Of a DNA stretch of 64,000 nt, positions 1 through 64,000 are shown piece after piece; within the stretch, counting starts at the first letter, position 1, and every line of letters begins with the position of its first letter. The stretch lies in the IMG/VR virus record IMGVR_UViG_3300008267_000040, positions 39,629 to 103,628 of that record. One strand, given 5' to 3'. Source of the DNA: a virus. The notes beneath the pieces were generated by a model, which was given only the letters and a program-made list of their open reading frames with translations, was not told where the DNA came from and did no database searches. Position numbers and translations under genes: made by a program.

Positions 1-3000
1 TGACAACTGCAGAAGATTCTGCAGCACCAATAAATCCGAATATACTTCCAGATCCAGCATAACTCTTACTCTTTCTTTCTTCGGCAGTTCCAACAAAGTC
101 AAATAGTGTTGTTGAAATTGCTGGAGTGAAGGATACTCTTTCTGCACCACCACCAAAACCAAATAATGTTCCAGTAGTAGTCCAGTTTGTATTTCTTTCT
201 GTTTTTGCTGCTCCACCAAACTTGAACAATGTAGTTGAAGTTGGGGGTACAACAGTAGAAGACTCCTGAGCACTGACAAAGATGACTTTGCCATTGATAT
301 CGAGAATTGAATCCCTGGTACGGAATCGAACAAGACCAGAACCAATATAAGATTCTGTATTCTTTTCTGCCGCAGATCCAGTAAACTTGAATAGTGTTGT
401 TTTTGTCTCTGCAGAACTGGTTGTTTCTGTCTTGCTGACAAACGTAAAGAGAGAACCAGTACCAATGTGAGTATAAAGATTGCGTACTATACCAGAACCA
501 GTGATTCTGAATAGAGTCTTGAATTCTGGTAGTTTTCTGCCAATAGACTCTGCACCACCAGTAAATCCAAAGATGCGTCCAGAACCAACATAAGATTCTG
601 TATTCTTCTCGATTGCAGAACCAAATATAGTTGTTTTTCCAGATCCAATATGCTTCAGTCTTGCAATTATATTTGCATTTCCAGAGAGTTTTGTCTCTGT
701 TGAACCAGTATAAGATTCTACATTCTTCTCTACTGCAGATCCAGTAAATCTGAATAGTGTTCCACTTACTGGTGGTCTGCTTGCCGCAACAGTTACTGAA
801 GAATTTAAACCAAAGAGTGAACCAGTTCCGATATATGGTCTTGCTCTTGGTGTTTCAGCACTACCATTAATCGAAAGTTGTCCTTGACCAACGTGAACTG
901 GTTTTGTTTGCGTTCTTGCATTTCCAGAAAGGGTAATGAAACCAGAACCAACTTCTCCGTAGATAAAGAATAGTGTGACAACACCAGTTGCTCTGAATAA
1001 CGCACCATCAGTTTTTGGAACAACTGTGTTCCTTTCAATTCCAGAGATATAACGTTGTTTTTCACGAGCATCAAGACCAGAAACTCTTTGTCTGAGATTG
1101 AATGTTCCTCCTCCAACTTCTGTTAGAGTGAATCCAATTGCGGAAGAACCACCAAATCTGAATAGTGCTCCCTGTGGGAGCAGTGAACCAGAAACAACAG
1201 AAGTTGAACTGTCGAATGTAAAGAGTGAACCAGAACCAACATAAGATTCTGTATTTCTCTCGTCTGCAGATCCAGTAAACTTGAAGAGACCTGTTGAAAC
1301 CTTGGTTGCTGCAGAAGACTCGGTAGAACTGATGAAGGTAAAGAGTGAACCAGTACCAACATAAGATTCTGTATTCTTCTCAATTGCATTTCCTGCAAAC
1401 TTGAAGAGACCTGTTGTTGATGGAGCATTTGATTTGACTTCTGATGCACCAGTGAATGCAAAGATGCGTCCAGTACCAACATAAGATTCTGTATTCTTCT
1501 CAATTGCATTTCCTGCAAACTTGAAGAGTACTGTTGCAACAAGAGAACTTGAGGTAGATTCTGCTGCTCCAGTAAACGCAAAGATACGACCAGAACCAAT
1601 ATGTGGTGCGGGAGTAATTGCTTGCGGAGAAGATCCAAAGAACTTGAAGAGACCTGTTGCTGATGGAGCATTGGACTTGACTTCTGTTTTGGTTCCAAAT
1701 GCGAAGAGTGAACCAGAACCAACATAGGATTCTGTATTCTTGATATTTGTTGCTGCACCAAATAAGGTAATAGTACCAGAACCAATATGTGGTTCTTGAG
1801 TAATAGATTCTTGACCACCAACAATTGCAAAGAGAGATCCAGAACCAACATGAACTAAACCAAAACCTATAGTTGCAGAACTAATTCTGGTTATTTGTAG
1901 GTTTCCACTACCATTATATCCAAATGATCTATATGCAGGTATTGGTGTCGAGAATACTTTTACTCGACCAGTACCAAAGTAGGATTCTGTATTTCTTTCT
2001 GTTGCAGTTCCAAATAATGTAATTCCACCAGAACCAATATGTGGTTCTTGAGTAATAGATTCTTGACCACCAACAATTGCAAACAGTGAACCAGAACCAA
2101 CATGAGATAGAGATGCTTTTAACTGGGAAGAACCAAGGAACTTGAATAGTCCAGTTGTTTCTTGTGCAGATAGTCTTGTCTCTGAAGCACCAGTAAATGC
2201 ATATAATGTTCCAGAACCAACATGAGATAGTGCTGCTTGTACTGATGCCTTATTATCACTAAATCTAAATCTTCCATATGGGAAGATATTTTCATTGTCA
2301 GTAATATAACCATAATTAACTTTTTGTTGACCATAATTAGTTGGTTCACTTATGAATCCATAATCATCTTCAGAAGTATAATTATCAGCAACAAATCCAT
2401 AATCAAGTCCATCAATAGTTACTACAGAAGATTCGTTGTAGTCATAAGTGACTTTTTCTGCATGACCAACAAATCCAAATAGTGAACCAGAACCAATATA
2501 GGATTCTGCATTCTTCTGGACTGCAGAACCAAAGAATTTAAATAGACCTGTTGTTGATTTTACTAGTGCTCTTGCTTCTCCAGAACCAGTAAATGCATAT
2601 AATGTTCCAGAACCAATATGTGGTGCAGGAACGATAGATTGACCAGCAGAACCAGAAATCTTAATATCCGATTTTTTGATTTCTGTTTTTTCTGCAGTTG
2701 CTTTTGATATTGCTGTCCCAACAAATCCAAATAGTGAACCAGAACCAATTTGTGATAAAGATGCTTTTGGTTCTGAGTTTCCAAATATAGTGAATTTTCC
2801 AACACCAATGTGTTTTGGTAAAATGAATAAACGAGCATTTCCAAATATGGAAATTGTTCCAGTGGTAGTTTGATTTGGTGAGAATACAATTCCAGTATCG
2901 GAACTTAATTTTAACTTACCAAATGGTAATCTTGTATCATTATCGGTAATATAACCATAATCAATCTTATTCCATGGTTTTTGTGGACTTGGTTCTTCAC

Positions 3001-3910
3001 TTATTAGTCCAAAGTCATCTTCAGAAGTGTAATTATCGGTAACAAATCCATAATCAAGTCCTTCTGGTCTTATTACTGATGATTCATTATAGTCATAAGT
3101 TACTCTTTCTGCATGTCCAACGAATCCAAATAGGGAACCAGAACCAACATAAGATTCTCCATTCTTTTCTGTAGCAGAACCAGAGAATCTAAAGATATTT
3201 GTTTCTGACTTCGTAATGATAACTCTTGATAGTCCAGCACCAGTAAATGCAGAGAATAGTCCAGTGCTGGAATAATTTCCTCTTGAGAATGCATCAAAAG
3301 CACCACCAAAAACACGAATGCGGAGTTTTGCTTCTGGTGGTGTATTTGTTGTAGATTTTGCTGCTCCATTGAATCCAAACAAAGCACCAGAACCATACTG
3401 ATACGCAGTTCTGGTGCTTTGAGAATATCCAAATGGTCGAATTCTTCCTGAACCAATATGTATTGGTAATACGTAAATTTTTGCCTTTCCACTGACAAGG
3501 AAAGTTAAACCACCAACACTATTCCTTACCAGACTTACATCTGCAAACTCTGTAGAAATAGATAATTTTCCAAATGGTGTCGATGCCGATATAATTGTAA
3601 TTGTACCGTAATCGAAAATTTGAGAACGACTTACTATGGAATCAGTTACGTCACCAAAATCATCATAATATGAAACTAAATCCGAAATTAGACCATAATC
3701 TTCACTCTCAAATGAAACAATGGCAGATTCATTATATGAATATGCTCTTTGTTCTTCTAGTTCTTCTGAATGGGAAGAAATTTTAAAGTCTGGATCTCCT
3801 ATAAAAGTAAAATCCGACAACAAAACTGAGGAGTAGTTGCTAATGATTTCATTAGCATAACGACTAATCCTATGGCTGTCAGATCCAGTTGTATAGGAGA
3901 ATATGGCCAT
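1..3910 (-). CDS. Very large repeat-rich virion structural/fibre protein (>1300 aa, 3' end outside window)
   Basis: Manual translation from ATG at 3910 (MAIFSYTTGSDSH...) stays open to the window edge. Contains many ~20/40-aa repeats (E-K-N-T-E-S-Y-V-G-S-G-S-L-F-x-F-x-G; T-G-L-F-K-F-x-G) and DYG-rich modules. Start overlaps the upstream stop (TGATG). Missing from the ORF track because there is no stop in the window. Confidence 0.88.
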   Translation of the reverse strand, partial: MAIFSYTTGSDSHRISRYANEIISNYSSVLLSDFTFIGDPDFKISSHSEELEEQRAYSYNESAIVSFESEDYGLISDLVSYYDDFGDVTDSIVSRSQIFDYGTITIISASTPFGKLSISTEFADVSLVRNSVGGLTFLVSGKAKIYVLPIHIGSGRIRPFGYSQSTRTAYQYGSGALFGFNGAAKSTTNTPPEAKLRIRVFGGAFDAFSRGNYSSTGLFSAFTGAGLSRVIITKSETNIFRFSGSATEKNGESYVGSGSLFGFVGHAERVTYDYNESSVIRPEGLDYGFVTDNYTSEDDFGLISEEPSPQKPWNKIDYGYITDNDTRLPFGKLKLSSDTGIVFSPNQTTTGTISIFGNARLFILPKHIGVGKFTIFGNSEPKASLSQIGSGSLFGFVGTAISKATAEKTEIKKSDIKISGSAGQSIVPAPHIGSGTLYAFTGSGEARALVKSTTGLFKFFGSAVQKNAESYIGSGSLFGFVGHAEKVTYDYNESSVVTIDGLDYGFVADNYTSEDDYGFISEPTNYGQQKVNYGYITDNENIFPYGRFRFSDNKASVQAALSHVGSGTLYAFTGASETRLSAQETTGLFKFLGSSQLKASLSHVGSGSLFAIVGGQESITQEPHIGSGGITLFGTATERNTESYFGTGRVKVFSTPIPAYRSFGYNGSGNLQITRISSATIGFGLVHVGSGSLFAIVGGQESITQEPHIGSGTITLFGAATNIKNTESYVGSGSLFAFGTKTEVKSNAPSATGLFKFFGSSPQAITPAPHIGSGRIFAFTGAAESTSSSLVATVLFKFAGNAIEKNTESYVGTGRIFAFTGASEVKSNAPSTTGLFKFAGNAIEKNTESYVGTGSLFTFISSTESSAATKVSTGLFKFTGSADERNTESYVGSGSLFTFDSSTSVVSGSLLPQGALFRFGGSSAIGFTLTEVGGGTFNLRQRVSGLDAREKQRYISGIERNTVVPKTDGALFRATGVVTLFFIYGEVGSGFITLSGNARTQTKPVHVGQGQLSINGSAETPRARPYIGTGSLFGLNSSVTVAASRPPVSGTLFRFTGSAVEKNVESYTGSTETKLSGNANIIARLKHIGSGKTTIFGSAIEKNTESYVGSGRIFGFTGGAESIGRKLPEFKTLFRITGSGIVRNLYTHIGTGSLFTFVSKTETTSSAETKTTLFKFTGSAAEKNTESYIGSGLVRFRTRDSILDINGKVIFVSAQESSTVVPPTSTTLFKFGGAAKTERNTNWTTTGTLFGFGGGAERVSFTPAISTTLFDFVGTAEERKSKSYAGSGSIFGFIGAAESSAVV
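1350..1528. repeat. Intragenic direct repeat, ~59 bp identical with 120-bp (40-codon) period
   Basis: ccagtaccaacataagattctgtattcttctcaattgcatttcctgcaaacttgaagag at 1350-1408 and 1470-1528. Other near-duplications at ~1775-1853 vs ~2027-2105. Confidence 0.9.
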
Positions 3911-4881
3911 CAGTTAATTTTAAACACCTCCATCTTCGTCCATGAACCATCAACAGTTCCTCTAACAGTTTGACTGGTTGGATTTGAAGTATAAACTGTA
4001 AAATCAATATAATCTGTTGTTCCGTTCATTGTGACAATTCCACAGACAGTTTGACTATATGAAAAAGTTGTTATCCCAACTTGATGTAATGCAAATGTAG
4101 TTCCATTTTTTCTTAGTTGAATATTTGATTGATTATTTGTTACAGTTCCTGCTTGCCAGTTCATCATTGCATCAACACGATAAGTTCCTGCAACGGTTGG
4201 TGTGGTACGAGTTGTAATTCCACTGTACCAACCATTACTATCACTTGTTGCAGTAAAAACAATTAAAGTGTCAACACCTGTAGTAACAGTTTGATCTGTT
4301 GTTCTTGCAAGTTTTACATAATAATTTCCAGGTGCATTGAGATTACCAGTGATTGTTGTGGCACCAGAAACACTTAACTGATTTGTAAAAGTAGTTCCAG
4401 TGACTGTTACACCAGTGCCAAGAGTTTCAAACTTTTTAGAGTTATCAAAATAAAGTTCTACAGAACCATTAGTATTAAATTTTGCTTTATTCTCAGTATA
4501 TGAAAGATCGGTGATAATTAAACTATTATCACCAGCAATATAAAGATCACCAGTTCCAGAATCTGCAATAGCACTTATGGATCCATTGTGTCCAATATAC
4601 AAATCACCACTATTACCAAAATATCCAAACACATTGTCTGCAAAGTAAGCAGAAGTCCCAAAACTTACGGACCCAGTGAATGTAGAAAAACCAGTGACTT
4701 GCAGTTGAGTGACTGAACTGATACCACCTATGACACTTGTAGATACTCCAGAGGTTGCTGCATAACCAGCAGTAATAACATAAGTAGGAGTTCCCAACCC
4801 AACAACGTCTAGTGCAAGATTATTAATCTCAACACGTTGCTGTTCGAAGGTATAATTTGGACCGACATAACGTAATGTCAT
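3910..4881 (-). CDS. Tail fibre-like protein with C-terminal C1q/TNF-like jelly-roll domain
   Basis: 323 aa. N-terminal TFEQQRVEINNLA and SVELYFDNSKKFET cyanophage fibre motifs. C-terminus (TPTVAGTYRV...QLRKNG...MNGTTDYIDF) has a C1q-like pattern. Confidence 0.7.
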   Translation of the reverse strand: MTLRYVGPNYTFEQQRVEINNLALDVVGLGTPTYVITAGYAATSGVSTSVIGGISSVTQLQVTGFSTFTGSVSFGTSAYFADNVFGYFGNSGDLYIGHNGSISAIADSGTGDLYIAGDNSLIITDLSYTENKAKFNTNGSVELYFDNSKKFETLGTGVTVTGTTFTNQLSVSGATTITGNLNAPGNYYVKLARTTDQTVTTGVDTLIVFTATSDSNGWYSGITTRTTPTVAGTYRVDAMMNWQAGTVTNNQSNIQLRKNGTTFALHQVGITTFSYSQTVCGIVTMNGTTDYIDFTVYTSNPTSQTVRGTVDGSWTKMEVFKIN

Positions 4882-4897
4882 ATTAATCTCCTACCTT

Positions 4898-4933
4898 AAA
4901 AAAATAGGAGGGATTACTTTTGCAACCCCTCCA
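4898..4933 (-). terminator. Rho-independent terminator
   Basis: Minus strand GGAGGGGTTGC-AAAA-GTAATCCCTCC followed by TATTTTTTT, just downstream of the 4958..6337 gene. Confidence 0.65.
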
Positions 4934-4957
4934 TAATAAAGATATAATTTTGAAAAA

Positions 4958-6337
4958 TCAGTCGAGGCTGATATTTAGAGTAACCTTAATTTGGTCTCCG
5001 TTGTTCTGAATGTTGTAAGGACCGTTTGTAAATCTTTCAGCAAACATGATGCTACTGTAAAGAGTAGCACTTCCAACACCAGCAAGTGCTGGAGTCGTTC
5101 TGAATACGTCTGTTCCAACAGTCTCAAAGATTGTATATGTTGATGAAGCAGTTGTTGTATTTCCTGTTCCTGCTGCGATATAAATTACATCTCCAGGAAC
5201 TAGTCCGTGACTTGGTGCAGTTACTTGGCTGCAGTTGAAGAATACAGTAGCACCAGTAGCAGCCTGAATGTTATTTACCAGGTTGTTGCTTAGGTAAACA
5301 ATTCTTTCACGTTCATCAAAACCAGTTACTAAAGTTCCTTCTGGGAGTGCATTAACTTCCCCAACAACGTTTCCATGAGTGACTGCCATACCTACAGTGA
5401 TGTTTTCTCCAACATTTTCTGTAAATGTAACGATTCCAGCTACTGTTGTTGTATTTCCTTTATCTAATACAATAGTATTTGTGCCAGCAACACCAACAAC
5501 TCTTGCGTTTGGTGCGATTCCAGTACCAACTACTCTTTGGTTAGTGGTGATTCCAGTTGGAGCATCAACTTCAACTACAAATGAACCAGTTGAACCAACA
5601 CCAGTTGGACTATATTTCTTATCAAATAAGGTAATATAGTTTCTACCAATGGTTCCTGTTGTTTGGGTTTTTGCTACTGCTACAGCAGTTGAAACAGTTG
5701 CAGCATCTTGAACCCCATGAATTTCAACAGGCATATTATTTGCTCTTACCAAGTAGTAACCATACTGGTTATTGGCAGCAGAGCTGAATGTAAATGTTTG
5801 CTCTGGGTATGAAGCAGTAGTTGTTCCTCTACCAAATTCCAATGATTGGTTTAGGAAAGTTCCTGTATTTGGAACAGTAAGAACGATTGTATTTCCATCA
5901 ATAGCAGCAACTGTAGCACGAGTTCCAACACCACCACCAGAAACGTAGTGACCAACTGCAATATTTGTTGTTGATGATACAGTAATTGTGTACTGGTTTA
6001 CAGTTCCAGAACCGTTTGTGGTAACAATTGGAGTGGTGATTGTTCTAACATTCCACAAGTTTCCATTTAGCAGAATGCCAAATTGTTCTGTATAGTCTTG
6101 ATCAAATCTATTATTGATTACTCTTGGATATCCATTGGATGGGTCAGTTCCATAACCAATGTTGCCAGAAGCATCATATGGTTCATAAAACTTATTTTGA
6201 GCAGGAACATCAGATTCCGCTGGGGTTGTGTCACTTGAATATAATTTAAGAATTAAATTCCTTGGAATTTCGTGACTACTATTTACAAGATATCTTAGGG
6301 ATTGAAGTTCGCCACAATCTGGAACTAATAGTGCCAT
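4958..6337 (-). CDS. Conserved cyanophage virion structural protein
   Basis: 459 aa. MALLVP..GELQSLRYL...LILKLY N-terminus and FAERFTNGPYNIQNNGDQIKVTLNISLD C-terminus typical of cyanomyovirus structural genes. Late promoter upstream. Confidence 0.7.
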   Translation of the reverse strand: MALLVPDCGELQSLRYLVNSSHEIPRNLILKLYSSDTTPAESDVPAQNKFYEPYDASGNIGYGTDPSNGYPRVINNRFDQDYTEQFGILLNGNLWNVRTITTPIVTTNGSGTVNQYTITVSSTTNIAVGHYVSGGGVGTRATVAAIDGNTIVLTVPNTGTFLNQSLEFGRGTTTASYPEQTFTFSSAANNQYGYYLVRANNMPVEIHGVQDAATVSTAVAVAKTQTTGTIGRNYITLFDKKYSPTGVGSTGSFVVEVDAPTGITTNQRVVGTGIAPNARVVGVAGTNTIVLDKGNTTTVAGIVTFTENVGENITVGMAVTHGNVVGEVNALPEGTLVTGFDERERIVYLSNNLVNNIQAATGATVFFNCSQVTAPSHGLVPGDVIYIAAGTGNTTTASSTYTIFETVGTDVFRTTPALAGVGSATLYSSIMFAERFTNGPYNIQNNGDQIKVTLNISLD

Positions 6338-6378
6338 TGATAATGTCTCCTGACTCGTTATAAATTACTTTATATTCT

Positions 6379-6386
6379 TATTTATA
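6379..6386 (-). promoter_or_regulatory. T4-type late promoter TATAAATA
   Basis: TATTTATA on + strand, ~40 nt upstream of the 6337 start. Similar ATAAATA sites at 7460-7466, 26235-26241 and 37107-37113. Confidence 0.75.
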
Positions 6387-6398
6387 TATTACTAAAAA

Positions 6399-7106
6399 TC
6401 AAATTTTTAGTTTCAAAAATACGGAACACCTTTGTATTCCGACACAACTCAATACTTCAAATCTTAAAACATCACCAAGTTCTAATGTTTTTGACCATGT
6501 TGTAAGATTATCGTCTTTATTTTTATTTTGATTATTTAGGATGGGGTATTCATTTCCCACAATAGAAGAAAAATTATTCGGAAAATTAGTATAAGATGAT
6601 TTTTCAATGTCAAATGCTATTGTTCCTGTTGTTTCTGATAATATTGTCCATGATTCTAAAGTCCCAGTCACATCTAAAGTTAAATATCCTTTATTTCCTG
6701 GAGCAATGTCCTGAGACCCATTATCAACCATAAAAACAATGGTTCTTGTTAAATCTGCCGTTGTTTGTAGAGCTATTCCAGAAAAATTTGATCCAGATAC
6801 TGGTGGATTTGTAAAATATAAAGTATTTCCAGATACTTGATAATCAACGATTGGTCTTAAAACTATTCCATTAATTGAAATTACTAATTGTTGCTCATTC
6901 GCTGGTGTATATGGTTGACCATTTACTGTCAATAAAAAAGATGTAGTAGACCCATTAAATTGTAATGATATATTATCCAATATCAAATTAGTATATTGAA
7001 TACTTCTTAGAGGTGCCTCATAATTTACACCAATGTTATATTGGTCCTCTTGGACCAAATTGACATTAAAATTAGGAGACGATACTACTACATCGTAGTT
7101 GCTCAT
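6399..7106 (-). CDS. Virion structural protein (baseplate-associated repeat)
   Basis: 235 aa. Contains the LDNISLQFNGSTTSF...QLVISINGIVLRP module also seen in gp7-like proteins. Confidence 0.6.
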   Translation of the reverse strand: MSNYDVVVSSPNFNVNLVQEDQYNIGVNYEAPLRSIQYTNLILDNISLQFNGSTTSFLLTVNGQPYTPANEQQLVISINGIVLRPIVDYQVSGNTLYFTNPPVSGSNFSGIALQTTADLTRTIVFMVDNGSQDIAPGNKGYLTLDVTGTLESWTILSETTGTIAFDIEKSSYTNFPNNFSSIVGNEYPILNNQNKNKDDNLTTWSKTLELGDVLRFEVLSCVGIQRCSVFLKLKI

Positions 7107-7438
7107 ATACTAACTCCAGGAGTAACTAAAAGACTTCCTTGAACAACTCTTGTATTATAATTTGATGGAGATGTAATTACAACATCATAAACATATCTTC
7201 CACCTTCCATTAGTGAAGTTTCCGTTTTTGCCATTGAAACCATTATTTTTCCCTGTGTTCTATCGGGAAAAGAAATAGTAAATGGATATGTTTTTGATGA
7301 ATAAGGGCTCTTTTTGATATAACTTATTGCAGTATAGTTGAATAAGTTCAATCTTGAACCATTTTCATTATAAATCGTAAAGGTACTTTGAAAATCTGCA
7401 CCTTGCTCTAAAACGAGATTTATAATCTTAGCAGACAT
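7103..7438 (-). CDS. Small beta-sandwich virion/tail protein
   Basis: 111 aa. NLVLEQGADF...GRYVYDV...TRVVQGSLLVTPGV motif common in T4-like cyanophages. Confidence 0.7.
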   Translation of the reverse strand: MSAKIINLVLEQGADFQSTFTIYNENGSRLNLFNYTAISYIKKSPYSSKTYPFTISFPDRTQGKIMVSMAKTETSLMEGGRYVYDVVITSPSNYNTRVVQGSLLVTPGVSI

Positions 7439-7454
7439 TGCAAGAAGTTACTTT

Positions 7455-7658
7455 TTAGTTATTTATCCTTTCTACCAATAATTTTAGGCAATCTTTTATT
7501 TCTTGGATATCTGATTTTATGTTATCCAATTCTTCCCGTTCTTGTATTTTTCTATTTTTTATTTTCATATACTCATTGTATTCGTGTTCATTGCAATTCA
7601 AAACTGCATTGGTCTCTTCATCTCTAAAGAGACCATTACTATCTTTTATGGGTATCAT
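7455..7658 (-). CDS. Conserved small cyanophage protein (coiled coil)
   Basis: 67 aa. LFRDEETNAVLN motif; this gene usually follows the VrlC-like gene. Confidence 0.7.
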   Translation of the reverse strand: MIPIKDSNGLFRDEETNAVLNCNEHEYNEYMKIKNRKIQEREELDNIKSDIQEIKDCLKLLVERINN

Positions 7659-10600
7659 AATACTGCGATTGCTCTTAGATCTTTAATTTTTGGTACAACT
7701 GATTGATTTTTTCCTGCCATGATAATTTTTATTTGGAACCCATTGAATAATGGTAGGTCTTTAGCAGTATATTCATAACTTCTATATTCCGATTCGGAAG
7801 AAGAAGGTAAAACATTAATATCTGGAGTACCATCATTATTTTTTGGATCAATCACATTGCCATTTAAATCTACATTTCTGAAACCAGGGAACAATTCAAA
7901 TAGTTGTTGGTCATCTGGAGTGTCAGATCTCAACAATCGATACATTACTATAATTTCATTTGAAACATCTCTATAAGCATCAAAGTAAACTTTGAGACTA
8001 TCTGCACCTTTTTGCAATCTAATTACTTTGGAGATATAAATTGCAGAAGTTGGATCATCATAAAGACTATTAACTCTAGGATCAGTTACATAATTTGCAA
8101 CTGGTCTATCAAGTCTATTCATTGTTGTAATAATATTAACTCTATCCAAGTCTATAATTGGTGAAACTTTAGTATCACTAGTGGAAAGAGTCATTTCCAT
8201 AACAAAGGACTTATATCCAAGATAGCTCTGAAGATTTGCAACTTCGTTGACCCTTGATGCAATAATTCTTGGATTATCAAAGTAATTATTTGAATTCAAT
8301 GATATTGATTCAAATTCTCTGGCACTAAATGGTAGTTCAGTCCCATTTACACTCTTTCCAGTCACTGTTCTAATTTTTGCATCAAGTGATGTTGTTTCTG
8401 GAAGAAGTGATTGAATATTTGGTCTTAAACTATCAAATTGTATATTTTGAGATGCCTTTGGTCCAGAAATAGTATTTGCTCCAGATGAACCAACATTTAA
8501 ATCATATGTTCCACCTGTCTTTGTTTCACTAAAGAATAATTGTGGTGGACCAAATCTTCTATCTTTTCCTTTCTCATCAGTTTTTACTTTAATATGATAA
8601 CTATCTAGAGTGATTGGATATTTATTGGTATCTACATCCGCAAATGAGTGTGTTCGATTTATTCTTCTCAAAGAAATACCATTAAACTCATATTTAAATA
8701 CTGGGGAGCCAGAGAAGTGGTACGGTATAACTGTGACATTAAAAACACCAGGATTGTCGATATCAATTCCTCTAGTTATACCAGTAAGAGTATTTGCATC
8801 AGAGTCATATCCAGTGTATCTGATTATTTCATTATTTACCTTGATATATCCTGGATTGTCCGATGATATCCCAATATTTTCAAAACTAGTAAAGATTCCA
8901 ACAGAAGATACTTGGATACTTCCAGTTGCAGCCTGATTGAAGTCACTTACTAATTTTTGTGGAGGTACATCTGATTCAATTCCATAAAGAGTAACCAGGT
9001 TAGTATCAGAATACATTCCATGATTGTTGTGATTTACTTTGAAATGTAATCCATCAGTTAAAAGTTCAGAGTAATTTACGAGTCCATTTGAAATCGTTGA
9101 TATTCCATTGCTTGGATTTACATAAGAAATCTCATTAGCAACGTTCGATGTATTGATTTCATCTTGAACTTGATCTATAATCAATGAATTGAATGATGAA
9201 ATGATTCCAACTAAATTCGGAATTGTCAATACCAAATTTCTACCAAATCCACCAGTTTGACTGCTTGGAACAGTTAATGTATCACCAATAGCATAACCTG
9301 TTCCACCAATAGATACTGTTGCTGCAATTGCAACTCCAGATTGGATAGTTAAATTAACTTTAGCACCAGAACCTCTACCCGATAATGTGGTTAATGGAAG
9401 ATTATTGTATACTGTATTTTCGGTATATCCAACTCCAGGATTCGTTATGCTGAGGTTTGAGTTAATTCCTACAGCACCTACAATACTTGACAACTTTCCA
9501 GAGAAATTAGGATAGTTGGATTGCAATATTGTTGTTCCAGGTACTAAATTGGTAATATCGTAAGTAGATAATGTTCCCGAAAGACCGACTAGAATTTTCT
9601 TAGAATATGCAACTATTGGATTTGGTCTTAGAGAAGCAATTTGTCTATTTCCTACACCTAAATCGGGGTTGTAGAATCGGAAACTTCCAGTGGTTGAAGT
9701 AAATTCTGCTCTATGTAGAATGAATTTTAGATCTTCCAATTGCGATGGTTCCCATGTAGCACCATTTTGCGATTTAAACAATGAACCAAGAGTTGGTTGT
9801 TGGGAAACGATGATTTTTTCTGCTTCTGGTTTATTGATTGTCGATACATCAACTTCAGTCATTCTTGAAATCCAAACATTATATGAGTTTGAATTGGAAA
9901 TCAATACGATAGCATAATCATTGCCACTTTCTAAGAATACGGGAGCAGGGAAAGTAAATGTTGTTGAGACAGAAGCATCTTCAGAAATTGTAATTTGATC
10001 TGGATTTAAAACAACTTCACCAAATGGAAGAATTTCCTGTGATGGTAAACCAAGATATGATGTTCTTAATTGTAAAGTTATAGGAATATTTGCTTCATCT
10101 TTAGTTCTGAAGAAAATTTCACATTTGGTTATGAATACACCATTGTTATCATTTACTTCAAATGTTTGGGCAAGTGGGTCTACCCATCTTCTCTGAATTA
10201 CTCTAGTTGATATTACTGATCTATTTGTAAGAGTTGTATTTGCAACAAGTCTGTCTTCAGTTTCTGTTAAAGTTCTAGAATCTGTTCTAATATTTCTTTC
10301 AATATCAGCATTTCTTACTCTTAAAGTCAAACTTTCTACATTATCTACTGTTCCACTAGAAGTAAAGTTTGCTTCAGCAATACTATCAACGGAACCACCA
10401 ATAGTGGAATTGGTTGAACTTGTGGTCAATGATAATGTTTTTGTTCCAGATTCAAATGTTGGATTTGATGGAATGGTTGGATCTGGAATGAATAAAGCTC
10501 CAATAAATGTTCCAGAGGAATCGGTAACAAGTCTAATGTCTGTTACTGTTGCAATCGCATTGCTCAATGCTCCAACTAGTTGCATTGAAGGTGCAACAGA

Positions 10601-13600
10601 TCCAAAGAATCTTGAATCTGCTTGGTTTTCCAAACTAGCAGTATCAACATTTAAAATAGTTGTTGTTGATGAATATGAACCAGACAATGAACTTGTTGGA
10701 TTATATGGATTTTCCTTATAGAATTCTGTTGGTTGATTGTAAGGTCCATATTTGTGATTTTGCTTAGCAAGTCTAAATGTAATTGCACGATTTACTCCAG
10801 TGACTGGCATAAATCCAGTTATAGTTTCACCTTCAATAAAGGTTCCGCTAGTCATTCTAACTTCAAGAAGTTTAGGGACCATGAATGTGGTCATGTCCCT
10901 ATTGTCAAAGAATGCGTAGAATCTTGTTGATGGTTTTAATCTTCTTGCTAAAATTTCAATATTTCTAGACCTCATTAAGGTTAGGATTGCTCTAGATACA
11001 ACTCTGTCCCCAAGACTAGTTGTATCAAATCTTTCACTGACTCCAAATTGTATACCCTGCCTAGTTTGTTCTGTTCTTGTTGTTACTGTATTATTTCTAA
11101 ATTGAGTTAAGGAATCTTGGAAAATATCAGTAGTTGTAATTACATCCCCAGAAGATACTGTTGTTGAAGATAATAAAGTTGATGGATTTTGTATCTGTGT
11201 GATTACAGGACCTTCAACGGTTGAAGTTCCTGTCCAGTTTGTTTCCCATGCATTCCAATTAATTGGAGATAGACCAGTATTGGTATCAACTCCAAGCATT
11301 TGAATTGCTGTATTATAATTTCCCTCTACATCCTGAGTTCTTTCAGTTTTTCTTGTTTCTATCCAAGTGTCTGTAGATGGATTCAATTCAATAGTTCCAA
11401 TCCAACTTGGGGTATTAAATGGATTTACATTTTCTGTTCTAGTTGCAAATCTATTTTCTGTATAAACTACATCAGTATAATCTAAACAAACAATATCACC
11501 GATACGTTTTACATTTTTGGAACCAAGATCATTAGCAAATCTTAAATCCACATTTGGATTAGATGTTGTTCCAATACCAATGACTGCCTCAGACCCAAGT
11601 ATTAAATCAACGGAAGTTGTATAATGTTGGGGTCTTAGAACACCGAGTGCTGTGTCTACACTTGCTTTATATGATTGATTTGCAATGTCTCCACCATTAT
11701 ATGATTTAAAATTATCTACAAAAAATCCAGATTTGAATTTATCAAGACCAGTTTGTGGGTCTCTGATAGAAAGATTTTTAGTATCTGTTTCTAGTAGAGA
11801 CAGTGAACTATAATATTCTACGTTTGATAATCTATTTTCAAGTCTTGAGATATCTTTCATTGTATATCTCTTGTGACTGGAAAGAGAAACTCTAACATCT
11901 TTCATATCATAAAGATATGGTGGATAGTAGAAAGTTGCAATCTCTAATGCAGAATCTAAATTGTTTGGTGCCTTTGGGGAATTTGATGGAACACCATTAT
12001 TAATAATAAATGTTCCTTCTTTAGTTAGGAACAGTTTATCTATTCTTGGTAGATAATAATTGTAAGAAAGATTTATTGTCTTATCTTTAGTGAAAATATG
12101 ATTTGATGCATTTGCATTTAATGAGAATCTTCTAGATGAATATTCAAAAGGAGATTTTGTAGCAGTTGAAGCATCAAATTGCGAAACTCTTGGTCTTAAA
12201 TCAATAATATCAGTGTTTCTGTATCCATCGATAATTGGTACGTCTTTACTGTATCTATCTTTATCAAATGAATCTGCAGAAACAAAATCACCAGGGTCAG
12301 AAGAATTAATTGTATAGTTATTAAATATAACTTTTATTTTTTTAGTAGGCGATGAAACTTCTTTTTTTCTAATTATTCTTGAATAATCGTAGTATTCTGG
12401 TCTTTGACCATTATCCAAGATATAATTATCTTTAATATTTTTATCACCAATGGAAACAGCATTAATAGTACCAGAGATATTGGTCTCTGAAGATGTTACT
12501 CTTTCACCTAATGAAAATCTATTTTCATTTAAGTAAACAATCTCAATGCTGTTTACTCCATCATTTCCAACATAAGCAGCAACAGCACCACTGGTACTTC
12601 CAATTATTCTTTCACCTTTTATGAAGTTATTTAAACTTGAATTTAAAGATGTGAAATAGATTCTTGGAAGTGATGGTTCTGATGTTGTTGAAGATTCATA
12701 AATTCCAAGAATGTTAACAACATCTGGAACATTTAAAGATATTGCTTTATCTTGAACTCTAAGACCATATGGTTTTCTGTAAGTAAGACCATCATTTAAT
12801 GTAGTTTTTCCAATTCCAGACGAAATTAACGATGAACCATCAATAATTATGCTTGAGCATCTGTTGAATAGTTTTTTCTTTAGTTTTGTATTTACTTTTT
12901 TATATGTTACGGTTAATATTGCTTGTCCATTTTGACTTAGATTAACTAAGCTAACAGTTCTTCCAGAAACATAGACTTTTTGATTATCCAGAGATTCTAT
13001 ATTTCCATTTGAAACATATGAAAGACTGTAATCTTCTTCGTCAAATGGTTCTAAAGTTAGGTCAACGTTTGTTTCCAGATTACCATTAAATGAATTGCTG
13101 ACTACTGTAATGACATATGATTTTCTTATAGAAATATCTGATGAACTTAAGTCTAAATTGGAAATATTATTATTGCCAAGTTTAGCATACAAGAATGCAT
13201 TAGATGTATTTAAAACATCTAATGTCACTTTTTTGAAGTCATTGGCAGTAATTACAGTAGAAGGTAATGTTCCATCAGAAACACCAGGAACTGTATTGGT
13301 TGGTACTAAAATTAGTTTTTTCTCTGAAGTATCAATACTTACAACTTCATTGTAGGTTGGTACAACATTTCCTTGCTTTGTATAAGAAACAATATCACCA
13401 GTTTTTATACCAACATAAAAATTGTTAGTTGAAGTTGTTACTGTACTGATTCCTGATGCCCCACTAGTGATAGTATATTGAACACCAGATTCTGTTAGGG
13501 ATATTTTTTTGTTTAAAATTGGATCAGCAGTAAAAGAACCAATTCCAGCAGCAGTGTTTATACCAACAATTTGATGAACATCTGTTAGATTATAATCCCT

Positions 13601-15205
13601 AACTCTTGTTATGACTCTTCCATCTTCTATGCCGTCAATTATTAAACCTTCATCTTGCTTGAAAGAACCAGAAACTTGATATAATTTAACTATATTTGAA
13701 TTGATTACATCAGAAACAACATATCCACTAGAAGAGCTATACTTTCCTTCAATAAATGTGGATGCACTTAAAGTTATTGAAGCACTTAATTCTATAACTG
13801 TATATGTTTGAATATCATAAAGTGAACAATCAAATTCACTTAATGTATTTGCATATCCAGCATTTCTTAGTTTTAAATCATAAACTCTTGCTACACCAAT
13901 TTTTTCTCCAGACGCAAGACCAGGAGTTTGTGTTCTTCCAGAATAAAGAGAAATTTGAGATGTAGACCCAAAACCAACAGGAAGAGAACCAAAAACATTA
14001 TTTACTAAAATTTGTCTACCAACACTGAATGGTATGGATTGATTGACTACTTTTTCTGTAGTTCTTGGTTTTTGAAAATCTACAATAGTAGTATCAATAG
14101 TTTCAATGTCGTATCCTCTTACAACTGCCTTTCCTGGTGAAACTAATATACAACCTACAGAATCATTTGGTACATTGCCTTGCTTTGTTTGTTGATTTTC
14201 TACAAACAAACCGTTGTTGCCAATTTGATCATTTAAAGATTCTTTTAGTGAAATATTAAATGGTCTTACATAATAATCACCAGACTCATCATAAGTTCTT
14301 CTTGCCAGTTCATCCTTAATTAAATCATAATTAGTAGTTTTGACAAATTTTTGTAGGACACCTTTTTCTGCACGTAGTAATTCTACAAAATTTTCATCAT
14401 TAAAATCACTTAACTCTTTCTTAATTAAAGTTACATCAAACTTTAATCTATCTGCACCAGGTGCAGAAAAGTTAGAAAATCCTTGAGCATTATCAAACAA
14501 ATCATTATACGAGTTTGATGCTACTGCTAATTCTTCATTAATAAGTAATCCAACTCTATACGAAGGTGAGTTTGAGTATTGGTCTAATATTACAGTTTGT
14601 GGTTCTACAGTCACAAAGAAACCACGAATAAAATATACACCAGATGCTATTTTTGCTGCGGAACCAATAGCAGTTGAATTTGAGATAATTGAAGTAGCAA
14701 AAGAAGAACCACCTCTAATAGCAGAAATTCCATAAGTTATATCATTAACTGCTAGTAAATTTTCACCATCAATAAATGTATTGGTTGAAAAATTAGTGTC
14801 ACTTGAACTTTGGTACTTAATATAAAGAGTATAGTTTTTTCTATCTGAAGTTGAATTTGAAATATAATTTTCTACTTTTGCAGTTACACCACTAGATTCA
14901 CCTTTAATTAATTTTCCAACTAAACTACTAATGTACAAAGATACTGGTATCCCAAGATGAGTTTCGTCAATCTGGACGCAAGTATAATTTGAATCATAAG
15001 AAATTTGTCCAGGAATAACCATTGCACCTTCTTTGAAGAAGTGCTGTCCAAACTTCTCAATTTGATTTTGGAGAATTGTCTGTAGTGTAGTTAATTCTCT
15101 TGCTTGTATTGGAGTTGCTGGTTTAAATAGAACTCTTTGATAATTTTTCTTTGGATCAAAATCATCAAAGTATGGAGATACATTTAAATTAGTATTCTGA
15201 GGCAT
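7655..15205 (-). CDS. VrlC-like / DUF4815 large virion structural protein
   Basis: 2516 aa. MPQNTNLNVSPYFDDFD...VLFKP...QARELTTLQ N-terminus, FKSGFFVDNF, DPLAQTF, C-terminal PKIKDLRAIA. Confidence 0.85.
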   Translation of the reverse strand: MPQNTNLNVSPYFDDFDPKKNYQRVLFKPATPIQARELTTLQTILQNQIEKFGQHFFKEGAMVIPGQISYDSNYTCVQIDETHLGIPVSLYISSLVGKLIKGESSGVTAKVENYISNSTSDRKNYTLYIKYQSSSDTNFSTNTFIDGENLLAVNDITYGISAIRGGSSFATSIISNSTAIGSAAKIASGVYFIRGFFVTVEPQTVILDQYSNSPSYRVGLLINEELAVASNSYNDLFDNAQGFSNFSAPGADRLKFDVTLIKKELSDFNDENFVELLRAEKGVLQKFVKTTNYDLIKDELARRTYDESGDYYVRPFNISLKESLNDQIGNNGLFVENQQTKQGNVPNDSVGCILVSPGKAVVRGYDIETIDTTIVDFQKPRTTEKVVNQSIPFSVGRQILVNNVFGSLPVGFGSTSQISLYSGRTQTPGLASGEKIGVARVYDLKLRNAGYANTLSEFDCSLYDIQTYTVIELSASITLSASTFIEGKYSSSSGYVVSDVINSNIVKLYQVSGSFKQDEGLIIDGIEDGRVITRVRDYNLTDVHQIVGINTAAGIGSFTADPILNKKISLTESGVQYTITSGASGISTVTTSTNNFYVGIKTGDIVSYTKQGNVVPTYNEVVSIDTSEKKLILVPTNTVPGVSDGTLPSTVITANDFKKVTLDVLNTSNAFLYAKLGNNNISNLDLSSSDISIRKSYVITVVSNSFNGNLETNVDLTLEPFDEEDYSLSYVSNGNIESLDNQKVYVSGRTVSLVNLSQNGQAILTVTYKKVNTKLKKKLFNRCSSIIIDGSSLISSGIGKTTLNDGLTYRKPYGLRVQDKAISLNVPDVVNILGIYESSTTSEPSLPRIYFTSLNSSLNNFIKGERIIGSTSGAVAAYVGNDGVNSIEIVYLNENRFSLGERVTSSETNISGTINAVSIGDKNIKDNYILDNGQRPEYYDYSRIIRKKEVSSPTKKIKVIFNNYTINSSDPGDFVSADSFDKDRYSKDVPIIDGYRNTDIIDLRPRVSQFDASTATKSPFEYSSRRFSLNANASNHIFTKDKTINLSYNYYLPRIDKLFLTKEGTFIINNGVPSNSPKAPNNLDSALEIATFYYPPYLYDMKDVRVSLSSHKRYTMKDISRLENRLSNVEYYSSLSLLETDTKNLSIRDPQTGLDKFKSGFFVDNFKSYNGGDIANQSYKASVDTALGVLRPQHYTTSVDLILGSEAVIGIGTTSNPNVDLRFANDLGSKNVKRIGDIVCLDYTDVVYTENRFATRTENVNPFNTPSWIGTIELNPSTDTWIETRKTERTQDVEGNYNTAIQMLGVDTNTGLSPINWNAWETNWTGTSTVEGPVITQIQNPSTLLSSTTVSSGDVITTTDIFQDSLTQFRNNTVTTRTEQTRQGIQFGVSERFDTTSLGDRVVSRAILTLMRSRNIEILARRLKPSTRFYAFFDNRDMTTFMVPKLLEVRMTSGTFIEGETITGFMPVTGVNRAITFRLAKQNHKYGPYNQPTEFYKENPYNPTSSLSGSYSSTTTILNVDTASLENQADSRFFGSVAPSMQLVGALSNAIATVTDIRLVTDSSGTFIGALFIPDPTIPSNPTFESGTKTLSLTTSSTNSTIGGSVDSIAEANFTSSGTVDNVESLTLRVRNADIERNIRTDSRTLTETEDRLVANTTLTNRSVISTRVIQRRWVDPLAQTFEVNDNNGVFITKCEIFFRTKDEANIPITLQLRTSYLGLPSQEILPFGEVVLNPDQITISEDASVSTTFTFPAPVFLESGNDYAIVLISNSNSYNVWISRMTEVDVSTINKPEAEKIIVSQQPTLGSLFKSQNGATWEPSQLEDLKFILHRAEFTSTTGSFRFYNPDLGVGNRQIASLRPNPIVAYSKKILVGLSGTLSTYDITNLVPGTTILQSNYPNFSGKLSSIVGAVGINSNLSITNPGVGYTENTVYNNLPLTTLSGRGSGAKVNLTIQSGVAIAATVSIGGTGYAIGDTLTVPSSQTGGFGRNLVLTIPNLVGIISSFNSLIIDQVQDEINTSNVANEISYVNPSNGISTISNGLVNYSELLTDGLHFKVNHNNHGMYSDTNLVTLYGIESDVPPQKLVSDFNQAATGSIQVSSVGIFTSFENIGISSDNPGYIKVNNEIIRYTGYDSDANTLTGITRGIDIDNPGVFNVTVIPYHFSGSPVFKYEFNGISLRRINRTHSFADVDTNKYPITLDSYHIKVKTDEKGKDRRFGPPQLFFSETKTGGTYDLNVGSSGANTISGPKASQNIQFDSLRPNIQSLLPETTSLDAKIRTVTGKSVNGTELPFSAREFESISLNSNNYFDNPRIIASRVNEVANLQSYLGYKSFVMEMTLSTSDTKVSPIIDLDRVNIITTMNRLDRPVANYVTDPRVNSLYDDPTSAIYISKVIRLQKGADSLKVYFDAYRDVSNEIIVMYRLLRSDTPDDQQLFELFPGFRNVDLNGNVIDPKNNDGTPDINVLPSSSESEYRSYEYTAKDLPLFNGFQIKIIMAGKNQSVVPKIKDLRAIAVL

Positions 15206-15211
15206 TTTTCT

Positions 15212-16777
15212 TTAGAACTCCAATACGATTTTAATATCTTCTTTTTGGCTTGCTGATCTTGGAATTGCCTTTCTGTTATCGATATAAATTATATCACCAG
15301 ATTTTTTGTTATATTCTGCCGATGATATTCCAGCAACAAAATTGCTTCCCAACTGGTATGTCCTACTATTTATTACTGTACTAATACCCGTAAAGTTTCT
15401 ATCAATTGATAATGCTGGACCAACAATATTAGGACAATTTATTGTATACGAACCACCAGCAATAGCAGATGAGGTAAATCCATAAATTCTGTATCCAACA
15501 CCAACTGTAGCAAGACCAACTGGTTGATAATATTTTAAAACACCAGTTACATTATCCCAAGAAGCAACAAATCCAATTGCTGTCATACCTGTACCAATTG
15601 TTTGCCTAATTACAGAGTCTACTGGATATGTAGTTTGAGTTGTTAATCCAGAAAGTTTTATAGAATTTAAAGCACTTACCTGCCCTAAACTCAATCTTTC
15701 TGTATCACTACCAAAAATTGTTGGATTTTTTATAATTCCGATTCTGGCAAAATCGTTTCCAAGAATAATATCTGGATTTTGTTCATCGGTTAGATATCTG
15801 GAATAAACCAACACTCGATATGCACCAAGTTCTCTGTAAATATTATATCCATGTCCTCCTTTTGGTGGAATAATAACATCAAATGTCGCAATTCTTCCAT
15901 CATTTGACAATTCTGATGGAATTCCAGGAGCACCAGGTTGGAATTTGATAATACCTTTTGTGTAACCAGATCCACCATCTGTAACAAAGACTTCAGACAC
16001 TTTTCCAAAAGAATCTACTGTTATTGTTGCCTTTCCTCCAACTCCATCACCAAGAATTGGAATATTTGTAAATGATTTTGAAATGGGTTGATAATTTATT
16101 CCTCTATCTGTGATAGTAACAATCTCAACTTTACCATTAACTGCATTATTTTTTGTTGCAATAGTCTCACCAACTTCTCCCCAACTTTCTGGGACTGGAA
16201 TGAATTCAATAGAATCAAATTTCACAATTTCAGATGGTTTAATTGTGAATAGATATTTCCAAATATACCCATCACCACTTGTTCCTGCTGGTCTTGCCTC
16301 TAAGTCAATAAATGTTGGTTGGTCAAATGATGGTCTTCCATTTGGGTTTTCTGGATCAGTTCCATTTTGAAGACAAATATAAACTCTAAAATCTTCATTA
16401 ATTACATAAAAATTTGATTCGTATAAACTTGGTTGATTCGTTACTGGAGTTTTCTTATAAATTGAATAATCATGTCTGTACATTTCATAAGTTGTTCCAG
16501 AAGTCCACTGGACTTTTCTAATCATCCTCCTTACATCTTCATTTGTAATTTTTTTCATAGCAATGATGGTTTCTTTGACCTGATTTTCTTCGTCAAATCC
16601 GTCCAATGGAGTCAATCCATCACCCCAAATAGCAGATCCACCTGCCTGTGGATTTAAACTATTTGGTTGACCAATAAAGGTATAATAATTATTTGCAGTA
16701 TTACCAACTGAAACTAGACTTTTTACAAAGGTTTCAGCATTCATCACCCTAAATTGTTCAGTTATGATAGCAGGCAT
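15212..16777 (-). CDS. gp8: Baseplate wedge subunit gp8
   Basis: MPAIITEQFRVMNAETF...YEMYRHDY...VYICLQNG...DGYIWKYLF...YIDNRKAIPRSASQKEDIKIVLEF. Confidence 0.9.
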   Translation of the reverse strand: MPAIITEQFRVMNAETFVKSLVSVGNTANNYYTFIGQPNSLNPQAGGSAIWGDGLTPLDGFDEENQVKETIIAMKKITNEDVRRMIRKVQWTSGTTYEMYRHDYSIYKKTPVTNQPSLYESNFYVINEDFRVYICLQNGTDPENPNGRPSFDQPTFIDLEARPAGTSGDGYIWKYLFTIKPSEIVKFDSIEFIPVPESWGEVGETIATKNNAVNGKVEIVTITDRGINYQPISKSFTNIPILGDGVGGKATITVDSFGKVSEVFVTDGGSGYTKGIIKFQPGAPGIPSELSNDGRIATFDVIIPPKGGHGYNIYRELGAYRVLVYSRYLTDEQNPDIILGNDFARIGIIKNPTIFGSDTERLSLGQVSALNSIKLSGLTTQTTYPVDSVIRQTIGTGMTAIGFVASWDNVTGVLKYYQPVGLATVGVGYRIYGFTSSAIAGGSYTINCPNIVGPALSIDRNFTGISTVINSRTYQLGSNFVAGISSAEYNKKSGDIIYIDNRKAIPRSASQKEDIKIVLEF

Positions 16778-16807
16778 TTTATACAACCGTTTTTTCTTTA
16801 TTTAGTT

Positions 16808-19800
16808 CTATTTTAGACCACGAGTTCTATATACGTCTGGAGCAGTTGATAATCCAATCAATCCATTATTGGTATTTACGGGGAAATTTCTTGGTTGGAA
16901 TCTTGTTCTATTTTGGAAATCATAAATCTTGCCCCAAGTATATTTTCCATAAATTCCATTTTCATTAGTGTTAGTATCTACTTGGATTGGAATGTTTCCT
17001 GGTCCAGTTGTAAAGTAGCATCTTACTGTAACTATTCCAGAAACAGCAGGTGAAACTGTGCCAACTCTATAAACACCATCAAGATACGAAGTTGCAGTTC
17101 CAACTCTTGATGCTGGATAATTATTCATTCCCCCCATTGAAGTAGTAATTCCAGTTAATGCATGACCAACTGTAGAATTGCTATTGTAAATTACAAAATA
17201 ATCATTTACTTCTAATTGACTATTTGTTACTCCAAATGTATTCAGTGAGGAATAACCAATACCCAAAGTTACATTATCATATTGCTCACTCTTCAGTACA
17301 AAATCAATATGAGTAGCACCAACACCAACATAAGTAATTACACCAAAATCACCTTTAGATTTGATTGAATATATCTTTTCACTAACTGCATCATCACCTT
17401 CAAGAAGAACTGGTGGTGGAGTTGATTGCGAATAACCAAATCCAGGATTTACAACTCGAATTGAAGACACAGCACCATTTGATACTGTGGAAACTCCTGT
17501 TGCTCTGTTGTAAATTGGTTCAGCATACATTGTGGTTCCAGAAGTTCCAACGAGTAAATATCTACCCTCTTCAGCAATAATTGGTCCAATTGGTCTTATT
17601 TCTGGAGGTAATGGAGCAGGTATAAATGCAAGATCTTTTACTACATTGTTCTGGTTTGTTAACCTTTGTGTCCAATATTGTAAATCCAAGGAGAATAGTA
17701 ATTGATTTGTGCCAGTTAAAGCAACATATACACCATACTCGTATTTTATATTAATTAGGTCATCTGATATATTTGGAATTATTCTTTCCCAACCAGTATT
17801 TCCAGTTGTAGAAACAAAAATTGTTGCATTTTGTCCAACAGCAACAAATTGAGTTCCTGTCCATATAACTTTTTCAAAATTTCTGGTTGTTGGTAAAGAA
17901 ACAATTCTGTCCCAAATATTTCCATTAGTAGAATGAATAATTGTTCCACTATCACCAACGACAACAAATCTTGCGTCATTGTTGGCAACACCATTTAAAT
18001 TAGTAAACACTGGTGGATTTTTCTTAAAGAATGCAGTTGTTCCAATTCCTACACCAGTAAATAGACCAATTCCATCACCAACTGCAACAGCAGTCCTTCT
18101 CAATGAGGAATAACTAATATCATTAAATGTATTGTAATAACTACTAAAATTGATGATAGGATCTGGAAGACCAACGACAACCTGCTCTTCAAGTAATTTT
18201 ATTTCTGTCCATGCAGATAAAGTTGTATTAATACCAACTGATGTTGCAATCTTTGCAAATTCACCAACAACATAATAACGATTAGGTTCTGCAACAGATA
18301 CGGAGTTGAAAGATATTGTCTGTCCATAACCTATGGATGATTGGGACCATTCTATTCCATTTGTAGATATTGCAACTATTCCACTTGAACCAACAGAAAC
18401 AATTGGATTTCCTATTACAACTTTATTTAAAGTATAAGAAGAAGATATTCCATTGTTTGACCCTTTCCAGTTATAAATTGGGTCTTTTCTTTGTATGAAT
18501 GCTGAAGATATTGCAACAATTGGATTTGTTAATGTATTATAACCAGTTCCTGCATACGAAATAGATAGACTCGAAATTGTTGACGCAGAAGAAACAATAG
18601 CAGTAGATATTGCTGGTTGAATATCATTTACATCTACAATAATAACATCTCTTAAGTTTTCACTCAGTAAATCAACCTCACTGAAAAGTGGGAATGCATT
18701 ATTAACGTATATCTTTTCATCTTCGGAGAAAACATTTGCAATTAACTTTGTATTTGGGGTTATTCTTGATTTTAAGTCTGGTCTGGATTTGGAATATAAG
18801 ACACCATTGATAATTCTATCTACAGTTTGCTTTGCCCATCTCAATGGCCTTTCTTTTGTTACATCGGTGTTTATGCCAATGCTATCATATGTAAATGTAT
18901 CTAAAGCATCAGAGGATACAATCTTTTTGACAATTCTTTCAAATTGTGGTCTATCTCCAGGGTCTAAAATATTTTCTCCAATTTGTATGGTATCACCTTC
19001 TTTTATTGTTTTTGGTGGGTCAATTTGTTCAACATCTAAGTCAGATCCTCTAAAGAATAGTATGGTGCATTTTGAATTTTCTTTTGGTGCTTCAGTAAAA
19101 GTAAGTCTAGATCCGTTAAATGTGTATGATTTTATTGGTTCCTGCAATACATCATTTATAAACACAAATAGATTATTTTCAATCTGAACATCTGTGCTAG
19201 GGTCAGATTTTAGACTCAATACTTCTGTTGTTCCTCCTTGAGATATGGTCAGTGTGAATTTTTTCTTTGAACCAGTAAAGTATTTTGCTATGTCATCAAA
19301 TTGTATAAATTGACCTGGATAGAAACCACTAAACTTATCTGTCAGTGTTTCCTCTACTGTAATTCTAAACTCACTAAATCCAATTCCAATTGATGGATTT
19401 GTTGTTACACCAACTACTTTTAATACATCACCTACCTTATAATATAATCCTGGTTCTTCAATATCAAATCCAATTACATTTCCTTGATTTCCTACAATAA
19501 CTGAAGCCTTTGCACCAAATCCATTTCCTGTGGACCCAGAAATATACTCTAAAGGCAAATCACTATAACTTGATGGAATTCCAATTAATACTCTTGGAAC
19601 TGGTGATGTTGTATATCCAGTTCCTGGATTGACAATGGAAATTGATGTAATAGTTCCTCCAGTTCCTATTATTGCAACTAAAGAAGCACCAGTACCGACA
19701 TTTGATAAAATTTCAATTTTTGGTGGAGTCCTATACCCACTACCGAAACCTTTTATAGTTACTGCTGATATTGTTCCTGCAGCAGAAACTGTTACTGTTG

Positions 19801-21649
19801 CACCAGCACCAACTAATGGTTGATAACCATATCCAGTAGTAATCCCAGTTCTAACAATTTTACCTGCGCCTGGTGTTCCAGTTAAGAATTTAATTCTATT
19901 TTTTGCTGGATTGTCAATAACAAAATCAGTATTTGATATCTGTGGAATATTATTAATTAGTACAATTGGATTATTATTAACATCAATTGAACTTGTTAAA
20001 ACTGTGTTGGTATTTGTATAAATTCCTACAATATCTTGATCATAATTCTGGAGGAAAAATTCTGTTGAAGAAGCACCAACAAATTTTGTCGATATGTCAT
20101 CGAAAATCACATTTTTATCATTTGGAGTTCCTGGGTCAAACTTTCTTGTGAATGCTCTTCCAGAAAAACTAGACGTTATTTTAAGTCCTTCATATCCAGA
20201 TGGTCCATATGGTGGTGTAGTGAAATGAATTTCATCTTTAGATATATTAAAATCACCTCTAAGGATAGTAACAGCAGCACCAACTGTATGATAACCAACC
20301 CTAGAACCCAAGTACCCTCTTGTTACATTGAAGGCATTTGTAGAACCTATTCCGATGGTATTAATTTTTAAATACTCAGAATCAATTTGGATTGTATCTA
20401 ATGATGTGATTGATGAGATTCCCGAAAGATAGATTATGTCTGTGGTGACACCAACTATTGAAACTAAAGATACAGATAAATCTCTCTTATATAAAGGACT
20501 TTGAATAATATTATCTACTGATATAATTGCACTAGCATTTGGATTATTAAATGTAAATGACTGATATCCTGTCCCATAAGAAATGATATCCAATTCATTT
20601 GATGTAGATAGTCCAGATACTTTATAATTATCATTGTCTATCTTAGAGACATACAATGTTGATGGTAATTTATCTGTTCCTAAAACCTTCGGAGTTAAAT
20701 ATAAATCATCAGCAGGAGTTACACCACCAACTGAAGAACCTAAAATTTTGATTTTATCTGTTAATGCATATCCAACACCACCATTTGCCACAGTGATGGA
20801 AGACACATCACCAAAAGAATTTCTAGATACATTAAATCTAGCACCAGAACCAAATCCAATTATTGTTGAACTTGGGAGATTTGAATATGAACTTCCTGCT
20901 TGACCAACAATCCTAGTGTTAGCAACAGAGGAAACAGTAAATGATAAATCATTTGTCGGACTTGTTCCATTCATAAAGGTTCCAGAAATTGAAACCGTAT
21001 CACCAACTGCATATCCTCTTCCACCTTCTCTCAAAACTAAAGATGTAGAAATAGGATATCCAGTAGATGAGTTGTAAACAATGAAGACATTGAACTTTGC
21101 TCCAGTTCCAACCCCACTTGTTGAGTATGCTGGGAATGGGTCAAAAAATCCGTAGAATCTATTTTGATTGAGGGAAAAATCTGGAGTTATTGAAGCAGAT
21201 GTTCCAACAATAGCAGTTGAGATAGCAACATTGTATCCATTCTCAAAAATTGAAGTCCCATTTCCACCTTCAACCTGCATGATGATTGAAGATTCCGTAG
21301 ATGCTACAGACAAATATGGAGCAGTATCTGGTCCTTTTCTGACTATCAATGAACTTTCAACATATGATGTAGTCGCAATTCCAACTTGTGTCCCCAAATC
21401 TTCAGTTGTTGGAAAATATCCAGATCCAGAATTTAAAATAGCAACTCTTCTAATTGAACCATCAACAATTACTGGATAAAATAAACCTTCAACAAGAGGC
21501 ACTTTTGTTCCAGATATTTCTATTTTTGGTGGGTCAGTTGATGCATAACCAGCACCACCATTTAAAACATCTATAGATGAAACACCATACTCTGAATTAA
21601 AGTTAGGTCTTAAAACAGCACCTGAACCTGGAACTTCTCTTGTTGACAT
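16808..21649 (-). CDS. Baseplate wedge initiator gp7-like protein, C-terminal part, with beta-propeller-like (BNR/Ycf48-type) repeats
   Basis: 1613 aa. Many GxGY repeats, FDDIAKYFTG modules, FVVVGDSGTIIHSTNGNIW propeller repeats. Lies directly upstream of gp8. Confidence 0.7.
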   Translation of the reverse strand: MSTREVPGSGAVLRPNFNSEYGVSSIDVLNGGAGYASTDPPKIEISGTKVPLVEGLFYPVIVDGSIRRVAILNSGSGYFPTTEDLGTQVGIATTSYVESSLIVRKGPDTAPYLSVASTESSIIMQVEGGNGTSIFENGYNVAISTAIVGTSASITPDFSLNQNRFYGFFDPFPAYSTSGVGTGAKFNVFIVYNSSTGYPISTSLVLREGGRGYAVGDTVSISGTFMNGTSPTNDLSFTVSSVANTRIVGQAGSSYSNLPSSTIIGFGSGARFNVSRNSFGDVSSITVANGGVGYALTDKIKILGSSVGGVTPADDLYLTPKVLGTDKLPSTLYVSKIDNDNYKVSGLSTSNELDIISYGTGYQSFTFNNPNASAIISVDNIIQSPLYKRDLSVSLVSIVGVTTDIIYLSGISSITSLDTIQIDSEYLKINTIGIGSTNAFNVTRGYLGSRVGYHTVGAAVTILRGDFNISKDEIHFTTPPYGPSGYEGLKITSSFSGRAFTRKFDPGTPNDKNVIFDDISTKFVGASSTEFFLQNYDQDIVGIYTNTNTVLTSSIDVNNNPIVLINNIPQISNTDFVIDNPAKNRIKFLTGTPGAGKIVRTGITTGYGYQPLVGAGATVTVSAAGTISAVTIKGFGSGYRTPPKIEILSNVGTGASLVAIIGTGGTITSISIVNPGTGYTTSPVPRVLIGIPSSYSDLPLEYISGSTGNGFGAKASVIVGNQGNVIGFDIEEPGLYYKVGDVLKVVGVTTNPSIGIGFSEFRITVEETLTDKFSGFYPGQFIQFDDIAKYFTGSKKKFTLTISQGGTTEVLSLKSDPSTDVQIENNLFVFINDVLQEPIKSYTFNGSRLTFTEAPKENSKCTILFFRGSDLDVEQIDPPKTIKEGDTIQIGENILDPGDRPQFERIVKKIVSSDALDTFTYDSIGINTDVTKERPLRWAKQTVDRIINGVLYSKSRPDLKSRITPNTKLIANVFSEDEKIYVNNAFPLFSEVDLLSENLRDVIIVDVNDIQPAISTAIVSSASTISSLSISYAGTGYNTLTNPIVAISSAFIQRKDPIYNWKGSNNGISSSYTLNKVVIGNPIVSVGSSGIVAISTNGIEWSQSSIGYGQTISFNSVSVAEPNRYYVVGEFAKIATSVGINTTLSAWTEIKLLEEQVVVGLPDPIINFSSYYNTFNDISYSSLRRTAVAVGDGIGLFTGVGIGTTAFFKKNPPVFTNLNGVANNDARFVVVGDSGTIIHSTNGNIWDRIVSLPTTRNFEKVIWTGTQFVAVGQNATIFVSTTGNTGWERIIPNISDDLINIKYEYGVYVALTGTNQLLFSLDLQYWTQRLTNQNNVVKDLAFIPAPLPPEIRPIGPIIAEEGRYLLVGTSGTTMYAEPIYNRATGVSTVSNGAVSSIRVVNPGFGYSQSTPPPVLLEGDDAVSEKIYSIKSKGDFGVITYVGVGATHIDFVLKSEQYDNVTLGIGYSSLNTFGVTNSQLEVNDYFVIYNSNSTVGHALTGITTSMGGMNNYPASRVGTATSYLDGVYRVGTVSPAVSGIVTVRCYFTTGPGNIPIQVDTNTNENGIYGKYTWGKIYDFQNRTRFQPRNFPVNTNNGLIGLSTAPDVYRTRGLK

Positions 21650-21654
21650 ATTTT

Positions 21655-21885
21655 TTACTTATTATAAACACCACGGGGGAATAATTGTCCTTTTGCTGGT
21701 CTTCTTCCTGTAAGATAACCAGGGGTAGATATGTCCTCATCTCTCAATGGAAGATTACCAATAGAAATTGTTCCATTTGTCTCTGGAATTACAAATGGAG
21801 TTGTTGCCGAATCAAATGTATATTCAACATTTGCATCTGTTCCAGAAACTTGAGGATCTAGTGAAATGAAAGTGAATTCAGGCAT
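21655..21885 (-). CDS. Small conserved hypothetical protein
   Basis: 76 aa ending GYLTGRRPAKGQLFPRGVYNK; start overlaps the stop of the upstream gene. Confidence 0.65.
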   Translation of the reverse strand: MPEFTFISLDPQVSGTDANVEYTFDSATTPFVIPETNGTISIGNLPLRDEDISTPGYLTGRRPAKGQLFPRGVYNK

Positions 21886-23768
21886 CAGACTACCCTCGCA
21901 CAGAATAAAATACCAGTTGTCCTTACTGTCTGAATATAAGAACCATTAATTACCTTATAAACTTCAGATGGACTTACTGTAACAGTATCATTTTGTTGAA
22001 TATTTACACCTGGTAAGTTGTAAGAAAATTCAATTAAAACAAAATCATCAGGGATATAATATGGAACTGGAACTAATTGTCCATTTATTGGTATTCCTTT
22101 AATTACAGCATTAAAATCTGCATTAGATGCTATTTGTCTGTTGCCATTATACCCACCAGCACCTCTTTCTGGTGATTGAGATGCACTTCTATAATAGATT
22201 CTTTTACTTGAATTATTCGTAGAATAATAATATTCATTAGGATTATATGCAGCAGTAGAAACATACACATCCTCAGTATAAATGTTTGCATAATTAGAAG
22301 ATGAATTTAGTGTGCTATATCCAAATTCTGCTGCTCTCTTTGACTGCCCACTGGCATAGTCTGTGTCTATATTTCCTGCAGTCCAAGTTCTAAAGGTTAT
22401 ACTTGGTCTAAAATTTCCTGACCCAGATGGACCTGGAAGAACTTGAGTAAAACCACTTATGAATAACTCATCCAAGTCCCATAAGTTTGGATTTTCAAAA
22501 TTATGTAAAATAAAAGTCCCGTAAGTATTATCTGAAATTTTTTGACTAGAAAGAGTTGGTGCTTTATAAGATAATACTGAGAATGATGGGTCAAGACCTG
22601 AACGATAAATGTTTAAATCTAATTTATACCCAGTATTTGAACCAGTAATTATTTTATTTCCACTATTTCCATTTTGAGATGAATATCTTCTCAAGTTATT
22701 AAGATTTTCAAAAGTACTATAGAAATCTGTTGGTCTTGTTTGGTTATCAAGTTTTTCTGATCCAACCCATCTTCTAGAATATGACATTCCACCAAAAGTC
22801 AAAGATCCAGCAGCATATGGATGGAATCCACTTCCTGCACCTAAAATTAAATTATAATCATCATAAATTAAAAACATCCTATATGTTGTTCCATATTTTT
22901 TATTTGGATTTATTGGTTGTTTTAATATAGCACCACTATTGTATCCACTTGATGAAAGTTGCTTATAGTAAAATGAACTTGTTGTTCCATATCCAATTGG
23001 ATTTACATCTCCAGTATTTGCTGGGAGAACAACAATGGTGCCTCCATTTATACCAGAACTAGTATTATCTTCAATATAATACGTTCCTGCCTGACCAGGA
23101 AGAGGTGACCAAGTTAAACTAAAACCATTATTAATATTATATGGTGCATTAAACGCAAGAGAATGTATAGCATAAGCATAACCAGGAGTAGTTGTTTTTG
23201 CAATTCCTAGAGTATAACCATAACTATTAGTAAGTGTTAAAGTATCTCCTTCTCTAATGGTTATGGTTGTATTGGCACCACCAACCGTACCATTTCTATC
23301 TTGTCCATTTATAATAAAATTATTACTAGAAATATTGGAAAATGTACATGCATATGATACGTTTCCAGTTACAGTTGCTGCTATTGCTACTTTAACTTGG
23401 AAATTAACAGCTCCATTTGCTGCACCACCAATATCTGCTGCAGGTACTGTTACTATTTCTCCCCCAGTATATCCATATCCTGGTCTATTTACATTGATAT
23501 TGATAATTATTCCAGAACTTCTATAAACATCTAATGTGAGACCAGTTCCTATTCCAGATTCCGATGTTGTGGGAACATCAAAGTAATCATCATTGGTTGT
23601 ACCAACAGTTCCACCAATACCAGCAGTAAATGTTGTAACTCCAACAACAAGACCACTATCAGTCCCGCCATGAAGATCCAACCAATCAAAAGCACTTTCT
23701 AGTTGATCGATTAAACTACTGGATGCCCATCCAGGATTTACAGAAATTGTTGTAGTTGTAATTGCCAT
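21885..23768 (-). CDS. Virion structural / tail-associated protein
   Basis: 627 aa, G/T/N/S-rich. C-terminal IKGIPINGQLVPVPYYIPDDFVLIEF...GILFCARVV. Confidence 0.65.
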   Translation of the reverse strand: MAITTTTISVNPGWASSSLIDQLESAFDWLDLHGGTDSGLVVGVTTFTAGIGGTVGTTNDDYFDVPTTSESGIGTGLTLDVYRSSGIIININVNRPGYGYTGGEIVTVPAADIGGAANGAVNFQVKVAIAATVTGNVSYACTFSNISSNNFIINGQDRNGTVGGANTTITIREGDTLTLTNSYGYTLGIAKTTTPGYAYAIHSLAFNAPYNINNGFSLTWSPLPGQAGTYYIEDNTSSGINGGTIVVLPANTGDVNPIGYGTTSSFYYKQLSSSGYNSGAILKQPINPNKKYGTTYRMFLIYDDYNLILGAGSGFHPYAAGSLTFGGMSYSRRWVGSEKLDNQTRPTDFYSTFENLNNLRRYSSQNGNSGNKIITGSNTGYKLDLNIYRSGLDPSFSVLSYKAPTLSSQKISDNTYGTFILHNFENPNLWDLDELFISGFTQVLPGPSGSGNFRPSITFRTWTAGNIDTDYASGQSKRAAEFGYSTLNSSSNYANIYTEDVYVSTAAYNPNEYYYSTNNSSKRIYYRSASQSPERGAGGYNGNRQIASNADFNAVIKGIPINGQLVPVPYYIPDDFVLIEFSYNLPGVNIQQNDTVTVSPSEVYKVINGSYIQTVRTTGILFCARVV

Positions 23769-23774
23769 TTAAAC

Positions 23775-26213
23775 TTATGCCTCCAGTTGAAGAATGGTTA
23801 AATCTGCTGTAATGGATTGGGTAGTTCCCGATAAATTTTTAATTGATGCGTAAATTAGACCGACTTTCATCAAAGCATATGATTTGAATCCAGCAATATT
23901 TGTATTGCCAATACCGTTATTAGCAATTGATGTTGTTACACCAGTAACTACAACTCTTGATTGTAATGAACCACCAGATGAGGTTACAGTAACAACTCCA
24001 GCAGAAACTGGTGAGACATCTAATCCTGAACCAAAATTAATTGTTCCTGCAGTACCTACTATTGCATTATCATCTTTAATTTCAATACCAGTTCCAGATG
24101 CTATAACACCAAACAATGCACTTCCATCAAGAGCAGGAAGTGCTCCCACCAAAGATCCCGAATTAAGATTGGTTAGATTTGCTCCAGAACCAGAGAATGA
24201 TGCTGCTGTAATAAAACCAACAGTGTTAATATTAATTGTTGTTGAAACTGCACTAGATATTCCAGCAGTAGTTGCATATCCAGCAGTTCCTGATGCCGTA
24301 GATACTCCAGCAGTTATTGCATAATTAGAAGTTACAGATACTGTCGATATTCCAGCAGTTGCTGAATAAGTTGCAACACCAGCAACATTTGCATATGTTG
24401 CAAGTCCACTTCCAGATACTGTAGCAATACCAGAAGCAAATGAAACACTTAGATTAGAACCAAAGTTAATTGTTCCTGCAGTTCCAACTGGAGTTGCATC
24501 GTCTTCAATAATAACTCCACTACCACTACCAACAACTCCAATCAGTGCAGAACCGTCAATTGCAGGTAATGTTCCAGTTAGTTGTCCAGCATTCAGTGTT
24601 CCATAGAAACTTGTAGCAGATACGATACCAGCAACTGTGAGTGCTTCTGTAACTACTGTAGTCTTAATACCAACGTTTCCAGATGAATTGGCATAGAGTT
24701 TAATATTGCCTTCACCATCGGAAAGAACAACATTATTTGAAGATGTTCTGATATCTAAACTAGTATTATTTCCATCATAAGAACCTAAGATTACATTATA
24801 ATTTCCAGTTGTTATTTCTTTTCCTGCTCTATCACCAATAGCAACATTATATTGACCACTAGTTGTGTCATATAAAGTAAATTCCCCAATGGCAATATTA
24901 TGACCCAAACCAGAACTCAAAGTGAATAATGATTGGTCCCCAATTGAGATGTTTCTAGTTGAACCAGAACCCATACTCAAGTTACCAATCCTGATATTAT
25001 CAGTACCAGCAAATTGAATTCTTCCAGAACTTATTGTAGTTACACCAGAGATTGTTACACCATTATTGATTAATATATTTCCATTAAAATCCGCATTACC
25101 AAATAAAGATAATGTTGATGTTGGATTAGTAGTTCCCAATCCAAGTTTTGCAAAAGTATGTATTCCCGCACTATTTGTTACCCAAGAAGAATCTGAATTA
25201 ACATCAATTCTAACTGCACCAGATGAGGTTGAAATGCTAACATTAGAACCAGCAATAAGTGATGTTACAATATTTGTTAGATTACTTCCAGATCCACTAA
25301 AACTTGTTGCTGTAACAATACCACTTACTCTTAAATTATTTGCTGTTACAATTCCAGAAACTCCAAGGTCACCAGTTACATTGACTCCATTAGCAAGAGT
25401 TTGTAGTTTTCTACTACCATTATAGTATAAAAGGGCACCTTCACCAGCAACAGCAGCAAAAACGTTGTTGACTCCATCACCAATTCTAATTGATGAGGAT
25501 GTATCAATTCTCAAATCAACTGCATCATAATAAATTGAAGCATCAATTTGACCACCAGAACCCATTAAAAGTCTTCTTCCATCGTTCATCTGTATTCCAC
25601 CAGATGAACCAGTAATACTTAATATTCCATTATTTAAATGTAATGCTGATATTGGTGCATTTGTGTTTATACCAACTCTTGATGATGTTACAATACCACT
25701 AGCAACTGTTGTCCACTGAGTTGAAACAGCACTTTGAGCAGTTGAATTTATTGTTACTGTTCCCCCAGTTCTTGCTACAGAGACATTAGAACCAGCAAGA
25801 ATACTTGTAATAACTCCAGTTAGATTAACTCCAGATCCATTATAAGAATTTGCTGTTACAACACCAACTGTAATATCTGGGATTGATGAAAAATTTCCAG
25901 CAAAAAGAGCAACGGTTGCAATCCCAGCATTTGTTGCGTAAGAAGATAATGAAGAAAGACCAGAAATGACAGAATAAGATGAGATTCCTGCAGTTACTGC
26001 AAAAGTTGCAATCCCAGCAGTAGATGCATAACCAGATAATGTAGATATACCAGCAGTTCTTGCAAAACCAATAGAATTGGTTATTGTAGTTCCATTTCCA
26101 ATGGCATTATAAATTTCATTAAAATTACTATTAATTTTAATGGCACCCTGTAATATGGAATCTCCAGTACCATCATTTGGAGCGGAACCTGTATTTATTC
26201 CTAATTTCGCCAT
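23775..26213 (-). CDS. Tail fibre protein with gp9/gp10-like N-terminal baseplate anchor
   Basis: 812 aa. MAKLGINTGSAPNDGTGDS...KINSNFNEIY N-terminus, AGI(S/A)T repeats, LPAIDGSAL motifs. Confidence 0.75.
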   Translation of the reverse strand: MAKLGINTGSAPNDGTGDSILQGAIKINSNFNEIYNAIGNGTTITNSIGFARTAGISTLSGYASTAGIATFAVTAGISSYSVISGLSSLSSYATNAGIATVALFAGNFSSIPDITVGVVTANSYNGSGVNLTGVITSILAGSNVSVARTGGTVTINSTAQSAVSTQWTTVASGIVTSSRVGINTNAPISALHLNNGILSITGSSGGIQMNDGRRLLMGSGGQIDASIYYDAVDLRIDTSSSIRIGDGVNNVFAAVAGEGALLYYNGSRKLQTLANGVNVTGDLGVSGIVTANNLRVSGIVTATSFSGSGSNLTNIVTSLIAGSNVSISTSSGAVRIDVNSDSSWVTNSAGIHTFAKLGLGTTNPTSTLSLFGNADFNGNILINNGVTISGVTTISSGRIQFAGTDNIRIGNLSMGSGSTRNISIGDQSLFTLSSGLGHNIAIGEFTLYDTTSGQYNVAIGDRAGKEITTGNYNVILGSYDGNNTSLDIRTSSNNVVLSDGEGNIKLYANSSGNVGIKTTVVTEALTVAGIVSATSFYGTLNAGQLTGTLPAIDGSALIGVVGSGSGVIIEDDATPVGTAGTINFGSNLSVSFASGIATVSGSGLATYANVAGVATYSATAGISTVSVTSNYAITAGVSTASGTAGYATTAGISSAVSTTININTVGFITAASFSGSGANLTNLNSGSLVGALPALDGSALFGVIASGTGIEIKDDNAIVGTAGTINFGSGLDVSPVSAGVVTVTSSGGSLQSRVVVTGVTTSIANNGIGNTNIAGFKSYALMKVGLIYASIKNLSGTTQSITADLTILQLEA

Positions 26214-26244
26214 TATACACTAGATGTTTATTTTTATTTATCGT

Positions 26245-29200
26245 TTAATTGGAAGACATCTTTATGGTGCTTGAATCAAAACTAACAATAGGACTATCAA
26301 AATATGATGAAATACCAGGATAACTAAATCCAGCATCAAAAATTGTATTTACTCCAACGTTGGCAGTACCATCTGCCTTAACAACACTGTAGAAAAGTTT
26401 TTGTCCAGATTGGAAATTATTATTTCTTAACTTAAATTTATTGTTGGATAAATCAATTATAGAAGAATCATTTCCTTGGAATTCTCTATAGAATAGTGGT
26501 GTACCTCTATTTTTTAATTTAAAAGTTGTCAATCCAACTATTTGTCCACCAGTTGTAGTTGTAAAACCAGTAAATTGTCCACTAATATCATCAATAGGGA
26601 CAACTTTATTTGTTTTACTCAAAATATATGATTTTAAACTTACCCCTGTTGGGAAAAAGACTCTTTCTATAGACCCATCTGGAAGAAGTTCATCTTCAGT
26701 CACCATACTAAAATTATAACGATTATACATCGATTCAACACTATCAACATTGATTAAAACGTTTAGTGATGAATCACCAACTCCAACTTTCATATTGTTG
26801 GATGCTTTTCCTATAATGTCTAAATCGGAGAACTCCTTAAATCCTGCAGGGTGAACTAATGACCTAATAGGTTCTTTCCAATCTGTGTATGGAATTTGTG
26901 ATTTAATCGAATAAGAGAATTTTTGATAGTAATCATTGTCTGAAATTCTCTGTTGAAAATCATTCAGATAACCAATTTTATCTGTAAAATCATTAATTTT
27001 ATCTCTAGTTACATTAAGAGATGAAATTAAATTAAATTGATTTACATTTTCGACTATTCCATTTAGCAATGACCTAGTTCCAAGTAATCTATTCCCTACT
27101 TCTAATTCACCTTTTGAATCAATAAGTCTTAATTGATTTATGTCATTATCCCATCCACTTTCCATGACAACTGCAGAAAATACTGCAATACCATTAGAAT
27201 CATATCCAACAACGTTTTCTCCAGAATAGTAACCCAAATCATCAATCAATTTCATTTCAAATTTTGCCATAACATTTTCGTTTATGACATAACCATAATT
27301 ATTATCTGTAGTATATTCACCGAGATTATTTGATATCCCGTTCATACTATAGGTTATGGTAAAGTTTGTAGTGCTTATACCAGTAATAGTAAAGAATTTA
27401 TAACTATGATTTGCAGAATTATAGTTATTCTTTTGATTTCCATCTGTTATTCTGCAGTTTTCTACAAAAATCTTATCTCCGACTTTGAATGGGAATACTG
27501 TTTCTTGATTTCCATATTGATTTGCAATTAATGGGTATAATTGATTATCACTATTGACAAGTTCTAATGTAACTTCATTAGTTGATGGATTGTAAACAAT
27601 ATCATCAATATCATAACCATTAGAGTTTCTAGTTGGGATGACGGATAGAGGGGCACTCATATTGGTGACATTCTCTAAAATATCCACAGAAGTGACTGTA
27701 CCACCCTGTATATTTGCTTTTAATTTAATGTTGTCATTACCTACTACTTTAAGTACTGGAGCAGTGTTATATCCCTTTCCTCCAGTAGTAATGCCAATAT
27801 AATCGACTCTTGATATATTTTTTATTTGACATACTGTTGGAACACTCAATACGGGTTTTAAAGTTGGATCGGTAGGATAATCAAATCCATCTTTAATTCT
27901 TTCAATATAATCAATTTTTCCAATGGAATTAGAGAATGCCTTTAGAATTGCATCCTTTCCTGATACTGAAGTTATTGAAGAAATTCTAGGAACTTTTTTG
28001 TATCCTTTTCCTCCAAAATTTAATTTTATATTTGATATTGGACCACTTGTATTTTTAGAATCTGTATCATAGAATATAGTGGTTATGCCAGAATTTGCAT
28101 TGTATGAAAAGTATTCTGGTTTTTGATTTAAAATAAATTTAAATGAAGTGCTTCCAGTAGAAACTACAGAATAACTTTGATTATAGATACTTGGATTTAA
28201 TGATATTTTATTGTAACCAATTACTTCTTTATCAATTGAGATTTGATACTTTTCAAGAACACTAGGTGATAGTGGTATTAAATTATAAAATAGAGTATTT
28301 GTGATACTCTTATCTGTTGTATCTATTCTCAACTTAGCACCAGAAACTCCAGCATCAATTGCATTTCTAGTGTATTTGTATGATTCAACCTCAATTAAGA
28401 TATTGCCATCTTTGTATAATTTAAGATCCATTCCACTTAAAGAAGAATCGGATAAATCAAATTCAATAATATTACCTTTTGTTGATGCTAATGGTGGATT
28501 TACAAGAGCAATTGATTGTACTCCACTTCCTTGAGATGTTAATGATATGCTCACTCCAGATTTTGAACTATCATAGTAATTTGATAATTTGATATAATCT
28601 GGTTTTTGCTTAATTATGTAATATGTCTCATTAGTCTGCAATCCACCAATTGTTGTATTCCCATCATTATAATATACAATTTTATCTCCAGTAACATAAT
28701 TATTTCCTGGCAAATATATTTCAGAAGTTTCTGTGCTAATTGCTACAGAAGTATTGAAAGACTTAACTTCTGTTGTAATTTTCCTGATATTTGTATCATA
28801 TCTAAGTTTAAATGTGTCAACCAATCTTGGTAGAAGGTTAAACGTAATTTCATCAGAATTTCCTAGTCCATGAGTTTCTGTTGTTTCTACATTCAAACTG
28901 AAATTTTCTACCTTTCCAATGACTTTTTCATATGTTGTTGTCAACGAATGTGCAAGTCCAGTTACAGAAATATCGTCAAAGAAATATAATGAACTTAATG
29001 ATGATCCAATTCCAGTTGAAGTGGTATAACCAACAGTAGATAAACCAATATAATCTTGACCTCTATTTACAATGTAAATATTCTGATTATCTTGTAAAGT
29101 AAATGCATCTGCCTGAGTGATTGTATTTGAAACAATCATTCCAGTTCCAGCAAATCCAACATTATACTTTACTAATTGTCCAGTATAAAAATTGTGATTT

Positions 29201-32200
29201 TTGATATAAATTGATCTATCAGGAACATTTAGATTTGTTTGGTCTGATAAAGTATAATTTTCTCCTGTCGAACCAAATCCAACAAAAGTTTTTGGACTAA
29301 AATATACAACATCGTTTTTCTTTATTGGATATTTTTGGTCAGCAACAGAGAATGTAAACTTTCTTGGTAGTAATTTTACCGAATCAATGCCTACTGTATG
29401 GACACCAGCATTTTGTAATCTATTTACAGTCAGTTCTGATTTCTCTACTGAAATATTAGTTATCTTCAATATTTCAGATCCAATAGAAACAAAGTCATCA
29501 ACTTCAAATCCCGAAACATCATTGACTATAATGGAAGTAGTTTCTCCACTGACAACTAAGATTGGAATATTAGTAGACAAACCAACTGTTTTTTGAGAAA
29601 CAAAAATATCTTTTATTCCTTCAAAATATGAATAATTTGAATTTGAAATTGCAGATATTGTAATTTTATCTCCAGTTATTAGTTGATGTGGTTCTTGTGT
29701 AACACCAACAACATTATTTCCGTAAGTATAAAAACTCACATCTAAGGAAGTTTTTATACCAACAACTATGCTTTTTATTGGTTTTCCTTTGATTCTAGAT
29801 ACAGCAGCAGATGCTCCAGATCCACTAGTATTACGATTGTCAAATACTACGTTATCACCAACCTTATATCCACTTCCATCAGAGTATATCTGAACTCCAT
29901 CTATAGATGAGGAAAGTGTTTTTGTTACAGTAAATTCTTGTTTGTATTTTTTATCTGTATTGCTAATTAAATCATAGTTAGAATTTCCAGAATTGATATA
30001 ATATGGTCCAATGTTTCTGATTAGATTTAAACTTTCCAAATCAATATCTTGATTGAATATTGAAGCATAATTTTCAGGAATTACATAATCTCTGAAATAA
30101 TTTCCAATCATGTATGGAAATTCTGGTATTGAAATAGCACTATTATCAATGGTTGCAAAATATGCATAAATTCCATCTGGATAATCTGGAGTTTTGCAGA
30201 ATCTTCCATTATGTTCATCCAAATCACCAATTGCCCTGTCATAATAAAAATCTTGAGTAAAGAAACCATCAGGTAGGTTTGGTCTGATATTTTTATCTGG
30301 TTCTACTCTTTTTGTATAACTAGACCTTATTTTTCTGATTTCGGAACCAACTTGTCCGTATGGTCCATAAATTGGATTTCCATCATATGCCCATCCAATG
30401 ATTGGTGAATGGATATTGTTTGGTGTTTCCCTATTAGAACTATCGAGATGGTCTTTAATGGACTTTCTAAGAAGTCTTGGTGGATAGAAATTTACTACTT
30501 GCAATCCAAGGTCTTTGTTTTTACTTGGAACAATAAATGCCTGATCCTGTATTTCGAGTAACTTCTTATTTTTTTCTACCTGGTTTATTTTCCACTCAAA
30601 TACATCACCAATGAATTTGGCATCAGAACCTCTTCTTTTGATTGTAATTGATGTGGTATCTTTGTCATATCCAATACCACCATTTGCAATATTTACTGCA
30701 ACAAGTCTGCCATTTTCTATGACAGGTCTTATATCTGCAAAACTTCCTTTTCCATTCACAATAATATCAATTCCTTTATCATAACCAGAACCATAACTCA
30801 AGAATTGAATGTCAACTATAGTTCCATTCAAAACTATTGGTTTTAAAAGTGCTTCTGATATAATTGGTTTTACTCTAATATCTGGTCTTCTATGGAAGTT
30901 TACTATATTGGAAACTCCATATCCGACACCACTATCCTCTATGAAAATGCTATCAATTGAACCCAAAACAATAGGTTCAAATTGTGGTTCAATTATACTT
31001 GTTGCTCCTATTCCAGATAAAGTCTCAACAACAAGTCTAATTGGTGGATAAGAAAATGTATGAGTGCCAGTTCCTAAAGAATTGAACCTTATATATCTTT
31101 TATTTTCATAATTAACATCATAAAATTGTGTGCCAACACCAATAGTAGACAACTTAAATTTATTATTGTCAACTACTGTCACTACATATTCTGAAGATGT
31201 CGATAAACCACTTATAGATGTTCCTGTTGTTGAATATCTTAGAATATCTTTATCTTTAAGACCATGATTTTTAGCAAATACATAGTGATCAAATGTATTC
31301 ACACCATTTGCTTTTTCATCAAATGCCAATATTGATGGAATCTTAATGATTCTGTTTGAATAACCAGATCCAGAATTTTTTACACGAATTTCGGTAATAG
31401 TATTTTTTGATTTTAATGTTATGAAAGAGTGGAATCCAGAACTAATACCAACTAAATTTACCTCATTAGTTTTTCTATATGCATCTTCCAACCTTTCATA
31501 TAATCTAATCTGGGTAGGACTTATTACTCCAGCATAATAATTTGAATTTGTTTTTAATGGGAAAATTTCAGCATTAAAGTTGGCATTATATGAGATTTCC
31601 TCTCCATCATCAAAATTATGATTTTGGGAAAAGATAATAGTATTTGTTGTTGGATTTACTCCAGAACCATCACCCTTGAAACCTGCATTAATTTTGGATT
31701 TTACTAGATTTGGTTCTACTACTGCTCCAGAACCATTTCCACCAACTAAAGTGATTTTTGGTTTTATTTGGTAACCTACACCTGGAGTTACAATTTTTAC
31801 TTCAGAAAGACCACCAACAATATTAGCATATCCTTTAGCATTTCTTCCAGAAACATCAGTTATTTCTATTTCTGGGGGATTGATTATATCGTAACCTTTA
31901 CCTGGATTAGTTACTGTTATGCCGTCTAATTTACCATAGTAAATATTCTCATCAAATAGAGTTGGTGAATAAATTTCAACACCGTTGATTAAAATACCTA
32001 CTTGTCTGTTATTTGTTGTTCTATCTGCAACCTGCTTTAGTGTACTATCACCTTTTACATAATTAAATTTTTTGAATAATTTTTGATTTTCTACTACTTT
32101 ATTTTCGTAATCTAATTTTACAAAAGAATCAGATACTATATTTCTGTCAAATTTGATATAAACACTCGAATATAAATCACTTTTACTTAAGGATAGTTTA

Positions 32201-34095
32201 ATTTTTTTACTATCTTTGTTGTCACCTATTGTTGTAACATGATAAATTCCAGTTTTTATGCCAGAATCGCTTTGTGGAAAATAATAAATTTTTTCTCCAG
32301 TATAAAAATTGTGAACAATGTCAGTTTCTAGAATATCTGTCTTTCCAACACCAGAAGTTGTTGATGTTTTTACAGTTTGATTTTTTGCATAAAGTGGATA
32401 ATTAGATATGCCAGATGCTGCAACATAAAATGATTTGTATGAATCATCAATATAAGTATTTTGTACTGCAACTGGAAAAGAATTTACTGATGGTGTGTGA
32501 TTTACATCACTAGAACCAAGTAAAATTACTTCTTTTAATAATGTCTTTTTAGTTGCATCTAGATTAGATGACAATTCAATTGTATTTTCAGAAATTATAT
32601 TTACTATTTCTGCATCTATTTCTGGATCGTTAGATATATCAAGATTTACTAATTTAACTTTTTGTCCAATATAAAGTCTGACATTATCATAAAATGAAAC
32701 AGTATAGACTTTTCCACTAGTGTCCCCAGATTTAATTATGGATTTAATTTTGTGATTTGTAGATACATTATACAACCAACTATAAAATTCTGGTTTATCA
32801 CTTAGTTCTGCGCCAAATGAAGACAAAGATATCTTATCATTTACCAATAGATTAGAAGTACTTTGGTAATTTACTTCTCCTATTACATTAATTAATCTAA
32901 ATTCTATTTTTTGATTATCTTTATCGTAAGTATAAACAAAATTAGTTTCAAAAACTTCATCACTATACTCTAAACCAACAATTAACCCAGTAACTCCCAA
33001 AAACTGAGTATTTGTTTTACTTGTATATGTAAGTCTAACAGTAGTATTAGCAGTATTTTTTCCTTTTACTAGAATAGTTCCTGATTTTGGAAATCCTACT
33101 GTGGAATCAACATAAATCGTGCTTGAAAATGCATCAACTTTCTTTGTAATATTTGTTTTTTTAGTACTGACAAAATTAGAAATAAAAGAAGTACTATCTA
33201 AATAAATCTCATAAAGATTTTTTTCATCTACAGGTCTAAATTCAATTGAGTAAATTGAAGCACTTGAAGAACCAACTTCTCCATTATCTTGGAATAATGA
33301 TGCTCTATCTGGACCACTAATTAGGAGTGGATCTGAACCACTTACTTTTTCAACAAGAATATTTTTTGTTACAAAGAAATTATCATCAGATGGCCTTAAA
33401 ATATAATCTTGTGGTTTGATTACACTGATATCAGCATTAAAAAGAATTTTAAAAAGTATTTTATATGAAGTATCTGTTCCTTTTGTTGTATAGAAATCAA
33501 TAGCTCTTGATAAAATATTTTTTATCTTTACTTGAGGAATAAAATTTCTGTTCTCAAATCCTGGCAAAAATTGTGCTTTGAATTTTGTAAATAATTCTTG
33601 ATAGAATAAAAGGTTTAAATTACTAACTACACTACCACTAGCATGTTCTTCTGACTGAGTTGTAGTAAAATTAAGAGAATTTGAACTGCTTAATGTGTTT
33701 AATTGATCAATTCCAGAAAATCCACGAGAGCATCCAGTAAATGATGTGGCAGTTTTCCCAGTATATGTAATTATTTCATTATTGATTTTTAACAGACCGT
33801 ATGATTTTGGAAATCCTACAGTATGATTGACTGTAATTGTATCATCAAAAGTTAAAAGACTTTCAGTTAATTGGCATGGAACAAATAAAGTAAAGAATAA
33901 TTCGTTATTATATGTTCTTATATCTTTATATCTGTCAAGATTTGCTGCAATATCTGTTATCCCTGTTGGATATTCTTGTGAGATATAGTACTGATTTAAA
34001 AATTCTTTGAACAAAGGAGAATCTTCGTTCAAAAAAGAAGGAACTTGTGACTCAATAATATCTTGAATCCTTACTCTATCGTTAATATCTGCCAT
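26245..34095 (-). CDS. gp7: Baseplate wedge initiator gp7-like protein, N-terminal part
   Basis: 2616 aa. IIESQVPSFL...FLNQYYISQE, DFYTTKGT, HSPIIGWAYDGNPIYGPYG, DLDEHNGRFCKTPDYP, DNDYYQKFSYSIKS, LVHPAGFKEFSD. Lies directly after gp6. Confidence 0.8.
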   Translation of the reverse strand: MADINDRVRIQDIIESQVPSFLNEDSPLFKEFLNQYYISQEYPTGITDIAANLDRYKDIRTYNNELFFTLFVPCQLTESLLTFDDTITVNHTVGFPKSYGLLKINNEIITYTGKTATSFTGCSRGFSGIDQLNTLSSSNSLNFTTTQSEEHASGSVVSNLNLLFYQELFTKFKAQFLPGFENRNFIPQVKIKNILSRAIDFYTTKGTDTSYKILFKILFNADISVIKPQDYILRPSDDNFFVTKNILVEKVSGSDPLLISGPDRASLFQDNGEVGSSSASIYSIEFRPVDEKNLYEIYLDSTSFISNFVSTKKTNITKKVDAFSSTIYVDSTVGFPKSGTILVKGKNTANTTVRLTYTSKTNTQFLGVTGLIVGLEYSDEVFETNFVYTYDKDNQKIEFRLINVIGEVNYQSTSNLLVNDKISLSSFGAELSDKPEFYSWLYNVSTNHKIKSIIKSGDTSGKVYTVSFYDNVRLYIGQKVKLVNLDISNDPEIDAEIVNIISENTIELSSNLDATKKTLLKEVILLGSSDVNHTPSVNSFPVAVQNTYIDDSYKSFYVAASGISNYPLYAKNQTVKTSTTSGVGKTDILETDIVHNFYTGEKIYYFPQSDSGIKTGIYHVTTIGDNKDSKKIKLSLSKSDLYSSVYIKFDRNIVSDSFVKLDYENKVVENQKLFKKFNYVKGDSTLKQVADRTTNNRQVGILINGVEIYSPTLFDENIYYGKLDGITVTNPGKGYDIINPPEIEITDVSGRNAKGYANIVGGLSEVKIVTPGVGYQIKPKITLVGGNGSGAVVEPNLVKSKINAGFKGDGSGVNPTTNTIIFSQNHNFDDGEEISYNANFNAEIFPLKTNSNYYAGVISPTQIRLYERLEDAYRKTNEVNLVGISSGFHSFITLKSKNTITEIRVKNSGSGYSNRIIKIPSILAFDEKANGVNTFDHYVFAKNHGLKDKDILRYSTTGTSISGLSTSSEYVVTVVDNNKFKLSTIGVGTQFYDVNYENKRYIRFNSLGTGTHTFSYPPIRLVVETLSGIGATSIIEPQFEPIVLGSIDSIFIEDSGVGYGVSNIVNFHRRPDIRVKPIISEALLKPIVLNGTIVDIQFLSYGSGYDKGIDIIVNGKGSFADIRPVIENGRLVAVNIANGGIGYDKDTTSITIKRRGSDAKFIGDVFEWKINQVEKNKKLLEIQDQAFIVPSKNKDLGLQVVNFYPPRLLRKSIKDHLDSSNRETPNNIHSPIIGWAYDGNPIYGPYGQVGSEIRKIRSSYTKRVEPDKNIRPNLPDGFFTQDFYYDRAIGDLDEHNGRFCKTPDYPDGIYAYFATIDNSAISIPEFPYMIGNYFRDYVIPENYASIFNQDIDLESLNLIRNIGPYYINSGNSNYDLISNTDKKYKQEFTVTKTLSSSIDGVQIYSDGSGYKVGDNVVFDNRNTSGSGASAAVSRIKGKPIKSIVVGIKTSLDVSFYTYGNNVVGVTQEPHQLITGDKITISAISNSNYSYFEGIKDIFVSQKTVGLSTNIPILVVSGETTSIIVNDVSGFEVDDFVSIGSEILKITNISVEKSELTVNRLQNAGVHTVGIDSVKLLPRKFTFSVADQKYPIKKNDVVYFSPKTFVGFGSTGENYTLSDQTNLNVPDRSIYIKNHNFYTGQLVKYNVGFAGTGMIVSNTITQADAFTLQDNQNIYIVNRGQDYIGLSTVGYTTSTGIGSSLSSLYFFDDISVTGLAHSLTTTYEKVIGKVENFSLNVETTETHGLGNSDEITFNLLPRLVDTFKLRYDTNIRKITTEVKSFNTSVAISTETSEIYLPGNNYVTGDKIVYYNDGNTTIGGLQTNETYYIIKQKPDYIKLSNYYDSSKSGVSISLTSQGSGVQSIALVNPPLASTKGNIIEFDLSDSSLSGMDLKLYKDGNILIEVESYKYTRNAIDAGVSGAKLRIDTTDKSITNTLFYNLIPLSPSVLEKYQISIDKEVIGYNKISLNPSIYNQSYSVVSTGSTSFKFILNQKPEYFSYNANSGITTIFYDTDSKNTSGPISNIKLNFGGKGYKKVPRISSITSVSGKDAILKAFSNSIGKIDYIERIKDGFDYPTDPTLKPVLSVPTVCQIKNISRVDYIGITTGGKGYNTAPVLKVVGNDNIKLKANIQGGTVTSVDILENVTNMSAPLSVIPTRNSNGYDIDDIVYNPSTNEVTLELVNSDNQLYPLIANQYGNQETVFPFKVGDKIFVENCRITDGNQKNNYNSANHSYKFFTITGISTTNFTITYSMNGISNNLGEYTTDNNYGYVINENVMAKFEMKLIDDLGYYSGENVVGYDSNGIAVFSAVVMESGWDNDINQLRLIDSKGELEVGNRLLGTRSLLNGIVENVNQFNLISSLNVTRDKINDFTDKIGYLNDFQQRISDNDYYQKFSYSIKSQIPYTDWKEPIRSLVHPAGFKEFSDLDIIGKASNNMKVGVGDSSLNVLINVDSVESMYNRYNFSMVTEDELLPDGSIERVFFPTGVSLKSYILSKTNKVVPIDDISGQFTGFTTTTGGQIVGLTTFKLKNRGTPLFYREFQGNDSSIIDLSNNKFKLRNNNFQSGQKLFYSVVKADGTANVGVNTIFDAGFSYPGISSYFDSPIVSFDSSTIKMSSN

Positions 34096-34096
34096 T

Positions 34097-35983
34097 TTAT
34101 CTAGTATATGCTCCGTTTGAATAACTTGAAGTTACAATATATTCAGTTGCAGAAGTATTTTCTCCTGAACTAATTCTATCTTCAATCATATTGACTACAA
34201 GATTATCAATGCTTAATTCTAAGTATATATCTTGCAATGCAATCACATCATTTGATTCTGGTATTGCTTGGACTTCAATACCATTTGGTTTCAAGGAACT
34301 AGTAATATTAACTGTATCTAAGTATACTTCACCTTTCTTATAATAAACAACTCCTGCATTATTTTTTACAATAAAGGGGATATTATCTTTTAGTGTAAAA
34401 TAGAAAATAGTTCCACTTGTTTCATCAATTGGAACATCACTCATGTATACAGTTCCTTCCACATCTTTAATTGTGAAACCAGAAGATTTTATATTATATC
34501 CTCTATTGTCTAAAGGATTATTTTTCTTAATATGAAAAGCATTACCAAAACAAAGTTCATAAGTAGCAAATTGATTAAATGCTGGCTGCAAATCTCTTCG
34601 CATTTTAACTTTTGTGATGTTAGAAGTAATTGAAGAACTTATATCATCAATCAATGCATTTACTTTACTGTATTTAAATCTCCCACCAAAATTATTTAAA
34701 TCATAAGATTTACCGTAAGCAGTAAGAGTTTCAATAACTTTATTTCTAAGTATTGAGGTATCTGCAACTGAACTCTTGTCATAATATACACTTGTATTAA
34801 GTTCTACATACAAATATTTCAAGTCAACTAATTCTGGTTTGATACCAGCAATTGAATATTGCTTTAATTGCTTCTTAATTTCTTCTTTTGAGATTCTTGA
34901 TAAGAATTTTCCTTGTCTTGGTTTTACTGATATAAAAACTTTTCCGTATTGTGGTGGATCCAATTCATCACCACCATAAGCAGTTACAGATTCAACATTG
35001 GGGAATATAAAAGGAATTAATCCTTTGTAATCATTTGCAGTAACTGCTCTATACTGAGATGAATAGACTCTTGGTGCAAGATATTTAATCGAGTCAATTT
35101 TTTCAATATCATCACCGTTTTCAGATGGTAATGTTGTAGTGAGTGGTGATATTCCTGATGTAATTCTATTTTGATTATTATCTTCTAAAATTCCAGAGAA
35201 GTTAAAGTTAGCACATCCGTTTCCTGCTTTTCCATTTGTCAGAATATAACTTACAAAAATAGAACTTCCAGATGCTGGTCTTTTGCCGAATACATTATCT
35301 CCAAATAATAATTCGTATTTTTCATCTTCAACCTCTTGAACTAAAAATATTTTAGAATTAGCATCAATGTTTAGGATATTTGAGTATTGATTATATTCTT
35401 CATTTGCTAAGTCAGTTACAAATACACGAATACTTGTAGTGTCAACAGATGGATTTGGAATAACAAATTTTTGATCTGGCTGTGAACTATCTACAATAAA
35501 ACTTTTTGTTAAAAATGTTCCTTCCCATAATTCAATATCTGTAAAGTATGCGTACCCTGCTGCATCTACTGTTACAGTAATGTCTTCTGGGATTGAAAAT
35601 ACATAATTTCCACTTTCAATCGCACCTAAACCAATTACTCCTGCTTTGAGTGTAACTGATTTTACATCTAAAAATCCAGAGGTATTTACAGAAAAACTAA
35701 CTCTTGCTTTTGATGCTCTTCTTGACCTTGGAACATATCCAATATTACGTGCCAAAGAAACAACATTCTCACGTAAAGTCGCACTATCAAGAAACGACTC
35801 ATTCACCGTCATATTCGTATTGAATGACGTAATATAAGAATTATATGCTAAGACATCAATCAATACAGAAAAATTAGAACCCTCGAAGTCAAAATCTGTA
35901 AAATTACTATTTGCTCTTAGATAATCTTTGATTTGTGTTCTTAGATCCTGAAAATCTAAGTTTGTGAATTGATTGAATGACAT
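34097..35983 (-). CDS. gp6: Baseplate wedge subunit gp6
   Basis: NLDFQDLRTQIKDYLRANSNFTDFDFEGSNFSVLIDVLAYN...SATLRENVVSLARNIGYVPRS...RAVTANDY. Confidence 0.93.
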   Translation of the reverse strand: MSFNQFTNLDFQDLRTQIKDYLRANSNFTDFDFEGSNFSVLIDVLAYNSYITSFNTNMTVNESFLDSATLRENVVSLARNIGYVPRSRRASKARVSFSVNTSGFLDVKSVTLKAGVIGLGAIESGNYVFSIPEDITVTVDAAGYAYFTDIELWEGTFLTKSFIVDSSQPDQKFVIPNPSVDTTSIRVFVTDLANEEYNQYSNILNIDANSKIFLVQEVEDEKYELLFGDNVFGKRPASGSSIFVSYILTNGKAGNGCANFNFSGILEDNNQNRITSGISPLTTTLPSENGDDIEKIDSIKYLAPRVYSSQYRAVTANDYKGLIPFIFPNVESVTAYGGDELDPPQYGKVFISVKPRQGKFLSRISKEEIKKQLKQYSIAGIKPELVDLKYLYVELNTSVYYDKSSVADTSILRNKVIETLTAYGKSYDLNNFGGRFKYSKVNALIDDISSSITSNITKVKMRRDLQPAFNQFATYELCFGNAFHIKKNNPLDNRGYNIKSSGFTIKDVEGTVYMSDVPIDETSGTIFYFTLKDNIPFIVKNNAGVVYYKKGEVYLDTVNITSSLKPNGIEVQAIPESNDVIALQDIYLELSIDNLVVNMIEDRISSGENTSATEYIVTSSYSNGAYTR

Positions 35984-36384
35984 TATATTCTAGTTGGTAG
36001 TAAAAGAAACTCTATGTTTTGCTTGGGAAATCCTAGACCAACAATATCATATTCAACTTCAACATTTATTTGATTATCATCTGGTAGAGGTATTACTTTG
36101 ATATCTCTTAATACAATTCTTGGTTCAAAGTTTTTTAACACACTCATGATTTCTTCCCTCATAATGATTGCGATTTCTTCGTCAACCATCTCAAATAAAT
36201 TTCTTGTTACGGAAGTTCCGAGTAAAGGGTTAAAATACCTCTCACCAAGAATTGTTCTAACCAAGTTTGTAACAGATTTCTTGATAGCATCTTCATTTTT
36301 GATGACTAAAATATCATTAGTTACAGGATGCTTAGCAAAAGATAAACTAATATCTTTAAATGCTCTAGAAATCCTTGTGGCCAT
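35983..36384 (-). CDS. gp25: Baseplate wedge subunit gp25 (GPW/gp25 family)
   Basis: FKDISLSF...AIKKSVTNLVRTILGERYFNP...LKNFEPRI. Confidence 0.92.
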   Translation of the reverse strand: MATRISRAFKDISLSFAKHPVTNDILVIKNEDAIKKSVTNLVRTILGERYFNPLLGTSVTRNLFEMVDEEIAIIMREEIMSVLKNFEPRIVLRDIKVIPLPDDNQINVEVEYDIVGLGFPKQNIEFLLLPTRI

Positions 36385-36420
36385 TAAGATTAAAGTGTAT
36401 TTAATATATCTATAACACTT

Positions 36421-36663
36421 TTAGATCACTTTTTTACCATATGAAGGTTCAGTTCCATATTCCCAATCATCATAATCTTCGTCATTTCTAATCTTTTCAT
36501 GCAATTCAGTTTGCTTCTTTAAATCATGCTTCATCATATCATCATGCATGATTTCTGAAATGACTCTTGGTTGCACTGATTCTTGGTAATCTGTAACTAA
36601 ATGTGTAGTGCCCCACATTTGATACATGTAGTTTTTGTCTCTATCAACTGGTAAGTTAGACAT
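36421..36663 (-). CDS. Conserved cyanophage hypothetical protein
   Basis: 80 aa. MYQMWGTTHLVTDY motif; GGAG RBS. Confidence 0.65.
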   Translation of the reverse strand: MSNLPVDRDKNYMYQMWGTTHLVTDYQESVQPRVISEIMHDDMMKHDLKKQTELHEKIRNDEDYDDWEYGTEPSYGKKVI

Positions 36664-36732
36664 GTTAGCTCCTGTTTTTTAATAAAAACAGAACTTTTTT
36701 TTGTAGGAGGTTGCTATCTCCTCTAAAACTAT

Positions 36733-37074
36733 TTAACGCAGTACATGTCTTAGGGTATAATTTTCTGAATTTAGATATTTCAACATCTCTAATGCGATTA
36801 ATTTTGGATTTCCTGGTCCACAAGTATAAACATCAACGGCAATACAACCTTCTTCTGGCCATGTATGGCAAGAAACATGACTTTCTGACAGTGCCATTAC
36901 GATTGTAACACCTTGAGGTACAAAACAATGCTGATAAATGTTTAGAATCGTCATTCCAGCACGTTTAACCCCACTTTCCATTGCTTCCTGAATGGATATT
37001 CCATCGTTAAGTAAGTCAAACTTAACGTCGTAGACCTCCAACAGGAGGTGATTCCCCATCGAAAACTTCTCCAA
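36733..37074 (-). CDS. speD: Pyruvoyl-dependent S-adenosylmethionine decarboxylase proenzyme (class 1B)
   Basis: GNHLLLE, FVPQGVT, self-cleavage motif LSESHVSCHTWPE, DVYTCG. TTG start with GGAGG RBS. Confidence 0.9.
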   Translation of the reverse strand: MEKFSMGNHLLLEVYDVKFDLLNDGISIQEAMESGVKRAGMTILNIYQHCFVPQGVTIVMALSESHVSCHTWPEEGCIAVDVYTCGPGNPKLIALEMLKYLNSENYTLRHVLR

Positions 37075-37109
37075 CTCGCATAAACCTCCAATTTTCCCCG
37101 AAGAACTAT

Positions 37110-37709
37110 TTATTTGACGTAAATGCCACGTCTTCCATACGTATTATACTCAGAATCCTTGATAAAACTAGGATTTTCACAAAAATTATCATCCCAAATT
37201 GGAATTGCGACCTCATTTTCATACCTAAAATCAGGATTTTGTCTTACATGCACTTCAATTAGGTTACCATCAATGAATTCACAGTTAATCCAGTCATAAT
37301 TTCCCTTTAAATTCTCTAAAACTGAAGGGAAACTCACTTCTCTATCGATTTTTTCCCATTTTTGCCACTTGTAAAGAGGGTCATTGTCATCTTTGGTGCC
37401 TCTTACAACCAATTTTGCCTCTTGATAGTGAAAATCGACACTTAAGTGCTCTCCTTTAAACACCTCACACCAAAAATTAGACGGATAGAAGTGATCTGTA
37501 GAGTCTTCTATCCATATAATCTCAGCAAATCGACCCATTCCAAGGAAATTGATGGATGGTCGAACAATATAAAAGTCGGATTTAGGTACTTTTGCTCCAA
37601 CTGGACCACAGTTGTACCCTAAAATCCGACTTAATTGTAATTTATTGTATATCCACAGATCGTCATGATGAATTGCATTCCACTCATCATTAACGTCTAG
37701 GTGATACAT
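37110..37709 (-). CDS. ATP-grasp-like phage protein
   Basis: 199 aa. YNKL, IVRPSINFLGMG, WCEVFKGEHLSVDF, NCEFIDGNLIEVHVRQNPD resemble ATP-grasp motifs. Confidence 0.5.
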   Translation of the reverse strand: MYHLDVNDEWNAIHHDDLWIYNKLQLSRILGYNCGPVGAKVPKSDFYIVRPSINFLGMGRFAEIIWIEDSTDHFYPSNFWCEVFKGEHLSVDFHYQEAKLVVRGTKDDNDPLYKWQKWEKIDREVSFPSVLENLKGNYDWINCEFIDGNLIEVHVRQNPDFRYENEVAIPIWDDNFCENPSFIKDSEYNTYGRRGIYVK

Positions 37710-37855
37710 TACCCTTTTCCTTGTCCACGATACTTTTTACGTGCCTTATTACGACTCGTAGCACTATATTTAGTATTGCGACCTGCACCTTGAAGAGTTA
37801 GCTTGGGTTTTGATTCGACTTTAGCACCACCTTTTGCACTTTTCTTCACTGCCAT
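37709..37855 (-). CDS. Small highly basic protein (48 aa, not in ORF track)
   Basis: MAVKKSAKGGAKVESKPKLTLQGAGRNTKYSATSRNKARKKYRGQGKG. GGAG RBS; stop overlaps the next ATG. Confidence 0.8.
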   Translation of the reverse strand: MAVKKSAKGGAKVESKPKLTLQGAGRNTKYSATSRNKARKKYRGQGKG

Positions 37856-37914
37856 TGTAAAAATCTCCTAGTTGGTTTTCGTTTACGGTTTTTTTAACGG
37901 GTTTTTTAAGACTT

Positions 37915-37956
37915 AAAAATGCCCTTGAAGGACTCCTAAAAATCTTTCAAGGGCAT
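37915..37956 (-). terminator. Rho-independent terminator
   Basis: ATGCCCTTGAA...TTCAAGGGCAT stem followed by TTTT on the minus strand. Confidence 0.65.
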
Positions 37957-38007
37957 TCTATCAAAAGTTTCTTAGAACGTCAAGAAGACACTCTCAGAAG
38001 GGGTACA

Positions 38008-38760
38008 TCAGATGATTCGAGTCTTCTCGTGACCAACACGAATCAGAGGATTACACCAAATCTCAAATCCTGCTTCCTTCGCATCAAGACAGAAGGAAAC
38101 ATCCTCTCCACACATATCTTGAACTTCTCCAGATTCAAACTGTTGCATCTTAGGTGCAAACCAAGGATACTCAAGAGATTCAAAGACACCTTTCTTAATC
38201 AACACCCAACCAAATCCAGTGTAATCAACTGTAAATGGTTTACGACGATTCTGCATCGTCTCTCCAGTTTCATGATTCATGACTCCACCATTGGTACGGA
38301 AATCTTCTTCTTCCAACCAATGTGCAACAGACGTGGTGTGTCCATCTTCAGTCATATACCAACCAGCAGCAATATCTTTATCCATTGCTACAAGACGATA
38401 GAACTTCTCAGTGTCAAACACAATGTCGTTATCAATCCAGAGTTGATAATCATATTCAAGTTTACCATCCCAAGGTTGCTGCCTAGGTCCTCTGAGAACA
38501 TTTGCTCCAAGTACTTTGCATCGTGCAAAGTTTACCATTGAACTATAGTCCTGTGAAATCTGAATACTCGCACCTGCTTGTACCAAATCAAAACACAATT
38601 GAACAAATGCCTTCAGAAAAATATATGAACAACCTCTACCTGGTAGACAAAAGACAATGGATTTTCCTTTTACCATTTCTTTTGCTTCTTCTAAATTAAA
38701 TTCATCAACAACTTTCTTAGTCGTCGGTGCGCTTGCTTTAATCGTAAATCCTTTTGCCAT
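38008..38760 (-). CDS. Glycosyltransferase-like protein (GT-A fold)
   Basis: 250 aa. VNFARCKV, LWIDNDIVF (DxD), TGFGWVLIKKGVFE, GEDVSFC, VGHEK. Confidence 0.75.
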   Translation of the reverse strand: MAKGFTIKASAPTTKKVVDEFNLEEAKEMVKGKSIVFCLPGRGCSYIFLKAFVQLCFDLVQAGASIQISQDYSSMVNFARCKVLGANVLRGPRQQPWDGKLEYDYQLWIDNDIVFDTEKFYRLVAMDKDIAAGWYMTEDGHTTSVAHWLEEEDFRTNGGVMNHETGETMQNRRKPFTVDYTGFGWVLIKKGVFESLEYPWFAPKMQQFESGEVQDMCGEDVSFCLDAKEAGFEIWCNPLIRVGHEKTRII

Positions 38761-38783
38761 AAAAAAATAATTTCGACGTTTAC

Positions 38784-38812
38784 ATTATACCACTACAAAT
38801 CAATCATTGCAA
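38784..38812 (-). promoter_or_regulatory. Sigma70-type promoter TTGCAA-N17-TATAAT (extended TG)
   Basis: Minus strand TTGCAATGATTGATTTGTAGTGGTATAAT upstream of the 38760 start. Confidence 0.7.
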
Positions 38813-38971
38813 TGGGTCTTCCCTATTATTTAGAATTACTTTGATATCCTCATTATTTCCACCAGAAGTCCATACAAGTCCTCTGACTTGATTCAAAGTC
38901 ACCTCTAAATCTTCTGGATTTACTTTTTCTACAATCGTAACTCCATTTACTTCAATATTATACGTAGTCAT
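38804..38971 (-). CDS. Small hypothetical protein (55 aa)
   Basis: MTTYNIEVNGVTIVEKVNPEDLEVTL... manual translation. Confidence 0.55.
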   Translation of the reverse strand: MTTYNIEVNGVTIVEKVNPEDLEVTLNQVRGLVWTSGGNNEDIKVILNNREDPLQ

Positions 38972-39110
38972 CAGTTTCTTCTACTTTGAAGAGCAACTCT
39001 TCAAGTTCTTCCCTGAGAATTTCATTTGAATTTGCTGTCTTGTCCGTTTCGAGTCGGAATTGTATGCATTCAATCAACAACTCTCTCTCATAGTCTGTAA
39101 CTTCTAACAT
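38958..39110 (-). CDS. Small acidic hypothetical protein (50 aa)
   Basis: MLEVTDYERELLIECIQFRLETD... GAGG RBS. Confidence 0.6.
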   Translation of the reverse strand: MLEVTDYERELLIECIQFRLETDKTANSNEILREELEELLFKVEETDDYV

Positions 39111-39409
39111 ATCCTCTCATGTTATTCTTTTTCCATTTATATATCAACCTTTTGAGAATTTTTGCCACCCCGAAAATTTTTTCTAAGATTTTTGATTACA
39201 ATTCTCATAAGTTCTCCGAGGGTCACTCCGAGGTATTCTAACTCTTCCCTATGGGTGGTTCTCGTACTTAGAGAATTTTTTTTTCTCAAAGACAAACTCA
39301 ATGGCAAAATCATACTTTTATAGATTAGGGTAGTTATGCGTTTTTCTTTTTGGGGCATCGGTTCTTAATACTTTACACCATCAATCGCAACATACTGTCC
39401 ATAAGAATC

Positions 39410-39650
39410 AAACAACACTGTTTAATTAGAATAGACGAAGCACCACGAATAAGAACAAAACAGTGCTGTTTAATTATAATAAAATAGTATTACCCAGGTA
39501 TAGGATAAACGAAACCTCCGATTATTCTGTAAGAACAGTGCTGTTTAATTAGAATTAATAACTATACCCCAGGTATCATAATACTCGAAGACCACCGAGT
39601 TGTCAATGCATAAGGACTAAACATAAAGGACGAAACAGTGCTGTTTAATT
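39410..39650. repeat. Four copies of palindromic element (A)AACAGTGCTGTTT-AATT
   Basis: 39458-39475, 39534-39550, 39633-39650, and variant AAACAACACTGTTTAATT at 39410-39427. Confidence 0.9.
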
Positions 39651-39822
39651 CTTATAATTAAACTGTATGGGAGGTATATAATACCTGTGGAAAACTCTTA
39701 TACTTTTTCCACAACCCTGTGGAAAACTATGTGGAAACTGTGGAAAACTTTATATCGAACCCCTGTGTAATACTTATAAACATCTAGGAGATATAACGAA
39801 TTCCCTCTCCTCCCGCCCTATA

Positions 39823-39880
39823 AATCTAGCACGAACTGCATAAGACTCATAAGACGAATGGACAGTGCTCAAAGTGTCCT
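39823..39880 (-). promoter_or_regulatory. Early-type promoter (palindrome + TGnTAGATT) firing leftward across DnaA boxes
   Basis: TGGACAGTGCTCAAAGTGTCC(T) at 39859-39880, 30 bp from the -10 at 39823-28. Confidence 0.55.
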
Positions 39881-40035
39881 TGGACGAATAAATCTCATAA
39901 GTCTTCCGAGTCTCATGGACGAACAAATAAAAATCCTCCGAGTCTCATAAGACGTATGAGTTCTCAGAGTCTTATAAGGTATTATAATACACGAACCCCT
40001 TGACATCACTGTAAAGTTGTGCTGGGAATTATCGT

Positions 40036-40093
40036 GTGCCAGTTCTCAGAGTGGATTTTTGCCCTTGACTTTTCTAGGGTTTTATGATACAAT
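40036..40093 (+). promoter_or_regulatory. Plus-strand promoter TTGACT-N17-TACAAT with upstream palindrome
   Basis: -35 at 40065-70, -10 at 40088-93, motif GTGCCAGTTCTCAGAGTGGATT at 40036-57 (30-bp gap). No ORF downstream. Confidence 0.7.
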
Positions 40094-40424
40094 GCACGCT
40101 TAGACGGCAATAAGATCACATAATAACTCACATTTATCAGAGTATTAAATCACATAATAACTCAGATTAAATCAGAGAAGAAAGGGTATTTATATAAGTT
40201 TTCCACACCCTTGTGGAAAAAGAACAACACACAAACATATGTTTTTTAATACATTTTTTTTAATTATCTTTTATTACACAATTACATAAAAATACATTAT
40301 TTAACTTTATTCATCATGTTTTCTACTGTATAACTCATACCAATCAACATATAAGACATACACATTGATAAGGTAATAGAGTTAAAAATGTTTGGTAGAA
40401 TAGGTATTGATTGCTTCATAGGTA

Positions 40425-40721
40425 TTAGTAAGAAGCAGGTTCAAGAGTAATGTTTTCTTTTCTTGAGAGTTTATCTACTTGATAAGAGATTTCATCATTC
40501 ATACACTTATACACAGTCTCATAGATTACATCATAACAATCTAGATTAGAAAGAACTTGTTCTGCTAGTTCATCATTATATGGATAAACAATTTGATTTG
40601 TAACTGGATCATAATGTTCTAATTCTTTTACATCATCCTTTGTATAAAGAAGATAAAAGACTTGTTCATTCGGATCACGTTTTTCTAATGAGTGAATAAC
40701 GTCTTTAACTGTTTGTTTCAT
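40425..40721 (-). CDS. Hypothetical early protein
   Basis: 98-aa ORF, overlapping its neighbour in an operon. Confidence 0.6.
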   Translation of the reverse strand: MKQTVKDVIHSLEKRDPNEQVFYLLYTKDDVKELEHYDPVTNQIVYPYNDELAEQVLSNLDCYDVIYETVYKCMNDEISYQVDKLSRKENITLEPASY

Positions 40722-40912
40722 TTGATTAGGGCAATCAGTTCTTTTTGAATGTTTTGAATTTCTACTTCATCATCTACATCTTGCAAATCAACAGGTGCAA
40801 ATTCAGAAAGATTTACAGTGTTATCATTGTAGATAGGAGCATAATACAACTCTTTCGAATCTTCGTCAAGAGTGTAAAGTGCTGCGTGGTCTTGCTTTTG
40901 AAGAATAATCAT
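40718..40912 (-). CDS. Hypothetical early protein
   Basis: 64 aa. ELYYAPIYNDNTVNL motif, acidic. Confidence 0.6.
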   Translation of the reverse strand: MIILQKQDHAALYTLDEDSKELYYAPIYNDNTVNLSEFAPVDLQDVDDEVEIQNIQKELIALIK

Positions 40913-40994
40913 TTGAGGGAATTAAGAATAATGAGAAGTTCGTTTCCTGTTTGTGCTTTGGACAGGAGATTGATCTTTTCTTTGCGTTTCATAT

Positions 40995-42093
40995 CAGTTA
41001 CTCATTACCTTATTGAACAGTGAATCATAATCATCTTGATTGATGTGGTCAGGAATACCTACATCATAGAAGAATTGAATCATAGATTGAAGAACTTCTA
41101 ATTCTTCAGGAGTGAATCGGAAAATCATTTCTTCCATTTGATTTCTTGTGCTTTGAGGTACTTGTATTCTCGAATAAAAACTTTAATTGCCCAGATTGCA
41201 GTTGCGGTTTTACCAATCAACAGAATCCAACCTAATGTCATCATTGCTCTTTTTGCTCTACAAGTTTAGCAGGTGAACCACAAGACCGATAGAAATCAAC
41301 CATTGCTTGTGCTTCTCTTACATTCGGGAATGATTGAAACCTCCACTCACAATCGTTGTAAGGCACTTGATAAGTAATCTTCACTTGATTATACATTTCA
41401 ATCATTCCTCAATGAAACAAATTTGACTTTGTTCTGCTGCTAACTCTTGCTCCTCATTCACAGTTGCAAATGCAGGAGAAGTTAAAAGAAAGAAAAGAAG
41501 AATATATTTCATCAATCAACCATTGATGAGTTGTTGGACTTGATTGAAATCCTTACATTGTGCTGCTTTAATTGCATTTGTGATGCTATAAGTCACAAAA
41601 CCACAACGGTGTTCTGCATTACACACAGCATAACCAATTTGTTTGGTCTGAATGTCAAAAACAGTTTTAATCAGCATTGCTTGTTTGTGTTTATGTGGGA
41701 CAGATAGAATTAAGAATCAGTCTGCGTATTGTGCATAAACAATCGCAATCTCGGCATTTTCTTCATCATTGAAAGAAATGCCACACATATCAAGCATCCA
41801 ATCATAAACCATTTCCCAATCTGCTTCCATCTCAGAAATGAAAGAAGGCAGAGATTGAATTGCTTCGGAAAAAGTCATCATTGATTGTTTTGTTTGTTTG
41901 TTGAAAAGAGAATTAAGATTCAGATGCGGGCAAGAGCATCTTTCTTTTGCTTCGGATTGGAAACTTGCTTACACCAAGAAGACTTGCGATAAGAACCAAC
42001 TTGAGAAGGAAGTTTTTGCTTACCCTGAACTTCATTCACAAGAGTAATGAAGTTCATGAAGAATTGCTTTTCCATCCGTTGAGCAGCAGTCAT
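40995..42093 (-). other. Run of ~7 tandem small (<60 aa) early genes below the ORF-track cut-off
   Basis: Examples: 41920-42093 MTAAQRMEKQFF..., ~41717-41878 MTFSEAIQSLPSF..., ~41517-41678 MLIKTVFDIQ..., ~41242-41406 MIEMYNQVKITYQVPYNDCEWRFQSF..., ~40995-41137 MEEMIFRFTPEELE... Confidence 0.6.
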
Positions 42094-42120
42094 CTGAATT
42101 CAAATAAAGAATTGGACTTA

Positions 42121-42212
42121 GGTGGGACAGGCACCCCTGCTCCCTCCACCCTCTTAATATAGCACCTTTTGGGGTCTGTGCTCTTTTAGTGTGCCAGTGC
42201 TACAGGTGGCAC
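42121..42212 (-). promoter_or_regulatory. Early promoter cassette: palindrome + -10 + G/C-rich 5' stem-loop
   Basis: GTGCCAGTGCTACAGGTGGCAC at 42191-212; TGCTATATT -10; leader GGTGG...CCACC hairpin. Confidence 0.8.
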
Positions 42213-42258
42213 AGGGTATCATTGGACTCAGATGAGTTGATGATACCTTAGAGGTCAG

Positions 42259-42486
42259 TCATTTCGCATTACTGAAACCTTGAGCAATTCCAGTTACAAA
42301 TGCAGCACCAATACTCATCCAAAAATCAGGACTTTGCACACACTCAGAAACTGCTTGTGCCCAATCTTGAGGAGTAGAGTTCATCAGCATTTTCTTCTGT
42401 TCAGGAGTCAGATTAGAAACAGTTTCACTCCAGGCAGTTTCAATCTCTTGCTCAAACACTTGACTGAAAGAAGACAAATCACTCAT
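42259..42486 (-). CDS. Hypothetical protein with C-terminal hydrophobic segment
   Basis: 75 aa, with its own sigma70 promoter. Confidence 0.6.
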   Translation of the reverse strand: MSDLSSFSQVFEQEIETAWSETVSNLTPEQKKMLMNSTPQDWAQAVSECVQSPDFWMSIGAAFVTGIAQGFSNAK

Positions 42487-42501
42487 CTCTGAACTCCGTT
42501 C

Positions 42502-42530
42502 ATCATAGCACCAATCCCGATGCTTGTCAA
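42502..42530 (-). promoter_or_regulatory. Consensus sigma70 promoter TTGACA-N17-TATGAT
   Basis: Minus strand TTGACAAGCATCGGGATTGGTGCTATGAT. Confidence 0.8.
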
Positions 42531-42750
42531 GGGGTCTACGGTTCTTCTACCTATCAGCATCCCTGATGGGTATGCTGGGGAAAACAAGACTACATCTCAT
42601 TCACCATAAAATCAATTTGATTCTGATAGTAATTGATGTCTTCAGTAATAGATTCAATCACCTGAACTTGATGTTTAGGTACATTGTCCCTTTCTTTCTG
42701 AAGTTCTTGAATCCGTTGCATCAACAGTTTAACTTGGTCTTCCATTGTTA

Positions 42751-42999
42751 TTACAGTTGCACAAGGACTTTCATCATTGCAGAAACTTCTGCTTTAGTAT
42801 TCCATCCAATCACATCTTCAGTCATATTTCCATTCGGTCGGAAGATTGCAACCTCATAAGTATTGTCAGTCACATTACCATACAATCCACTTCCAGGAAG
42901 TCCAGCAACAACAGAAATACTCCAATCATTTCTGAACTTATACCTTCCCTGAATTGCACCAGGAATAGAATGTGCTTCAAACTCAAGTTGCTCAAACAT
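42751..42999 (-). CDS. Hypothetical phage protein
   Basis: MFEQLEF...YKFRNDWSISVV...GLYG...TYEVAIF...DVIGW widespread phage motif. Start trimmed to MFEQ. Confidence 0.6.
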   Translation of the reverse strand: MFEQLEFEAHSIPGAIQGRYKFRNDWSISVVAGLPGSGLYGNVTDNTYEVAIFRPNGNMTEDVIGWNTKAEVSAMMKVLVQL

Positions 43000-43003
43000 T
43001 GTA

Positions 43004-43336
43004 TCAAACAAATTGTTGGGACAGTGCATACTTAACAATCTCTGTGCGATTGTCTTTGTACTCTAGAAGAAGGTCAATGATGGGTTTAGTGTCCTCTGGA
43101 TTTTGAAGTTCAGGGTCACACTCATCATTGGCAAGTGCAGTAAAAATACTTGCAATCTCAAAGTCTGATTCAAACAGAAGTTCCCGATGCTCGTCAATTT
43201 GTAGATAATCATCTACAGCATTACCAGTCAATTTCAATGGAACATCAGGACCAATCAAACCCAAAGTGGCAAGTCGTTCCAATGCACCAACAACCCACAT
43301 AATTTTGCACTCACCAATCGACAGTTCTGTGTTCAT
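43004..43336 (-). CDS. Hypothetical protein
   Basis: 110-aa ORF in the minus-strand operon. Confidence 0.6.
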   Translation of the reverse strand: MNTELSIGECKIMWVVGALERLATLGLIGPDVPLKLTGNAVDDYLQIDEHRELLFESDFEIASIFTALANDECDPELQNPEDTKPIIDLLLEYKDNRTEIVKYALSQQFV

Positions 43337-43377
43337 TGTATTAAGAATAAAGGGAAGAAAGGGAAAGGGTGTTTAAC

Positions 43378-44052
43378 TCACACCCCACAGAGTTGCTTAG
43401 TCACAGAACCAGATGCTTGACGGTTCAGAGAAACACCAGCACCAACGTTAGAACCAGCATAAGCACCAGCACCGTTAGCACCATTCATCTTCTTGGCACG
43501 TCCGAATCGCATCGTGGAGAGTTTGCTCTTCACTGCATCAGCATCATCATGCACTCGGTTCTCTGCTACTTTCATTTCACGCAGACGTTCTGCAACCTTA
43601 TCAGCAAATGCTTTACGGAAGTTCAACTTGAAACTGCGAGAAACAGTTTTACCAGTAATGTCTGCCATAACCTTCTCTGCTTTATGTGCAACATCTGCCT
43701 CTTTCTCCATCACCTGAACCAGGTAATCATAATAGAGACGCACTTGGATTTGTTGTGCTTCACTACCAATCACCTGCAGAGATTTGGTATCTCCATTCTT
43801 CAGGTATGCCATTGCATCATAGAACTTTGCAATCGCATTAGCAATCGTAGTCAGAGCAACATTGGTTTTCTTGAAAGAGATAAAAGACTCATCAAGAACT
43901 TGAGTTTCAGTTGCCTCACTGATGGTTACACCATACTGCTTGCACAGTTTGTCAATCATCTTAGCAGCAGCATCTGCCTCACCCTCAAAAGAAGTTCCAT
44001 TCTGAAGTTTCAGGATGGATTGAATCTTTGCGATGACTTGAGTGCGGTCCAT
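43378..44052 (-). CDS. DUF2786-family protein
   Basis: MDRTQVIAKIQSILKL...EGEADAAAKMIDKLCKQYGV N-terminus; FKLNFRKAFADKVAERL. Start trimmed to the ATG downstream of the promoter. Confidence 0.7.
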   Translation of the reverse strand: MDRTQVIAKIQSILKLQNGTSFEGEADAAAKMIDKLCKQYGVTISEATETQVLDESFISFKKTNVALTTIANAIAKFYDAMAYLKNGDTKSLQVIGSEAQQIQVRLYYDYLVQVMEKEADVAHKAEKVMADITGKTVSRSFKLNFRKAFADKVAERLREMKVAENRVHDDADAVKSKLSTMRFGRAKKMNGANGAGAYAGSNVGAGVSLNRQASGSVTKQLCGV

Positions 44053-44070
44053 TGTAAAGAATTGAGATTG

Positions 44071-44160
44071 GGACTCGGGTGGGACTGCTCCCTCCACCCT
44101 CTTAATCTACCAGAAAAAAGTGCCAGTGCCCGTTTAGTGTGCCACCAGTACAAGTGGCAC
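44071..44160 (-). promoter_or_regulatory. Early promoter cassette with 5' stem-loop
   Basis: GTGCCACCAGTACAAGTGGCAC at 44139-60; TAGATT -10; GGGTGG...CCACCC hairpin. Shares ctgctccctccaccctcttaat with the 42.1-kb copy. Confidence 0.8.
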
Positions 44161-44327
44161 AGGGTATCACTGGACTCACCGAGTTGTGCTGATAATGTCA
44201 GCAACAGTGTAAAGTGTGTTTGCAGTCAGATTCCTCACACCAGGAGAGAAAATAAATGCAACCGCAAAGATAAGAATTATAGTTCGCATCTTATCTGGTG
44301 CTTTGAAAGTTAATGTCTTAGTTCGCA

Positions 44328-44531
44328 TCAGGCACAGATGGAATAGAGTTTGTTGAACTCATATTCTCCATCTTCACCCTCAACTGCCTGATAAACAAAT
44401 ACAGTTTCACCAGACAGTTCAACACTCCAATCAAGAGCATCTTCTTTGGCATTGTCTACATCTTGATACCACTCGGCATCAATAAGGTCAAAAGAGACAG
44501 GGCAAGAAAGAAACATTGGAGTCAAAAACAA
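44328..44531 (-). CDS. Acidic hypothetical protein
   Basis: 67 aa. AKEDALDWSVELSGETV motif. Confidence 0.6.
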   Translation of the reverse strand: MFLTPMFLSCPVSFDLIDAEWYQDVDNAKEDALDWSVELSGETVFVYQAVEGEDGEYEFNKLYSICA

Positions 44532-44610
44532 ATGAATTAAGTTGATGGTGCAAGTGTGATATGCCTCATCAGGACATAACAGGGACTTGCACTCTATCGT
44601 TTCTATTTAA

Positions 44611-44808
44611 TCAGACTGCAGCAAGGTAAGCAGCAATCTCATCATCATTCTCGGGACAATCAGCAATGCCCAGTTGATCACAAACTTGCTCACGAGTGAG
44701 TTCAGTTTGGTCAGGAACAATCACATCAAGAATGTTCAGAAGTTGAGTTCCAGTAGCACCCTTGCGGAGCATACCGAGCATCACATCTTTGGAGAAAGAA
44801 ACAGTCAT
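44611..44808 (-). CDS. Small early protein (TGxxLLxxLD motif)
   Basis: MTVSFSKDVMLGMLRKGATGTQLLNILDV..., first gene after the promoter at 44907. Confidence 0.65.
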   Translation of the reverse strand: MTVSFSKDVMLGMLRKGATGTQLLNILDVIVPDQTELTREQVCDQLGIADCPENDDEIAAYLAAV

Positions 44809-44835
44809 TTGAGTTGGAGTTAGTTTGACGTTTGT

Positions 44836-44928
44836 GGGGTGGGTTGGTTGCCCTTCCCTCACCACCCCTATACAATACCACATTTTGGGCACTGTGCTCA
44901 TTTACTGTGCCACCAGTACAAGTGGCAC
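44836..44928 (-). promoter_or_regulatory. Early promoter cassette with 5' stem-loop
   Basis: GTGCCACCAGTACAAGTGGCAC at 44907-28; TATTGT -10; GGGGTGG...CCACCCC hairpin. Confidence 0.8.
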
Positions 44929-45378
44929 ATCGCATAATTGGACTCGGTGGGACTGGATTTTGCTAGGAAGCACCAACCCCCCTGAGTCCTATGCGGGACA
45001 CATAATGAGACCGAGAAGAGTTTTTGTTTCTTCTCTGATTCCACCTGCAACCCAGGCACCCCCCACCGCAGGATGCAGTCCCATTGCAGTCTCGTGTGAA
45101 ACTGTTGATTTGGGATTTTTCTGCAATCTGGGGTCAAGGTGCCCTAGGTCATGGACCACAATCTCATCGACGGTCCATCTGAAACTGTTGAGAATCAGGC
45201 AGATTCCAGCAGTTCAGGATAATAGTCTTTAACTTCTGTAATCAATTCTTCCTCAGTATAATCAGTAAGATTTTCTACGAGAGTATCATAAACAAAACGT
45301 TCCATTGTTTTGTAGTCCATGCTATCCAGCATTTGCTGAGCATAAGCATCAATCAGGTCTTCTTTATTCATGATAAGT

Positions 45379-45591
45379 TCAGTGAGATTCAGAAATTACA
45401 AGGTAATCAAGTGAATTGACACACCAACCAGTTTGGTCGGAAATCAAATCAGAAAGTTCATCTTCATTATCAACCTCGAAGACTTCACCAATCACAGATT
45501 TAGCAACTGCGACTTGCTCATCATAAGGAAGTTCCCCAGATGAATCTTCAAAGTCAAACTCAATGTCAGTTAGTTTCAGAAGCATTGTCAA
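45379..45591 (-). CDS. Acidic hypothetical protein
   Basis: 70 aa. TDIEFDFED...DELSDLISDQTGWCV motif. Confidence 0.65.
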   Translation of the reverse strand: MTMLLKLTDIEFDFEDSSGELPYDEQVAVAKSVIGEVFEVDNEDELSDLISDQTGWCVNSLDYLVISESH

Positions 45592-45836
45592 ACCTCAGCA
45601 AAAGGATTAGCAAGTTGCGGAATCGTATTGAAATCTACAACTTCATAAGGAATGGTGTGATTAAGATACTCTTCAATCTCAAGATTCATCTCAATTCGAT
45701 TGAGAAACTTCTTGGATTGACTTTGACCCATAAAAGTCAAAGTTTTTAGAAACCACTCTTCGGATACATTGCCCATCGGAGTTTTGATGGGGTAGAAATC
45801 CACCACCATGTTGCCATCTTTAGATTGGAGTTTCAT
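45588..45836 (-). CDS. Conserved cyanophage hypothetical protein
   Basis: 82 aa. MKLQSKDGNMVVDFYP. Confidence 0.65.
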   Translation of the reverse strand: MKLQSKDGNMVVDFYPIKTPMGNVSEEWFLKTLTFMGQSQSKKFLNRIEMNLEIEEYLNHTIPYEVVDFNTIPQLANPFAEV

Positions 45837-45880
45837 TGAGTGATTAGAATGAAGTGAATTGGAGTTAAGAAACTAACGTG

Positions 45881-46276
45881 TCAGAATTGTGTATCGAACA
45901 CAAACCCATCTTCATAAACGCAATCAAGATTATCGAAACTTGATTCCCAATCAATTTCCAGAAAACCAGGCATTTCCGTAGTATAACAGTCATTCACAAA
46001 GTTCTCTACATATTCACCTTTAGAACTCCAAGCACCACGGTAAGAATCTTGGAAACCAGGAAGTTGGTCGAGACCAAAATACTCAACAAAAGCATCTACT
46101 GCTTCATAATTGTATTCTTCTCCAAGTTGACAATAATCTTCGTAAAACTTTACGAGATTATCTTCACCGTGCTCTCCAATGAACTCATAAATGTCCTCAT
46201 CGGAAAAGTTATTATCAACCAGTTCTTTGATAAACTCAACAGTCGATTCTTTGAGATTCACTTCGATTGCAGGCAT
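45881..46276 (-). CDS. ArdA-like antirestriction (DNA-mimic) protein
   Basis: Very acidic. FQDSYRGAWSSKGEYVENFV...IDWESSFDNL...EDGFVF resembles the ArdA C-terminal domain. Confidence 0.6.
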   Translation of the reverse strand: MPAIEVNLKESTVEFIKELVDNNFSDEDIYEFIGEHGEDNLVKFYEDYCQLGEEYNYEAVDAFVEYFGLDQLPGFQDSYRGAWSSKGEYVENFVNDCYTTEMPGFLEIDWESSFDNLDCVYEDGFVFDTQF

Positions 46277-46304
46277 TGGGTTTCTCAACCTCGATTACTT
46301 TGTA

Positions 46305-46363
46305 ATCATAGCACCCCCAGCAGGGGTTTGGACGGTGTAATGTGCCACCTCTACAAGTGGCAC
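46305..46363 (-). promoter_or_regulatory. Early promoter (palindrome + TGCTATGAT)
   Basis: GTGCCACCTCTACAAGTGGCAC at 46342-63. Confidence 0.8.
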
Positions 46364-46542
46364 AGTCTCACTCAAGACTCACTCATCATACCAGTATTCA
46401 TAATCTTTCACAATGTCATCAGGATGATGATACTTTTCAGTCATACGGTCAATGAAATCTTGGACCTCACCATCATCTAAATCAGCATTGAAATAAATCG
46501 TGAGGTTGACAGATTTATATTGAGTCACAGTCGTTTGTTCCA

Positions 46543-46953
46543 TCAAAGTTGTTCTTGAATCAGTTTAGAAAGTTCATTGAAAGTATAACCTGAATCGTTC
46601 AGGTCCGCAAGTCCTTCGTGATAGAACCAACTATCTTCATCATCTTCTTCAACATCAATTTTTACCACAGGACAATTTTCAGTGAATCCTGCCCAATCCA
46701 TTACAGATTCGGGCACAAACTCACTTTGGTCTTCAAAATACCAATAGTCTTTAGGTTGAAGATTAGTTTCTTCAATGCCCCTAAACTCCCATTCAGTATT
46801 GTGTTCTTGTGCATAAAGGTCACACAGAACACCAAGACAACAATAACCACTCACAGTGCGGAGTTTTTCACTGCCCTGCTCGTATTTACCAGAACGCAGA
46901 GCATCAATCCACTTTTGCTTAACTTCAGGATTCATTGCCGTTGACATCATCAA
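46543..46953 (-). CDS. Hypothetical phage protein
   Basis: KWIDALRSGKYEQG...YCCLGVLCDL...LNDSGYTFNELSKLI widespread phage family. Confidence 0.7.
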   Translation of the reverse strand: MMMSTAMNPEVKQKWIDALRSGKYEQGSEKLRTVSGYCCLGVLCDLYAQEHNTEWEFRGIEETNLQPKDYWYFEDQSEFVPESVMDWAGFTENCPVVKIDVEEDDEDSWFYHEGLADLNDSGYTFNELSKLIQEQL

Positions 46954-48088
46954 ACCAAGTGTCGAGTGAGTTAAAAATTTCAGTTACAATAGTATCAGTA
47001 ATAGAATCAATGTGTGGTTCAGGATTGTGCTTAAACGCACGGTTGTATCCGAACCTAACACCTTCCTCTATTGCCATTTCCAATACATTACGGAATCTAG
47101 GTTTCATAACACCTCCCAATCACATTCCCAAGAGTCATTGACATTTACCCAAAAGAAGTATTTTTGATTCTCTGATGCGAGAAACAACATACCATCACCC
47201 TTGTCTTGCTCTACAATACAAGTTGGGTTGTTATCCATAAAATTGCAAAGTCTATTCTTTGCTTTCTTGGATTTAGGTCTAACAATTACTTTGCGTGGAT
47301 GTGACATTAGTTCACAGTAAGAACAAGTTTAGCAACACGTTTCTCTCCAGCAACTTCCTGCAACTTATCATAAACTTTTTGGAACTGAACTCCCAAGTTC
47401 ATATAATAAGCAGAAAGTTGATAATTCTCTGCAAGATAAAGAGCATTTTCTTTCTCTTCAAGTGCAGAGATAATGTCTAGCAACTCACCAGAAGTAAATG
47501 AAATTGAAGTCATTTTGCAGAGTTCGGAAAACAAATACCATCAACATTAGTGGAAATAGTTGTCTCTAAGACAACATCAAAATCTTCAGTCATTTTGACA
47601 TAATTCCAGAGAGTGTCAGTCTCATCTTCCACATTTTCCTGATAACAGTGAATGAAACCTTCCGAGTCTTGTTTTACATAACAACCATCATAGTCTTCAT
47701 TATCAAAGACATAACCAGATGCAATTAGTGCTTCAATGAAAGTCATTTGATGTCGAAGATGTCGAATAGTTCTCGTTGAGTTTTAGTGAAGAGTGTATCT
47801 TCAGGGGGATACTCATAGAGTTCCAACTCAAACTCTTTGTAGAAATACATAATGTCCCGAAGAGCAGTAAGTTGCTTCTCGGTCAAGATTTCTTCAATAG
47901 TCAGCACAGTGTCAAGCATAGTTTCAGTAATCAGTTCCGTCATTTTCACACTCTTGAATCCAATAAGCATAGCACGGAAAGTTCAGAGGATGGTCTACAT
48001 TCCGTTTGTACCAATCGTATGCAAGACGCAAACGATTTTCAGGCACCTGCAAATAAGGAATGTTTGTCAGATGCGGGGTGTAAGTCAT
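46925..48088 (-). other. Six tandem small hypothetical early genes
   Basis: ORFs 46925-47119, 47104-47307, 47307-47534, 47510-47746, 47743-47970 and ~47924-48088, with overlapping stop/start codons. Confidence 0.6.
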
Positions 48089-48111
48089 TGGACTTCCTCA
48101 ACCATGAATCC

Positions 48112-48170
48112 ATAATACCCCAGAATCCCCCGTACCGCAACCGCATCTGTGCCACCCCTACAAGTGGCAC
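48112..48170 (-). promoter_or_regulatory. Early promoter palindrome
   Basis: GTGCCACCCCTACAAGTGGCAC at 48149-70. Confidence 0.8.
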
Positions 48171-48177
48171 ACCAGCA

Positions 48178-48996
48178 TCAATAAATGGCAATCAGTTCTT
48201 TAACTTTTCCCCTTGATTCGGAACTAGCACCAACACTCCTATTCACATCAACTTCAATTATCTTTCTTGCATCACAGTAAAGTTCTCTTGCTCTCTCTAC
48301 ATCATGATTGCTGATGATTACTTTTGCTCCTTGACTTTTGAGATACTTTGCAAGTTCAACCAATCGTATTTGGTCTGAATCAGTAAATCCCTCGGTATGA
48401 TAATCTGTAAAATTAGATGTTTCACTCAATGGAATGTAAGGTGGGTCAAAATAAACAACAGTTTTCTCATTGATGTTTTGATACAACTTCATTTCAGAGA
48501 AATCAAGAGAGTGCATGTATAATTGATTCTTCTCTCTCATTGTGTTGGTGAAGTTAATCATTTCAGTTCTTGGGAAAGTCACACTCTTATACTTTCCAAA
48601 GGGAACATTATACTTACCTTGTTTGTTGTATCGAGTCAATCCATTGAAACTATGTTTGTTGAGATAGACAAATAATGCAGACTTTTCTCTGCTATCTGCA
48701 GTTTCATTGAACAGTTCTCGATTTCTATAGAAAACTACTTCATCATTTCCATCAATAAAGTAAGATTCACAATAGTCAATGAAGTCATTGCCTTCTGAAA
48801 TCAAATACTGATAAGTCCGAATCAAATCATTGTTTGCGTCATTGATAACAATGACTGGGCAATCCACAATGTTCAGTGATACACTTGCTGCACCACTGAA
48901 CGGTTCAATAAATTGAGTTGGATACCCAATAATAGGAATAAGTTGGGGCAGGAGTCTAAACTTACCACCTGCCCACTTTAGAAAAGGTTTATTCAT
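48178..48996 (-). CDS. dam: Dam-family (D12 class) DNA N6-adenine methyltransferase
   Basis: KPFLKWAGGK, FIEPFSGAASV, LNKHSFNGLTRYNKQGKYNVPFG (GATC-type recognition loop), YFDPPY, ISNH. Confidence 0.9.
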   Translation of the reverse strand: MNKPFLKWAGGKFRLLPQLIPIIGYPTQFIEPFSGAASVSLNIVDCPVIVINDANNDLIRTYQYLISEGNDFIDYCESYFIDGNDEVVFYRNRELFNETADSREKSALFVYLNKHSFNGLTRYNKQGKYNVPFGKYKSVTFPRTEMINFTNTMREKNQLYMHSLDFSEMKLYQNINEKTVVYFDPPYIPLSETSNFTDYHTEGFTDSDQIRLVELAKYLKSQGAKVIISNHDVERARELYCDARKIIEVDVNRSVGASSESRGKVKELIAIY

Positions 48997-48998
48997 TT

Positions 48999-49646
48999 TT
49001 ATCCAGAGATACTTCTACCAAAATCAGCACGCAAATAAAATGCCATACCCTTATCATTAAGGGTTACACCTGTAAAATCACAAGGAGTATAACCACCTTT
49101 TTTCCGTTGAGATGCTTTTGTACGAATTTGCATCAACATGTTGGGTCCATTTATAGTGTGAGTTGGTTTACCTTTATTTGGACCCTTCTCATTTACAAAC
49201 CCAAGTTCATCCAATTCCACACCACGTTCGTATGCAAGTCTGATATTATCGCAAATAAAATTATAATCCTCACGAAGTTTATGATAATGCTCTGGGTCAA
49301 CTTCTTCATTGAGAAGTGTAGTCCCCAAATACTCATTTTCCTTCGAAAATGAAATGTAAATAACTTGCTTCAGTTTTTCTCCAACTTTACTTTCTTCAAA
49401 AGAAACTTTATCTTCGATGATTTCAGAAAGACAATGTTTCATTTGAGTTATAGCAATCGTTTCACCAACAGTAAAAGTTTTTAGTTCACCGTCAATCATA
49501 TCAGTGAGTTCGGAATTGTTTTCCATTCCCAACGCATTTTGGATAATTTGACCACGAGAACCTTTATTCTTTGTTGGTTTGCCAAACCCCTTAAAGTCAG
49601 TGACTTTTAGTTTAGCAACAACTTGAACAGTGGAGAGTTTTTGCAT
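48999..49646 (-). CDS. MutH/Sau3AI-family PD-(D/E)xK endonuclease (single domain, 215 aa)
   Basis: NKGSRGQIIQNALG...S..TD...GELKT, later LREDYNFI and MQIRTKAS, matching the MutH/Sau3AI pattern. Start trimmed to MQKLST downstream of the promoter. Confidence 0.7.
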   Translation of the reverse strand: MQKLSTVQVVAKLKVTDFKGFGKPTKNKGSRGQIIQNALGMENNSELTDMIDGELKTFTVGETIAITQMKHCLSEIIEDKVSFEESKVGEKLKQVIYISFSKENEYLGTTLLNEEVDPEHYHKLREDYNFICDNIRLAYERGVELDELGFVNEKGPNKGKPTHTINGPNMLMQIRTKASQRKKGGYTPCDFTGVTLNDKGMAFYLRADFGRSISG

Positions 49647-49666
49647 GTCTCTTTGTGTATGAATAC

Positions 49667-49724
49667 ACTGTAACCGATTCCCAGGCAAAAGTCAAGGGGG
49701 TTGTGCCACCAGTTCAACTGGCAC
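49667..49724 (-). promoter_or_regulatory. Promoter of nuclease-dam operon (palindrome, TTGACT-N17-TACAGT)
   Basis: GTGCCACCAGTTCAACTGGCAC at 49703-24. Confidence 0.8.
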
Positions 49725-49739
49725 ATGGACTCCCAAGAC

Positions 49740-49904
49740 TCAACTGAGATTGCTTATGTATTTCTTCAGAAGATGTTTACCCTTATCAACATCAAATCTA
49801 CGTTCAAACAGTTCCATAAGTTCTAACACTAGGTCAGCATATACAACTGGAACTCGAATATGTTTAGTTTCACCTGATTTGGGAAACTTTTTACTAAAAG
49901 GCAT
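49740..49904 (-). CDS. Small putative ribbon-helix-helix-like DNA-binding protein (54 aa, not in ORF track)
   Basis: MPFSKKFPKSGETKHIRVPVVYADLVLELMELFERRFDVDKGKHLLKKYISNLS. Confidence 0.5.
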   Translation of the reverse strand: MPFSKKFPKSGETKHIRVPVVYADLVLELMELFERRFDVDKGKHLLKKYISNLS

Positions 49905-49936
49905 TACAATCTATGCGTGACACATAGAGATTTATA

Positions 49937-50224
49937 TTACTTCTTGTCTTTAATTCCGTATTCTTGCTTGATTTCTTGTCTAATATCATTTCTCAATCTA
50001 TCAACATGCTTCACATACTCTTTATGTTCATCTTCTTCACGTTTTTGCTCTGCATCATGCTCTTTCTTTTCTTGTTCTTGCTCCCTCTGCTTCATAAATC
50101 TTTTCTTTCTGTTTTCAATATCATCAGACTGCCTTTGTCTTGCTGCTGCAACTTTTGAAGCATAAACCTTTCTGTATGATTTTGCTTCTTCTAGTTGTTG
50201 GAGAAATTGGGCAAAGGTTTTCAT
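49937..50224 (-). CDS. Putative internal head protein (capsid-targeting-like N-terminus)
   Basis: MKTFAQFLQQLEEA resembles the T4 internal-protein CTS. Highly charged coil; CTAAATA late-like promoter at 50251-57. Confidence 0.55.
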   Translation of the reverse strand: MKTFAQFLQQLEEAKSYRKVYASKVAAARQRQSDDIENRKKRFMKQREQEQEKKEHDAEQKREEDEHKEYVKHVDRLRNDIRQEIKQEYGIKDKK

Positions 50225-50253
50225 TGAAAAAAAAAAAGAAAATCTATGGGTAT

Positions 50254-51489
50254 TTAGGCAGCAACAACCTCACCTTTCACAAATACAGTGTCAATGACAC
50301 TCTGAAGTTGCCGAGCAATCCTATCTCCATAGTTGTTATTCACAGGAATAGTGATAGTACCAAAGGGTTTCTTGTAGAAAGCAAACTCACCTGCTTTCAT
50401 CTTACCCTCTGCGATTGCTTGACGGTCATCACGGTGCATACGGATAACCCTTCCGATTGTTTGGCACATTTCAATCATAGGAAGATTACGCAGCATAATG
50501 CAATGAGTCAAACCTTGAACGTTGATACCTTCAGACAGAATGCTGTAGTGAAATACAATGAACTTCTTGTCTGGGTCAGCACCAAAATCACTCATCTTCT
50601 CAAAGAATACTTCACGAGACACTTTGGTTTTGTCGATGTAAGCACCATGCTTGGAAGTGATATGCATAATCGTGTAACCCATATCATTGAGTTGTTGAAG
50701 CAAATCACTTTCAGTGAACATTGCCCAAATTACTTTGGTGCTCGGTGCAGCAACAAGAACTTTAGGTGCATCACAATCAGAAATACCAGACAGGATACCT
50801 ACAATGTTCTCTGCATCTACAAAAGGTGCATTTTCCTTTGTGCGAATCGTTTGTGCTTCATAAGGCACAACCCGAGGAGGAATAATACTGCCTGCTTCAA
50901 TCAATTCTTTAGCAGGAATACTGATGATATTATTACCATAAACATCAGTATTGTTCATAGACTCCATACTGTTATTGAACTTCGGAGTTGCAGTGAAGAA
51001 ATAAGCATTATCTGCAACTGCTGAAGTGTGAGCAATGCCCACAAAGTTAGATGGTTTCACACAGTGGTGTGCTTCATCAAAATACACCACATCAATGTTA
51101 ATTTCTGCTTCATTCACCCGACCAATGGAATTGTAAGTGGTGAAAATGAATTGATGCTTGCCACTTCCGATTGCTGTGTCATTGTATTCTGCAATGACTG
51201 CTGGACGTGTAGAGGATTGATGATGAGTTTCACCACTGTGAACGTGCATATAAGCAATGTTTTGCTCTTTGAGATATTGTTCAAACTCCGAACAGAGTTG
51301 ATTTGCAAGCAGGATTCGAGGTGCAACAACAACAAACGTCATCGGTTCTTTTGCGTTAAGAACACGTTGACGGGCATCTTCCATCATCACAACAGTCTTC
51401 CCACCACCAGTAGGAATATACACTGAACCCCTGATTGCTTTCTGCACAGCATCAAGAGCACGTTGTTGATAAGGAAGAAGAGTCAGCAT
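50254..51489 (-). CDS. Superfamily 2 DEAD/DEAH helicase (type III Res-like)
   Basis: LLPYQQRA, PTGGGKT, FDEAHH, FTATP, ILSEGINV, QTIGRVIR. Confidence 0.88.
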   Translation of the reverse strand: MLTLLPYQQRALDAVQKAIRGSVYIPTGGGKTVVMMEDARQRVLNAKEPMTFVVVAPRILLANQLCSEFEQYLKEQNIAYMHVHSGETHHQSSTRPAVIAEYNDTAIGSGKHQFIFTTYNSIGRVNEAEINIDVVYFDEAHHCVKPSNFVGIAHTSAVADNAYFFTATPKFNNSMESMNNTDVYGNNIISIPAKELIEAGSIIPPRVVPYEAQTIRTKENAPFVDAENIVGILSGISDCDAPKVLVAAPSTKVIWAMFTESDLLQQLNDMGYTIMHITSKHGAYIDKTKVSREVFFEKMSDFGADPDKKFIVFHYSILSEGINVQGLTHCIMLRNLPMIEMCQTIGRVIRMHRDDRQAIAEGKMKAGEFAFYKKPFGTITIPVNNNYGDRIARQLQSVIDTVFVKGEVVAA

Positions 51490-51514
51490 CAATCAATCAC
51501 GTTTGTATTCATAC

Positions 51515-51572
51515 AGTATAGCACCCCTCCCGTGGAATCGGGAAGAGTGCTGGACAGTTCCACAAGTGGCAT
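51515..51572 (-). promoter_or_regulatory. Early promoter (variant palindrome)
   Basis: TGGACAGTTCCACAAGTGGCAT at 51551-72; TGCTATACT; 30-bp gap. Confidence 0.7.
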
Positions 51573-51579
51573 GAGTCTA

Positions 51580-52807
51580 CTAAGACTCCAACCATTCATA
51601 AAACTCAGAAATAGTCGGGAGTTCTTCCCCCTTCTCCATTGCAATTTGACACATTAAATCATACATCTCAATCTCTGCTTCATCAAGTTGTTGATAAAAC
51701 TCTTCATTATCTTGTTCTGGTTCATGATAATGATGAACTTCTACAACTTGAGATTCTTGTCGAGAAATTGGTACTTGATTATAGGTGGCAACTCTTTTGC
51801 CACCTGTCATACTCAATGCTGCAGTTTGAGCATCAACATAGTTGAAACTCCCAGGAACTTTAACAGTCTCATAAATTCCAGTTTGAGTAACAATCTGTAT
51901 CTCCCATTCCCAATCTGACATCAAATAAACTCCGCAAGGTAATAATCAACAGTTACTTCGAGTTCTGCTGCTTTCCTTTCAATTTCCATTGCATACTCAT
52001 CTGCAAACTCATCGGAGTTATCATTACAAAAGAGGTCAAGAGTAGATTCATGCATCGTGTTTATCTTCCGAATTAAGTGAATGAAGGCAATAATTAAATC
52101 CAAGGGATAACCCCAACAAAACCAAGTAGACTAAAAAATAAGTCATCAGAACTCAATGGGTTCCAGTGTCGGTTTGGCAAATCCTAACTCACTTGGACAA
52201 ACCTTTACAAACTCATCAGTTCCAGGAACTTGCTTATAGCAGTTCAAAGAACCCTCAAGTTTCTTATTGAGTTCAGGATTGACTTTATCAACGTCCACAG
52301 ACTCATTATATTCATCTGCAGGAGTGCTGTCAACACTCTCAAAGATAATCAGGTTGATACAAGCATCCTTTGCATCTTTGAGAGTCTTAGAAACGTGCTG
52401 GGGAGTGTCTACAACATCAGCAACAATCCACTTCGATGCAGATGCTTTACGAATGAATCCAACTGTATTAGAATCCTTCTGAACTTCGTAGATACCAGCA
52501 GACAGACGGGGAAAGGTGATGGTCATAATGAAGTATGATTGATTAAGTTAAGTGTGAATCAGTAGCAGTATTCAGGAAGAATACAGAAAGAAGCACAGAA
52601 CTTACGAACCCAGTTCAAGGTATCAGCATAGCAACGGGGTTCAGATACTATTGTGCTCACATTCTTACGAGGATTGTAAGCAACAGCAACATACTTATAG
52701 CAATCAGGAGATTCCTCAATCTCTTGAATCCACATCTGATTCACATTACCATCGTGCCAATCCCAACGAGATGTGGTGTAGTTAAAGACGGTATTGAGGT
52801 CTACCAA
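51580..52807 (-). other. Four hypothetical early genes
   Basis: ORFs 51580-51924, 51921-52103, 52146-52526 and 52559-52807. Confidence 0.6.
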
Positions 52808-52833
52808 GTGGTCTCCTTTGCTTGTGTCCCTGT

Positions 52834-52891
52834 ATTATAGGGCATCGGGGGGTGCCACGGGACTTTACAGTGCCACCTCTACAAGTGGCAC
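52834..52891 (-). promoter_or_regulatory. Early promoter palindrome + TATAAT
   Basis: GTGCCACCTCTACAAGTGGCAC at 52870-91; 30-bp gap. Confidence 0.8.
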
Positions 52892-53122
52892 ATCAGTATC
52901 ATAAACCGATTCCCTTGATGTCACATATTCCAGTTGATTCCACTGATTGTGATAGCACAGAACAAGAAGGTGGTCTTTCTTATGGAATGAACCTCTATTG
53001 CAGACCTTATCTTTAACTGCAATTTCTATAGAAATATATTCCTCATCTTTGAAATATACCCATCCTTCCATATGTTTCCATTTTACATAATCATTAACTT
53101 TGGGATTGTAATGAAATGGCAT
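52865..53122 (-). CDS. Conserved cyanophage hypothetical protein
   Basis: YNPKVNDYVKW...EGWVYFKDEEYISIEI. Confidence 0.65.
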   Translation of the reverse strand: MPFHYNPKVNDYVKWKHMEGWVYFKDEEYISIEIAVKDKVCNRGSFHKKDHLLVLCYHNQWNQLEYVTSRESVYDTDVPLVEVAL

Positions 53123-53156
53123 TTGGCAATTAAGTAATCTCTTTTAATTTATACAG

Positions 53157-53363
53157 TCATTTGACATTACAATCTGGATGCCAACCTGCTTGACGTTCGC
53201 ACCAAGTTTCAAGAGAATTGCTCGGAGGATGCTTTAGTCTTTCAATTCCTGCTTTTTTATCGTAAGCATCAAACATCTTTTGGTCACGTTTAATTAGAAA
53301 TGCATTCCAACCAAGAATAGCAATGAAAGCAAGAAAGATGTAAGTGGTAGTTTTAGAGTTCAT
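53157..53363 (-). CDS. Small membrane-anchored protein
   Basis: N-terminal TM helix; WCERQAGWHPDC. Confidence 0.6.
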   Translation of the reverse strand: MNSKTTTYIFLAFIAILGWNAFLIKRDQKMFDAYDKKAGIERLKHPPSNSLETWCERQAGWHPDCNVK

Positions 53364-53764
53364 TTGTAGAGATAACCTCCTGCCCAGTCGGCACGTTGAT
53401 ACATTTCTTGACGAGACTTCTCATCAACAAGATTAAACCTTACACCGTTCTTTGCAGGTGTTTTCCAAGATGCAGACTTATACACATCACCAGTGTTCAA
53501 GTCAACAAATGCGTGAGCACTACGTTGAGGAGTATGCATCACAATTCTTGCATACTTTCTTCCTTTCTCATAAGTGAAAGTATAGATTCCTTCACCTTCA
53601 CAGAGTTTATCGATTTGCTCTTGATGCCACTCTTTAGTTTCTGGGTCATCAAGAAACTTTCGGTGACTTTCAATCGCATAATTTTGATAATTAGTGCGAA
53701 GAACATCGCAGTATTGTTGAATCAAATCAAGGATTTGTTCTTGCACTAGAGTTGTGTTGTTCAT
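53360..53764 (-). CDS. Conserved phage hypothetical protein
   Basis: GRKYARIV...SAHAFVDLNTGDVYKSASWKTPAKNGVRFNL...ADWAGGYLYK. Confidence 0.75.
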   Translation of the reverse strand: MNNTTLVQEQILDLIQQYCDVLRTNYQNYAIESHRKFLDDPETKEWHQEQIDKLCEGEGIYTFTYEKGRKYARIVMHTPQRSAHAFVDLNTGDVYKSASWKTPAKNGVRFNLVDEKSRQEMYQRADWAGGYLYK

Positions 53765-53921
53765 CCGTTGTTTAACTCGTTTGTAATGACTTCAATTCTT
53801 TTGATTTTATCAGTGAGTGATTTGATTTTAGCAACTACAAAATCATAATCATCTTGTGTCTTGCCCATCAATGCCTCATCAATTCTTTCAAAGGCAGCAG
53901 CAGTTTGAATTGTTAGTTTCA

Positions 53922-54203
53922 TCAATCAGTAAGTCCCACTTCTTCGTAAATTGACATACCTTTACGCATACGAATGTAGTCATCAATCATCTCACCGACT
54001 TGTTCGTAAATGTAGGAAGAACCACCTACATCACACAGCACATCTTCACTGAGAACTTTAGAGAAACGCACTTCATTATCGTTAGCATCAAACTCAAAAA
54101 CATCCTCTTGAGTATATACAAACGCAGCACAACCTGCGTCTTCACCTTGTTGTTCAATCAGTAGGTTGATTGAATCACGGAGTTGGGAAAGGGTGCGATA
54201 CAT
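53922..54203 (-). CDS. Hypothetical protein
   Basis: 93 aa. LIEQQGEDAGCAAFVYTQEDV. Confidence 0.6.
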   Translation of the reverse strand: MYRTLSQLRDSINLLIEQQGEDAGCAAFVYTQEDVFEFDANDNEVRFSKVLSEDVLCDVGGSSYIYEQVGEMIDDYIRMRKGMSIYEEVGLTD

Positions 54204-54378
54204 AATCAGAAAGAAATGTAAGGGTGCTCTGGGTCAAGAACTTGAGTAGTTTCATTGGAGAAATGAAAACCATTCATCGGACAAAACTCATCATTGCCAA
54301 TATCATAGATTGCCACATCCATCTTCAACTGCTCCAGAGTTAGAGTCTGAAGAATCTCCAGAAGATTTTGATAAGTCA

Positions 54379-54501
54379 TCAGATTACTTTAAGTTTGCGT
54401 TTGATGTGTTGAAGTGCTTGTTTTCTTGCTTTAAGTTTGCCTTTGCAAGAACCTTTGGTGTTTTTACGTTTTCCTGAATTGTGTTGCCAATTCGGTGTCA
54501 T
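54379..54501 (-). CDS. Small basic protein
   Basis: MTPNWQHNSGKRKNTKG...; GGAGG RBS; first gene after the promoter at 54561. Confidence 0.65.
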   Translation of the reverse strand: MTPNWQHNSGKRKNTKGSCKGKLKARKQALQHIKRKLKVI

Positions 54502-54524
54502 TCCTCCCCTTTGCTTGTCTCCAT

Positions 54525-54582
54525 AGTATAACACCCCTCCAGGGGTTTGGAGAGGTGTTAGGGACAGTGCTACAAGTGGCAC
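54525..54582 (-). promoter_or_regulatory. Early promoter palindrome + TATACT
   Basis: GGGACAGTGCTACAAGTGGCAC at 54561-82; 30-bp gap. Confidence 0.75.
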
Positions 54583-54744
54583 ACTGACTATTTTTTGAGA
54601 GTCTTTGTTTCTAATCCTTTGACAACCATTCCTTTCTTAATCATTTTCATCATTGCTTCTTGTGCCGATTCAAGTTGAAAATAACAAGCAAACTTGGTCT
54701 CACCCATAAACTCATACTCTACAGTATAGAATTCATTATCAAGT

Positions 54745-55221
54745 TTAGGCATAGCAATACTCTTTCCATTCTGGAACGTTTGCTCTATCCAATGAGAAAA
54801 GCATCTTATTGAATGGTTTTCTTGGAACAGATTGAAGAACTAAATTAGTATCTTCTAGAAGTTTATCACTCTTTCTAGTGTTGCAAGGCATACAAGCAAC
54901 AACGAGATTTTCCCAAGTATCTTGACCACCACGAGAACGTGGAATGATGTGGTCAATGGTTAGTTCCTTTGTTGAACCACAATACTGACATTTATGACCA
55001 TCACGTTTATAAATCATTGTTCTTGATGGTTTATTTTGGGAGAGTTTCTCGTATGGCAACTTAATATAATTAACCAAACGGATGACTCTTTTACCGAGTG
55101 CCTGTGCTTTATTTTTCATAAGCAGCACAATTGCTCTCTTCCAATTAGTGAAGTTAATTGGTTCATAAGATGCGTTTAGAACAAGTATTGTTTGATTTGG
55201 TTCAATTTTTAAGTAGTCCAT
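54745..55221 (-). CDS. HNH endonuclease (McrA-like)
   Basis: LVLNASYEP, RDGHKCQYCG...TIDHIIPRSRGG...WENLVVACMPCNTRK. Confidence 0.9.
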   Translation of the reverse strand: MDYLKIEPNQTILVLNASYEPINFTNWKRAIVLLMKNKAQALGKRVIRLVNYIKLPYEKLSQNKPSRTMIYKRDGHKCQYCGSTKELTIDHIIPRSRGGQDTWENLVVACMPCNTRKSDKLLEDTNLVLQSVPRKPFNKMLFSLDRANVPEWKEYCYA

Positions 55222-55270
55222 CGACCGTTTTGTGAGTTTGTAATTGGGGAGATTCTACCTCCCTTTATAT

Positions 55271-56041
55271 CTAGATGTCAAAGAATAAATCTGGATTGCA
55301 TCCAGTGTTTTGACCAGGATAACCACCAGGATTACAAATCACTCGGCAACCTTCAATCATATAATCAAAAGCATTGTGAGTATGACCGTGAACCCAGTAT
55401 TTGATTTGTGGATGATTTAGAATAAGAGTATCAAGATTACTACAATAAGCACCATTTGCATTCTTTTTGTATTCCTGCGGAATAGATTGATAACTCGGTG
55501 CGTGGTGACTGATGACAAATACGTTTTCATTCAGTGTTTGTAGTTGATTCAACAGATACTTCTTACTATCCTTGTGAAAGTTGAGAGTATCAGTTGGATT
55601 CAGTTTCCGATACTTCGGAGTGATACGAATAACTTTATAGTCATTCATACACTGTGCTGCTTCCATCATCTCTAGAGCATTTTCATCTCTAAAGTCTGTC
55701 CACAGAGTGAAACCTATAAAGTTCCAGTCTTCAATTTTAACTGTATCATTGTCAAGGATTTGGAAATTATGAGGAAGATGCTCTTTTATCTTTCTCTTTG
55801 CACCTTCATAGTTGTATCCATAGTATTCATGATTTCCAAATACATAAAGAACTTTATCATAGTTCTTACTGCAATCATTCAGGAATCTGTCATAGACTGC
55901 GTGGATATAACCATCAGTCTTGAAATGCTTGGCATTGAGAATGTCTCCAGCAAGAACTAGAACATCACCTTCACCAACAGGATATACCTGACAGGCAGTA
56001 AAATGCTCCAGGTGCAAATCACTTAAAACTTTGAGTTTCAT
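55271..56041 (-). CDS. Calcineurin-like metallophosphoesterase
   Basis: SDLH, LAGD, GNHE, SHHAP, HGHTH. Confidence 0.9.
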   Translation of the reverse strand: MKLKVLSDLHLEHFTACQVYPVGEGDVLVLAGDILNAKHFKTDGYIHAVYDRFLNDCSKNYDKVLYVFGNHEYYGYNYEGAKRKIKEHLPHNFQILDNDTVKIEDWNFIGFTLWTDFRDENALEMMEAAQCMNDYKVIRITPKYRKLNPTDTLNFHKDSKKYLLNQLQTLNENVFVISHHAPSYQSIPQEYKKNANGAYCSNLDTLILNHPQIKYWVHGHTHNAFDYMIEGCRVICNPGGYPGQNTGCNPDLFFDI

Positions 56042-56056
56042 AATGAGTAGGAATAA

Positions 56057-56130
56057 CGTTTCAGGAGGGACTCGAACCCCCGACCAACTGCTTAGAAGGC
56101 AGATGCTCTATCCAACTGAGCTACTGAAAC
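56057..56130 (-). tRNA. tRNA-Arg(TCT)
   Basis: GTTTCAG acceptor stem, TAGCTCAGTTGGATAGAGCA D-arm, CTGC-CTTCTAA-GCAG anticodon arm, GGTTCGAGTCC T-arm. CCA not encoded. Confidence 0.95.
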
Positions 56131-56214
56131 AAATGCCCTCCTGTTTGTGCATTATTAAGAGGCATGGAGGGGGTGGGACTTATTCAAAGTTTGGACCTTT
56201 GATGCCCGTAAGAA

Positions 56215-56466
56215 TTAACCGTTGAGGACTTGAGATTCAGAATCCTCTGGGTCAAGTTTATTTAGCACAAACTGAATCGGGTTCAATTTCTTTTGGATTT
56301 CACTTTCAATTTCACGGAAAGTGCCAACCAGTGCCTCAAGAAGTTCAGAACCAGTCAAATCTTCATAGTCGCAGTCATCAAAGACGTTTTCTTGAAAATA
56401 CTCAACAAGTTGGTCTTGAAGATTTTCAACCATTTGACGAGATGCAGACTTGTTGCGACGTGCCAT
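56215..56466 (-). CDS. Small acidic early protein
   Basis: 83 aa. LTGSELLEALV. Confidence 0.6.
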   Translation of the reverse strand: MARRNKSASRQMVENLQDQLVEYFQENVFDDCDYEDLTGSELLEALVGTFREIESEIQKKLNPIQFVLNKLDPEDSESQVLNG

Positions 56467-56505
56467 AATAAAAGTTAGTTGGTTAAGAAATTAACGAATC
56501 AAAAA

Positions 56506-56730
56506 TCAGACGTAAGTTACAGTACCATCAGCATCAGTGAGGGAAACATAACCATCATCTTCAGAATCCACAGGTTCAGAATAGTTCTCAAGCACAGTGG
56601 AATCATAATTATCCAGTGCTTCAAGAAGTTCAGCACCAGTTTCTGCTTTAGTCAGATTGGCAATCAGTTGAGCACCAGCAGGGTTGGTATCAACGATTTC
56701 AGAAGCAAGTGCAATCAGTTTAGCAGACAT
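56506..56730 (-). CDS. Small acidic early protein
   Basis: 74 aa. ETGAELLEALD. Confidence 0.65.
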   Translation of the reverse strand: MSAKLIALASEIVDTNPAGAQLIANLTKAETGAELLEALDNYDSTVLENYSEPVDSEDDGYVSLTDADGTVTYV

Positions 56731-56962
56731 TTAATAAAAAGTCAAGTGAACAAAAAGTGAGTAACTTTAGGGCAAACTCATTCCCCAAAGTCAAGCACCT
56801 ACAGGATGCTCAACCTCGATTTCATCTTCGTCACCGAGACCAAGTTGAAGATTTACATAATCTTCATAATCAACATGGAGAAACTTTTTAGCAAAGTCCT
56901 CGTAATCATCGTGAAGAATACAAGTGTCAATCATCTTGAAACCTCCTTGACTTGATGAATAC

Positions 56963-57020
56963 ATCATAGCAGATGCAGGGTCGTTTGTAAAGTGTTATGT
57001 GCCAGAAGGATTAGTGGCAC
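56963..57020 (-). promoter_or_regulatory. Early promoter palindrome + TGCTATGAT
   Basis: GTGCCAGAAGGATTAGTGGCAC at 56999-57020; 30-bp gap. Confidence 0.8.
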
Positions 57021-57201
57021 AAGTGGTATCAAACATCATACCATTTCATTTCATTGAAGTGTTCTTGATAGAAGAACTCATCAATTTTGTTATCAACAAT
57101 ACTCAAGAGTTGATTGTAATGTTTCATCCCTTGAGTGCAAACAAGTTCAAGAACATCAAAGTTCTTTTGACAATAACCGTAGGTGTCAAGTTTAAGCATC
57201 A

Positions 57202-57432
57202 TCAATAAGACTCGATTTCGGCAAGTTTCTTTTGTTGACGCAGTTCTTTTACAATCATTTGGAGTTCAGAAATGTCTTCATTCAGAATAGTAAGGTCATC
57301 ATACATCATTTCTGCTTGATAAGCACTCCTGCACTTTTTGTATTGCTTGGAAAGTTTATCGAACTTTTTCTTTGCTTCCTTGAGGTCTTTTTCATACTCG
57401 GGAAGTGTTTTTTCGAATTGTTGATAATTCAT
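57202..57432 (-). CDS. Coiled-coil hypothetical protein
   Basis: 76-aa ORF. Confidence 0.6.
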   Translation of the reverse strand: MNYQQFEKTLPEYEKDLKEAKKKFDKLSKQYKKCRSAYQAEMMYDDLTILNEDISELQMIVKELRQQKKLAEIESY

Positions 57433-57577
57433 TTGAGATAAGGACTAGACCAGTAAGAACGAAAAACGGAATAAACGATAACAACAGTGCTGATAACACC
57501 AACCAAACCGATAAAGGTAATGGCATCACTTGTAACTGCGTAAGTTTCGGGCATAACCTCGACTTGTTTACCTTGTA

Positions 57578-57635
57578 ATCATAGCACCTTTGAGGTGCGG
57601 AATCAAGTGAAAATGGACAGTCCAAAAACCGTCCA
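57578..57635 (-). promoter_or_regulatory. Early promoter (variant palindrome)
   Basis: TGGACAGTCCAAAAACCGTCCA at 57614-35; TGCTATGAT; 30-bp gap. Confidence 0.65.
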
Positions 57636-57656
57636 TCGTTATACATATGTATTCAA

Positions 57657-57947
57657 TCAACCAACCACTTTTTGGTAGGTAATCCGAATATCTTGTGCGA
57701 AATCATCTCGTTTCTGTTGCGTAGTAAGGTTTGCAACTACGAATCGAATAGTTGCATAAACACCCACAACTTGCATCAGGGAATTGAAAACAGGGATGCT
57801 ATCAACAATCTCTACAAGTCCATGAAGAAGAACTTGAGAGACAATAACTACAGCAAAGATGCCAGCAGTCAGTCCAACTTTCTTTAGCACATCATCAGTC
57901 ACATTTTCAGTGTAGAAGTCTTTAACAGTGGAAAAATCAAATTGCAT
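57657..57947 (-). CDS. CAAD-domain / CurT (curvature thylakoid)-like membrane protein
   Basis: Two TM helices joined by VEIVDSIPVFNSLMQVVGVYATIRFV, then amphipathic KRDDFAQDIRITYQKVVG, matching the CAAD layout. Confidence 0.7.
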   Translation of the reverse strand: MQFDFSTVKDFYTENVTDDVLKKVGLTAGIFAVVIVSQVLLHGLVEIVDSIPVFNSLMQVVGVYATIRFVVANLTTQQKRDDFAQDIRITYQKVVG

Positions 57948-58131
57948 TGTTTTGGAAAATAAATTACTTGTCAAAAATTTCTAGGAACTTATCAATCTCT
58001 TCAATCTTTGCAGTATAGTCTGCAACTAGGTCTGCGTGGGGATAATTATAGTATTCTGGTCGTTTCATGCAATCGAGCAAATGTTGCTTAACTGCCTTTC
58101 TGATTTCACATTCAATTTGTATTCCAGACAT

Positions 58132-58437
58132 TTATTCTTCAGTAGGTACTGGTGGAGGAGGAGGTACTGGGGCAATAGGTTTTTGAACAACTACTGGTTT
58201 TTGTTCAATCTGAGTAGGTGCTACCTGATTGTTGGGAACTACAATTTCCGAAGTTTCAGCAGGAGCAGGGATTGATGTTTGTTCAATTTTCTGTTCAAGT
58301 TGCTCAATCTTTTGGTCCAGAACACTTGGAGGAACTTCCGAATTTGATTGTGCTAATTTCCAACCAGCAGTCGCAGCACCAAAAATACTAGCAAGTGCTG
58401 CAACTACAGAAATAGTAGATTGAAACTTACTCACCAT
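58132..58437 (-). CDS. Membrane-anchored Pro-rich protein
   Basis: N-terminal hydrophobic helix, coiled coil, PVPPPPPVP tail. Confidence 0.65.
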   Translation of the reverse strand: MVSKFQSTISVVAALASIFGAATAGWKLAQSNSEVPPSVLDQKIEQLEQKIEQTSIPAPAETSEIVVPNNQVAPTQIEQKPVVVQKPIAPVPPPPPVPTEE

Positions 58438-58694
58438 TCACCTCGTTGAATCAGAATCTTTTTGATTTCGTTAAAAATAAACTTCTTAAGTTTTGCATCA
58501 TCAGTTGCTACATAAGCACTATGTAAACGATGCAGGTACTCCTCTTGAGTGCTGAGTTTGACTACCTTTACATTAGTCACACCAAGGTCACGCATCGGAG
58601 AACCTGCTTTTACTTTAGCACGTCCGAAGTTTCCAGATACAACACCTTGAGTGCGGAGTTTGGGTTTGATTTTGGAGAGATTTGAGTCCGTCAT
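58431..58694 (-). CDS. Conserved cyanophage hypothetical protein
   Basis: SNLSKIKPKLRTQGVVSGNFGRAKVKAGS. Confidence 0.7.
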   Translation of the reverse strand: MTDSNLSKIKPKLRTQGVVSGNFGRAKVKAGSPMRDLGVTNVKVVKLSTQEEYLHRLHSAYVATDDAKLKKFIFNEIKKILIQRGEW

Positions 58695-58716
58695 TACCCT
58701 TTTTGAGGATGCTCTT

Positions 58717-58774
58717 ATTATAGGGCAAAACCGACCCCGTGGGAGGGGTGCTGTGCCAGTTCCATAAGTGTCAG
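58717..58774 (-). promoter_or_regulatory. Early promoter palindrome + TATAAT
   Basis: GTGCCAGTTCCATAAGTGTCAG at 58753-74; 30-bp gap. Confidence 0.75.
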
Positions 58775-59382
58775 TCGGTGGTCAAATGACGGTACTGTAA
58801 TTTATCCATATAATGATAAATTGTATTATCATTATAAAACTCATAGAACCTTTGTGGGTTCCTTTCTCTCATCTTTGTCAACATATTCACCCATTGATAA
58901 TCACAATCAATTTCATATCCAATGTGTCTCTCATTCATTTTTATTTCTCTCGTCTAGATAATCAAATAATGGTGAATACAGAACAAAAAAGAACCAAGCA
59001 AAAGAAGCAGAGATGATTAGAAGGTAAATCATCACCAAGGACCAACGTTTTTATAATACTCTGGATTTTCTGCTTTCATCATCTTCAGCAGGACACGATT
59101 TAGAAAAGGATAATGTGGTTCCCAAACTGAGAGTGAACCTGCATCTGCACAAGACCGAATTGCCTTATATGCGGAATCATATTCTTCTTGAGTCAGTTCA
59201 ATGCTAATCATCGTTTCAACAAAGCAAGTTGACGTTCAAACTCAAACTTCATTGGAAGAAGATGAGATACAAAAAAATGCTCGTATTCATTTCCTTCAAC
59301 AATCTTTGATAGATTGTTAATCTGAATAAGAGCAAGATTGAACTTAATTTGTTTATCCATTAGTGAGTTGTTTCATACCCCT

Positions 59383-59440
59383 ATTATAGGGCATCCAAGT
59401 CCCCACCGTGCCTATCAGTGGACAGTTCAAATGCTGGTTC
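59383..59440 (-). promoter_or_regulatory. Early promoter (degenerate palindrome) + TATAAT
   Basis: TGGACAGTTCAAATGCTGGTTC at 59419-40; 30-bp gap. Confidence 0.55.
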
Positions 59441-59748
59441 AACATACCCAATCTTTACATCTGCAAAGAAATTGTTTAGGATTTCATCGCAGAGTTGGTA
59501 TTTCCTACTACTCAATGAAACAGAGTTCATCTGATATTGACGCACTGCATCATAGATTACTTTTTTGTGTTCTTTAGAGAGTTCATTCATCGCACTTGCT
59601 CTTTTCGTTGTGTATAAGTCAAATCAAACAAAGTAGTCAGAATATCAACACAATCATTATATAATTGTATGTCTTGAATGTTATTATGTTGATATTTGCG
59701 AACAGCAGCAACAACTATTTCCAATTGTTCTTTACTGAGATTGTTCAT
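59384..59748 (-). other. Tandem pair of paralogous small genes (59384-59590, 59587-59748)
   Basis: MNELSKEHKKVIYDAVRQYQ...CDEIL vs MNNLSKEQLEIVVAAVRKYQ...CVDIL. Confidence 0.7.
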
Positions 59749-59879
59749 TTTTCAGTTTATCAAGATGGTCGGTAATTGCTTTAGTAAAATCTTCTTCAGT
59801 CCAATCATTTAAGATACTTTCAGTTGGGTCATTCTCATCCCAACTGATTGTAAATGTTCCATCATCTTCTTCTTTACAT

Positions 59880-61136
59880 TCAATCATTTTCTGTCTCCCA
59901 AGGTGCTTTACGATTCATAATCTCTCTAAATCTTTCTACTGCTTTTGGGTCTGGTGGTTTATTGATTGCTTCTACAAGAGCATCATATGCTTCTTTGCTT
60001 ACATACATCTTTTGTGGTTTCATACCAAGATGCTTGAGACACTTTCGTTCGTATCTCCACTCTTTATACCTATACCACAATGACCATAGAAAATTCATCT
60101 TTTAAGTACCTCAGAATAATATGGGTCTCTTCCTGATAGATTATATGGGTCAAAACCTGGTTGAGACATTATATATTCATCTGTCATTTGCATAAATCCA
60201 CTTGATAGTTCTTCAAAAAACATAAGTCTATCAATATTATCATCCAAATTCAAACGAGCGTCAATACAATTCTTCCAAGACCAATAGATATCATCAATCC
60301 ACTGTTTCATCTGAGTAATTAACATAGAGATTGTCACCACCAATGTTTAGATGAAAAATTTGCCCGTTGTTGAGATAGATTCCCAACCATACCGCACGAC
60401 CTTCTTCCATTGTTTCATAATGGACCATCTTCACATCTTCCAGAACAATCTCATCTGGATTCTTTACAAAACGACTCATCGCATTACCTCTGTTGCACTT
60501 GCATCACCGTAGTTCAGATAACCAAAACGTTCCATAACATAACCCTCAAAGTCAGTAGCATCAGATTCGGCAACATAATGCCCACCATTGTTATCACTCT
60601 CAGTATAGTTTCCAAGATAGTCATTGAAAACCATAAAGATTGCTGCTGCCTTTGCCCTTTCAGCATCGGTAGTAATCACGAGAGGATAAGTAATAATCTT
60701 TGTGATACACTCAAACAGTTCTTCACGAGTGTAAGAAAATGCTTTTGCTTCTGGATTAAGGTCGTAAGTCATCAGGATACAAGAACGAGGATTAGAACAA
60801 TAACAAAACCCCAAGGAATATTCAAACTAATGACTTCTCCCTTGTCGTTTCTGTCGGCATATGGAACAAAAAACTTGATAATATCAAGTGTGTTCATCAA
60901 CCAACTCCATATGCTTCAAGAATCCCACGAGCAAGAGCAATTGCCAAATCCTTCTGTGCGATACTCATATCTTCACGAGCACCACCAGAACAAGAAGTAA
61001 TGAAAATACCAGCATTATCTACCGTGAGTTCTACTCGTTCAGTTTCATTCTCATCAGCAGGATTAGTCCAAGTAAAGACATCAATCTTACTGCGGAGCAC
61101 ATCAGTTCCAGGCAGTAAAGTGTAGAAGTTAGACAT
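59880..61136 (-). other. Five small hypothetical early genes
   Basis: ORFs 59880-60098, 60095-60343, 60294-60479, 60476-60814 and 60897-61136. Confidence 0.6.
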
Positions 61137-61159
61137 TAGAGTTCTGTGTGTATGAGTGT

Positions 61160-61217
61160 ATTATAAGGCATCAAGGTCGGTTCTGGTGTGTCCTTGTGAC
61201 GGTTGTTCAGGTGTCAC
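61160..61217 (-). promoter_or_regulatory. Early promoter (variant palindrome) + TATAAT
   Basis: GTGACGGTTGTTCAGGTGTCAC at 61196-217; 30-bp gap. Confidence 0.7.
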
Positions 61218-61517
61218 AAGACTTCTCAACACCTTACGAAGAAACTGAATAGAACCATAAAACTCTTGACCATCTTGCCCACCAATCACAATCCAATCAA
61301 CCTCTTCTAATGCAAGTCGGATTTTCTCATTTGTGGTGAGTTCCTCAAATGATTTCTTTGCAAGTTCCTCTCTTTCTTTCCATTCAATAGCAGCAAGTTG
61401 TTGTAGAGCATCACCATTTTCATCCATCAGTTTTTCTACTGCTTCCCATGCTTTGTTTTCTGCTTCTCTTTGAGCAGCAATCTCAAGCATTTCTTCGTGT
61501 GTAGGATGGTCAGTCAT
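61161..61517 (-). CDS. Hypothetical protein
   Basis: MTDHPTHEEMLEIAA...; stop lies in the downstream -10 box. Confidence 0.6.
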   Translation of the reverse strand: MTDHPTHEEMLEIAAQREAENKAWEAVEKLMDENGDALQQLAAIEWKEREELAKKSFEELTTNEKIRLALEEVDWIVIGGQDGQEFYGSIQFLRKVLRSLVTPEQPSQGHTRTDLDAL

Positions 61518-61776
61518 TTTGTTCTGCCTCGTATGATTGTTGAAATTCAAGTTGTCGTTCAAGTGCTTCAATACGATTTGTAAGGTCAGTCAATACAGAA
61601 ATCAGAGAACGATAATCAATCGTTTCAGTATCATTTCCATACTCCATATCTGTGTAATTGGAATAAAGGAGTTGGTTTGCCATATCGTTGCTATTCATTA
61701 TAAAATACGAATCCAGTTGCTGTCTGTTCATCGTAGTAATAATACTCTTGAAAGACTCCATTTGTAAAGTCTTCAA
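61510..61776 (-). CDS. Hypothetical protein
   Basis: True start probably MNSNDM; ETIDYRSLISVLTDLTNRIEALE. Confidence 0.5.
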   Translation of the reverse strand: MKTLQMESFKSIITTMNRQQLDSYFIMNSNDMANQLLYSNYTDMEYGNDTETIDYRSLISVLTDLTNRIEALERQLEFQQSYEAEQND

Positions 61777-61954
61777 GTGTTTCTAATTCATCACTACCTG
61801 TTGAGTGATAGCAGTCTTCTACAAAGTTTTCAAATGACCCAACAGGACCACAGAACCTATCGGGAAACTTTTCTATGCTTTTATCAGGGAACAGTTCATA
61901 GTATGTGTCTAATACTTCCTGCCCGTATTCTTCTAGGATTTCTTCAAGAGTCAT
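61691..61954 (-). CDS. Second ArdA-like acidic protein
   Basis: EEYGQEVLDTYYELF...FPDRFCGPVGSFENFVEDCY...TGFVF aligns by eye with 45881..46276. Confidence 0.5.
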   Translation of the reverse strand: MTLEEILEEYGQEVLDTYYELFPDKSIEKFPDRFCGPVGSFENFVEDCYHSTGSDELETLEDFTNGVFQEYYYYDEQTATGFVFYNE

Positions 61955-62390
61955 ACATTCCACTCTCTTGCTTCCCAATCCATCAGACACATATTAGTTT
62001 GTTGCTTGTCTGTGTAGTTATCATAAGCATATTGTCGGCACTCTTCTTCTGTGCCCTCAAATAGCATTTCATAAAGTTTATGGTCTCCATCATAGGTAAA
62101 CTTATAAAGTCCCCACTCATCATAGCAGTCAGGAAAGAAAGGCATTAGAGTTCCTCCACCTCCAATTCAACAGCAAGGTTCAGTATAGCATCCTTTACCC
62201 AGTTCTGTCCTTTGATGAAATAATGTTTTTCCATACTCAACTCTCGCTCAGGGTCTGGTTCAATATTGAGACCTTCTACTGCTTCACGAAGAGCAGCAGC
62301 AACGGCAGAATTATCATAATAATATGGACCTGGACCCAACTTACTATAATACTCATTCATTACTTGTTGTGCTCTGGTTTTTCTACTCAT
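61951..62390 (-). other. Two small hypothetical genes
   Basis: ORFs 61951-62145 and 62145-62390. Confidence 0.6.
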
Positions 62391-63238
62391 CGTAGTTTCT
62401 CCCTAATCATTCGGATACACTGATTCCATTTATAACTGTTAGTGTCGTGTTCTGTTGGCAACCACAAACTAATTTCATCTACCAAAGTCTCAATAGAAGT
62501 TTCCATATCCCAATCACTATGAGTTGTGAATACATCTTCCCACCAATCATAAATCAAATCAGTAAGATTTTGTGGTTTATTTTTTTCTCTCCATTCTTTG
62601 ATAAGGTCAAGAGAGTTCTTGAAGTTCTTATCATTATCTTCCTCATCAATCAGTTTTTGAGTTTCTTTCCAGTTTTCTGTTTGTTGTGCTTTTATAAATG
62701 CCTCCCTCATTCCTTTTTCGGTTTCTTCAGGTGTTTGTGGTTTCAACCAATCTAATGGGTCTGTATCTGGATGTTCTTCACACCACTTCACACTCTCCTT
62801 CACAACTCTTTCTACATCCTTATGAAGTCGTTCTCCCCGTTCTTGTGCGGTTTCTTGATACTCTCCTACCTTATAATCTTTCTGTGCGGACTTATATCCA
62901 TTCGCAAAGTGCATCCAAGTTGAACTTTTACGAATAGGGTCAGTATCTGGATAATAGGTATAAAGTCTCTTGAATGCTTCTTCTACTGGTGATTTTGTTT
63001 TTTCCAGTTCCTCCAAGAATGAGAGTTTGGATTGAAGCACTTTGATTTGTGCTTTTACTTCTTCAATTTCAGTCATAGGAGTTTCGTATTGTACGGGTTC
63101 GTCAGTCATTTTAACTTCCTTTACAGCATTATCTACAAGTTGTTGTGCTATTCTAGCACATTCTTCTTGTTCTTTCTTTCCAAGAGGTCCATAAACTTGT
63201 TCCATTAGTTGTTGAAAATCCTTTTCAATACCAAACAT
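62387..63238 (-). CDS. Hypothetical charged/coiled-coil protein
   Basis: 283-aa ORF with KLSFLEELEKTKSPVEEAF motif. Confidence 0.65.
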   Translation of the reverse strand: MFGIEKDFQQLMEQVYGPLGKKEQEECARIAQQLVDNAVKEVKMTDEPVQYETPMTEIEEVKAQIKVLQSKLSFLEELEKTKSPVEEAFKRLYTYYPDTDPIRKSSTWMHFANGYKSAQKDYKVGEYQETAQERGERLHKDVERVVKESVKWCEEHPDTDPLDWLKPQTPEETEKGMREAFIKAQQTENWKETQKLIDEEDNDKNFKNSLDLIKEWREKNKPQNLTDLIYDWWEDVFTTHSDWDMETSIETLVDEISLWLPTEHDTNSYKWNQCIRMIREKLR

Positions 63239-64000
63239 TACAGGTTCTCCAATTCATCACATACATCAAGTATAGCACGAGCATCAAGCAGGAAATCCTC
63301 ACCTTCAAGGCAGTTATAGTATTGGAGTTCAAATACTAACTCACGAAGAACATTAGCAACCGCATCATTATTGAGTTTTTGGATGATAAAATCCCGTCTT
63401 TCATTTGCGAAAGTAGAATAAAATTCATTCATAACTGCTTGTGCTACTTCTTTTTTGTCAGTCATAAGTTCTCCAATTCATCGTGCCAAGGGTAATAATA
63501 ATCTACCTCAATACATTCTAAAAGTGTGCGGGCAAACATAATCTCACCATAATCAGAACCATCTTCAAAAATATCCCAGTTATGGTGTGGATATTCATAA
63601 TCTGGATTTAGATTATAACAAGTTGGTTGTTCTGCGTAATTTTTGAGAACTTTGATGAGATGTGCGAATTTTTCGGTGTCAGTCATAATCAACCTCCTCA
63701 AATCCACCAATACCAATATCTACAAAGGTAGAACCATCAACATCCTCAAAGAGTTGGAAATCAAAATCACCTTCATAGAAGTGATATTTGTGTCCATCAG
63801 TAATCCTTACTTCTTGGTCAAGTGGAAACTCTTTGAGTTTTTCAATAAATTCAGCAACAGTCATAATCTTACTTCTTTGAGTTTGTTAATCAATTCAGGC
63901 AACCAAAATTTATCAATAGAGAGAATGTAATCACTTTCAGCATCATTAGGTTCTCCTAACCACACTTCAACAAAGTGCTCTTTACTAACAATATGAAATG
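63238..64000 (-). other. Four small hypothetical genes (last one 5'-truncated by the window edge)
   Basis: 63238-63465, 63462-63686, 63679-63864 and partial 63861-64000 (...EHFVEVWLGEPNDAESDY...). Confidence 0.6.

Follow-up and report, generated by a model that had tools for sequence, protein, structure and literature searches.

The non-coding gap at positions 39359-40296 is the best candidate, as yet unproven, for the replication start of this virus. In this gap, two groups of putative DnaA boxes (the 9-mer TTTTCCACA, or TGTGGAAAA on the other strand) flank a host-type promoter, which points across a short leader into an AT-rich block of low duplex stability. Our preferred reading, held with a little less than even confidence, is that the gap is an origin candidate of the T4 oriF/oriG kind at which host DnaA docks. 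All positions refer to the window, which is the whole stretch of 64,000 nt that was analysed; the contig from which it is taken has 103,628 nt. The features are listed below.

32273: the seventh perfect box in the window
39401-39676: repeat units, four copies of 33-43 nt, with the palindrome AACAGTGCTGTT, TTAATT..TAAT and CCCAGGTAT
39578-39606, minus strand: leftward sigma-70-like promoter (TTGACA-17-TATTAT, 11/12), reading toward the ORF at 39137-39358
39686-39747: cluster A, four perfect TTTTCCACA boxes and one near box
39686 (-), 39705 (+), 39718 (-), 39739 (-), 40199 (+) and 40212 (-): the six perfect boxes, within 535 nt
39705-39726: inverted pair inside cluster A, with the 4-nt spacer ACCC
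39730, minus strand: one-mismatch box GTTTCCACA, the near box of cluster A
39840-39975: short direct repeats of the GAGTCTCATAAGAC family, between cluster A and the rightward promoter
40065-40104, plus strand: sigma-70-type promoter with an extended -10 (TTGACT-17-TG.TACAAT, scan 10/12 with TG)
40105-40198, plus strand: variable leader, with direct repeats ATCACATAATAACTCA at 40110-40134 and 40144-40168
40199-40220: pair B, the inverted pair TTTTCCACA-CCCT-TGTGGAAAA with a 4-nt spacer, adjoining the AT-rich block
40221-40332: A/C-only stretch AGAACAACACACAAAC, then the AT-rich block, a candidate DNA unwinding element
40243-40256: conserved AT word TTTTTAATACATTT, inside the AT-rich block

The source virus is a freshwater T4-like cyanomyovirus, and the contig represents about half a genome. 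The nearest named relatives are Kyanoviridae, e.g., S-SRM01, S-SSM7, and the DSL-LC phages; public runs containing the stretch come from 13 studies of freshwater and lake metagenomes. The gap has no ORF of at least 60 aa, and its three mechanical ORFs (41-50 aa) are all on the minus strand. An Rfam search of 38700-41000 at E<=1 returned no match, a tRNA scan found none in the gap (the sole tRNA of the window is far off at 56056), and a terminator scan around the gap found no terminator-like site. To the left of the gap are the baseplate gene gp25, speD (S-adenosylmethionine decarboxylase), and a glycosyltransferase-like gene, and to the right is a series of small ORFs without known family. The small ORFs at 38804-39358 and 40297-40912 matched no known family in Pfam or PHROGs. 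Searches of ten flanking ORFs against both collections gave no Rep or DNA-binding family; the only matches were to speD, the glycosyltransferase-like family, and families of unknown function.

The flanking genes are all on the minus strand, and the coding strand does not change at the site. Over the 103.6 kb of the contig, GC and AT skew follow a steady negative slope and do not turn at the gap; the skew is silent on an origin here because all large genes lie on one strand. An earlier reading, made from the sequence only, had placed the gap at the junction of the late and early regions. The gene content fits that placement, but the single coding strand and the cumulative GC skew without a turn do not mark a junction.

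Our recount of the boxes gave positions identical to those of the sequence-only reading: six perfect boxes and one with a single mismatch in 535 bp of non-coding DNA, with five of them packed into 39686-39747 (four perfect, one near), an inverted pair at 40199-40220, and a single further perfect copy in the window at 32273. The seven perfect copies in the window compare with 1.77 expected from 100 dinucleotide-preserving shuffles; the highest shuffle count was 5, and none of the 100 shuffles gave 7. The entire contig contains eight perfect boxes, six of which are in the one gap of about 940 nt. By our own arithmetic, and under uniform placement, this has a chance of about 1e-10. One-mismatch boxes are not enriched across the window (34 against 38.8 expected), and the signal is therefore a local cluster of perfect sites. 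The low copy number (8 per 104 kb) argues that the box is no general early-promoter element.

The 9-mer TTTTCCACA is the DnaA-box consensus published for cyanobacteria; in-vitro binding to it was shown in Cyanothece and Anabaena (PMC4674748). In the small Cyanobacteriia genomes that were sampled, eight of 18 regions upstream of dnaN had 4-9 perfect boxes, and four of the 18 had nine TTATCCACA boxes. A 2.7-Mb cyanobacterium (G055) has six perfect boxes immediately upstream of dnaN; another genome (G002) has seven in this location, including TTTTCCACA-ACCC-TGTGGAAAA, which is identical to the pair at 39705-39726. The 3' flanks were compared as well: G follows phage boxes at +1 and +2 in 70% and 76% of cases (G background 18%), versus 80% and 55% for cyanobacterial boxes. 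One-mismatch variants inside the phage arrays deviate at positions 1-3 and at position 7; no variant differs at 4, and few do at 6, 8, or 9. In background one-mismatch words, the mismatches are mostly at positions 6 and 8. The variant positions in the arrays match the relaxed DnaA-box consensus reportedly described by Schaper and Messer. In phage S-BM3, TTATCCACA and TTTTCAACA replace boxes. On the published consensus, the arrays upstream of dnaN, the common G/GG flank, and the conservation in relatives described below, the earlier assignment of the boxes to the host DnaA type stands, and host DnaA probably binds these predicted sites. DnaA domain IV (PF08299) was absent from five complete box-bearing phage genomes, and PF00308 (DnaA) had no match in this contig. 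The inverted pair by itself is widespread in bacteria: the scan of bacterial genomes returned many phyla, with one cyanobacterium among the matches listed, and shows no cyanobacterial specificity.

The promoter elements at 40065-40093 (+) are followed by a conserved start region, GCACGCTTAGA, through 40104. This promoter is antisense to the neighbouring genes and aims at pair B and the AT block, the latter 140-240 nt downstream. A 40-nt motif (TTGACw, 17 nt, TG.TAnnAT, then GCnnGCTTAGA) was sought in related loci and occurred at 44 places. Boxes lie within -900 to +500 nt of the motif in 42 of the 44, and the AT word TTTTTAATACATTT follows 99-428 nt 3' of the promoter in 32 of the 44 cassettes. 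The positions of the boxes relative to the promoter vary widely, from -28 to -580 and from +64 to +250. The start of the leader and its A/C/AT-rich end are conserved; the middle differs among lineages and carries private direct repeats (2-3 copies, spacing 34 and 22 nt). Folded as a single sequence, the leader RNA gave z = -2.86 relative to shuffles, driven by the box hairpin and A/U runs. The AT-rich tract that had been noticed after pair B was verified by nearest-neighbour energy: 40233-40332 (85% A+T) comes second among the least stable 100-bp windows of the 103.6-kb contig, and the tract ranks fourth at a window size of 60 bp.

Cluster A is located 80-170 nt upstream of the leftward promoter (39606-39578), whose TTGACAAC is kept in the related loci L128, L088, and L151. 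Four metatranscriptome runs hold the region (an 8.7-kb contig bridges 39357-42000, and shorter ones span 39352-39792 and 39829-40271); these contigs are assembled, carry neither strand nor transcript ends, and may include DNA carry-over, so that they report presence in the libraries only. RNA-library contigs end at 39562-39564, with raised depth over 39352-39562, which is a weak hint for the leftward promoter.

The prevalence of the boxes was determined in viral contigs fetched by gp25 homology alone (56-98% identity), with boxes being no criterion; 23 contigs that extended 4 kb or more on the relevant side of gp25 were kept. In 20 of the 23, 3-12 perfect boxes are found within 700 nt, at a distance of 2.4-4.4 kb upstream of gp25. 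For the reversed control word, the count in these contigs is 0-1, and the 10 kb on the opposite side of gp25 contain zero boxes. A search of relatives had been named beforehand as a check on the boxes, and by this count they are conserved. The complete genomes of S-PM2, Syn1, P-TIM68, and DSL-LC03 have one tight cluster of perfect boxes apiece: three boxes in 34 nt in S-PM2, three in 33 nt in Syn1, an inverted pair in P-TIM68, and seven boxes in 460 nt in DSL-LC03, where the two-cluster layout is that of the present contig. In S-BM3, a single perfect box has TTATCCACA, TTTTCAACA, and CATTCCACA around it. More than 118 contigs came up when IMG/VR was scanned for the inverted pair, and most of them have more boxes close by. 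Uncultured siphovirus contigs contain the pair as well; their ribonucleotide reductase shares 75% identity with the enzyme of cyanosiphovirus S-CBS4. As a separate observation, some contig ends and loose ends fall at the box cluster, which we attribute to co-occurring related phages that share the boxes only.

An array homologous to cluster A is present in L128, L088, L151, L085, and L106, and pair B has homologues in S-BM3, L088, L151, and L060. Pair B is missing from L136, L154, L159, and L182, though the rest of the cassette is kept. The box cluster is absent from S-SRM01, P-SSM2, S-SSM7, S-CAM7, Bellamy, and S-SKS1; of these box-less phages, S-SSM7 and Bellamy still have the cassette of promoter and AT-rich block in the syntenic position. 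On this distribution, the boxes are an optional addition to a conserved cassette of promoter, leader, and AT block. Other repeats of the gap also recur: units related to those at 39401-39676 (families D1 and D2) are found in L088, L128, L151, and L136, and 'ctcataagac' repeats resembling the GAGTCTCATAAGAC family in L088, L151, and DSL-LC03.

The module shares several traits with cyanobacterial oriC: the same 9-mer with its G/GG flank, clustered boxes in both orientations, an AT-rich block near them, and the pair TTTTCCACA-ACCC-TGTGGAAAA (PMC4674748 and PMC8287927 for oriC). We compared the two for DnaA-trios, which are at least three repeats with the consensus 3'-GAT-5', within 16 bp of a box and on the strand set by the orientation of that box; along with the boxes, trios are needed for in-vitro unwinding by S. 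elongatus DnaA (PMC8287927). Strict TAC/TAG runs of at least three were scored; in cyanobacterial origins they lie between the last box and the AT-rich region. A looser rule, (.A.)x3, was set aside because it is easily satisfied by chance in 65% A+T DNA. Trio runs were present in 13 of 16 cyanobacterial regions upstream of dnaN, versus none of 25 phage modules. In this phage, the strand segment beside pair B where trios would be required (GTTTGTGTGTTGTTCT) has zero adenine. Because S. elongatus DnaA needs trios in vitro and there are none here, DnaA-driven melting of the oriC style does not appear to be encoded.

Cyanobacterial genomes with the thrC-dnaN arrangement, which by synteny are probably relatives of Prochlorococcus or marine Synechococcus, have only one-off boxes at their own origin, and the phage arrays can therefore exceed those of the host in strength. 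G166 and G184, two Prochlorococcus-like genomes, have perfect boxes no more often than background and no cluster of them at dnaN. These comparisons do not support the label of a host-like oriC that the sequence-only reading had attached to the gap: trio runs are lacking, the box closest to the AT block is in the opposite orientation, the thrC-dnaN picocyanobacteria have nothing beyond one-off boxes at their own origin, and the module is centred on its own sigma-70 promoter, with box-less relatives that drop the boxes and keep the rest. That the module is a copy of the host oriC was rejected on the trio count and because neither dnaN nor dnaA lies beside it; its neighbours are gp25, speD, and small ORFs.

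In the preferred reading, that of a T4-type origin with DnaA docking, the strong host-type promoter (sigma-70, extended -10) would fire against the direction of the neighbouring genes. Its transcript would run through the short non-coding leader with the private repeats into the easily melted AT block, where it may form an R-loop that primes DNA synthesis, as at T4 oriF/oriG. In this virus and many of its relatives, arrays of high-affinity host DnaA boxes would be an addition to this layout: cluster A precedes the promoter, and pair B separates the leader from the AT block. Host DnaA docking on the boxes could help or time the opening or transcription of the cassette, and the host initiator would thereby be coupled to the first round of phage replication, the one that depends on an origin. 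The linkage of the motif to boxes (42/44) and to the AT word (32/44) speaks for an origin. Against it are the dispensability of the boxes (six named relatives are without the cluster, and two of these keep the cassette), the variable number and placement of boxes, the missing trios, and the skew without a turn. The absent trios and dispensable boxes weaken the strict version, in which DnaA melts the phage origin.

The same placement of boxes bears on whether the module is an origin at all. The boxes might instead form a transcription element controlled by DnaA, which would switch or block the antisense promoter, the leftward promoter (39606-39578), or both; in a variant, DnaA could act as an insulator between the late (baseplate) and early units. 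On this reading, the DnaA state of the host would set the timing of phage genes. Boxes range from overlapping the -35 (L019 and L110, -27 to -73) to past the start, which suits repression or a roadblock as well as an origin, and cluster A sits shortly upstream of the conserved promoter that reads leftward. DnaA is known to act as a transcription factor and, as far as the relayed account of the lambda work goes, regulates pR-driven origin activation, and the absence of trios fits purely double-stranded binding. However, the number of boxes ranges from 1 to 12 and their spacing is variable, so there is no fixed operator geometry, and a control element leaves unexplained why the promoter is aimed at a conserved AT block through a leader that is non-coding and non-conserved. 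We consider this reading rather unlikely.

If DnaA binds without unwinding, as the lack of trios would suggest, the array might also act as a sponge in the manner of datA (DnaA titration is reviewed in PMC5835720). With 6-12 perfect boxes, each phage copy would soak up host DnaA, and initiation on the host chromosome would stop or DnaA-regulated host genes would change. The boxes of the phage are all of perfect consensus, and whole cyanobacterial genomes have just 1-29 perfect boxes. In picocyanobacteria of the thrC-dnaN arrangement, with their one-off origin boxes, a hundred phage copies would presumably far outnumber the host sites. Titration, however, requires neither one fixed locus nor linkage to a promoter and AT block; many successful relatives are box-less, and the benefit is doubtful if host DNA is degraded, as is said of T4-like phages. 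Titration may also be a side effect, since any DnaA binding would cause it. As the main purpose of the array, we regard it as quite improbable.

A further possibility concerns the protein that binds. The 9-mers could be sites of a phage DNA-binding protein or of another host factor, and their identity with the DnaA box would then be coincidence or mimicry. One of the small ORFs without known family next to the gap might encode such a binder; S-SRM01 and Sf-FS3 have a gene annotated as a small DNA-binding protein or regulator in this neighbourhood, and the private repeats suggest a lineage-specific protein acting at the leader. Nevertheless, the core, the flanks, and the tolerated positions all match DnaA boxes, the inverted pair with spacer ACCC is identical in the cyanobacterial origin of G002, the pair recurs in many bacterial phyla among the matches listed and in an unrelated siphovirus lineage (the S-CBS4 relatives), and S-SRM01 has the DNA-binding gene yet no boxes. 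A different binder is thus a doubtful explanation.

It is highly improbable that the inverted pairs work at the RNA level, as terminator or processing hairpins, and not as protein sites on DNA: the two pairs could form 9-bp stems, and the leader RNA folds better than shuffles, partly via the box hairpin, but the stems have no following U-run, most boxes are single or in direct tandem and unable to pair, one arm is altered without compensation in S-BM3, and many relatives that retain the cassette are missing pair B. An intrinsic terminator or structured RNA was likewise rejected, given the lack of a terminator site and of an Rfam match, the uncompensated arm in S-BM3, and a leader whose middle is not conserved.

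Returning to the origin with DnaA docking, the host protein might serve as a sensor, so that firing of the phage origin, or of the transcript that primes it, would be confined to cells that are lit, energised, and competent for replication. In S. elongatus, oriC is bound by DnaA solely while photosynthesis runs (PMC6478999). We consider the sensor role unlikely; if true, it would give a direct molecular link from light to the replication of T4-like cyanophage genomes, and box-less lineages would be without such a light gate.

Full-text literature searches found no paper reporting DnaA boxes in cyanophages and none that maps the replication origin of a T4-like cyanophage. For other lytic phages, DnaA boxes have been predicted in silico with Ori-Finder, and a DnaA DNA-binding domain is known from some pelagiphages. 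The DnaA-trio test, the comparison of flanks, the analysis of variant positions, and the gp25-anchored prevalence are specific to the present analysis. T4-like cyanophages are among the most abundant viruses of lakes and oceans, and the module provides a precise, conserved, single-locus origin candidate for them. It also names a concrete host partner, DnaA, which makes the question of the origin directly testable, and the box-bearing and box-less relatives that have the cassette in common constitute a natural experiment. A link to DnaA could also account for the dependence of cyanophage replication on light and on the state of the host.

Among known systems, the T4 origins provide the model for the cassette. 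At T4 oriF and oriG, replication is primed by a transcript that starts at the promoter and persists as an R-loop in the unwinding element downstream of it, and oriE has short direct repeats ('iterons') with a position kept in closely related phages (PMC3016281). T4-type phages have their own helicase loader and no need for DnaA, which is unmentioned in PMC3016281; since T4 replication is described without a role for DnaA, recruitment of the host initiator by a T4-type phage would break with that picture. The module resembles oriF (uvsY) and oriG (gene 34) in having a promoter and a downstream unwinding element in a T4-type genome, with a transcript that would be non-coding, and it resembles oriE in the short direct repeats of its leader (Kreuzer and Brister 2010, PMC3016281). 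As with the T4 origins, which are individually dispensable and vary between relatives, parts of the module come and go. It differs from oriF and oriG in its promoter, which is of the ordinary host sigma-70 kind (extended -10, canonical -35 TTGACT/TTGACA) and has no MotA box at -30, whereas the T4 promoter is a middle promoter that depends on MotA. The phage module also carries arrays of host DnaA boxes, and its R-loop is one that we infer.

The origins of P1, F, pSC101, and RK2 combine DnaA boxes, short direct repeats, and an AT-rich block. The phage module has the same combination, its direct repeats being private ones; unlike these iteron replicons, it has no recognisable Rep gene adjoining it, its repeats number 2-3 and are irregularly spaced, and it belongs to a lytic T4-like phage. 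E. coli datA is a cluster of high-affinity DnaA boxes that is not an origin; it needs IHF and promotes hydrolysis of DnaA-ATP. The phage array likewise consists of boxes of the high-affinity type, which could hold many DnaA molecules, but it is tied to an origin-like cassette of promoter and AT block.

In phage lambda, host DnaA regulates the pR-driven transcriptional activation of ori-lambda, as far as the account of Wegrzyn et al. 1995 given in PMC8477408 goes. Lambda has the initiator O with its iterons and uses host DnaB, whereas the phage described here has a T4-type replisome, much denser box arrays, and no initiator gene that we could identify. In both, activation would come about via nearby transcription, and host DnaA, by the same account for lambda, would act on transcription and not on melting. 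The DnaA role that we propose may therefore be closest in spirit to the DnaA-regulated activation of the lambda origin.

The perfect DnaA-box 9-mer (TTTTCCACA; reverse complement, TGTGGAAAA) was absent from the regions upstream of dnaN (loci L344, L345, and L358) in the cyanobacterial genomes G200, G144, and G112, respectively. In these picocyanobacteria-like genomes thrC adjoins dnaN, and the three origins contained only one-off variants of the box, such as TGTGGAAAT and AGTGGAAAA. Because thrC-dnaN origins of this kind lack the perfect box, phages of such hosts can have DnaA sites that surpass those at the host's own origin. About eight TTTTCTACA repeats were located 5' of dnaN in G005 (L342; G005:C4:37600-38900), the 1.8 Mb genome (25% GC) of a probably non-photosynthetic organism in the phylum Cyanobacteriota. 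These repeats look like a lineage-specific variant of the DnaA box.

Repeats were also found to the left of cluster A, the DnaA-box cluster at 39686-39747:

39401-39680: repeat unit of 33-43 nt in four copies, between the ORF at 39137-39358 and cluster A

Each unit contains the palindrome AACAGTGCTGTT followed by TTAATT..TAAT and CCCAGGTAT. Two of the four units lie downstream of a strong leftward predicted promoter (39606-39578), which would read through them. Depth was raised across 39352-39562 in RNA-library contigs from two runs, in which DNA carry-over is possible. These repeats may form a structured leader, or they may be small RNAs.

The window has one tRNA gene to report:

56056-56131, minus strand: tRNA-Arg (anticodon TCT), single copy

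In the record of phage S-PM2 (AJ630128.1), tRNA-Asn and tRNA-Leu are annotated on top of the box cluster (L120, 19177-19333), and further tRNAs are annotated within coding genes. ARAGORN returned zero tRNAs for S-PM2 positions 16731-21763; the record seems to give these tRNAs the wrong positions.

Insertions can break up the module of boxes and promoter. In two related IMG/VR contigs (L162 and L156) the majority of the boxes are gone, and about 300 nt of additional sequence separates those remaining from the conserved sigma-70-type promoter.

Searching with cluster A also brought up non-coding DNA from gokushoviruses (gut Microviridae), from Lactococcus phages, and from one Microbacterium phage; arrays resembling DnaA boxes may be frequent among other groups of phages. 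A single TTTTCCACA-N4-TGTGGAAAA pair occurs in uncultured siphovirus contigs from IMG/VR (L006, L038, L063, L077, L098, L113, and L118; GC about 0.5), flanked by endonuclease VII-like and GP88-like genes. Ribonucleotide reductase genes are nearby, and the encoded enzyme shares 75% identity with its counterpart in cyanosiphovirus S-CBS4. S-CBS4 itself, Syn5, and S-CBP3 are without such a box cluster.

What the first reader, a model, noticed from the sequence alone, without database searches (positions are those of the whole stretch)
40976..64000. A ~23-kb GATC-free zone covering the early region, in a phage that encodes its own Dam and a MutH/Sau3AI-like nuclease
Seen: a line-by-line scan found only one GATC (44676) between 40976 and 64000, although GATA, GATT and GATG are abundant there. 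Composition alone predicts very roughly 3 per kb, i.e. dozens. GATC is common in the structural part (e.g. 51, 375, 642, 738, 1269) and continues to 40114, 40607, 40673 and 40972, so the boundary is sharp and lies just right of the origin-like block. The dam and nuclease genes sit inside the void. Established: Dam methylates GATC; MutH nicks the unmethylated strand of hemimethylated GATC; cyanobacteria have MutS/MutL but no MutH. Inference, three alternatives: (a) the phage installs its own methyl-directed mismatch repair, and GATC placement splits the genome into a repaired structural zone and an unrepaired, fast-evolving host-interaction zone; (b) GATC nicks in newly replicated late DNA act as sliding-clamp loading or recombination sites, and early genes are spared; (c) this DNA is exposed or expressed first and must escape GATC restriction before Dam and ArdA act. 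Caveat: GGCC, CCGG, GCGC and AGCT look rare across the whole window, so some general site avoidance exists.
Basis: partly seen in the sequence, partly recalled or inferred. Interest (0 to 1): 0.9.

Follow-up and report, generated by a model that had tools for sequence, protein, structure and literature searches.

The report
GATC-free early domain of a cyanophage
The last 23 kb of this fragment of a freshwater T4-like cyanophage has been kept almost free of GATC, and depleted of other short palindromes, by selection; related phages without the phage's own Dam and MutH-like genes show the same pattern, so it looks like restriction-site avoidance concentrated on the early genes.

Summary
The window has 72 GATC: 71 up to 40972 and one (44676) in 40976-64000, where 80-104 are expected. 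Codon shuffling predicts 50 +/- 5 in the void's genes; none is seen.

The contig is a fragment of a T4-like cyanomyovirus. The void is its block of small, presumably early genes, upstream of the baseplate genes. It runs off the contig end. In longer relatives it is about 43 kb and bounded on both sides.

- At least five relative lineages have equally strong voids with neither gene in the fetched DNA.
- About 80 other phage loci carry the nuclease without a void.
- The other 15 four-base palindromes, and six-base palindromes, also drop at the same boundary.
- In 6 of 7 complete T4-like cyanophage genomes, palindrome depletion peaks in this compartment, on different words.

Best reading (confidence 0.48): selection against nuclease target sites is concentrated on the early domain. 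This resembles T5 and T7 leading regions, but here the terminase is T4-type (headful), where such a pattern was not expected. The cause of the asymmetry is unresolved. This scan has reported similar restriction-site-poor early blocks in other uncultured phages.

The parts
40976..64000 (.). GATC-poor domain (1 site). It covers the array of small, presumably early minus-strand genes and runs off the contig end.
   Evidence: The pooled other palindromes drop at the same place.
44676..44679 (.). The only GATC in the domain. It lies inside ORF 44611-44901 (-), at codons GAT-CAA (Asp-Gln).
48178..48996 (-). D12-class N6-adenine DNA methyltransferase (Dam-like), 272 aa.
   Evidence: Pfam PF02086, E = 2.5e-54, full length.
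48999..49688 (-). Single-domain MutH/Sau3AI-fold nuclease candidate, 229 aa, ending 2 nt upstream of dam.
   Evidence: phrog_15364. Homologues are named MutH by JGI. The AlphaFold model has pLDDT 81. Foldseek top hits are MutH 2AOQ/2AOR/2AZO (E = 6e-6, TM 0.52-0.55), then Sau3AI 4PXG. D63, D66 and K70 are invariant and E68 nearly so. Pfam and PDB sequence searches gave no hit.
45881..46288 (-). Protein of a PHROG family labelled anti-restriction protein; homologue of S-PM2p068.
   Evidence: phrog_36653, E = 9.6e-21. No Pfam ArdA hit. S-PM2 annotation.
43378..44097 (-). DUF2786/DUF7168 protein. It is the last widely conserved gene before the near boundary and was used as the anchor for relatives.
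50254..51492 (-). Superfamily-2 helicase (ResIII/DEAD), conserved across the clade.
54745..55221 (-). HNH endonuclease, used as the second anchor for relatives.
55271..56041 (-). Calcineurin-like metallophosphoesterase.
56056..56131 (-). tRNA-Arg (TCT).
42191..58774 (.). Span that holds the copies of the 22-bp palindrome GTGCCA-N10-TGGCAC (8 perfect). In this window the element is found in this domain only, apart from two 2-mismatch hits.
   Evidence: 13 matches against 0.8 expected.
40425..40975 (-). Small genes just outside the void that carry the last GATC sites (40607, 40673, 40972).
39360..40420 (.). Non-coding repeat block next to the boundary. It holds TGTGGAAAA-type (cyanobacterial DnaA-box-like) repeats, AACAGTGCTGTTTAATT repeats, an AT-rich tract and one GATC (40114).
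   Evidence: Read directly.
34097..36384 (-). Start of the baseplate module: gp6 (34097-35983) and a gp25-sized gene (35983-36384).
   Evidence: Pfam gp6 domains. Synteny with S-PM2 gp25/gp6.
38008..38760 (-). Conserved 250-aa protein, annotated glycosyltransferase in relatives. It was used as the anchor for the early/late junction in cultured Kyanoviridae.
1..40975 (.). Structural (late) part of the window, with 71 GATC. Contig-wide outside the void, GATC is at 0.45 of expectation.

Best explanation
The void is one compartment of the genome: the block of small, presumably early (hyperplastic) genes that lies upstream of the baseplate genes in T4-like cyanophages.

In a clade of freshwater phages, selection acting on the DNA itself, through synonymous codon choice, keeps this compartment free of GATC. 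It also keeps it poorer in short palindromes generally. The rest of the genome is only mildly depleted.

The most likely agent is a site-specific DNA endonuclease met early in infection. For palindromes in general that means host Type II restriction enzymes. For GATC it could also include the phage-borne MutH/Sau3AI-like nucleases that circulate in this phage population.

A site in the early compartment costs far more than one elsewhere. The likely reason is that this DNA must stay intact and be transcribed before the countermeasures it encodes (Dam, an anti-restriction-like protein, others unknown) can work.

On this view Dam and the nuclease are cargo of the compartment, not the reason for the void.

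Shown here: the void, its selection, its conservation, its independence from the cassette, and the general palindrome effect. Inferred: the agent, and why early-compartment sites cost more.
For: (1) Selection at the DNA level. The void's genes have 0 GATC against 49.9 +/- 5.0 under codon shuffling.

(2) The selection is ongoing.
- The void holds 1,371 tetramers that are one change away from GATC.
- Alignable DNA of void-bearing relatives is only 71-82% identical to it.
- Those relatives nevertheless have 0-9 sites in 12-43 kb.

(3) It is a bounded compartment in relatives.
- G003: 43.5 kb, 6 sites against 152 expected.
- G002: about 43 kb, 9 against 157.
- G001: 21.8 kb, 3 against 88.
- G006: 0 sites in 13.6 kb, then 23 in the next 6 kb.
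- The near edge lies at or within a few kb after the DUF2786 gene in G000, G001 and G003. In G002 it lies after the next conserved gene.

(4) It is independent of the cassette in both directions.

(5) It is not specific to GATC.
- Palindromic 4-mers and 6-mers are more depleted in the early domain than non-palindromes in all six genomes (p from 5e-8 to 0.04).
- CCGG is at 0-0.11 in the early domain against 0.42-0.63 in the rest in G003, G004 and G006.
- The step lies at the same 40-41 kb boundary.

(6) The selection acts in place and is genome-specific. Early and rest avoidance profiles co-vary across genomes after site means are removed (r = 0.51, permutation p = 0.009).

(7) It is general in the family.
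- In cultured Kyanoviridae the 40 kb upstream of the baseplate anchor shows excess 6-mer palindrome depletion in 4 of 5, on different words.
- An unbiased sliding scan places the strongest depletion on this compartment in 6 of 7 complete genomes.

(8) Precedent. Restriction motifs matter only in the leading region of some Autographiviridae, and a site added to the T5 first-transfer DNA makes T5 sensitive (PMC12455610).
Against: - The terminase is a close homologue of T4 gp17 (E = 4e-103). T4 gp17 packages by the headful, giving permuted ends (textbook knowledge). PMC12455610 states that leading-region avoidance should not matter for headful phages. So a 'first to enter' cause is not expected, and no other cause of the asymmetry has been shown.
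- No termini could be mapped.
- That the compartment is 'early' rests on gene size, the promoter-associated palindrome and synteny with S-PM2, not on expression data. The generic sigma-70 scan was not enriched (63 against 54 +/- 9).
- No host is known, so no GATC-cutting host enzyme has been shown.
- S-SRM01 has GATC-poor islands in a sugar-transferase cluster and in baseplate and fibre genes. GATC-poor DNA is therefore not always early DNA.
- All five nuclease-positive lineages of the clade have strong voids. The cassette may add to the pressure.
Confidence: 0.48

Rival explanations
1. Mosaic ancestry. GATC-free DNA comes from a pool of horizontally exchanged modules that evolved in phage lineages or hosts under genome-wide GATC selection. 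The void marks where such modules sit and has no position-specific function in this genome.
For: - S-PM2 has normal GATC in its early region except a 6.3-kb island (7489-13788, 2 sites). That island contains the segments about 90% identical to window 62150-63698.
- S-SRM01 has GATC-poor islands at 40-65 kb, 190-206 kb (sugar-transferase cluster) and 215-230 kb (baseplate and fibre genes).
- The early domain of G004 is patchy at the kb scale. G003 has four clustered sites inside its void.
- The void has a higher G+C than the rest (0.36-0.42 against 0.27-0.40).
Against: - No genome with a GATC-free late region was found. The lowest 'rest' value is 0.26, in G002.
- The same compartment is void in lineages whose alignable DNA is only 71-82% identical. 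Sites must therefore be removed continuously in that compartment and not elsewhere.
- Early and rest avoidance profiles co-vary within genomes.
- Different cultured phages deplete different palindromes in the same compartment.
Confidence: 0.2
2. Self-avoidance of the MutH-like nuclease. The phage-borne enzyme, or the same enzyme from co-infecting relatives or from a recently lost copy, nicks under-methylated GATC. Nicks are harmful only in DNA being transcribed from a single genome copy, so only the early domain is purged. Voids in lineages without the gene are left over from earlier carriage.
For: - All five nuclease-positive lineages in the clade have ratios of 0.09 or less (Mann-Whitney p = 0.0014).
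- The gene turns over. The closest relative (95-98% protein identity in flanking genes, Dam 95%) carries a nuclease only 55% identical, and in L098/L099 the gene sits at another position.
- The subfamily is almost confined to viral DNA.
- Loci that carry the nuclease have GATC at 0.08-0.86 of expectation (mostly 0.3-0.7). Distant phages without it in the fetched DNA are near 1.0.
Against: - G003 has a fully contained 43.5-kb void with neither nuclease nor D12 methyltransferase in 88 kb.
- 80 of 81 nuclease loci outside this clade have no void.
- A GATC-specific enzyme cannot explain the shared step in the other palindromes, including CCGG and six-base words.
- The test is not corrected for relatedness.
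Confidence: 0.15
3. Reader's (b). MutH-type nicks at hemimethylated GATC in replicated DNA load the sliding clamp or start recombination in the late region, and the early genes are spared.
For: T4 late transcription is activated by a clamp loaded at nicks (textbook knowledge of T4 gp45/gp55/gp33). The late region keeps 132 sites.
Against: - Late-region GATC is itself depleted to 0.45, not retained or enriched.
- The void exists without the nuclease.
- Sparing would make early sites neutral. It would not remove them to 0 of about 50 by codon choice.
- It does not explain the loss of other palindromes.
Confidence: 0.04
4. Reader's (a). The phage runs its own methyl-directed mismatch repair, and GATC placement splits the genome into a repaired zone and an unrepaired, fast-evolving zone.
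For: The MutH fold and an adjacent Dam are real. Cyanobacteria lack mutH (PMC5101192).
Against: - Same as above: voids occur without the cassette, and the cassette occurs without voids.
- Most nuclease loci have no Dam within 10 kb.
- A selective benefit of not being repaired cannot purge sites this completely.
- General palindrome depletion shares the boundary.
Confidence: 0.03
5. RNA-level avoidance. Early messengers avoid GAUC because an RNA-cutting enzyme recognises it.
For: All genes of the domain are on one strand, and GATC reads the same on both strands, so RNA cannot be excluded from this word alone.
Against: - GAT (592) and ATC (352) are common on the messenger strand of the void.
- The words that are specifically more depleted are palindromes as a class, which points to double-stranded DNA recognition.
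Confidence: 0.03

Closest known systems
First-step-transfer (pre-early) DNA of phage T5
   Same: Both are a block of early genes that lacks restriction sites present elsewhere in the genome, and both encode functions that act before the rest of the genome is at risk (as summarised in PMC12455610).
   Different: T5 is a siphovirus with fixed ends and a proven two-step DNA transfer, and its block is about 8% of the genome (my knowledge). Here the phage is a T4-like myovirus with a gp17-type terminase. No fixed end or staged entry is shown. The block is about 43 kb (about 17% of 250 kb) in complete relatives.
Leading-region restriction logic in Autographiviridae (Murciavirus, T7); PMC12455610
   Same: Restriction pressure is concentrated on a sub-genomic, variable early region rich in anti-defence genes. 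Motifs elsewhere are tolerated.
   Different: That case concerns a Type I motif in podoviruses with transcription-driven entry. The paper itself predicts the effect should not apply to headful phages. Here the words are 4-6-bp palindromes, with GATC foremost, in a T4-type phage.
GATC under-representation in enterobacterial phages such as T7 (McClelland 1985; Deschavanne and Radman 1991; my knowledge, not checked here)
   Same: GATC specifically is strongly counter-selected in phage DNA.
   Different: Those cases are genome-wide and were ascribed to host Dam and MutHLS. Here the near-total loss is regional, and cyanobacteria lack mutH (PMC5101192).
MutH / Sau3AI family of GATC endonucleases
   Same: The protein at 48999-49688 has the same fold and a single-domain size like MutH. 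It has an acidic-E-x-K type motif and sits next to a Dam-type methyltransferase.
   Different: There is no detectable sequence match to Pfam or PDB entries. The subfamily is almost exclusively viral. Its activity, specificity and methylation sensitivity are untested. No MutS or MutL partner is known in the phage.
Hyperplastic regions and mobile promoter cassettes of T4-type phages (Arbiol et al. 2010, my knowledge; hyperplastic regions in PMC2984593)
   Same: Both are a block of many small, variable genes between conserved modules, with a repeated promoter-associated palindrome.
   Different: Restriction-site depletion of such regions has not, to my knowledge, been described.

Membership tests
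MutH/Sau3AI-type GATC endonuclease (protein 48999-49688) | MutH/Sau3AI restriction-endonuclease-like fold | tested here: met
   AlphaFold model has pLDDT 81.3 and pTM 0.79. The five best Foldseek PDB hits are MutH (E from 5.8e-6 to 2e-4, TM 0.51-0.56), followed by Sau3AI.
MutH/Sau3AI-type GATC endonuclease (protein 48999-49688) | Catalytic D...(D/E)-x-K motif | tested here: inconclusive
   D63, D66 and K70 are invariant and E68 is at least 90% conserved in 20 homologues (motif D-x-x-D-G-E-L-K). Residue-by-residue equivalence to MutH D70/E77/K79 was not checked on a structural alignment.
MutH/Sau3AI-type GATC endonuclease (protein 48999-49688) | Sequence membership of the curated family | tested here: not met
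   No Pfam family at E <= 0.01. No PDB chain by phmmer or by a 20-sequence profile at E <= 10. Only phrog_15364, of unknown function.
MutH/Sau3AI-type GATC endonuclease (protein 48999-49688) | Cuts or nicks at GATC, sensitive to adenine methylation | not testable with these tools
   Needs biochemistry.
Dam (D12-class N6-adenine DNA methyltransferase; protein 48178-48996) | Full-length match to the D12 methyltransferase family | tested here: met
   PF02086, 185 bits, residues 8-254 on profile positions 1-252 of 253.
Dam (D12-class N6-adenine DNA methyltransferase; protein 48178-48996) | GATC as the methylated word | not testable with these tools
   Needs a methylome of virion DNA.
ArdA anti-restriction protein (45881-46288) | Match to the ArdA family | tested here: not met
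   No Pfam hit. Only a PHROG family labelled anti-restriction protein and homology to S-PM2p068, which carries the same label.
Leading / first-step-transfer restriction-free region (T5, T7 type) | Restriction-type words depleted in an early-gene block relative to the rest of the same genome | tested here: met
Leading / first-step-transfer restriction-free region (T5, T7 type) | The block carries counter-defence genes | tested here: inconclusive
   The block holds Dam and an anti-restriction-labelled PHROG protein. Most of the roughly 50 ORFs have no known function.
Leading / first-step-transfer restriction-free region (T5, T7 type) | The block lies at a fixed genome end that enters the cell first | tested here: inconclusive
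   The terminase is a T4 gp17 homologue (E = 4e-103), which argues against fixed ends. Contig ends of relatives fall at different places. The raw-read runs held almost no reads of this phage, so no termini could be mapped.
Leading / first-step-transfer restriction-free region (T5, T7 type) | Staged or transcription-dependent DNA transfer | not testable with these tools
   Needs infection experiments.
T4-like cyanomyovirus (Kyanoviridae) | T4-type structural and packaging genes in T4-like order, and synteny with S-PM2 | tested here: met
   Scaffold, portal, sheath, TerL and gp6 were identified. The layout from Dam to the anti-restriction gene to gp25/gp6 matches S-PM2. The 250-aa anchor is 78-87% identical to those of cultured Synechococcus phages.

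The most novel reading that the evidence does not exclude
T4-like cyanophages are exposed to restriction in a time- or position-ordered way despite their T4-type terminase. Either a roughly 40-kb early domain reaches the cytoplasm or becomes accessible first (a myovirus counterpart of T5 first-step transfer), or cuts outside it are routinely survived. Either way, host restriction enzymes act as a filter on that one compartment across the whole family. The near-absolute GATC void in a freshwater clade is the sharpest footprint of this.
Probability: 0.2. Interest if true: 0.85.

Novelty: new variant of a known kind. Interest (0 to 1): 0.6.

Why it matters
Restriction-site avoidance is usually scored per genome. 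Here it is concentrated in one compartment of a large group of abundant aquatic phages. A recent experimental paper predicted that no positional effect should exist for this packaging type.

If the asymmetry is real, three things follow:
- Genome-wide site counts mis-predict restriction sensitivity for these phages.
- The early domain is where host range is decided.
- Something unknown about DNA entry, accessibility or repair in T4-like cyanophages must create the asymmetry.

The phage is widespread: 20 freshwater metagenome runs from 13 studies hold it. A cultured freshwater relative, S-SRM01, has GATC-poor islands, so the idea can be tested at the bench.

The work also reclassifies the Dam and MutH-like pair as mobile cargo rather than the organiser of the pattern.

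Tried and rejected
The long metagenome contigs that carry the closest nuclease homologues (P0001, P0005) could not be fetched.
- Sequence searches of the nuclease against Pfam and PDB gave nothing, either as a single sequence or as a profile. Only the fold search placed it.
- A first search of viral contigs with the single nuclease sequence found one locus. The alignment was needed to find more.
- tblastn of the DUF2786 protein against cultured phages found nothing.
- The genome-contig scan found the nuclease subfamily in one CPR MAG only. No host handle was obtained, so host GATC enzymes were not surveyed.
- Sequencing runs: the three raw-read runs offered held almost no reads of this phage (0-4 reads). 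No termini, depth steps or variants could be read. The contig run only showed assembly breaks in the repeat block.
- The generic sigma-70 promoter scan of the void was not enriched.
- TATAAATA occurs only twice in the window, so late promoters could not be used to delimit regions.
- ORF size does not by itself predict GATC depletion. Small-gene stretches with normal GATC exist in G002, G004 and S-SRM01.
- A literature search for GATC or MutH with cyanophage gave nothing relevant.
- I considered that lack of RecBCD in hosts might make cuts survivable. I dropped this because marine picocyanobacteria do have recBCD (PMC5101192).

Full report
**The observation.** A direct count gives 72 GATC in the window: 71 at or before 40972 and one (44676) in 40976-64000. 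Base composition predicts 80 sites in that stretch, and a trinucleotide model predicts 104. The chance of one site or fewer is below 1e-33. GATC is the most under-represented tetramer there (z = -10).

I shuffled synonymous codons among the 46 minus-strand ORFs of the stretch. This predicts 49.9 +/- 5.0 GATC (minimum 35 in 300 shuffles) against 0 observed. Asp before C is GAC 34 times and GAT never. Ile after G is never ATC. The absence is therefore written into codon choice. The lone site lies in ORF 44611-44901, at a GAT-CAA codon pair.

**What the DNA is.** The genome held is a single contig of 103,628 bp, and the window is its last 64 kb.
- Nearly all genes are on the minus strand.
- The contig begins inside a truncated open frame next to scaffold, portal, sheath and large-terminase genes. 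It ends inside a small open frame. It is therefore a fragment.
- The terminase matches T4 gp17 at E = 4e-103, and gp6 lies at 34097-35983.
- The order is Dam, many small ORFs, an anti-restriction-labelled gene, then gp25/gp6. This matches Synechococcus phage S-PM2.
- The phage is from fresh water: 20 metagenome runs from 13 studies hold at least 93% of the sampled words of a 10-kb stretch.

Across the whole contig, 132 of 133 GATC lie in 1-80600. The void is thus the upstream block of small, presumably early genes. It reaches the contig end, so 23 kb is a lower bound. A 22-bp palindrome, GTGCCA-N10-TGGCAC, occurs 8 times perfectly and only in this block.

**The two enzymes.**
- 48178-48996 is a full-length D12 methyltransferase.
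- 48999-49688 has no Pfam or PDB sequence match. It has hundreds of environmental homologues, some of which JGI names MutH. They share a conserved D-x-x-D-G-E-L-K motif.
- A confident model (pLDDT 81) has MutH as its best structural matches, then Sau3AI.
- The subfamily is almost confined to viral DNA: 140 IMG/VR loci, but only one of 185,579 species genomes.
- The 'ArdA' label is only a PHROG annotation.

**Does the cassette cause the void?** Of the 81 viral loci fetched around the nuclease gene, 80 have GATC at 0.08-0.86 of expectation with no void round the gene. Dam is adjacent in only a handful. The exception, G001, is a syntenic relative. It has 3 GATC in 21.8 kb and 17 in the next 8.9 kb, and it has no Dam in its 30.7 kb.

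I then anchored on two other genes of the block, DUF2786 and HNH, which gave 114 more loci. After de-replication, 48 lineages have at least 6 kb of early DNA.
- The five lineages with the nuclease all have ratios of 0.09 or less.
- Five lineages without it in the fetched DNA are just as empty (0.02-0.08).
- Eighteen more lie at 0.12-0.33.
- Distant lineages sit near 1.0.

Whole records sharpen this.
- G003 (88 kb) has a void of 43.5 kb bounded on both sides (6 sites, 152 expected). It has neither the nuclease nor any D12 methyltransferase.
- G006 has no site in 13.6 kb and then 23 in the next 6 kb.
- G002 (complete, 250.6 kb, with the cassette) has 9 sites against 157 expected in about 43 kb, and 0.26 of expectation elsewhere.
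- G004 (complete, 247 kb, no nuclease) has 0.19 in the same compartment and 0.70 elsewhere.

The cassette is therefore neither necessary nor sufficient. An association with the strongest voids remains (p = 0.0014, not corrected for relatedness).

**Not only GATC.** In the window, the other 15 palindromic tetramers pooled stand at 0.76-0.93 of expectation up to 40 kb and at 0.42-0.61 after it. The step is at the same boundary.
- In all six related genomes, palindromic 4-mers and 6-mers are more depleted in the early compartment than non-palindromic words (p from 5e-8 to 0.04).
- CCGG is at 0-0.11 in the early compartment against 0.42-0.63 elsewhere in three of them.
- GAT and ATC are common on the messenger strand, so a sub-word or RNA-level explanation is unlikely.
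- With site means removed, early and rest avoidance profiles co-vary across genomes (r = 0.51, permutation p = 0.009). This fits selection acting on each genome in place, more strongly in one compartment.

**Generality.** Four cultured Kyanoviridae have no GATC void, and none of the five examined has the nuclease.
- The 40 kb upstream of their baseplate anchor still shows excess depletion of 6-bp palindromes in 4 of 5, on different words in different phages.
- A sliding 40-kb scan with no prior places the strongest palindrome depletion on this compartment in 6 of 7 complete genomes. The binomial p is about 2e-4 to 3e-3.
- The GATC void is therefore the extreme, lineage-specific case of a family-wide pattern.

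**Selection or ancestry?** The void holds 1,371 tetramers one change away from GATC. Alignable DNA of void-bearing relatives is only 71-82% identical, yet they keep 0-9 sites. Removal must therefore be continuous.

Ancestry does contribute to the patchiness.
- S-PM2 has a 6.3-kb GATC-poor island containing the segments about 90% identical to window 62150-63698.
- The freshwater isolate S-SRM01 has GATC-poor islands in early-gene homologues, and also in a sugar-transferase cluster and in baseplate and fibre genes.
- I found no genome whose late region lacks GATC, which a pure donor-pool model needs.

**Mechanism.** The contig avoids CCGG, CGCG and the RGCY words everywhere. That is what classical avoidance of restriction on entry looks like. 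A regional void means a site in the early block costs far more than one elsewhere.

The known systems with this logic are T5 first-step-transfer DNA and the leading region of T7-like phages. Experiments show that only motifs in the first-injected region matter in those phages (PMC12455610). That paper also says the effect should not apply to headful phages. Here the terminase is T4-type, and I could map no termini.

I therefore commit to this reading: selection by site-specific nucleases is concentrated on the early domain because it must stay intact and be transcribed before its own countermeasures work. My confidence is about one half. The cause of the asymmetry is marked as inferred. It could be ordered entry or accessibility, survivable cuts elsewhere, or nicks that harm only transcribed single-copy DNA.

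Its favoured links to phage-run mismatch repair or to nick-loaded clamps are not supported. Its third alternative points the right way. Cyanobacteria do lack mutH (PMC5101192), but that fact does not bear on the void.

**Earlier notes.** Notes on this genome supplied the cassette, promoter and repeat-block leads, and I re-read those features myself. This scan has also reported restriction-site-poor early blocks in several other uncultured phages. Those reports are leads, not support.

**Limits.** No host is known. There are no expression, methylation or end data. Several relatives are fragments. The statistics on lineages are not phylogenetically corrected. One tool (look-up of encoding contigs) was closed.

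Noticed in passing
whole contig (window 1-64000 and L082, L083): CCGG and CGCG are absent. The four RGCY words (AGCT, AGCC, GGCT, GGCC) are nearly absent genome-wide: 0-1 each in the void and 11-35 each in the other 80 kb, against 17-141 expected. This suggests exposure to CviJI-like and MspI/HpaII-like enzymes.
   Followed up: partly
L084 (S-PM2, NC_006820) 7489-13788: A 6.3-kb island with only 2 GATC sits in an otherwise GATC-normal early region. It contains the segments about 90% identical to window 62150-63698, so it is probably a recent exchange between a marine isolate and this freshwater lineage.
   Followed up: partly
S-SRM01 (NC_070963) 190-206 kb and 215-230 kb (L298): There are GATC-poor islands outside the early genes. 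One is a nucleotide-sugar and glycosyltransferase cluster (1 site in 10 kb). The other is a block of baseplate, fibre and RCC1-like genes.
   Followed up: partly
window 39360-40420: This non-coding block holds several TGTGGAAAA / TTTTCCACA repeats (the cyanobacterial DnaA-box word), four copies of AACAGTGCTGTTTAATT, and an AT-rich tract. Assemblies of other samples break here or vary here; one contig skips 83 bp at 40113-40197.
   Followed up: partly
L116/L146 (IMGVR_UViG_3300021093_000047) versus window 48178-49688: In the closest relative the flanking proteins are 92-98% identical and Dam is 95% identical, but the MutH-like protein is only 55% identical. One gene of the pair has been replaced by a different allele.
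   Followed up: no
L098/L099: The MutH-like gene sits downstream of the DUF2786 gene, in the boundary zone, instead of between the helicase and the anti-restriction gene. The gene moves within the compartment.
   Followed up: no
G003 (L216) 29223-30262: Four of the six GATC sites inside a 43.5-kb void are clustered within about 1 kb. This looks like a recently inserted module from a GATC-containing source.
   Followed up: no
contig start, L082 1-972: A 324-aa open frame runs off the contig start, downstream of the scaffold gene on the minus strand. It is probably the truncated major capsid gene (not tested). No replication genes are on the contig, so the record is about half a genome.
   Followed up: partly
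late region, contig 1-80603: GATC avoidance depends on reading frame even outside the void. G+ATC (Ile) occurs 5 times in 171 chances. GAT+C occurs 73 times in 137 chances, and xGA+TCx occurs 52 times.
   Followed up: no
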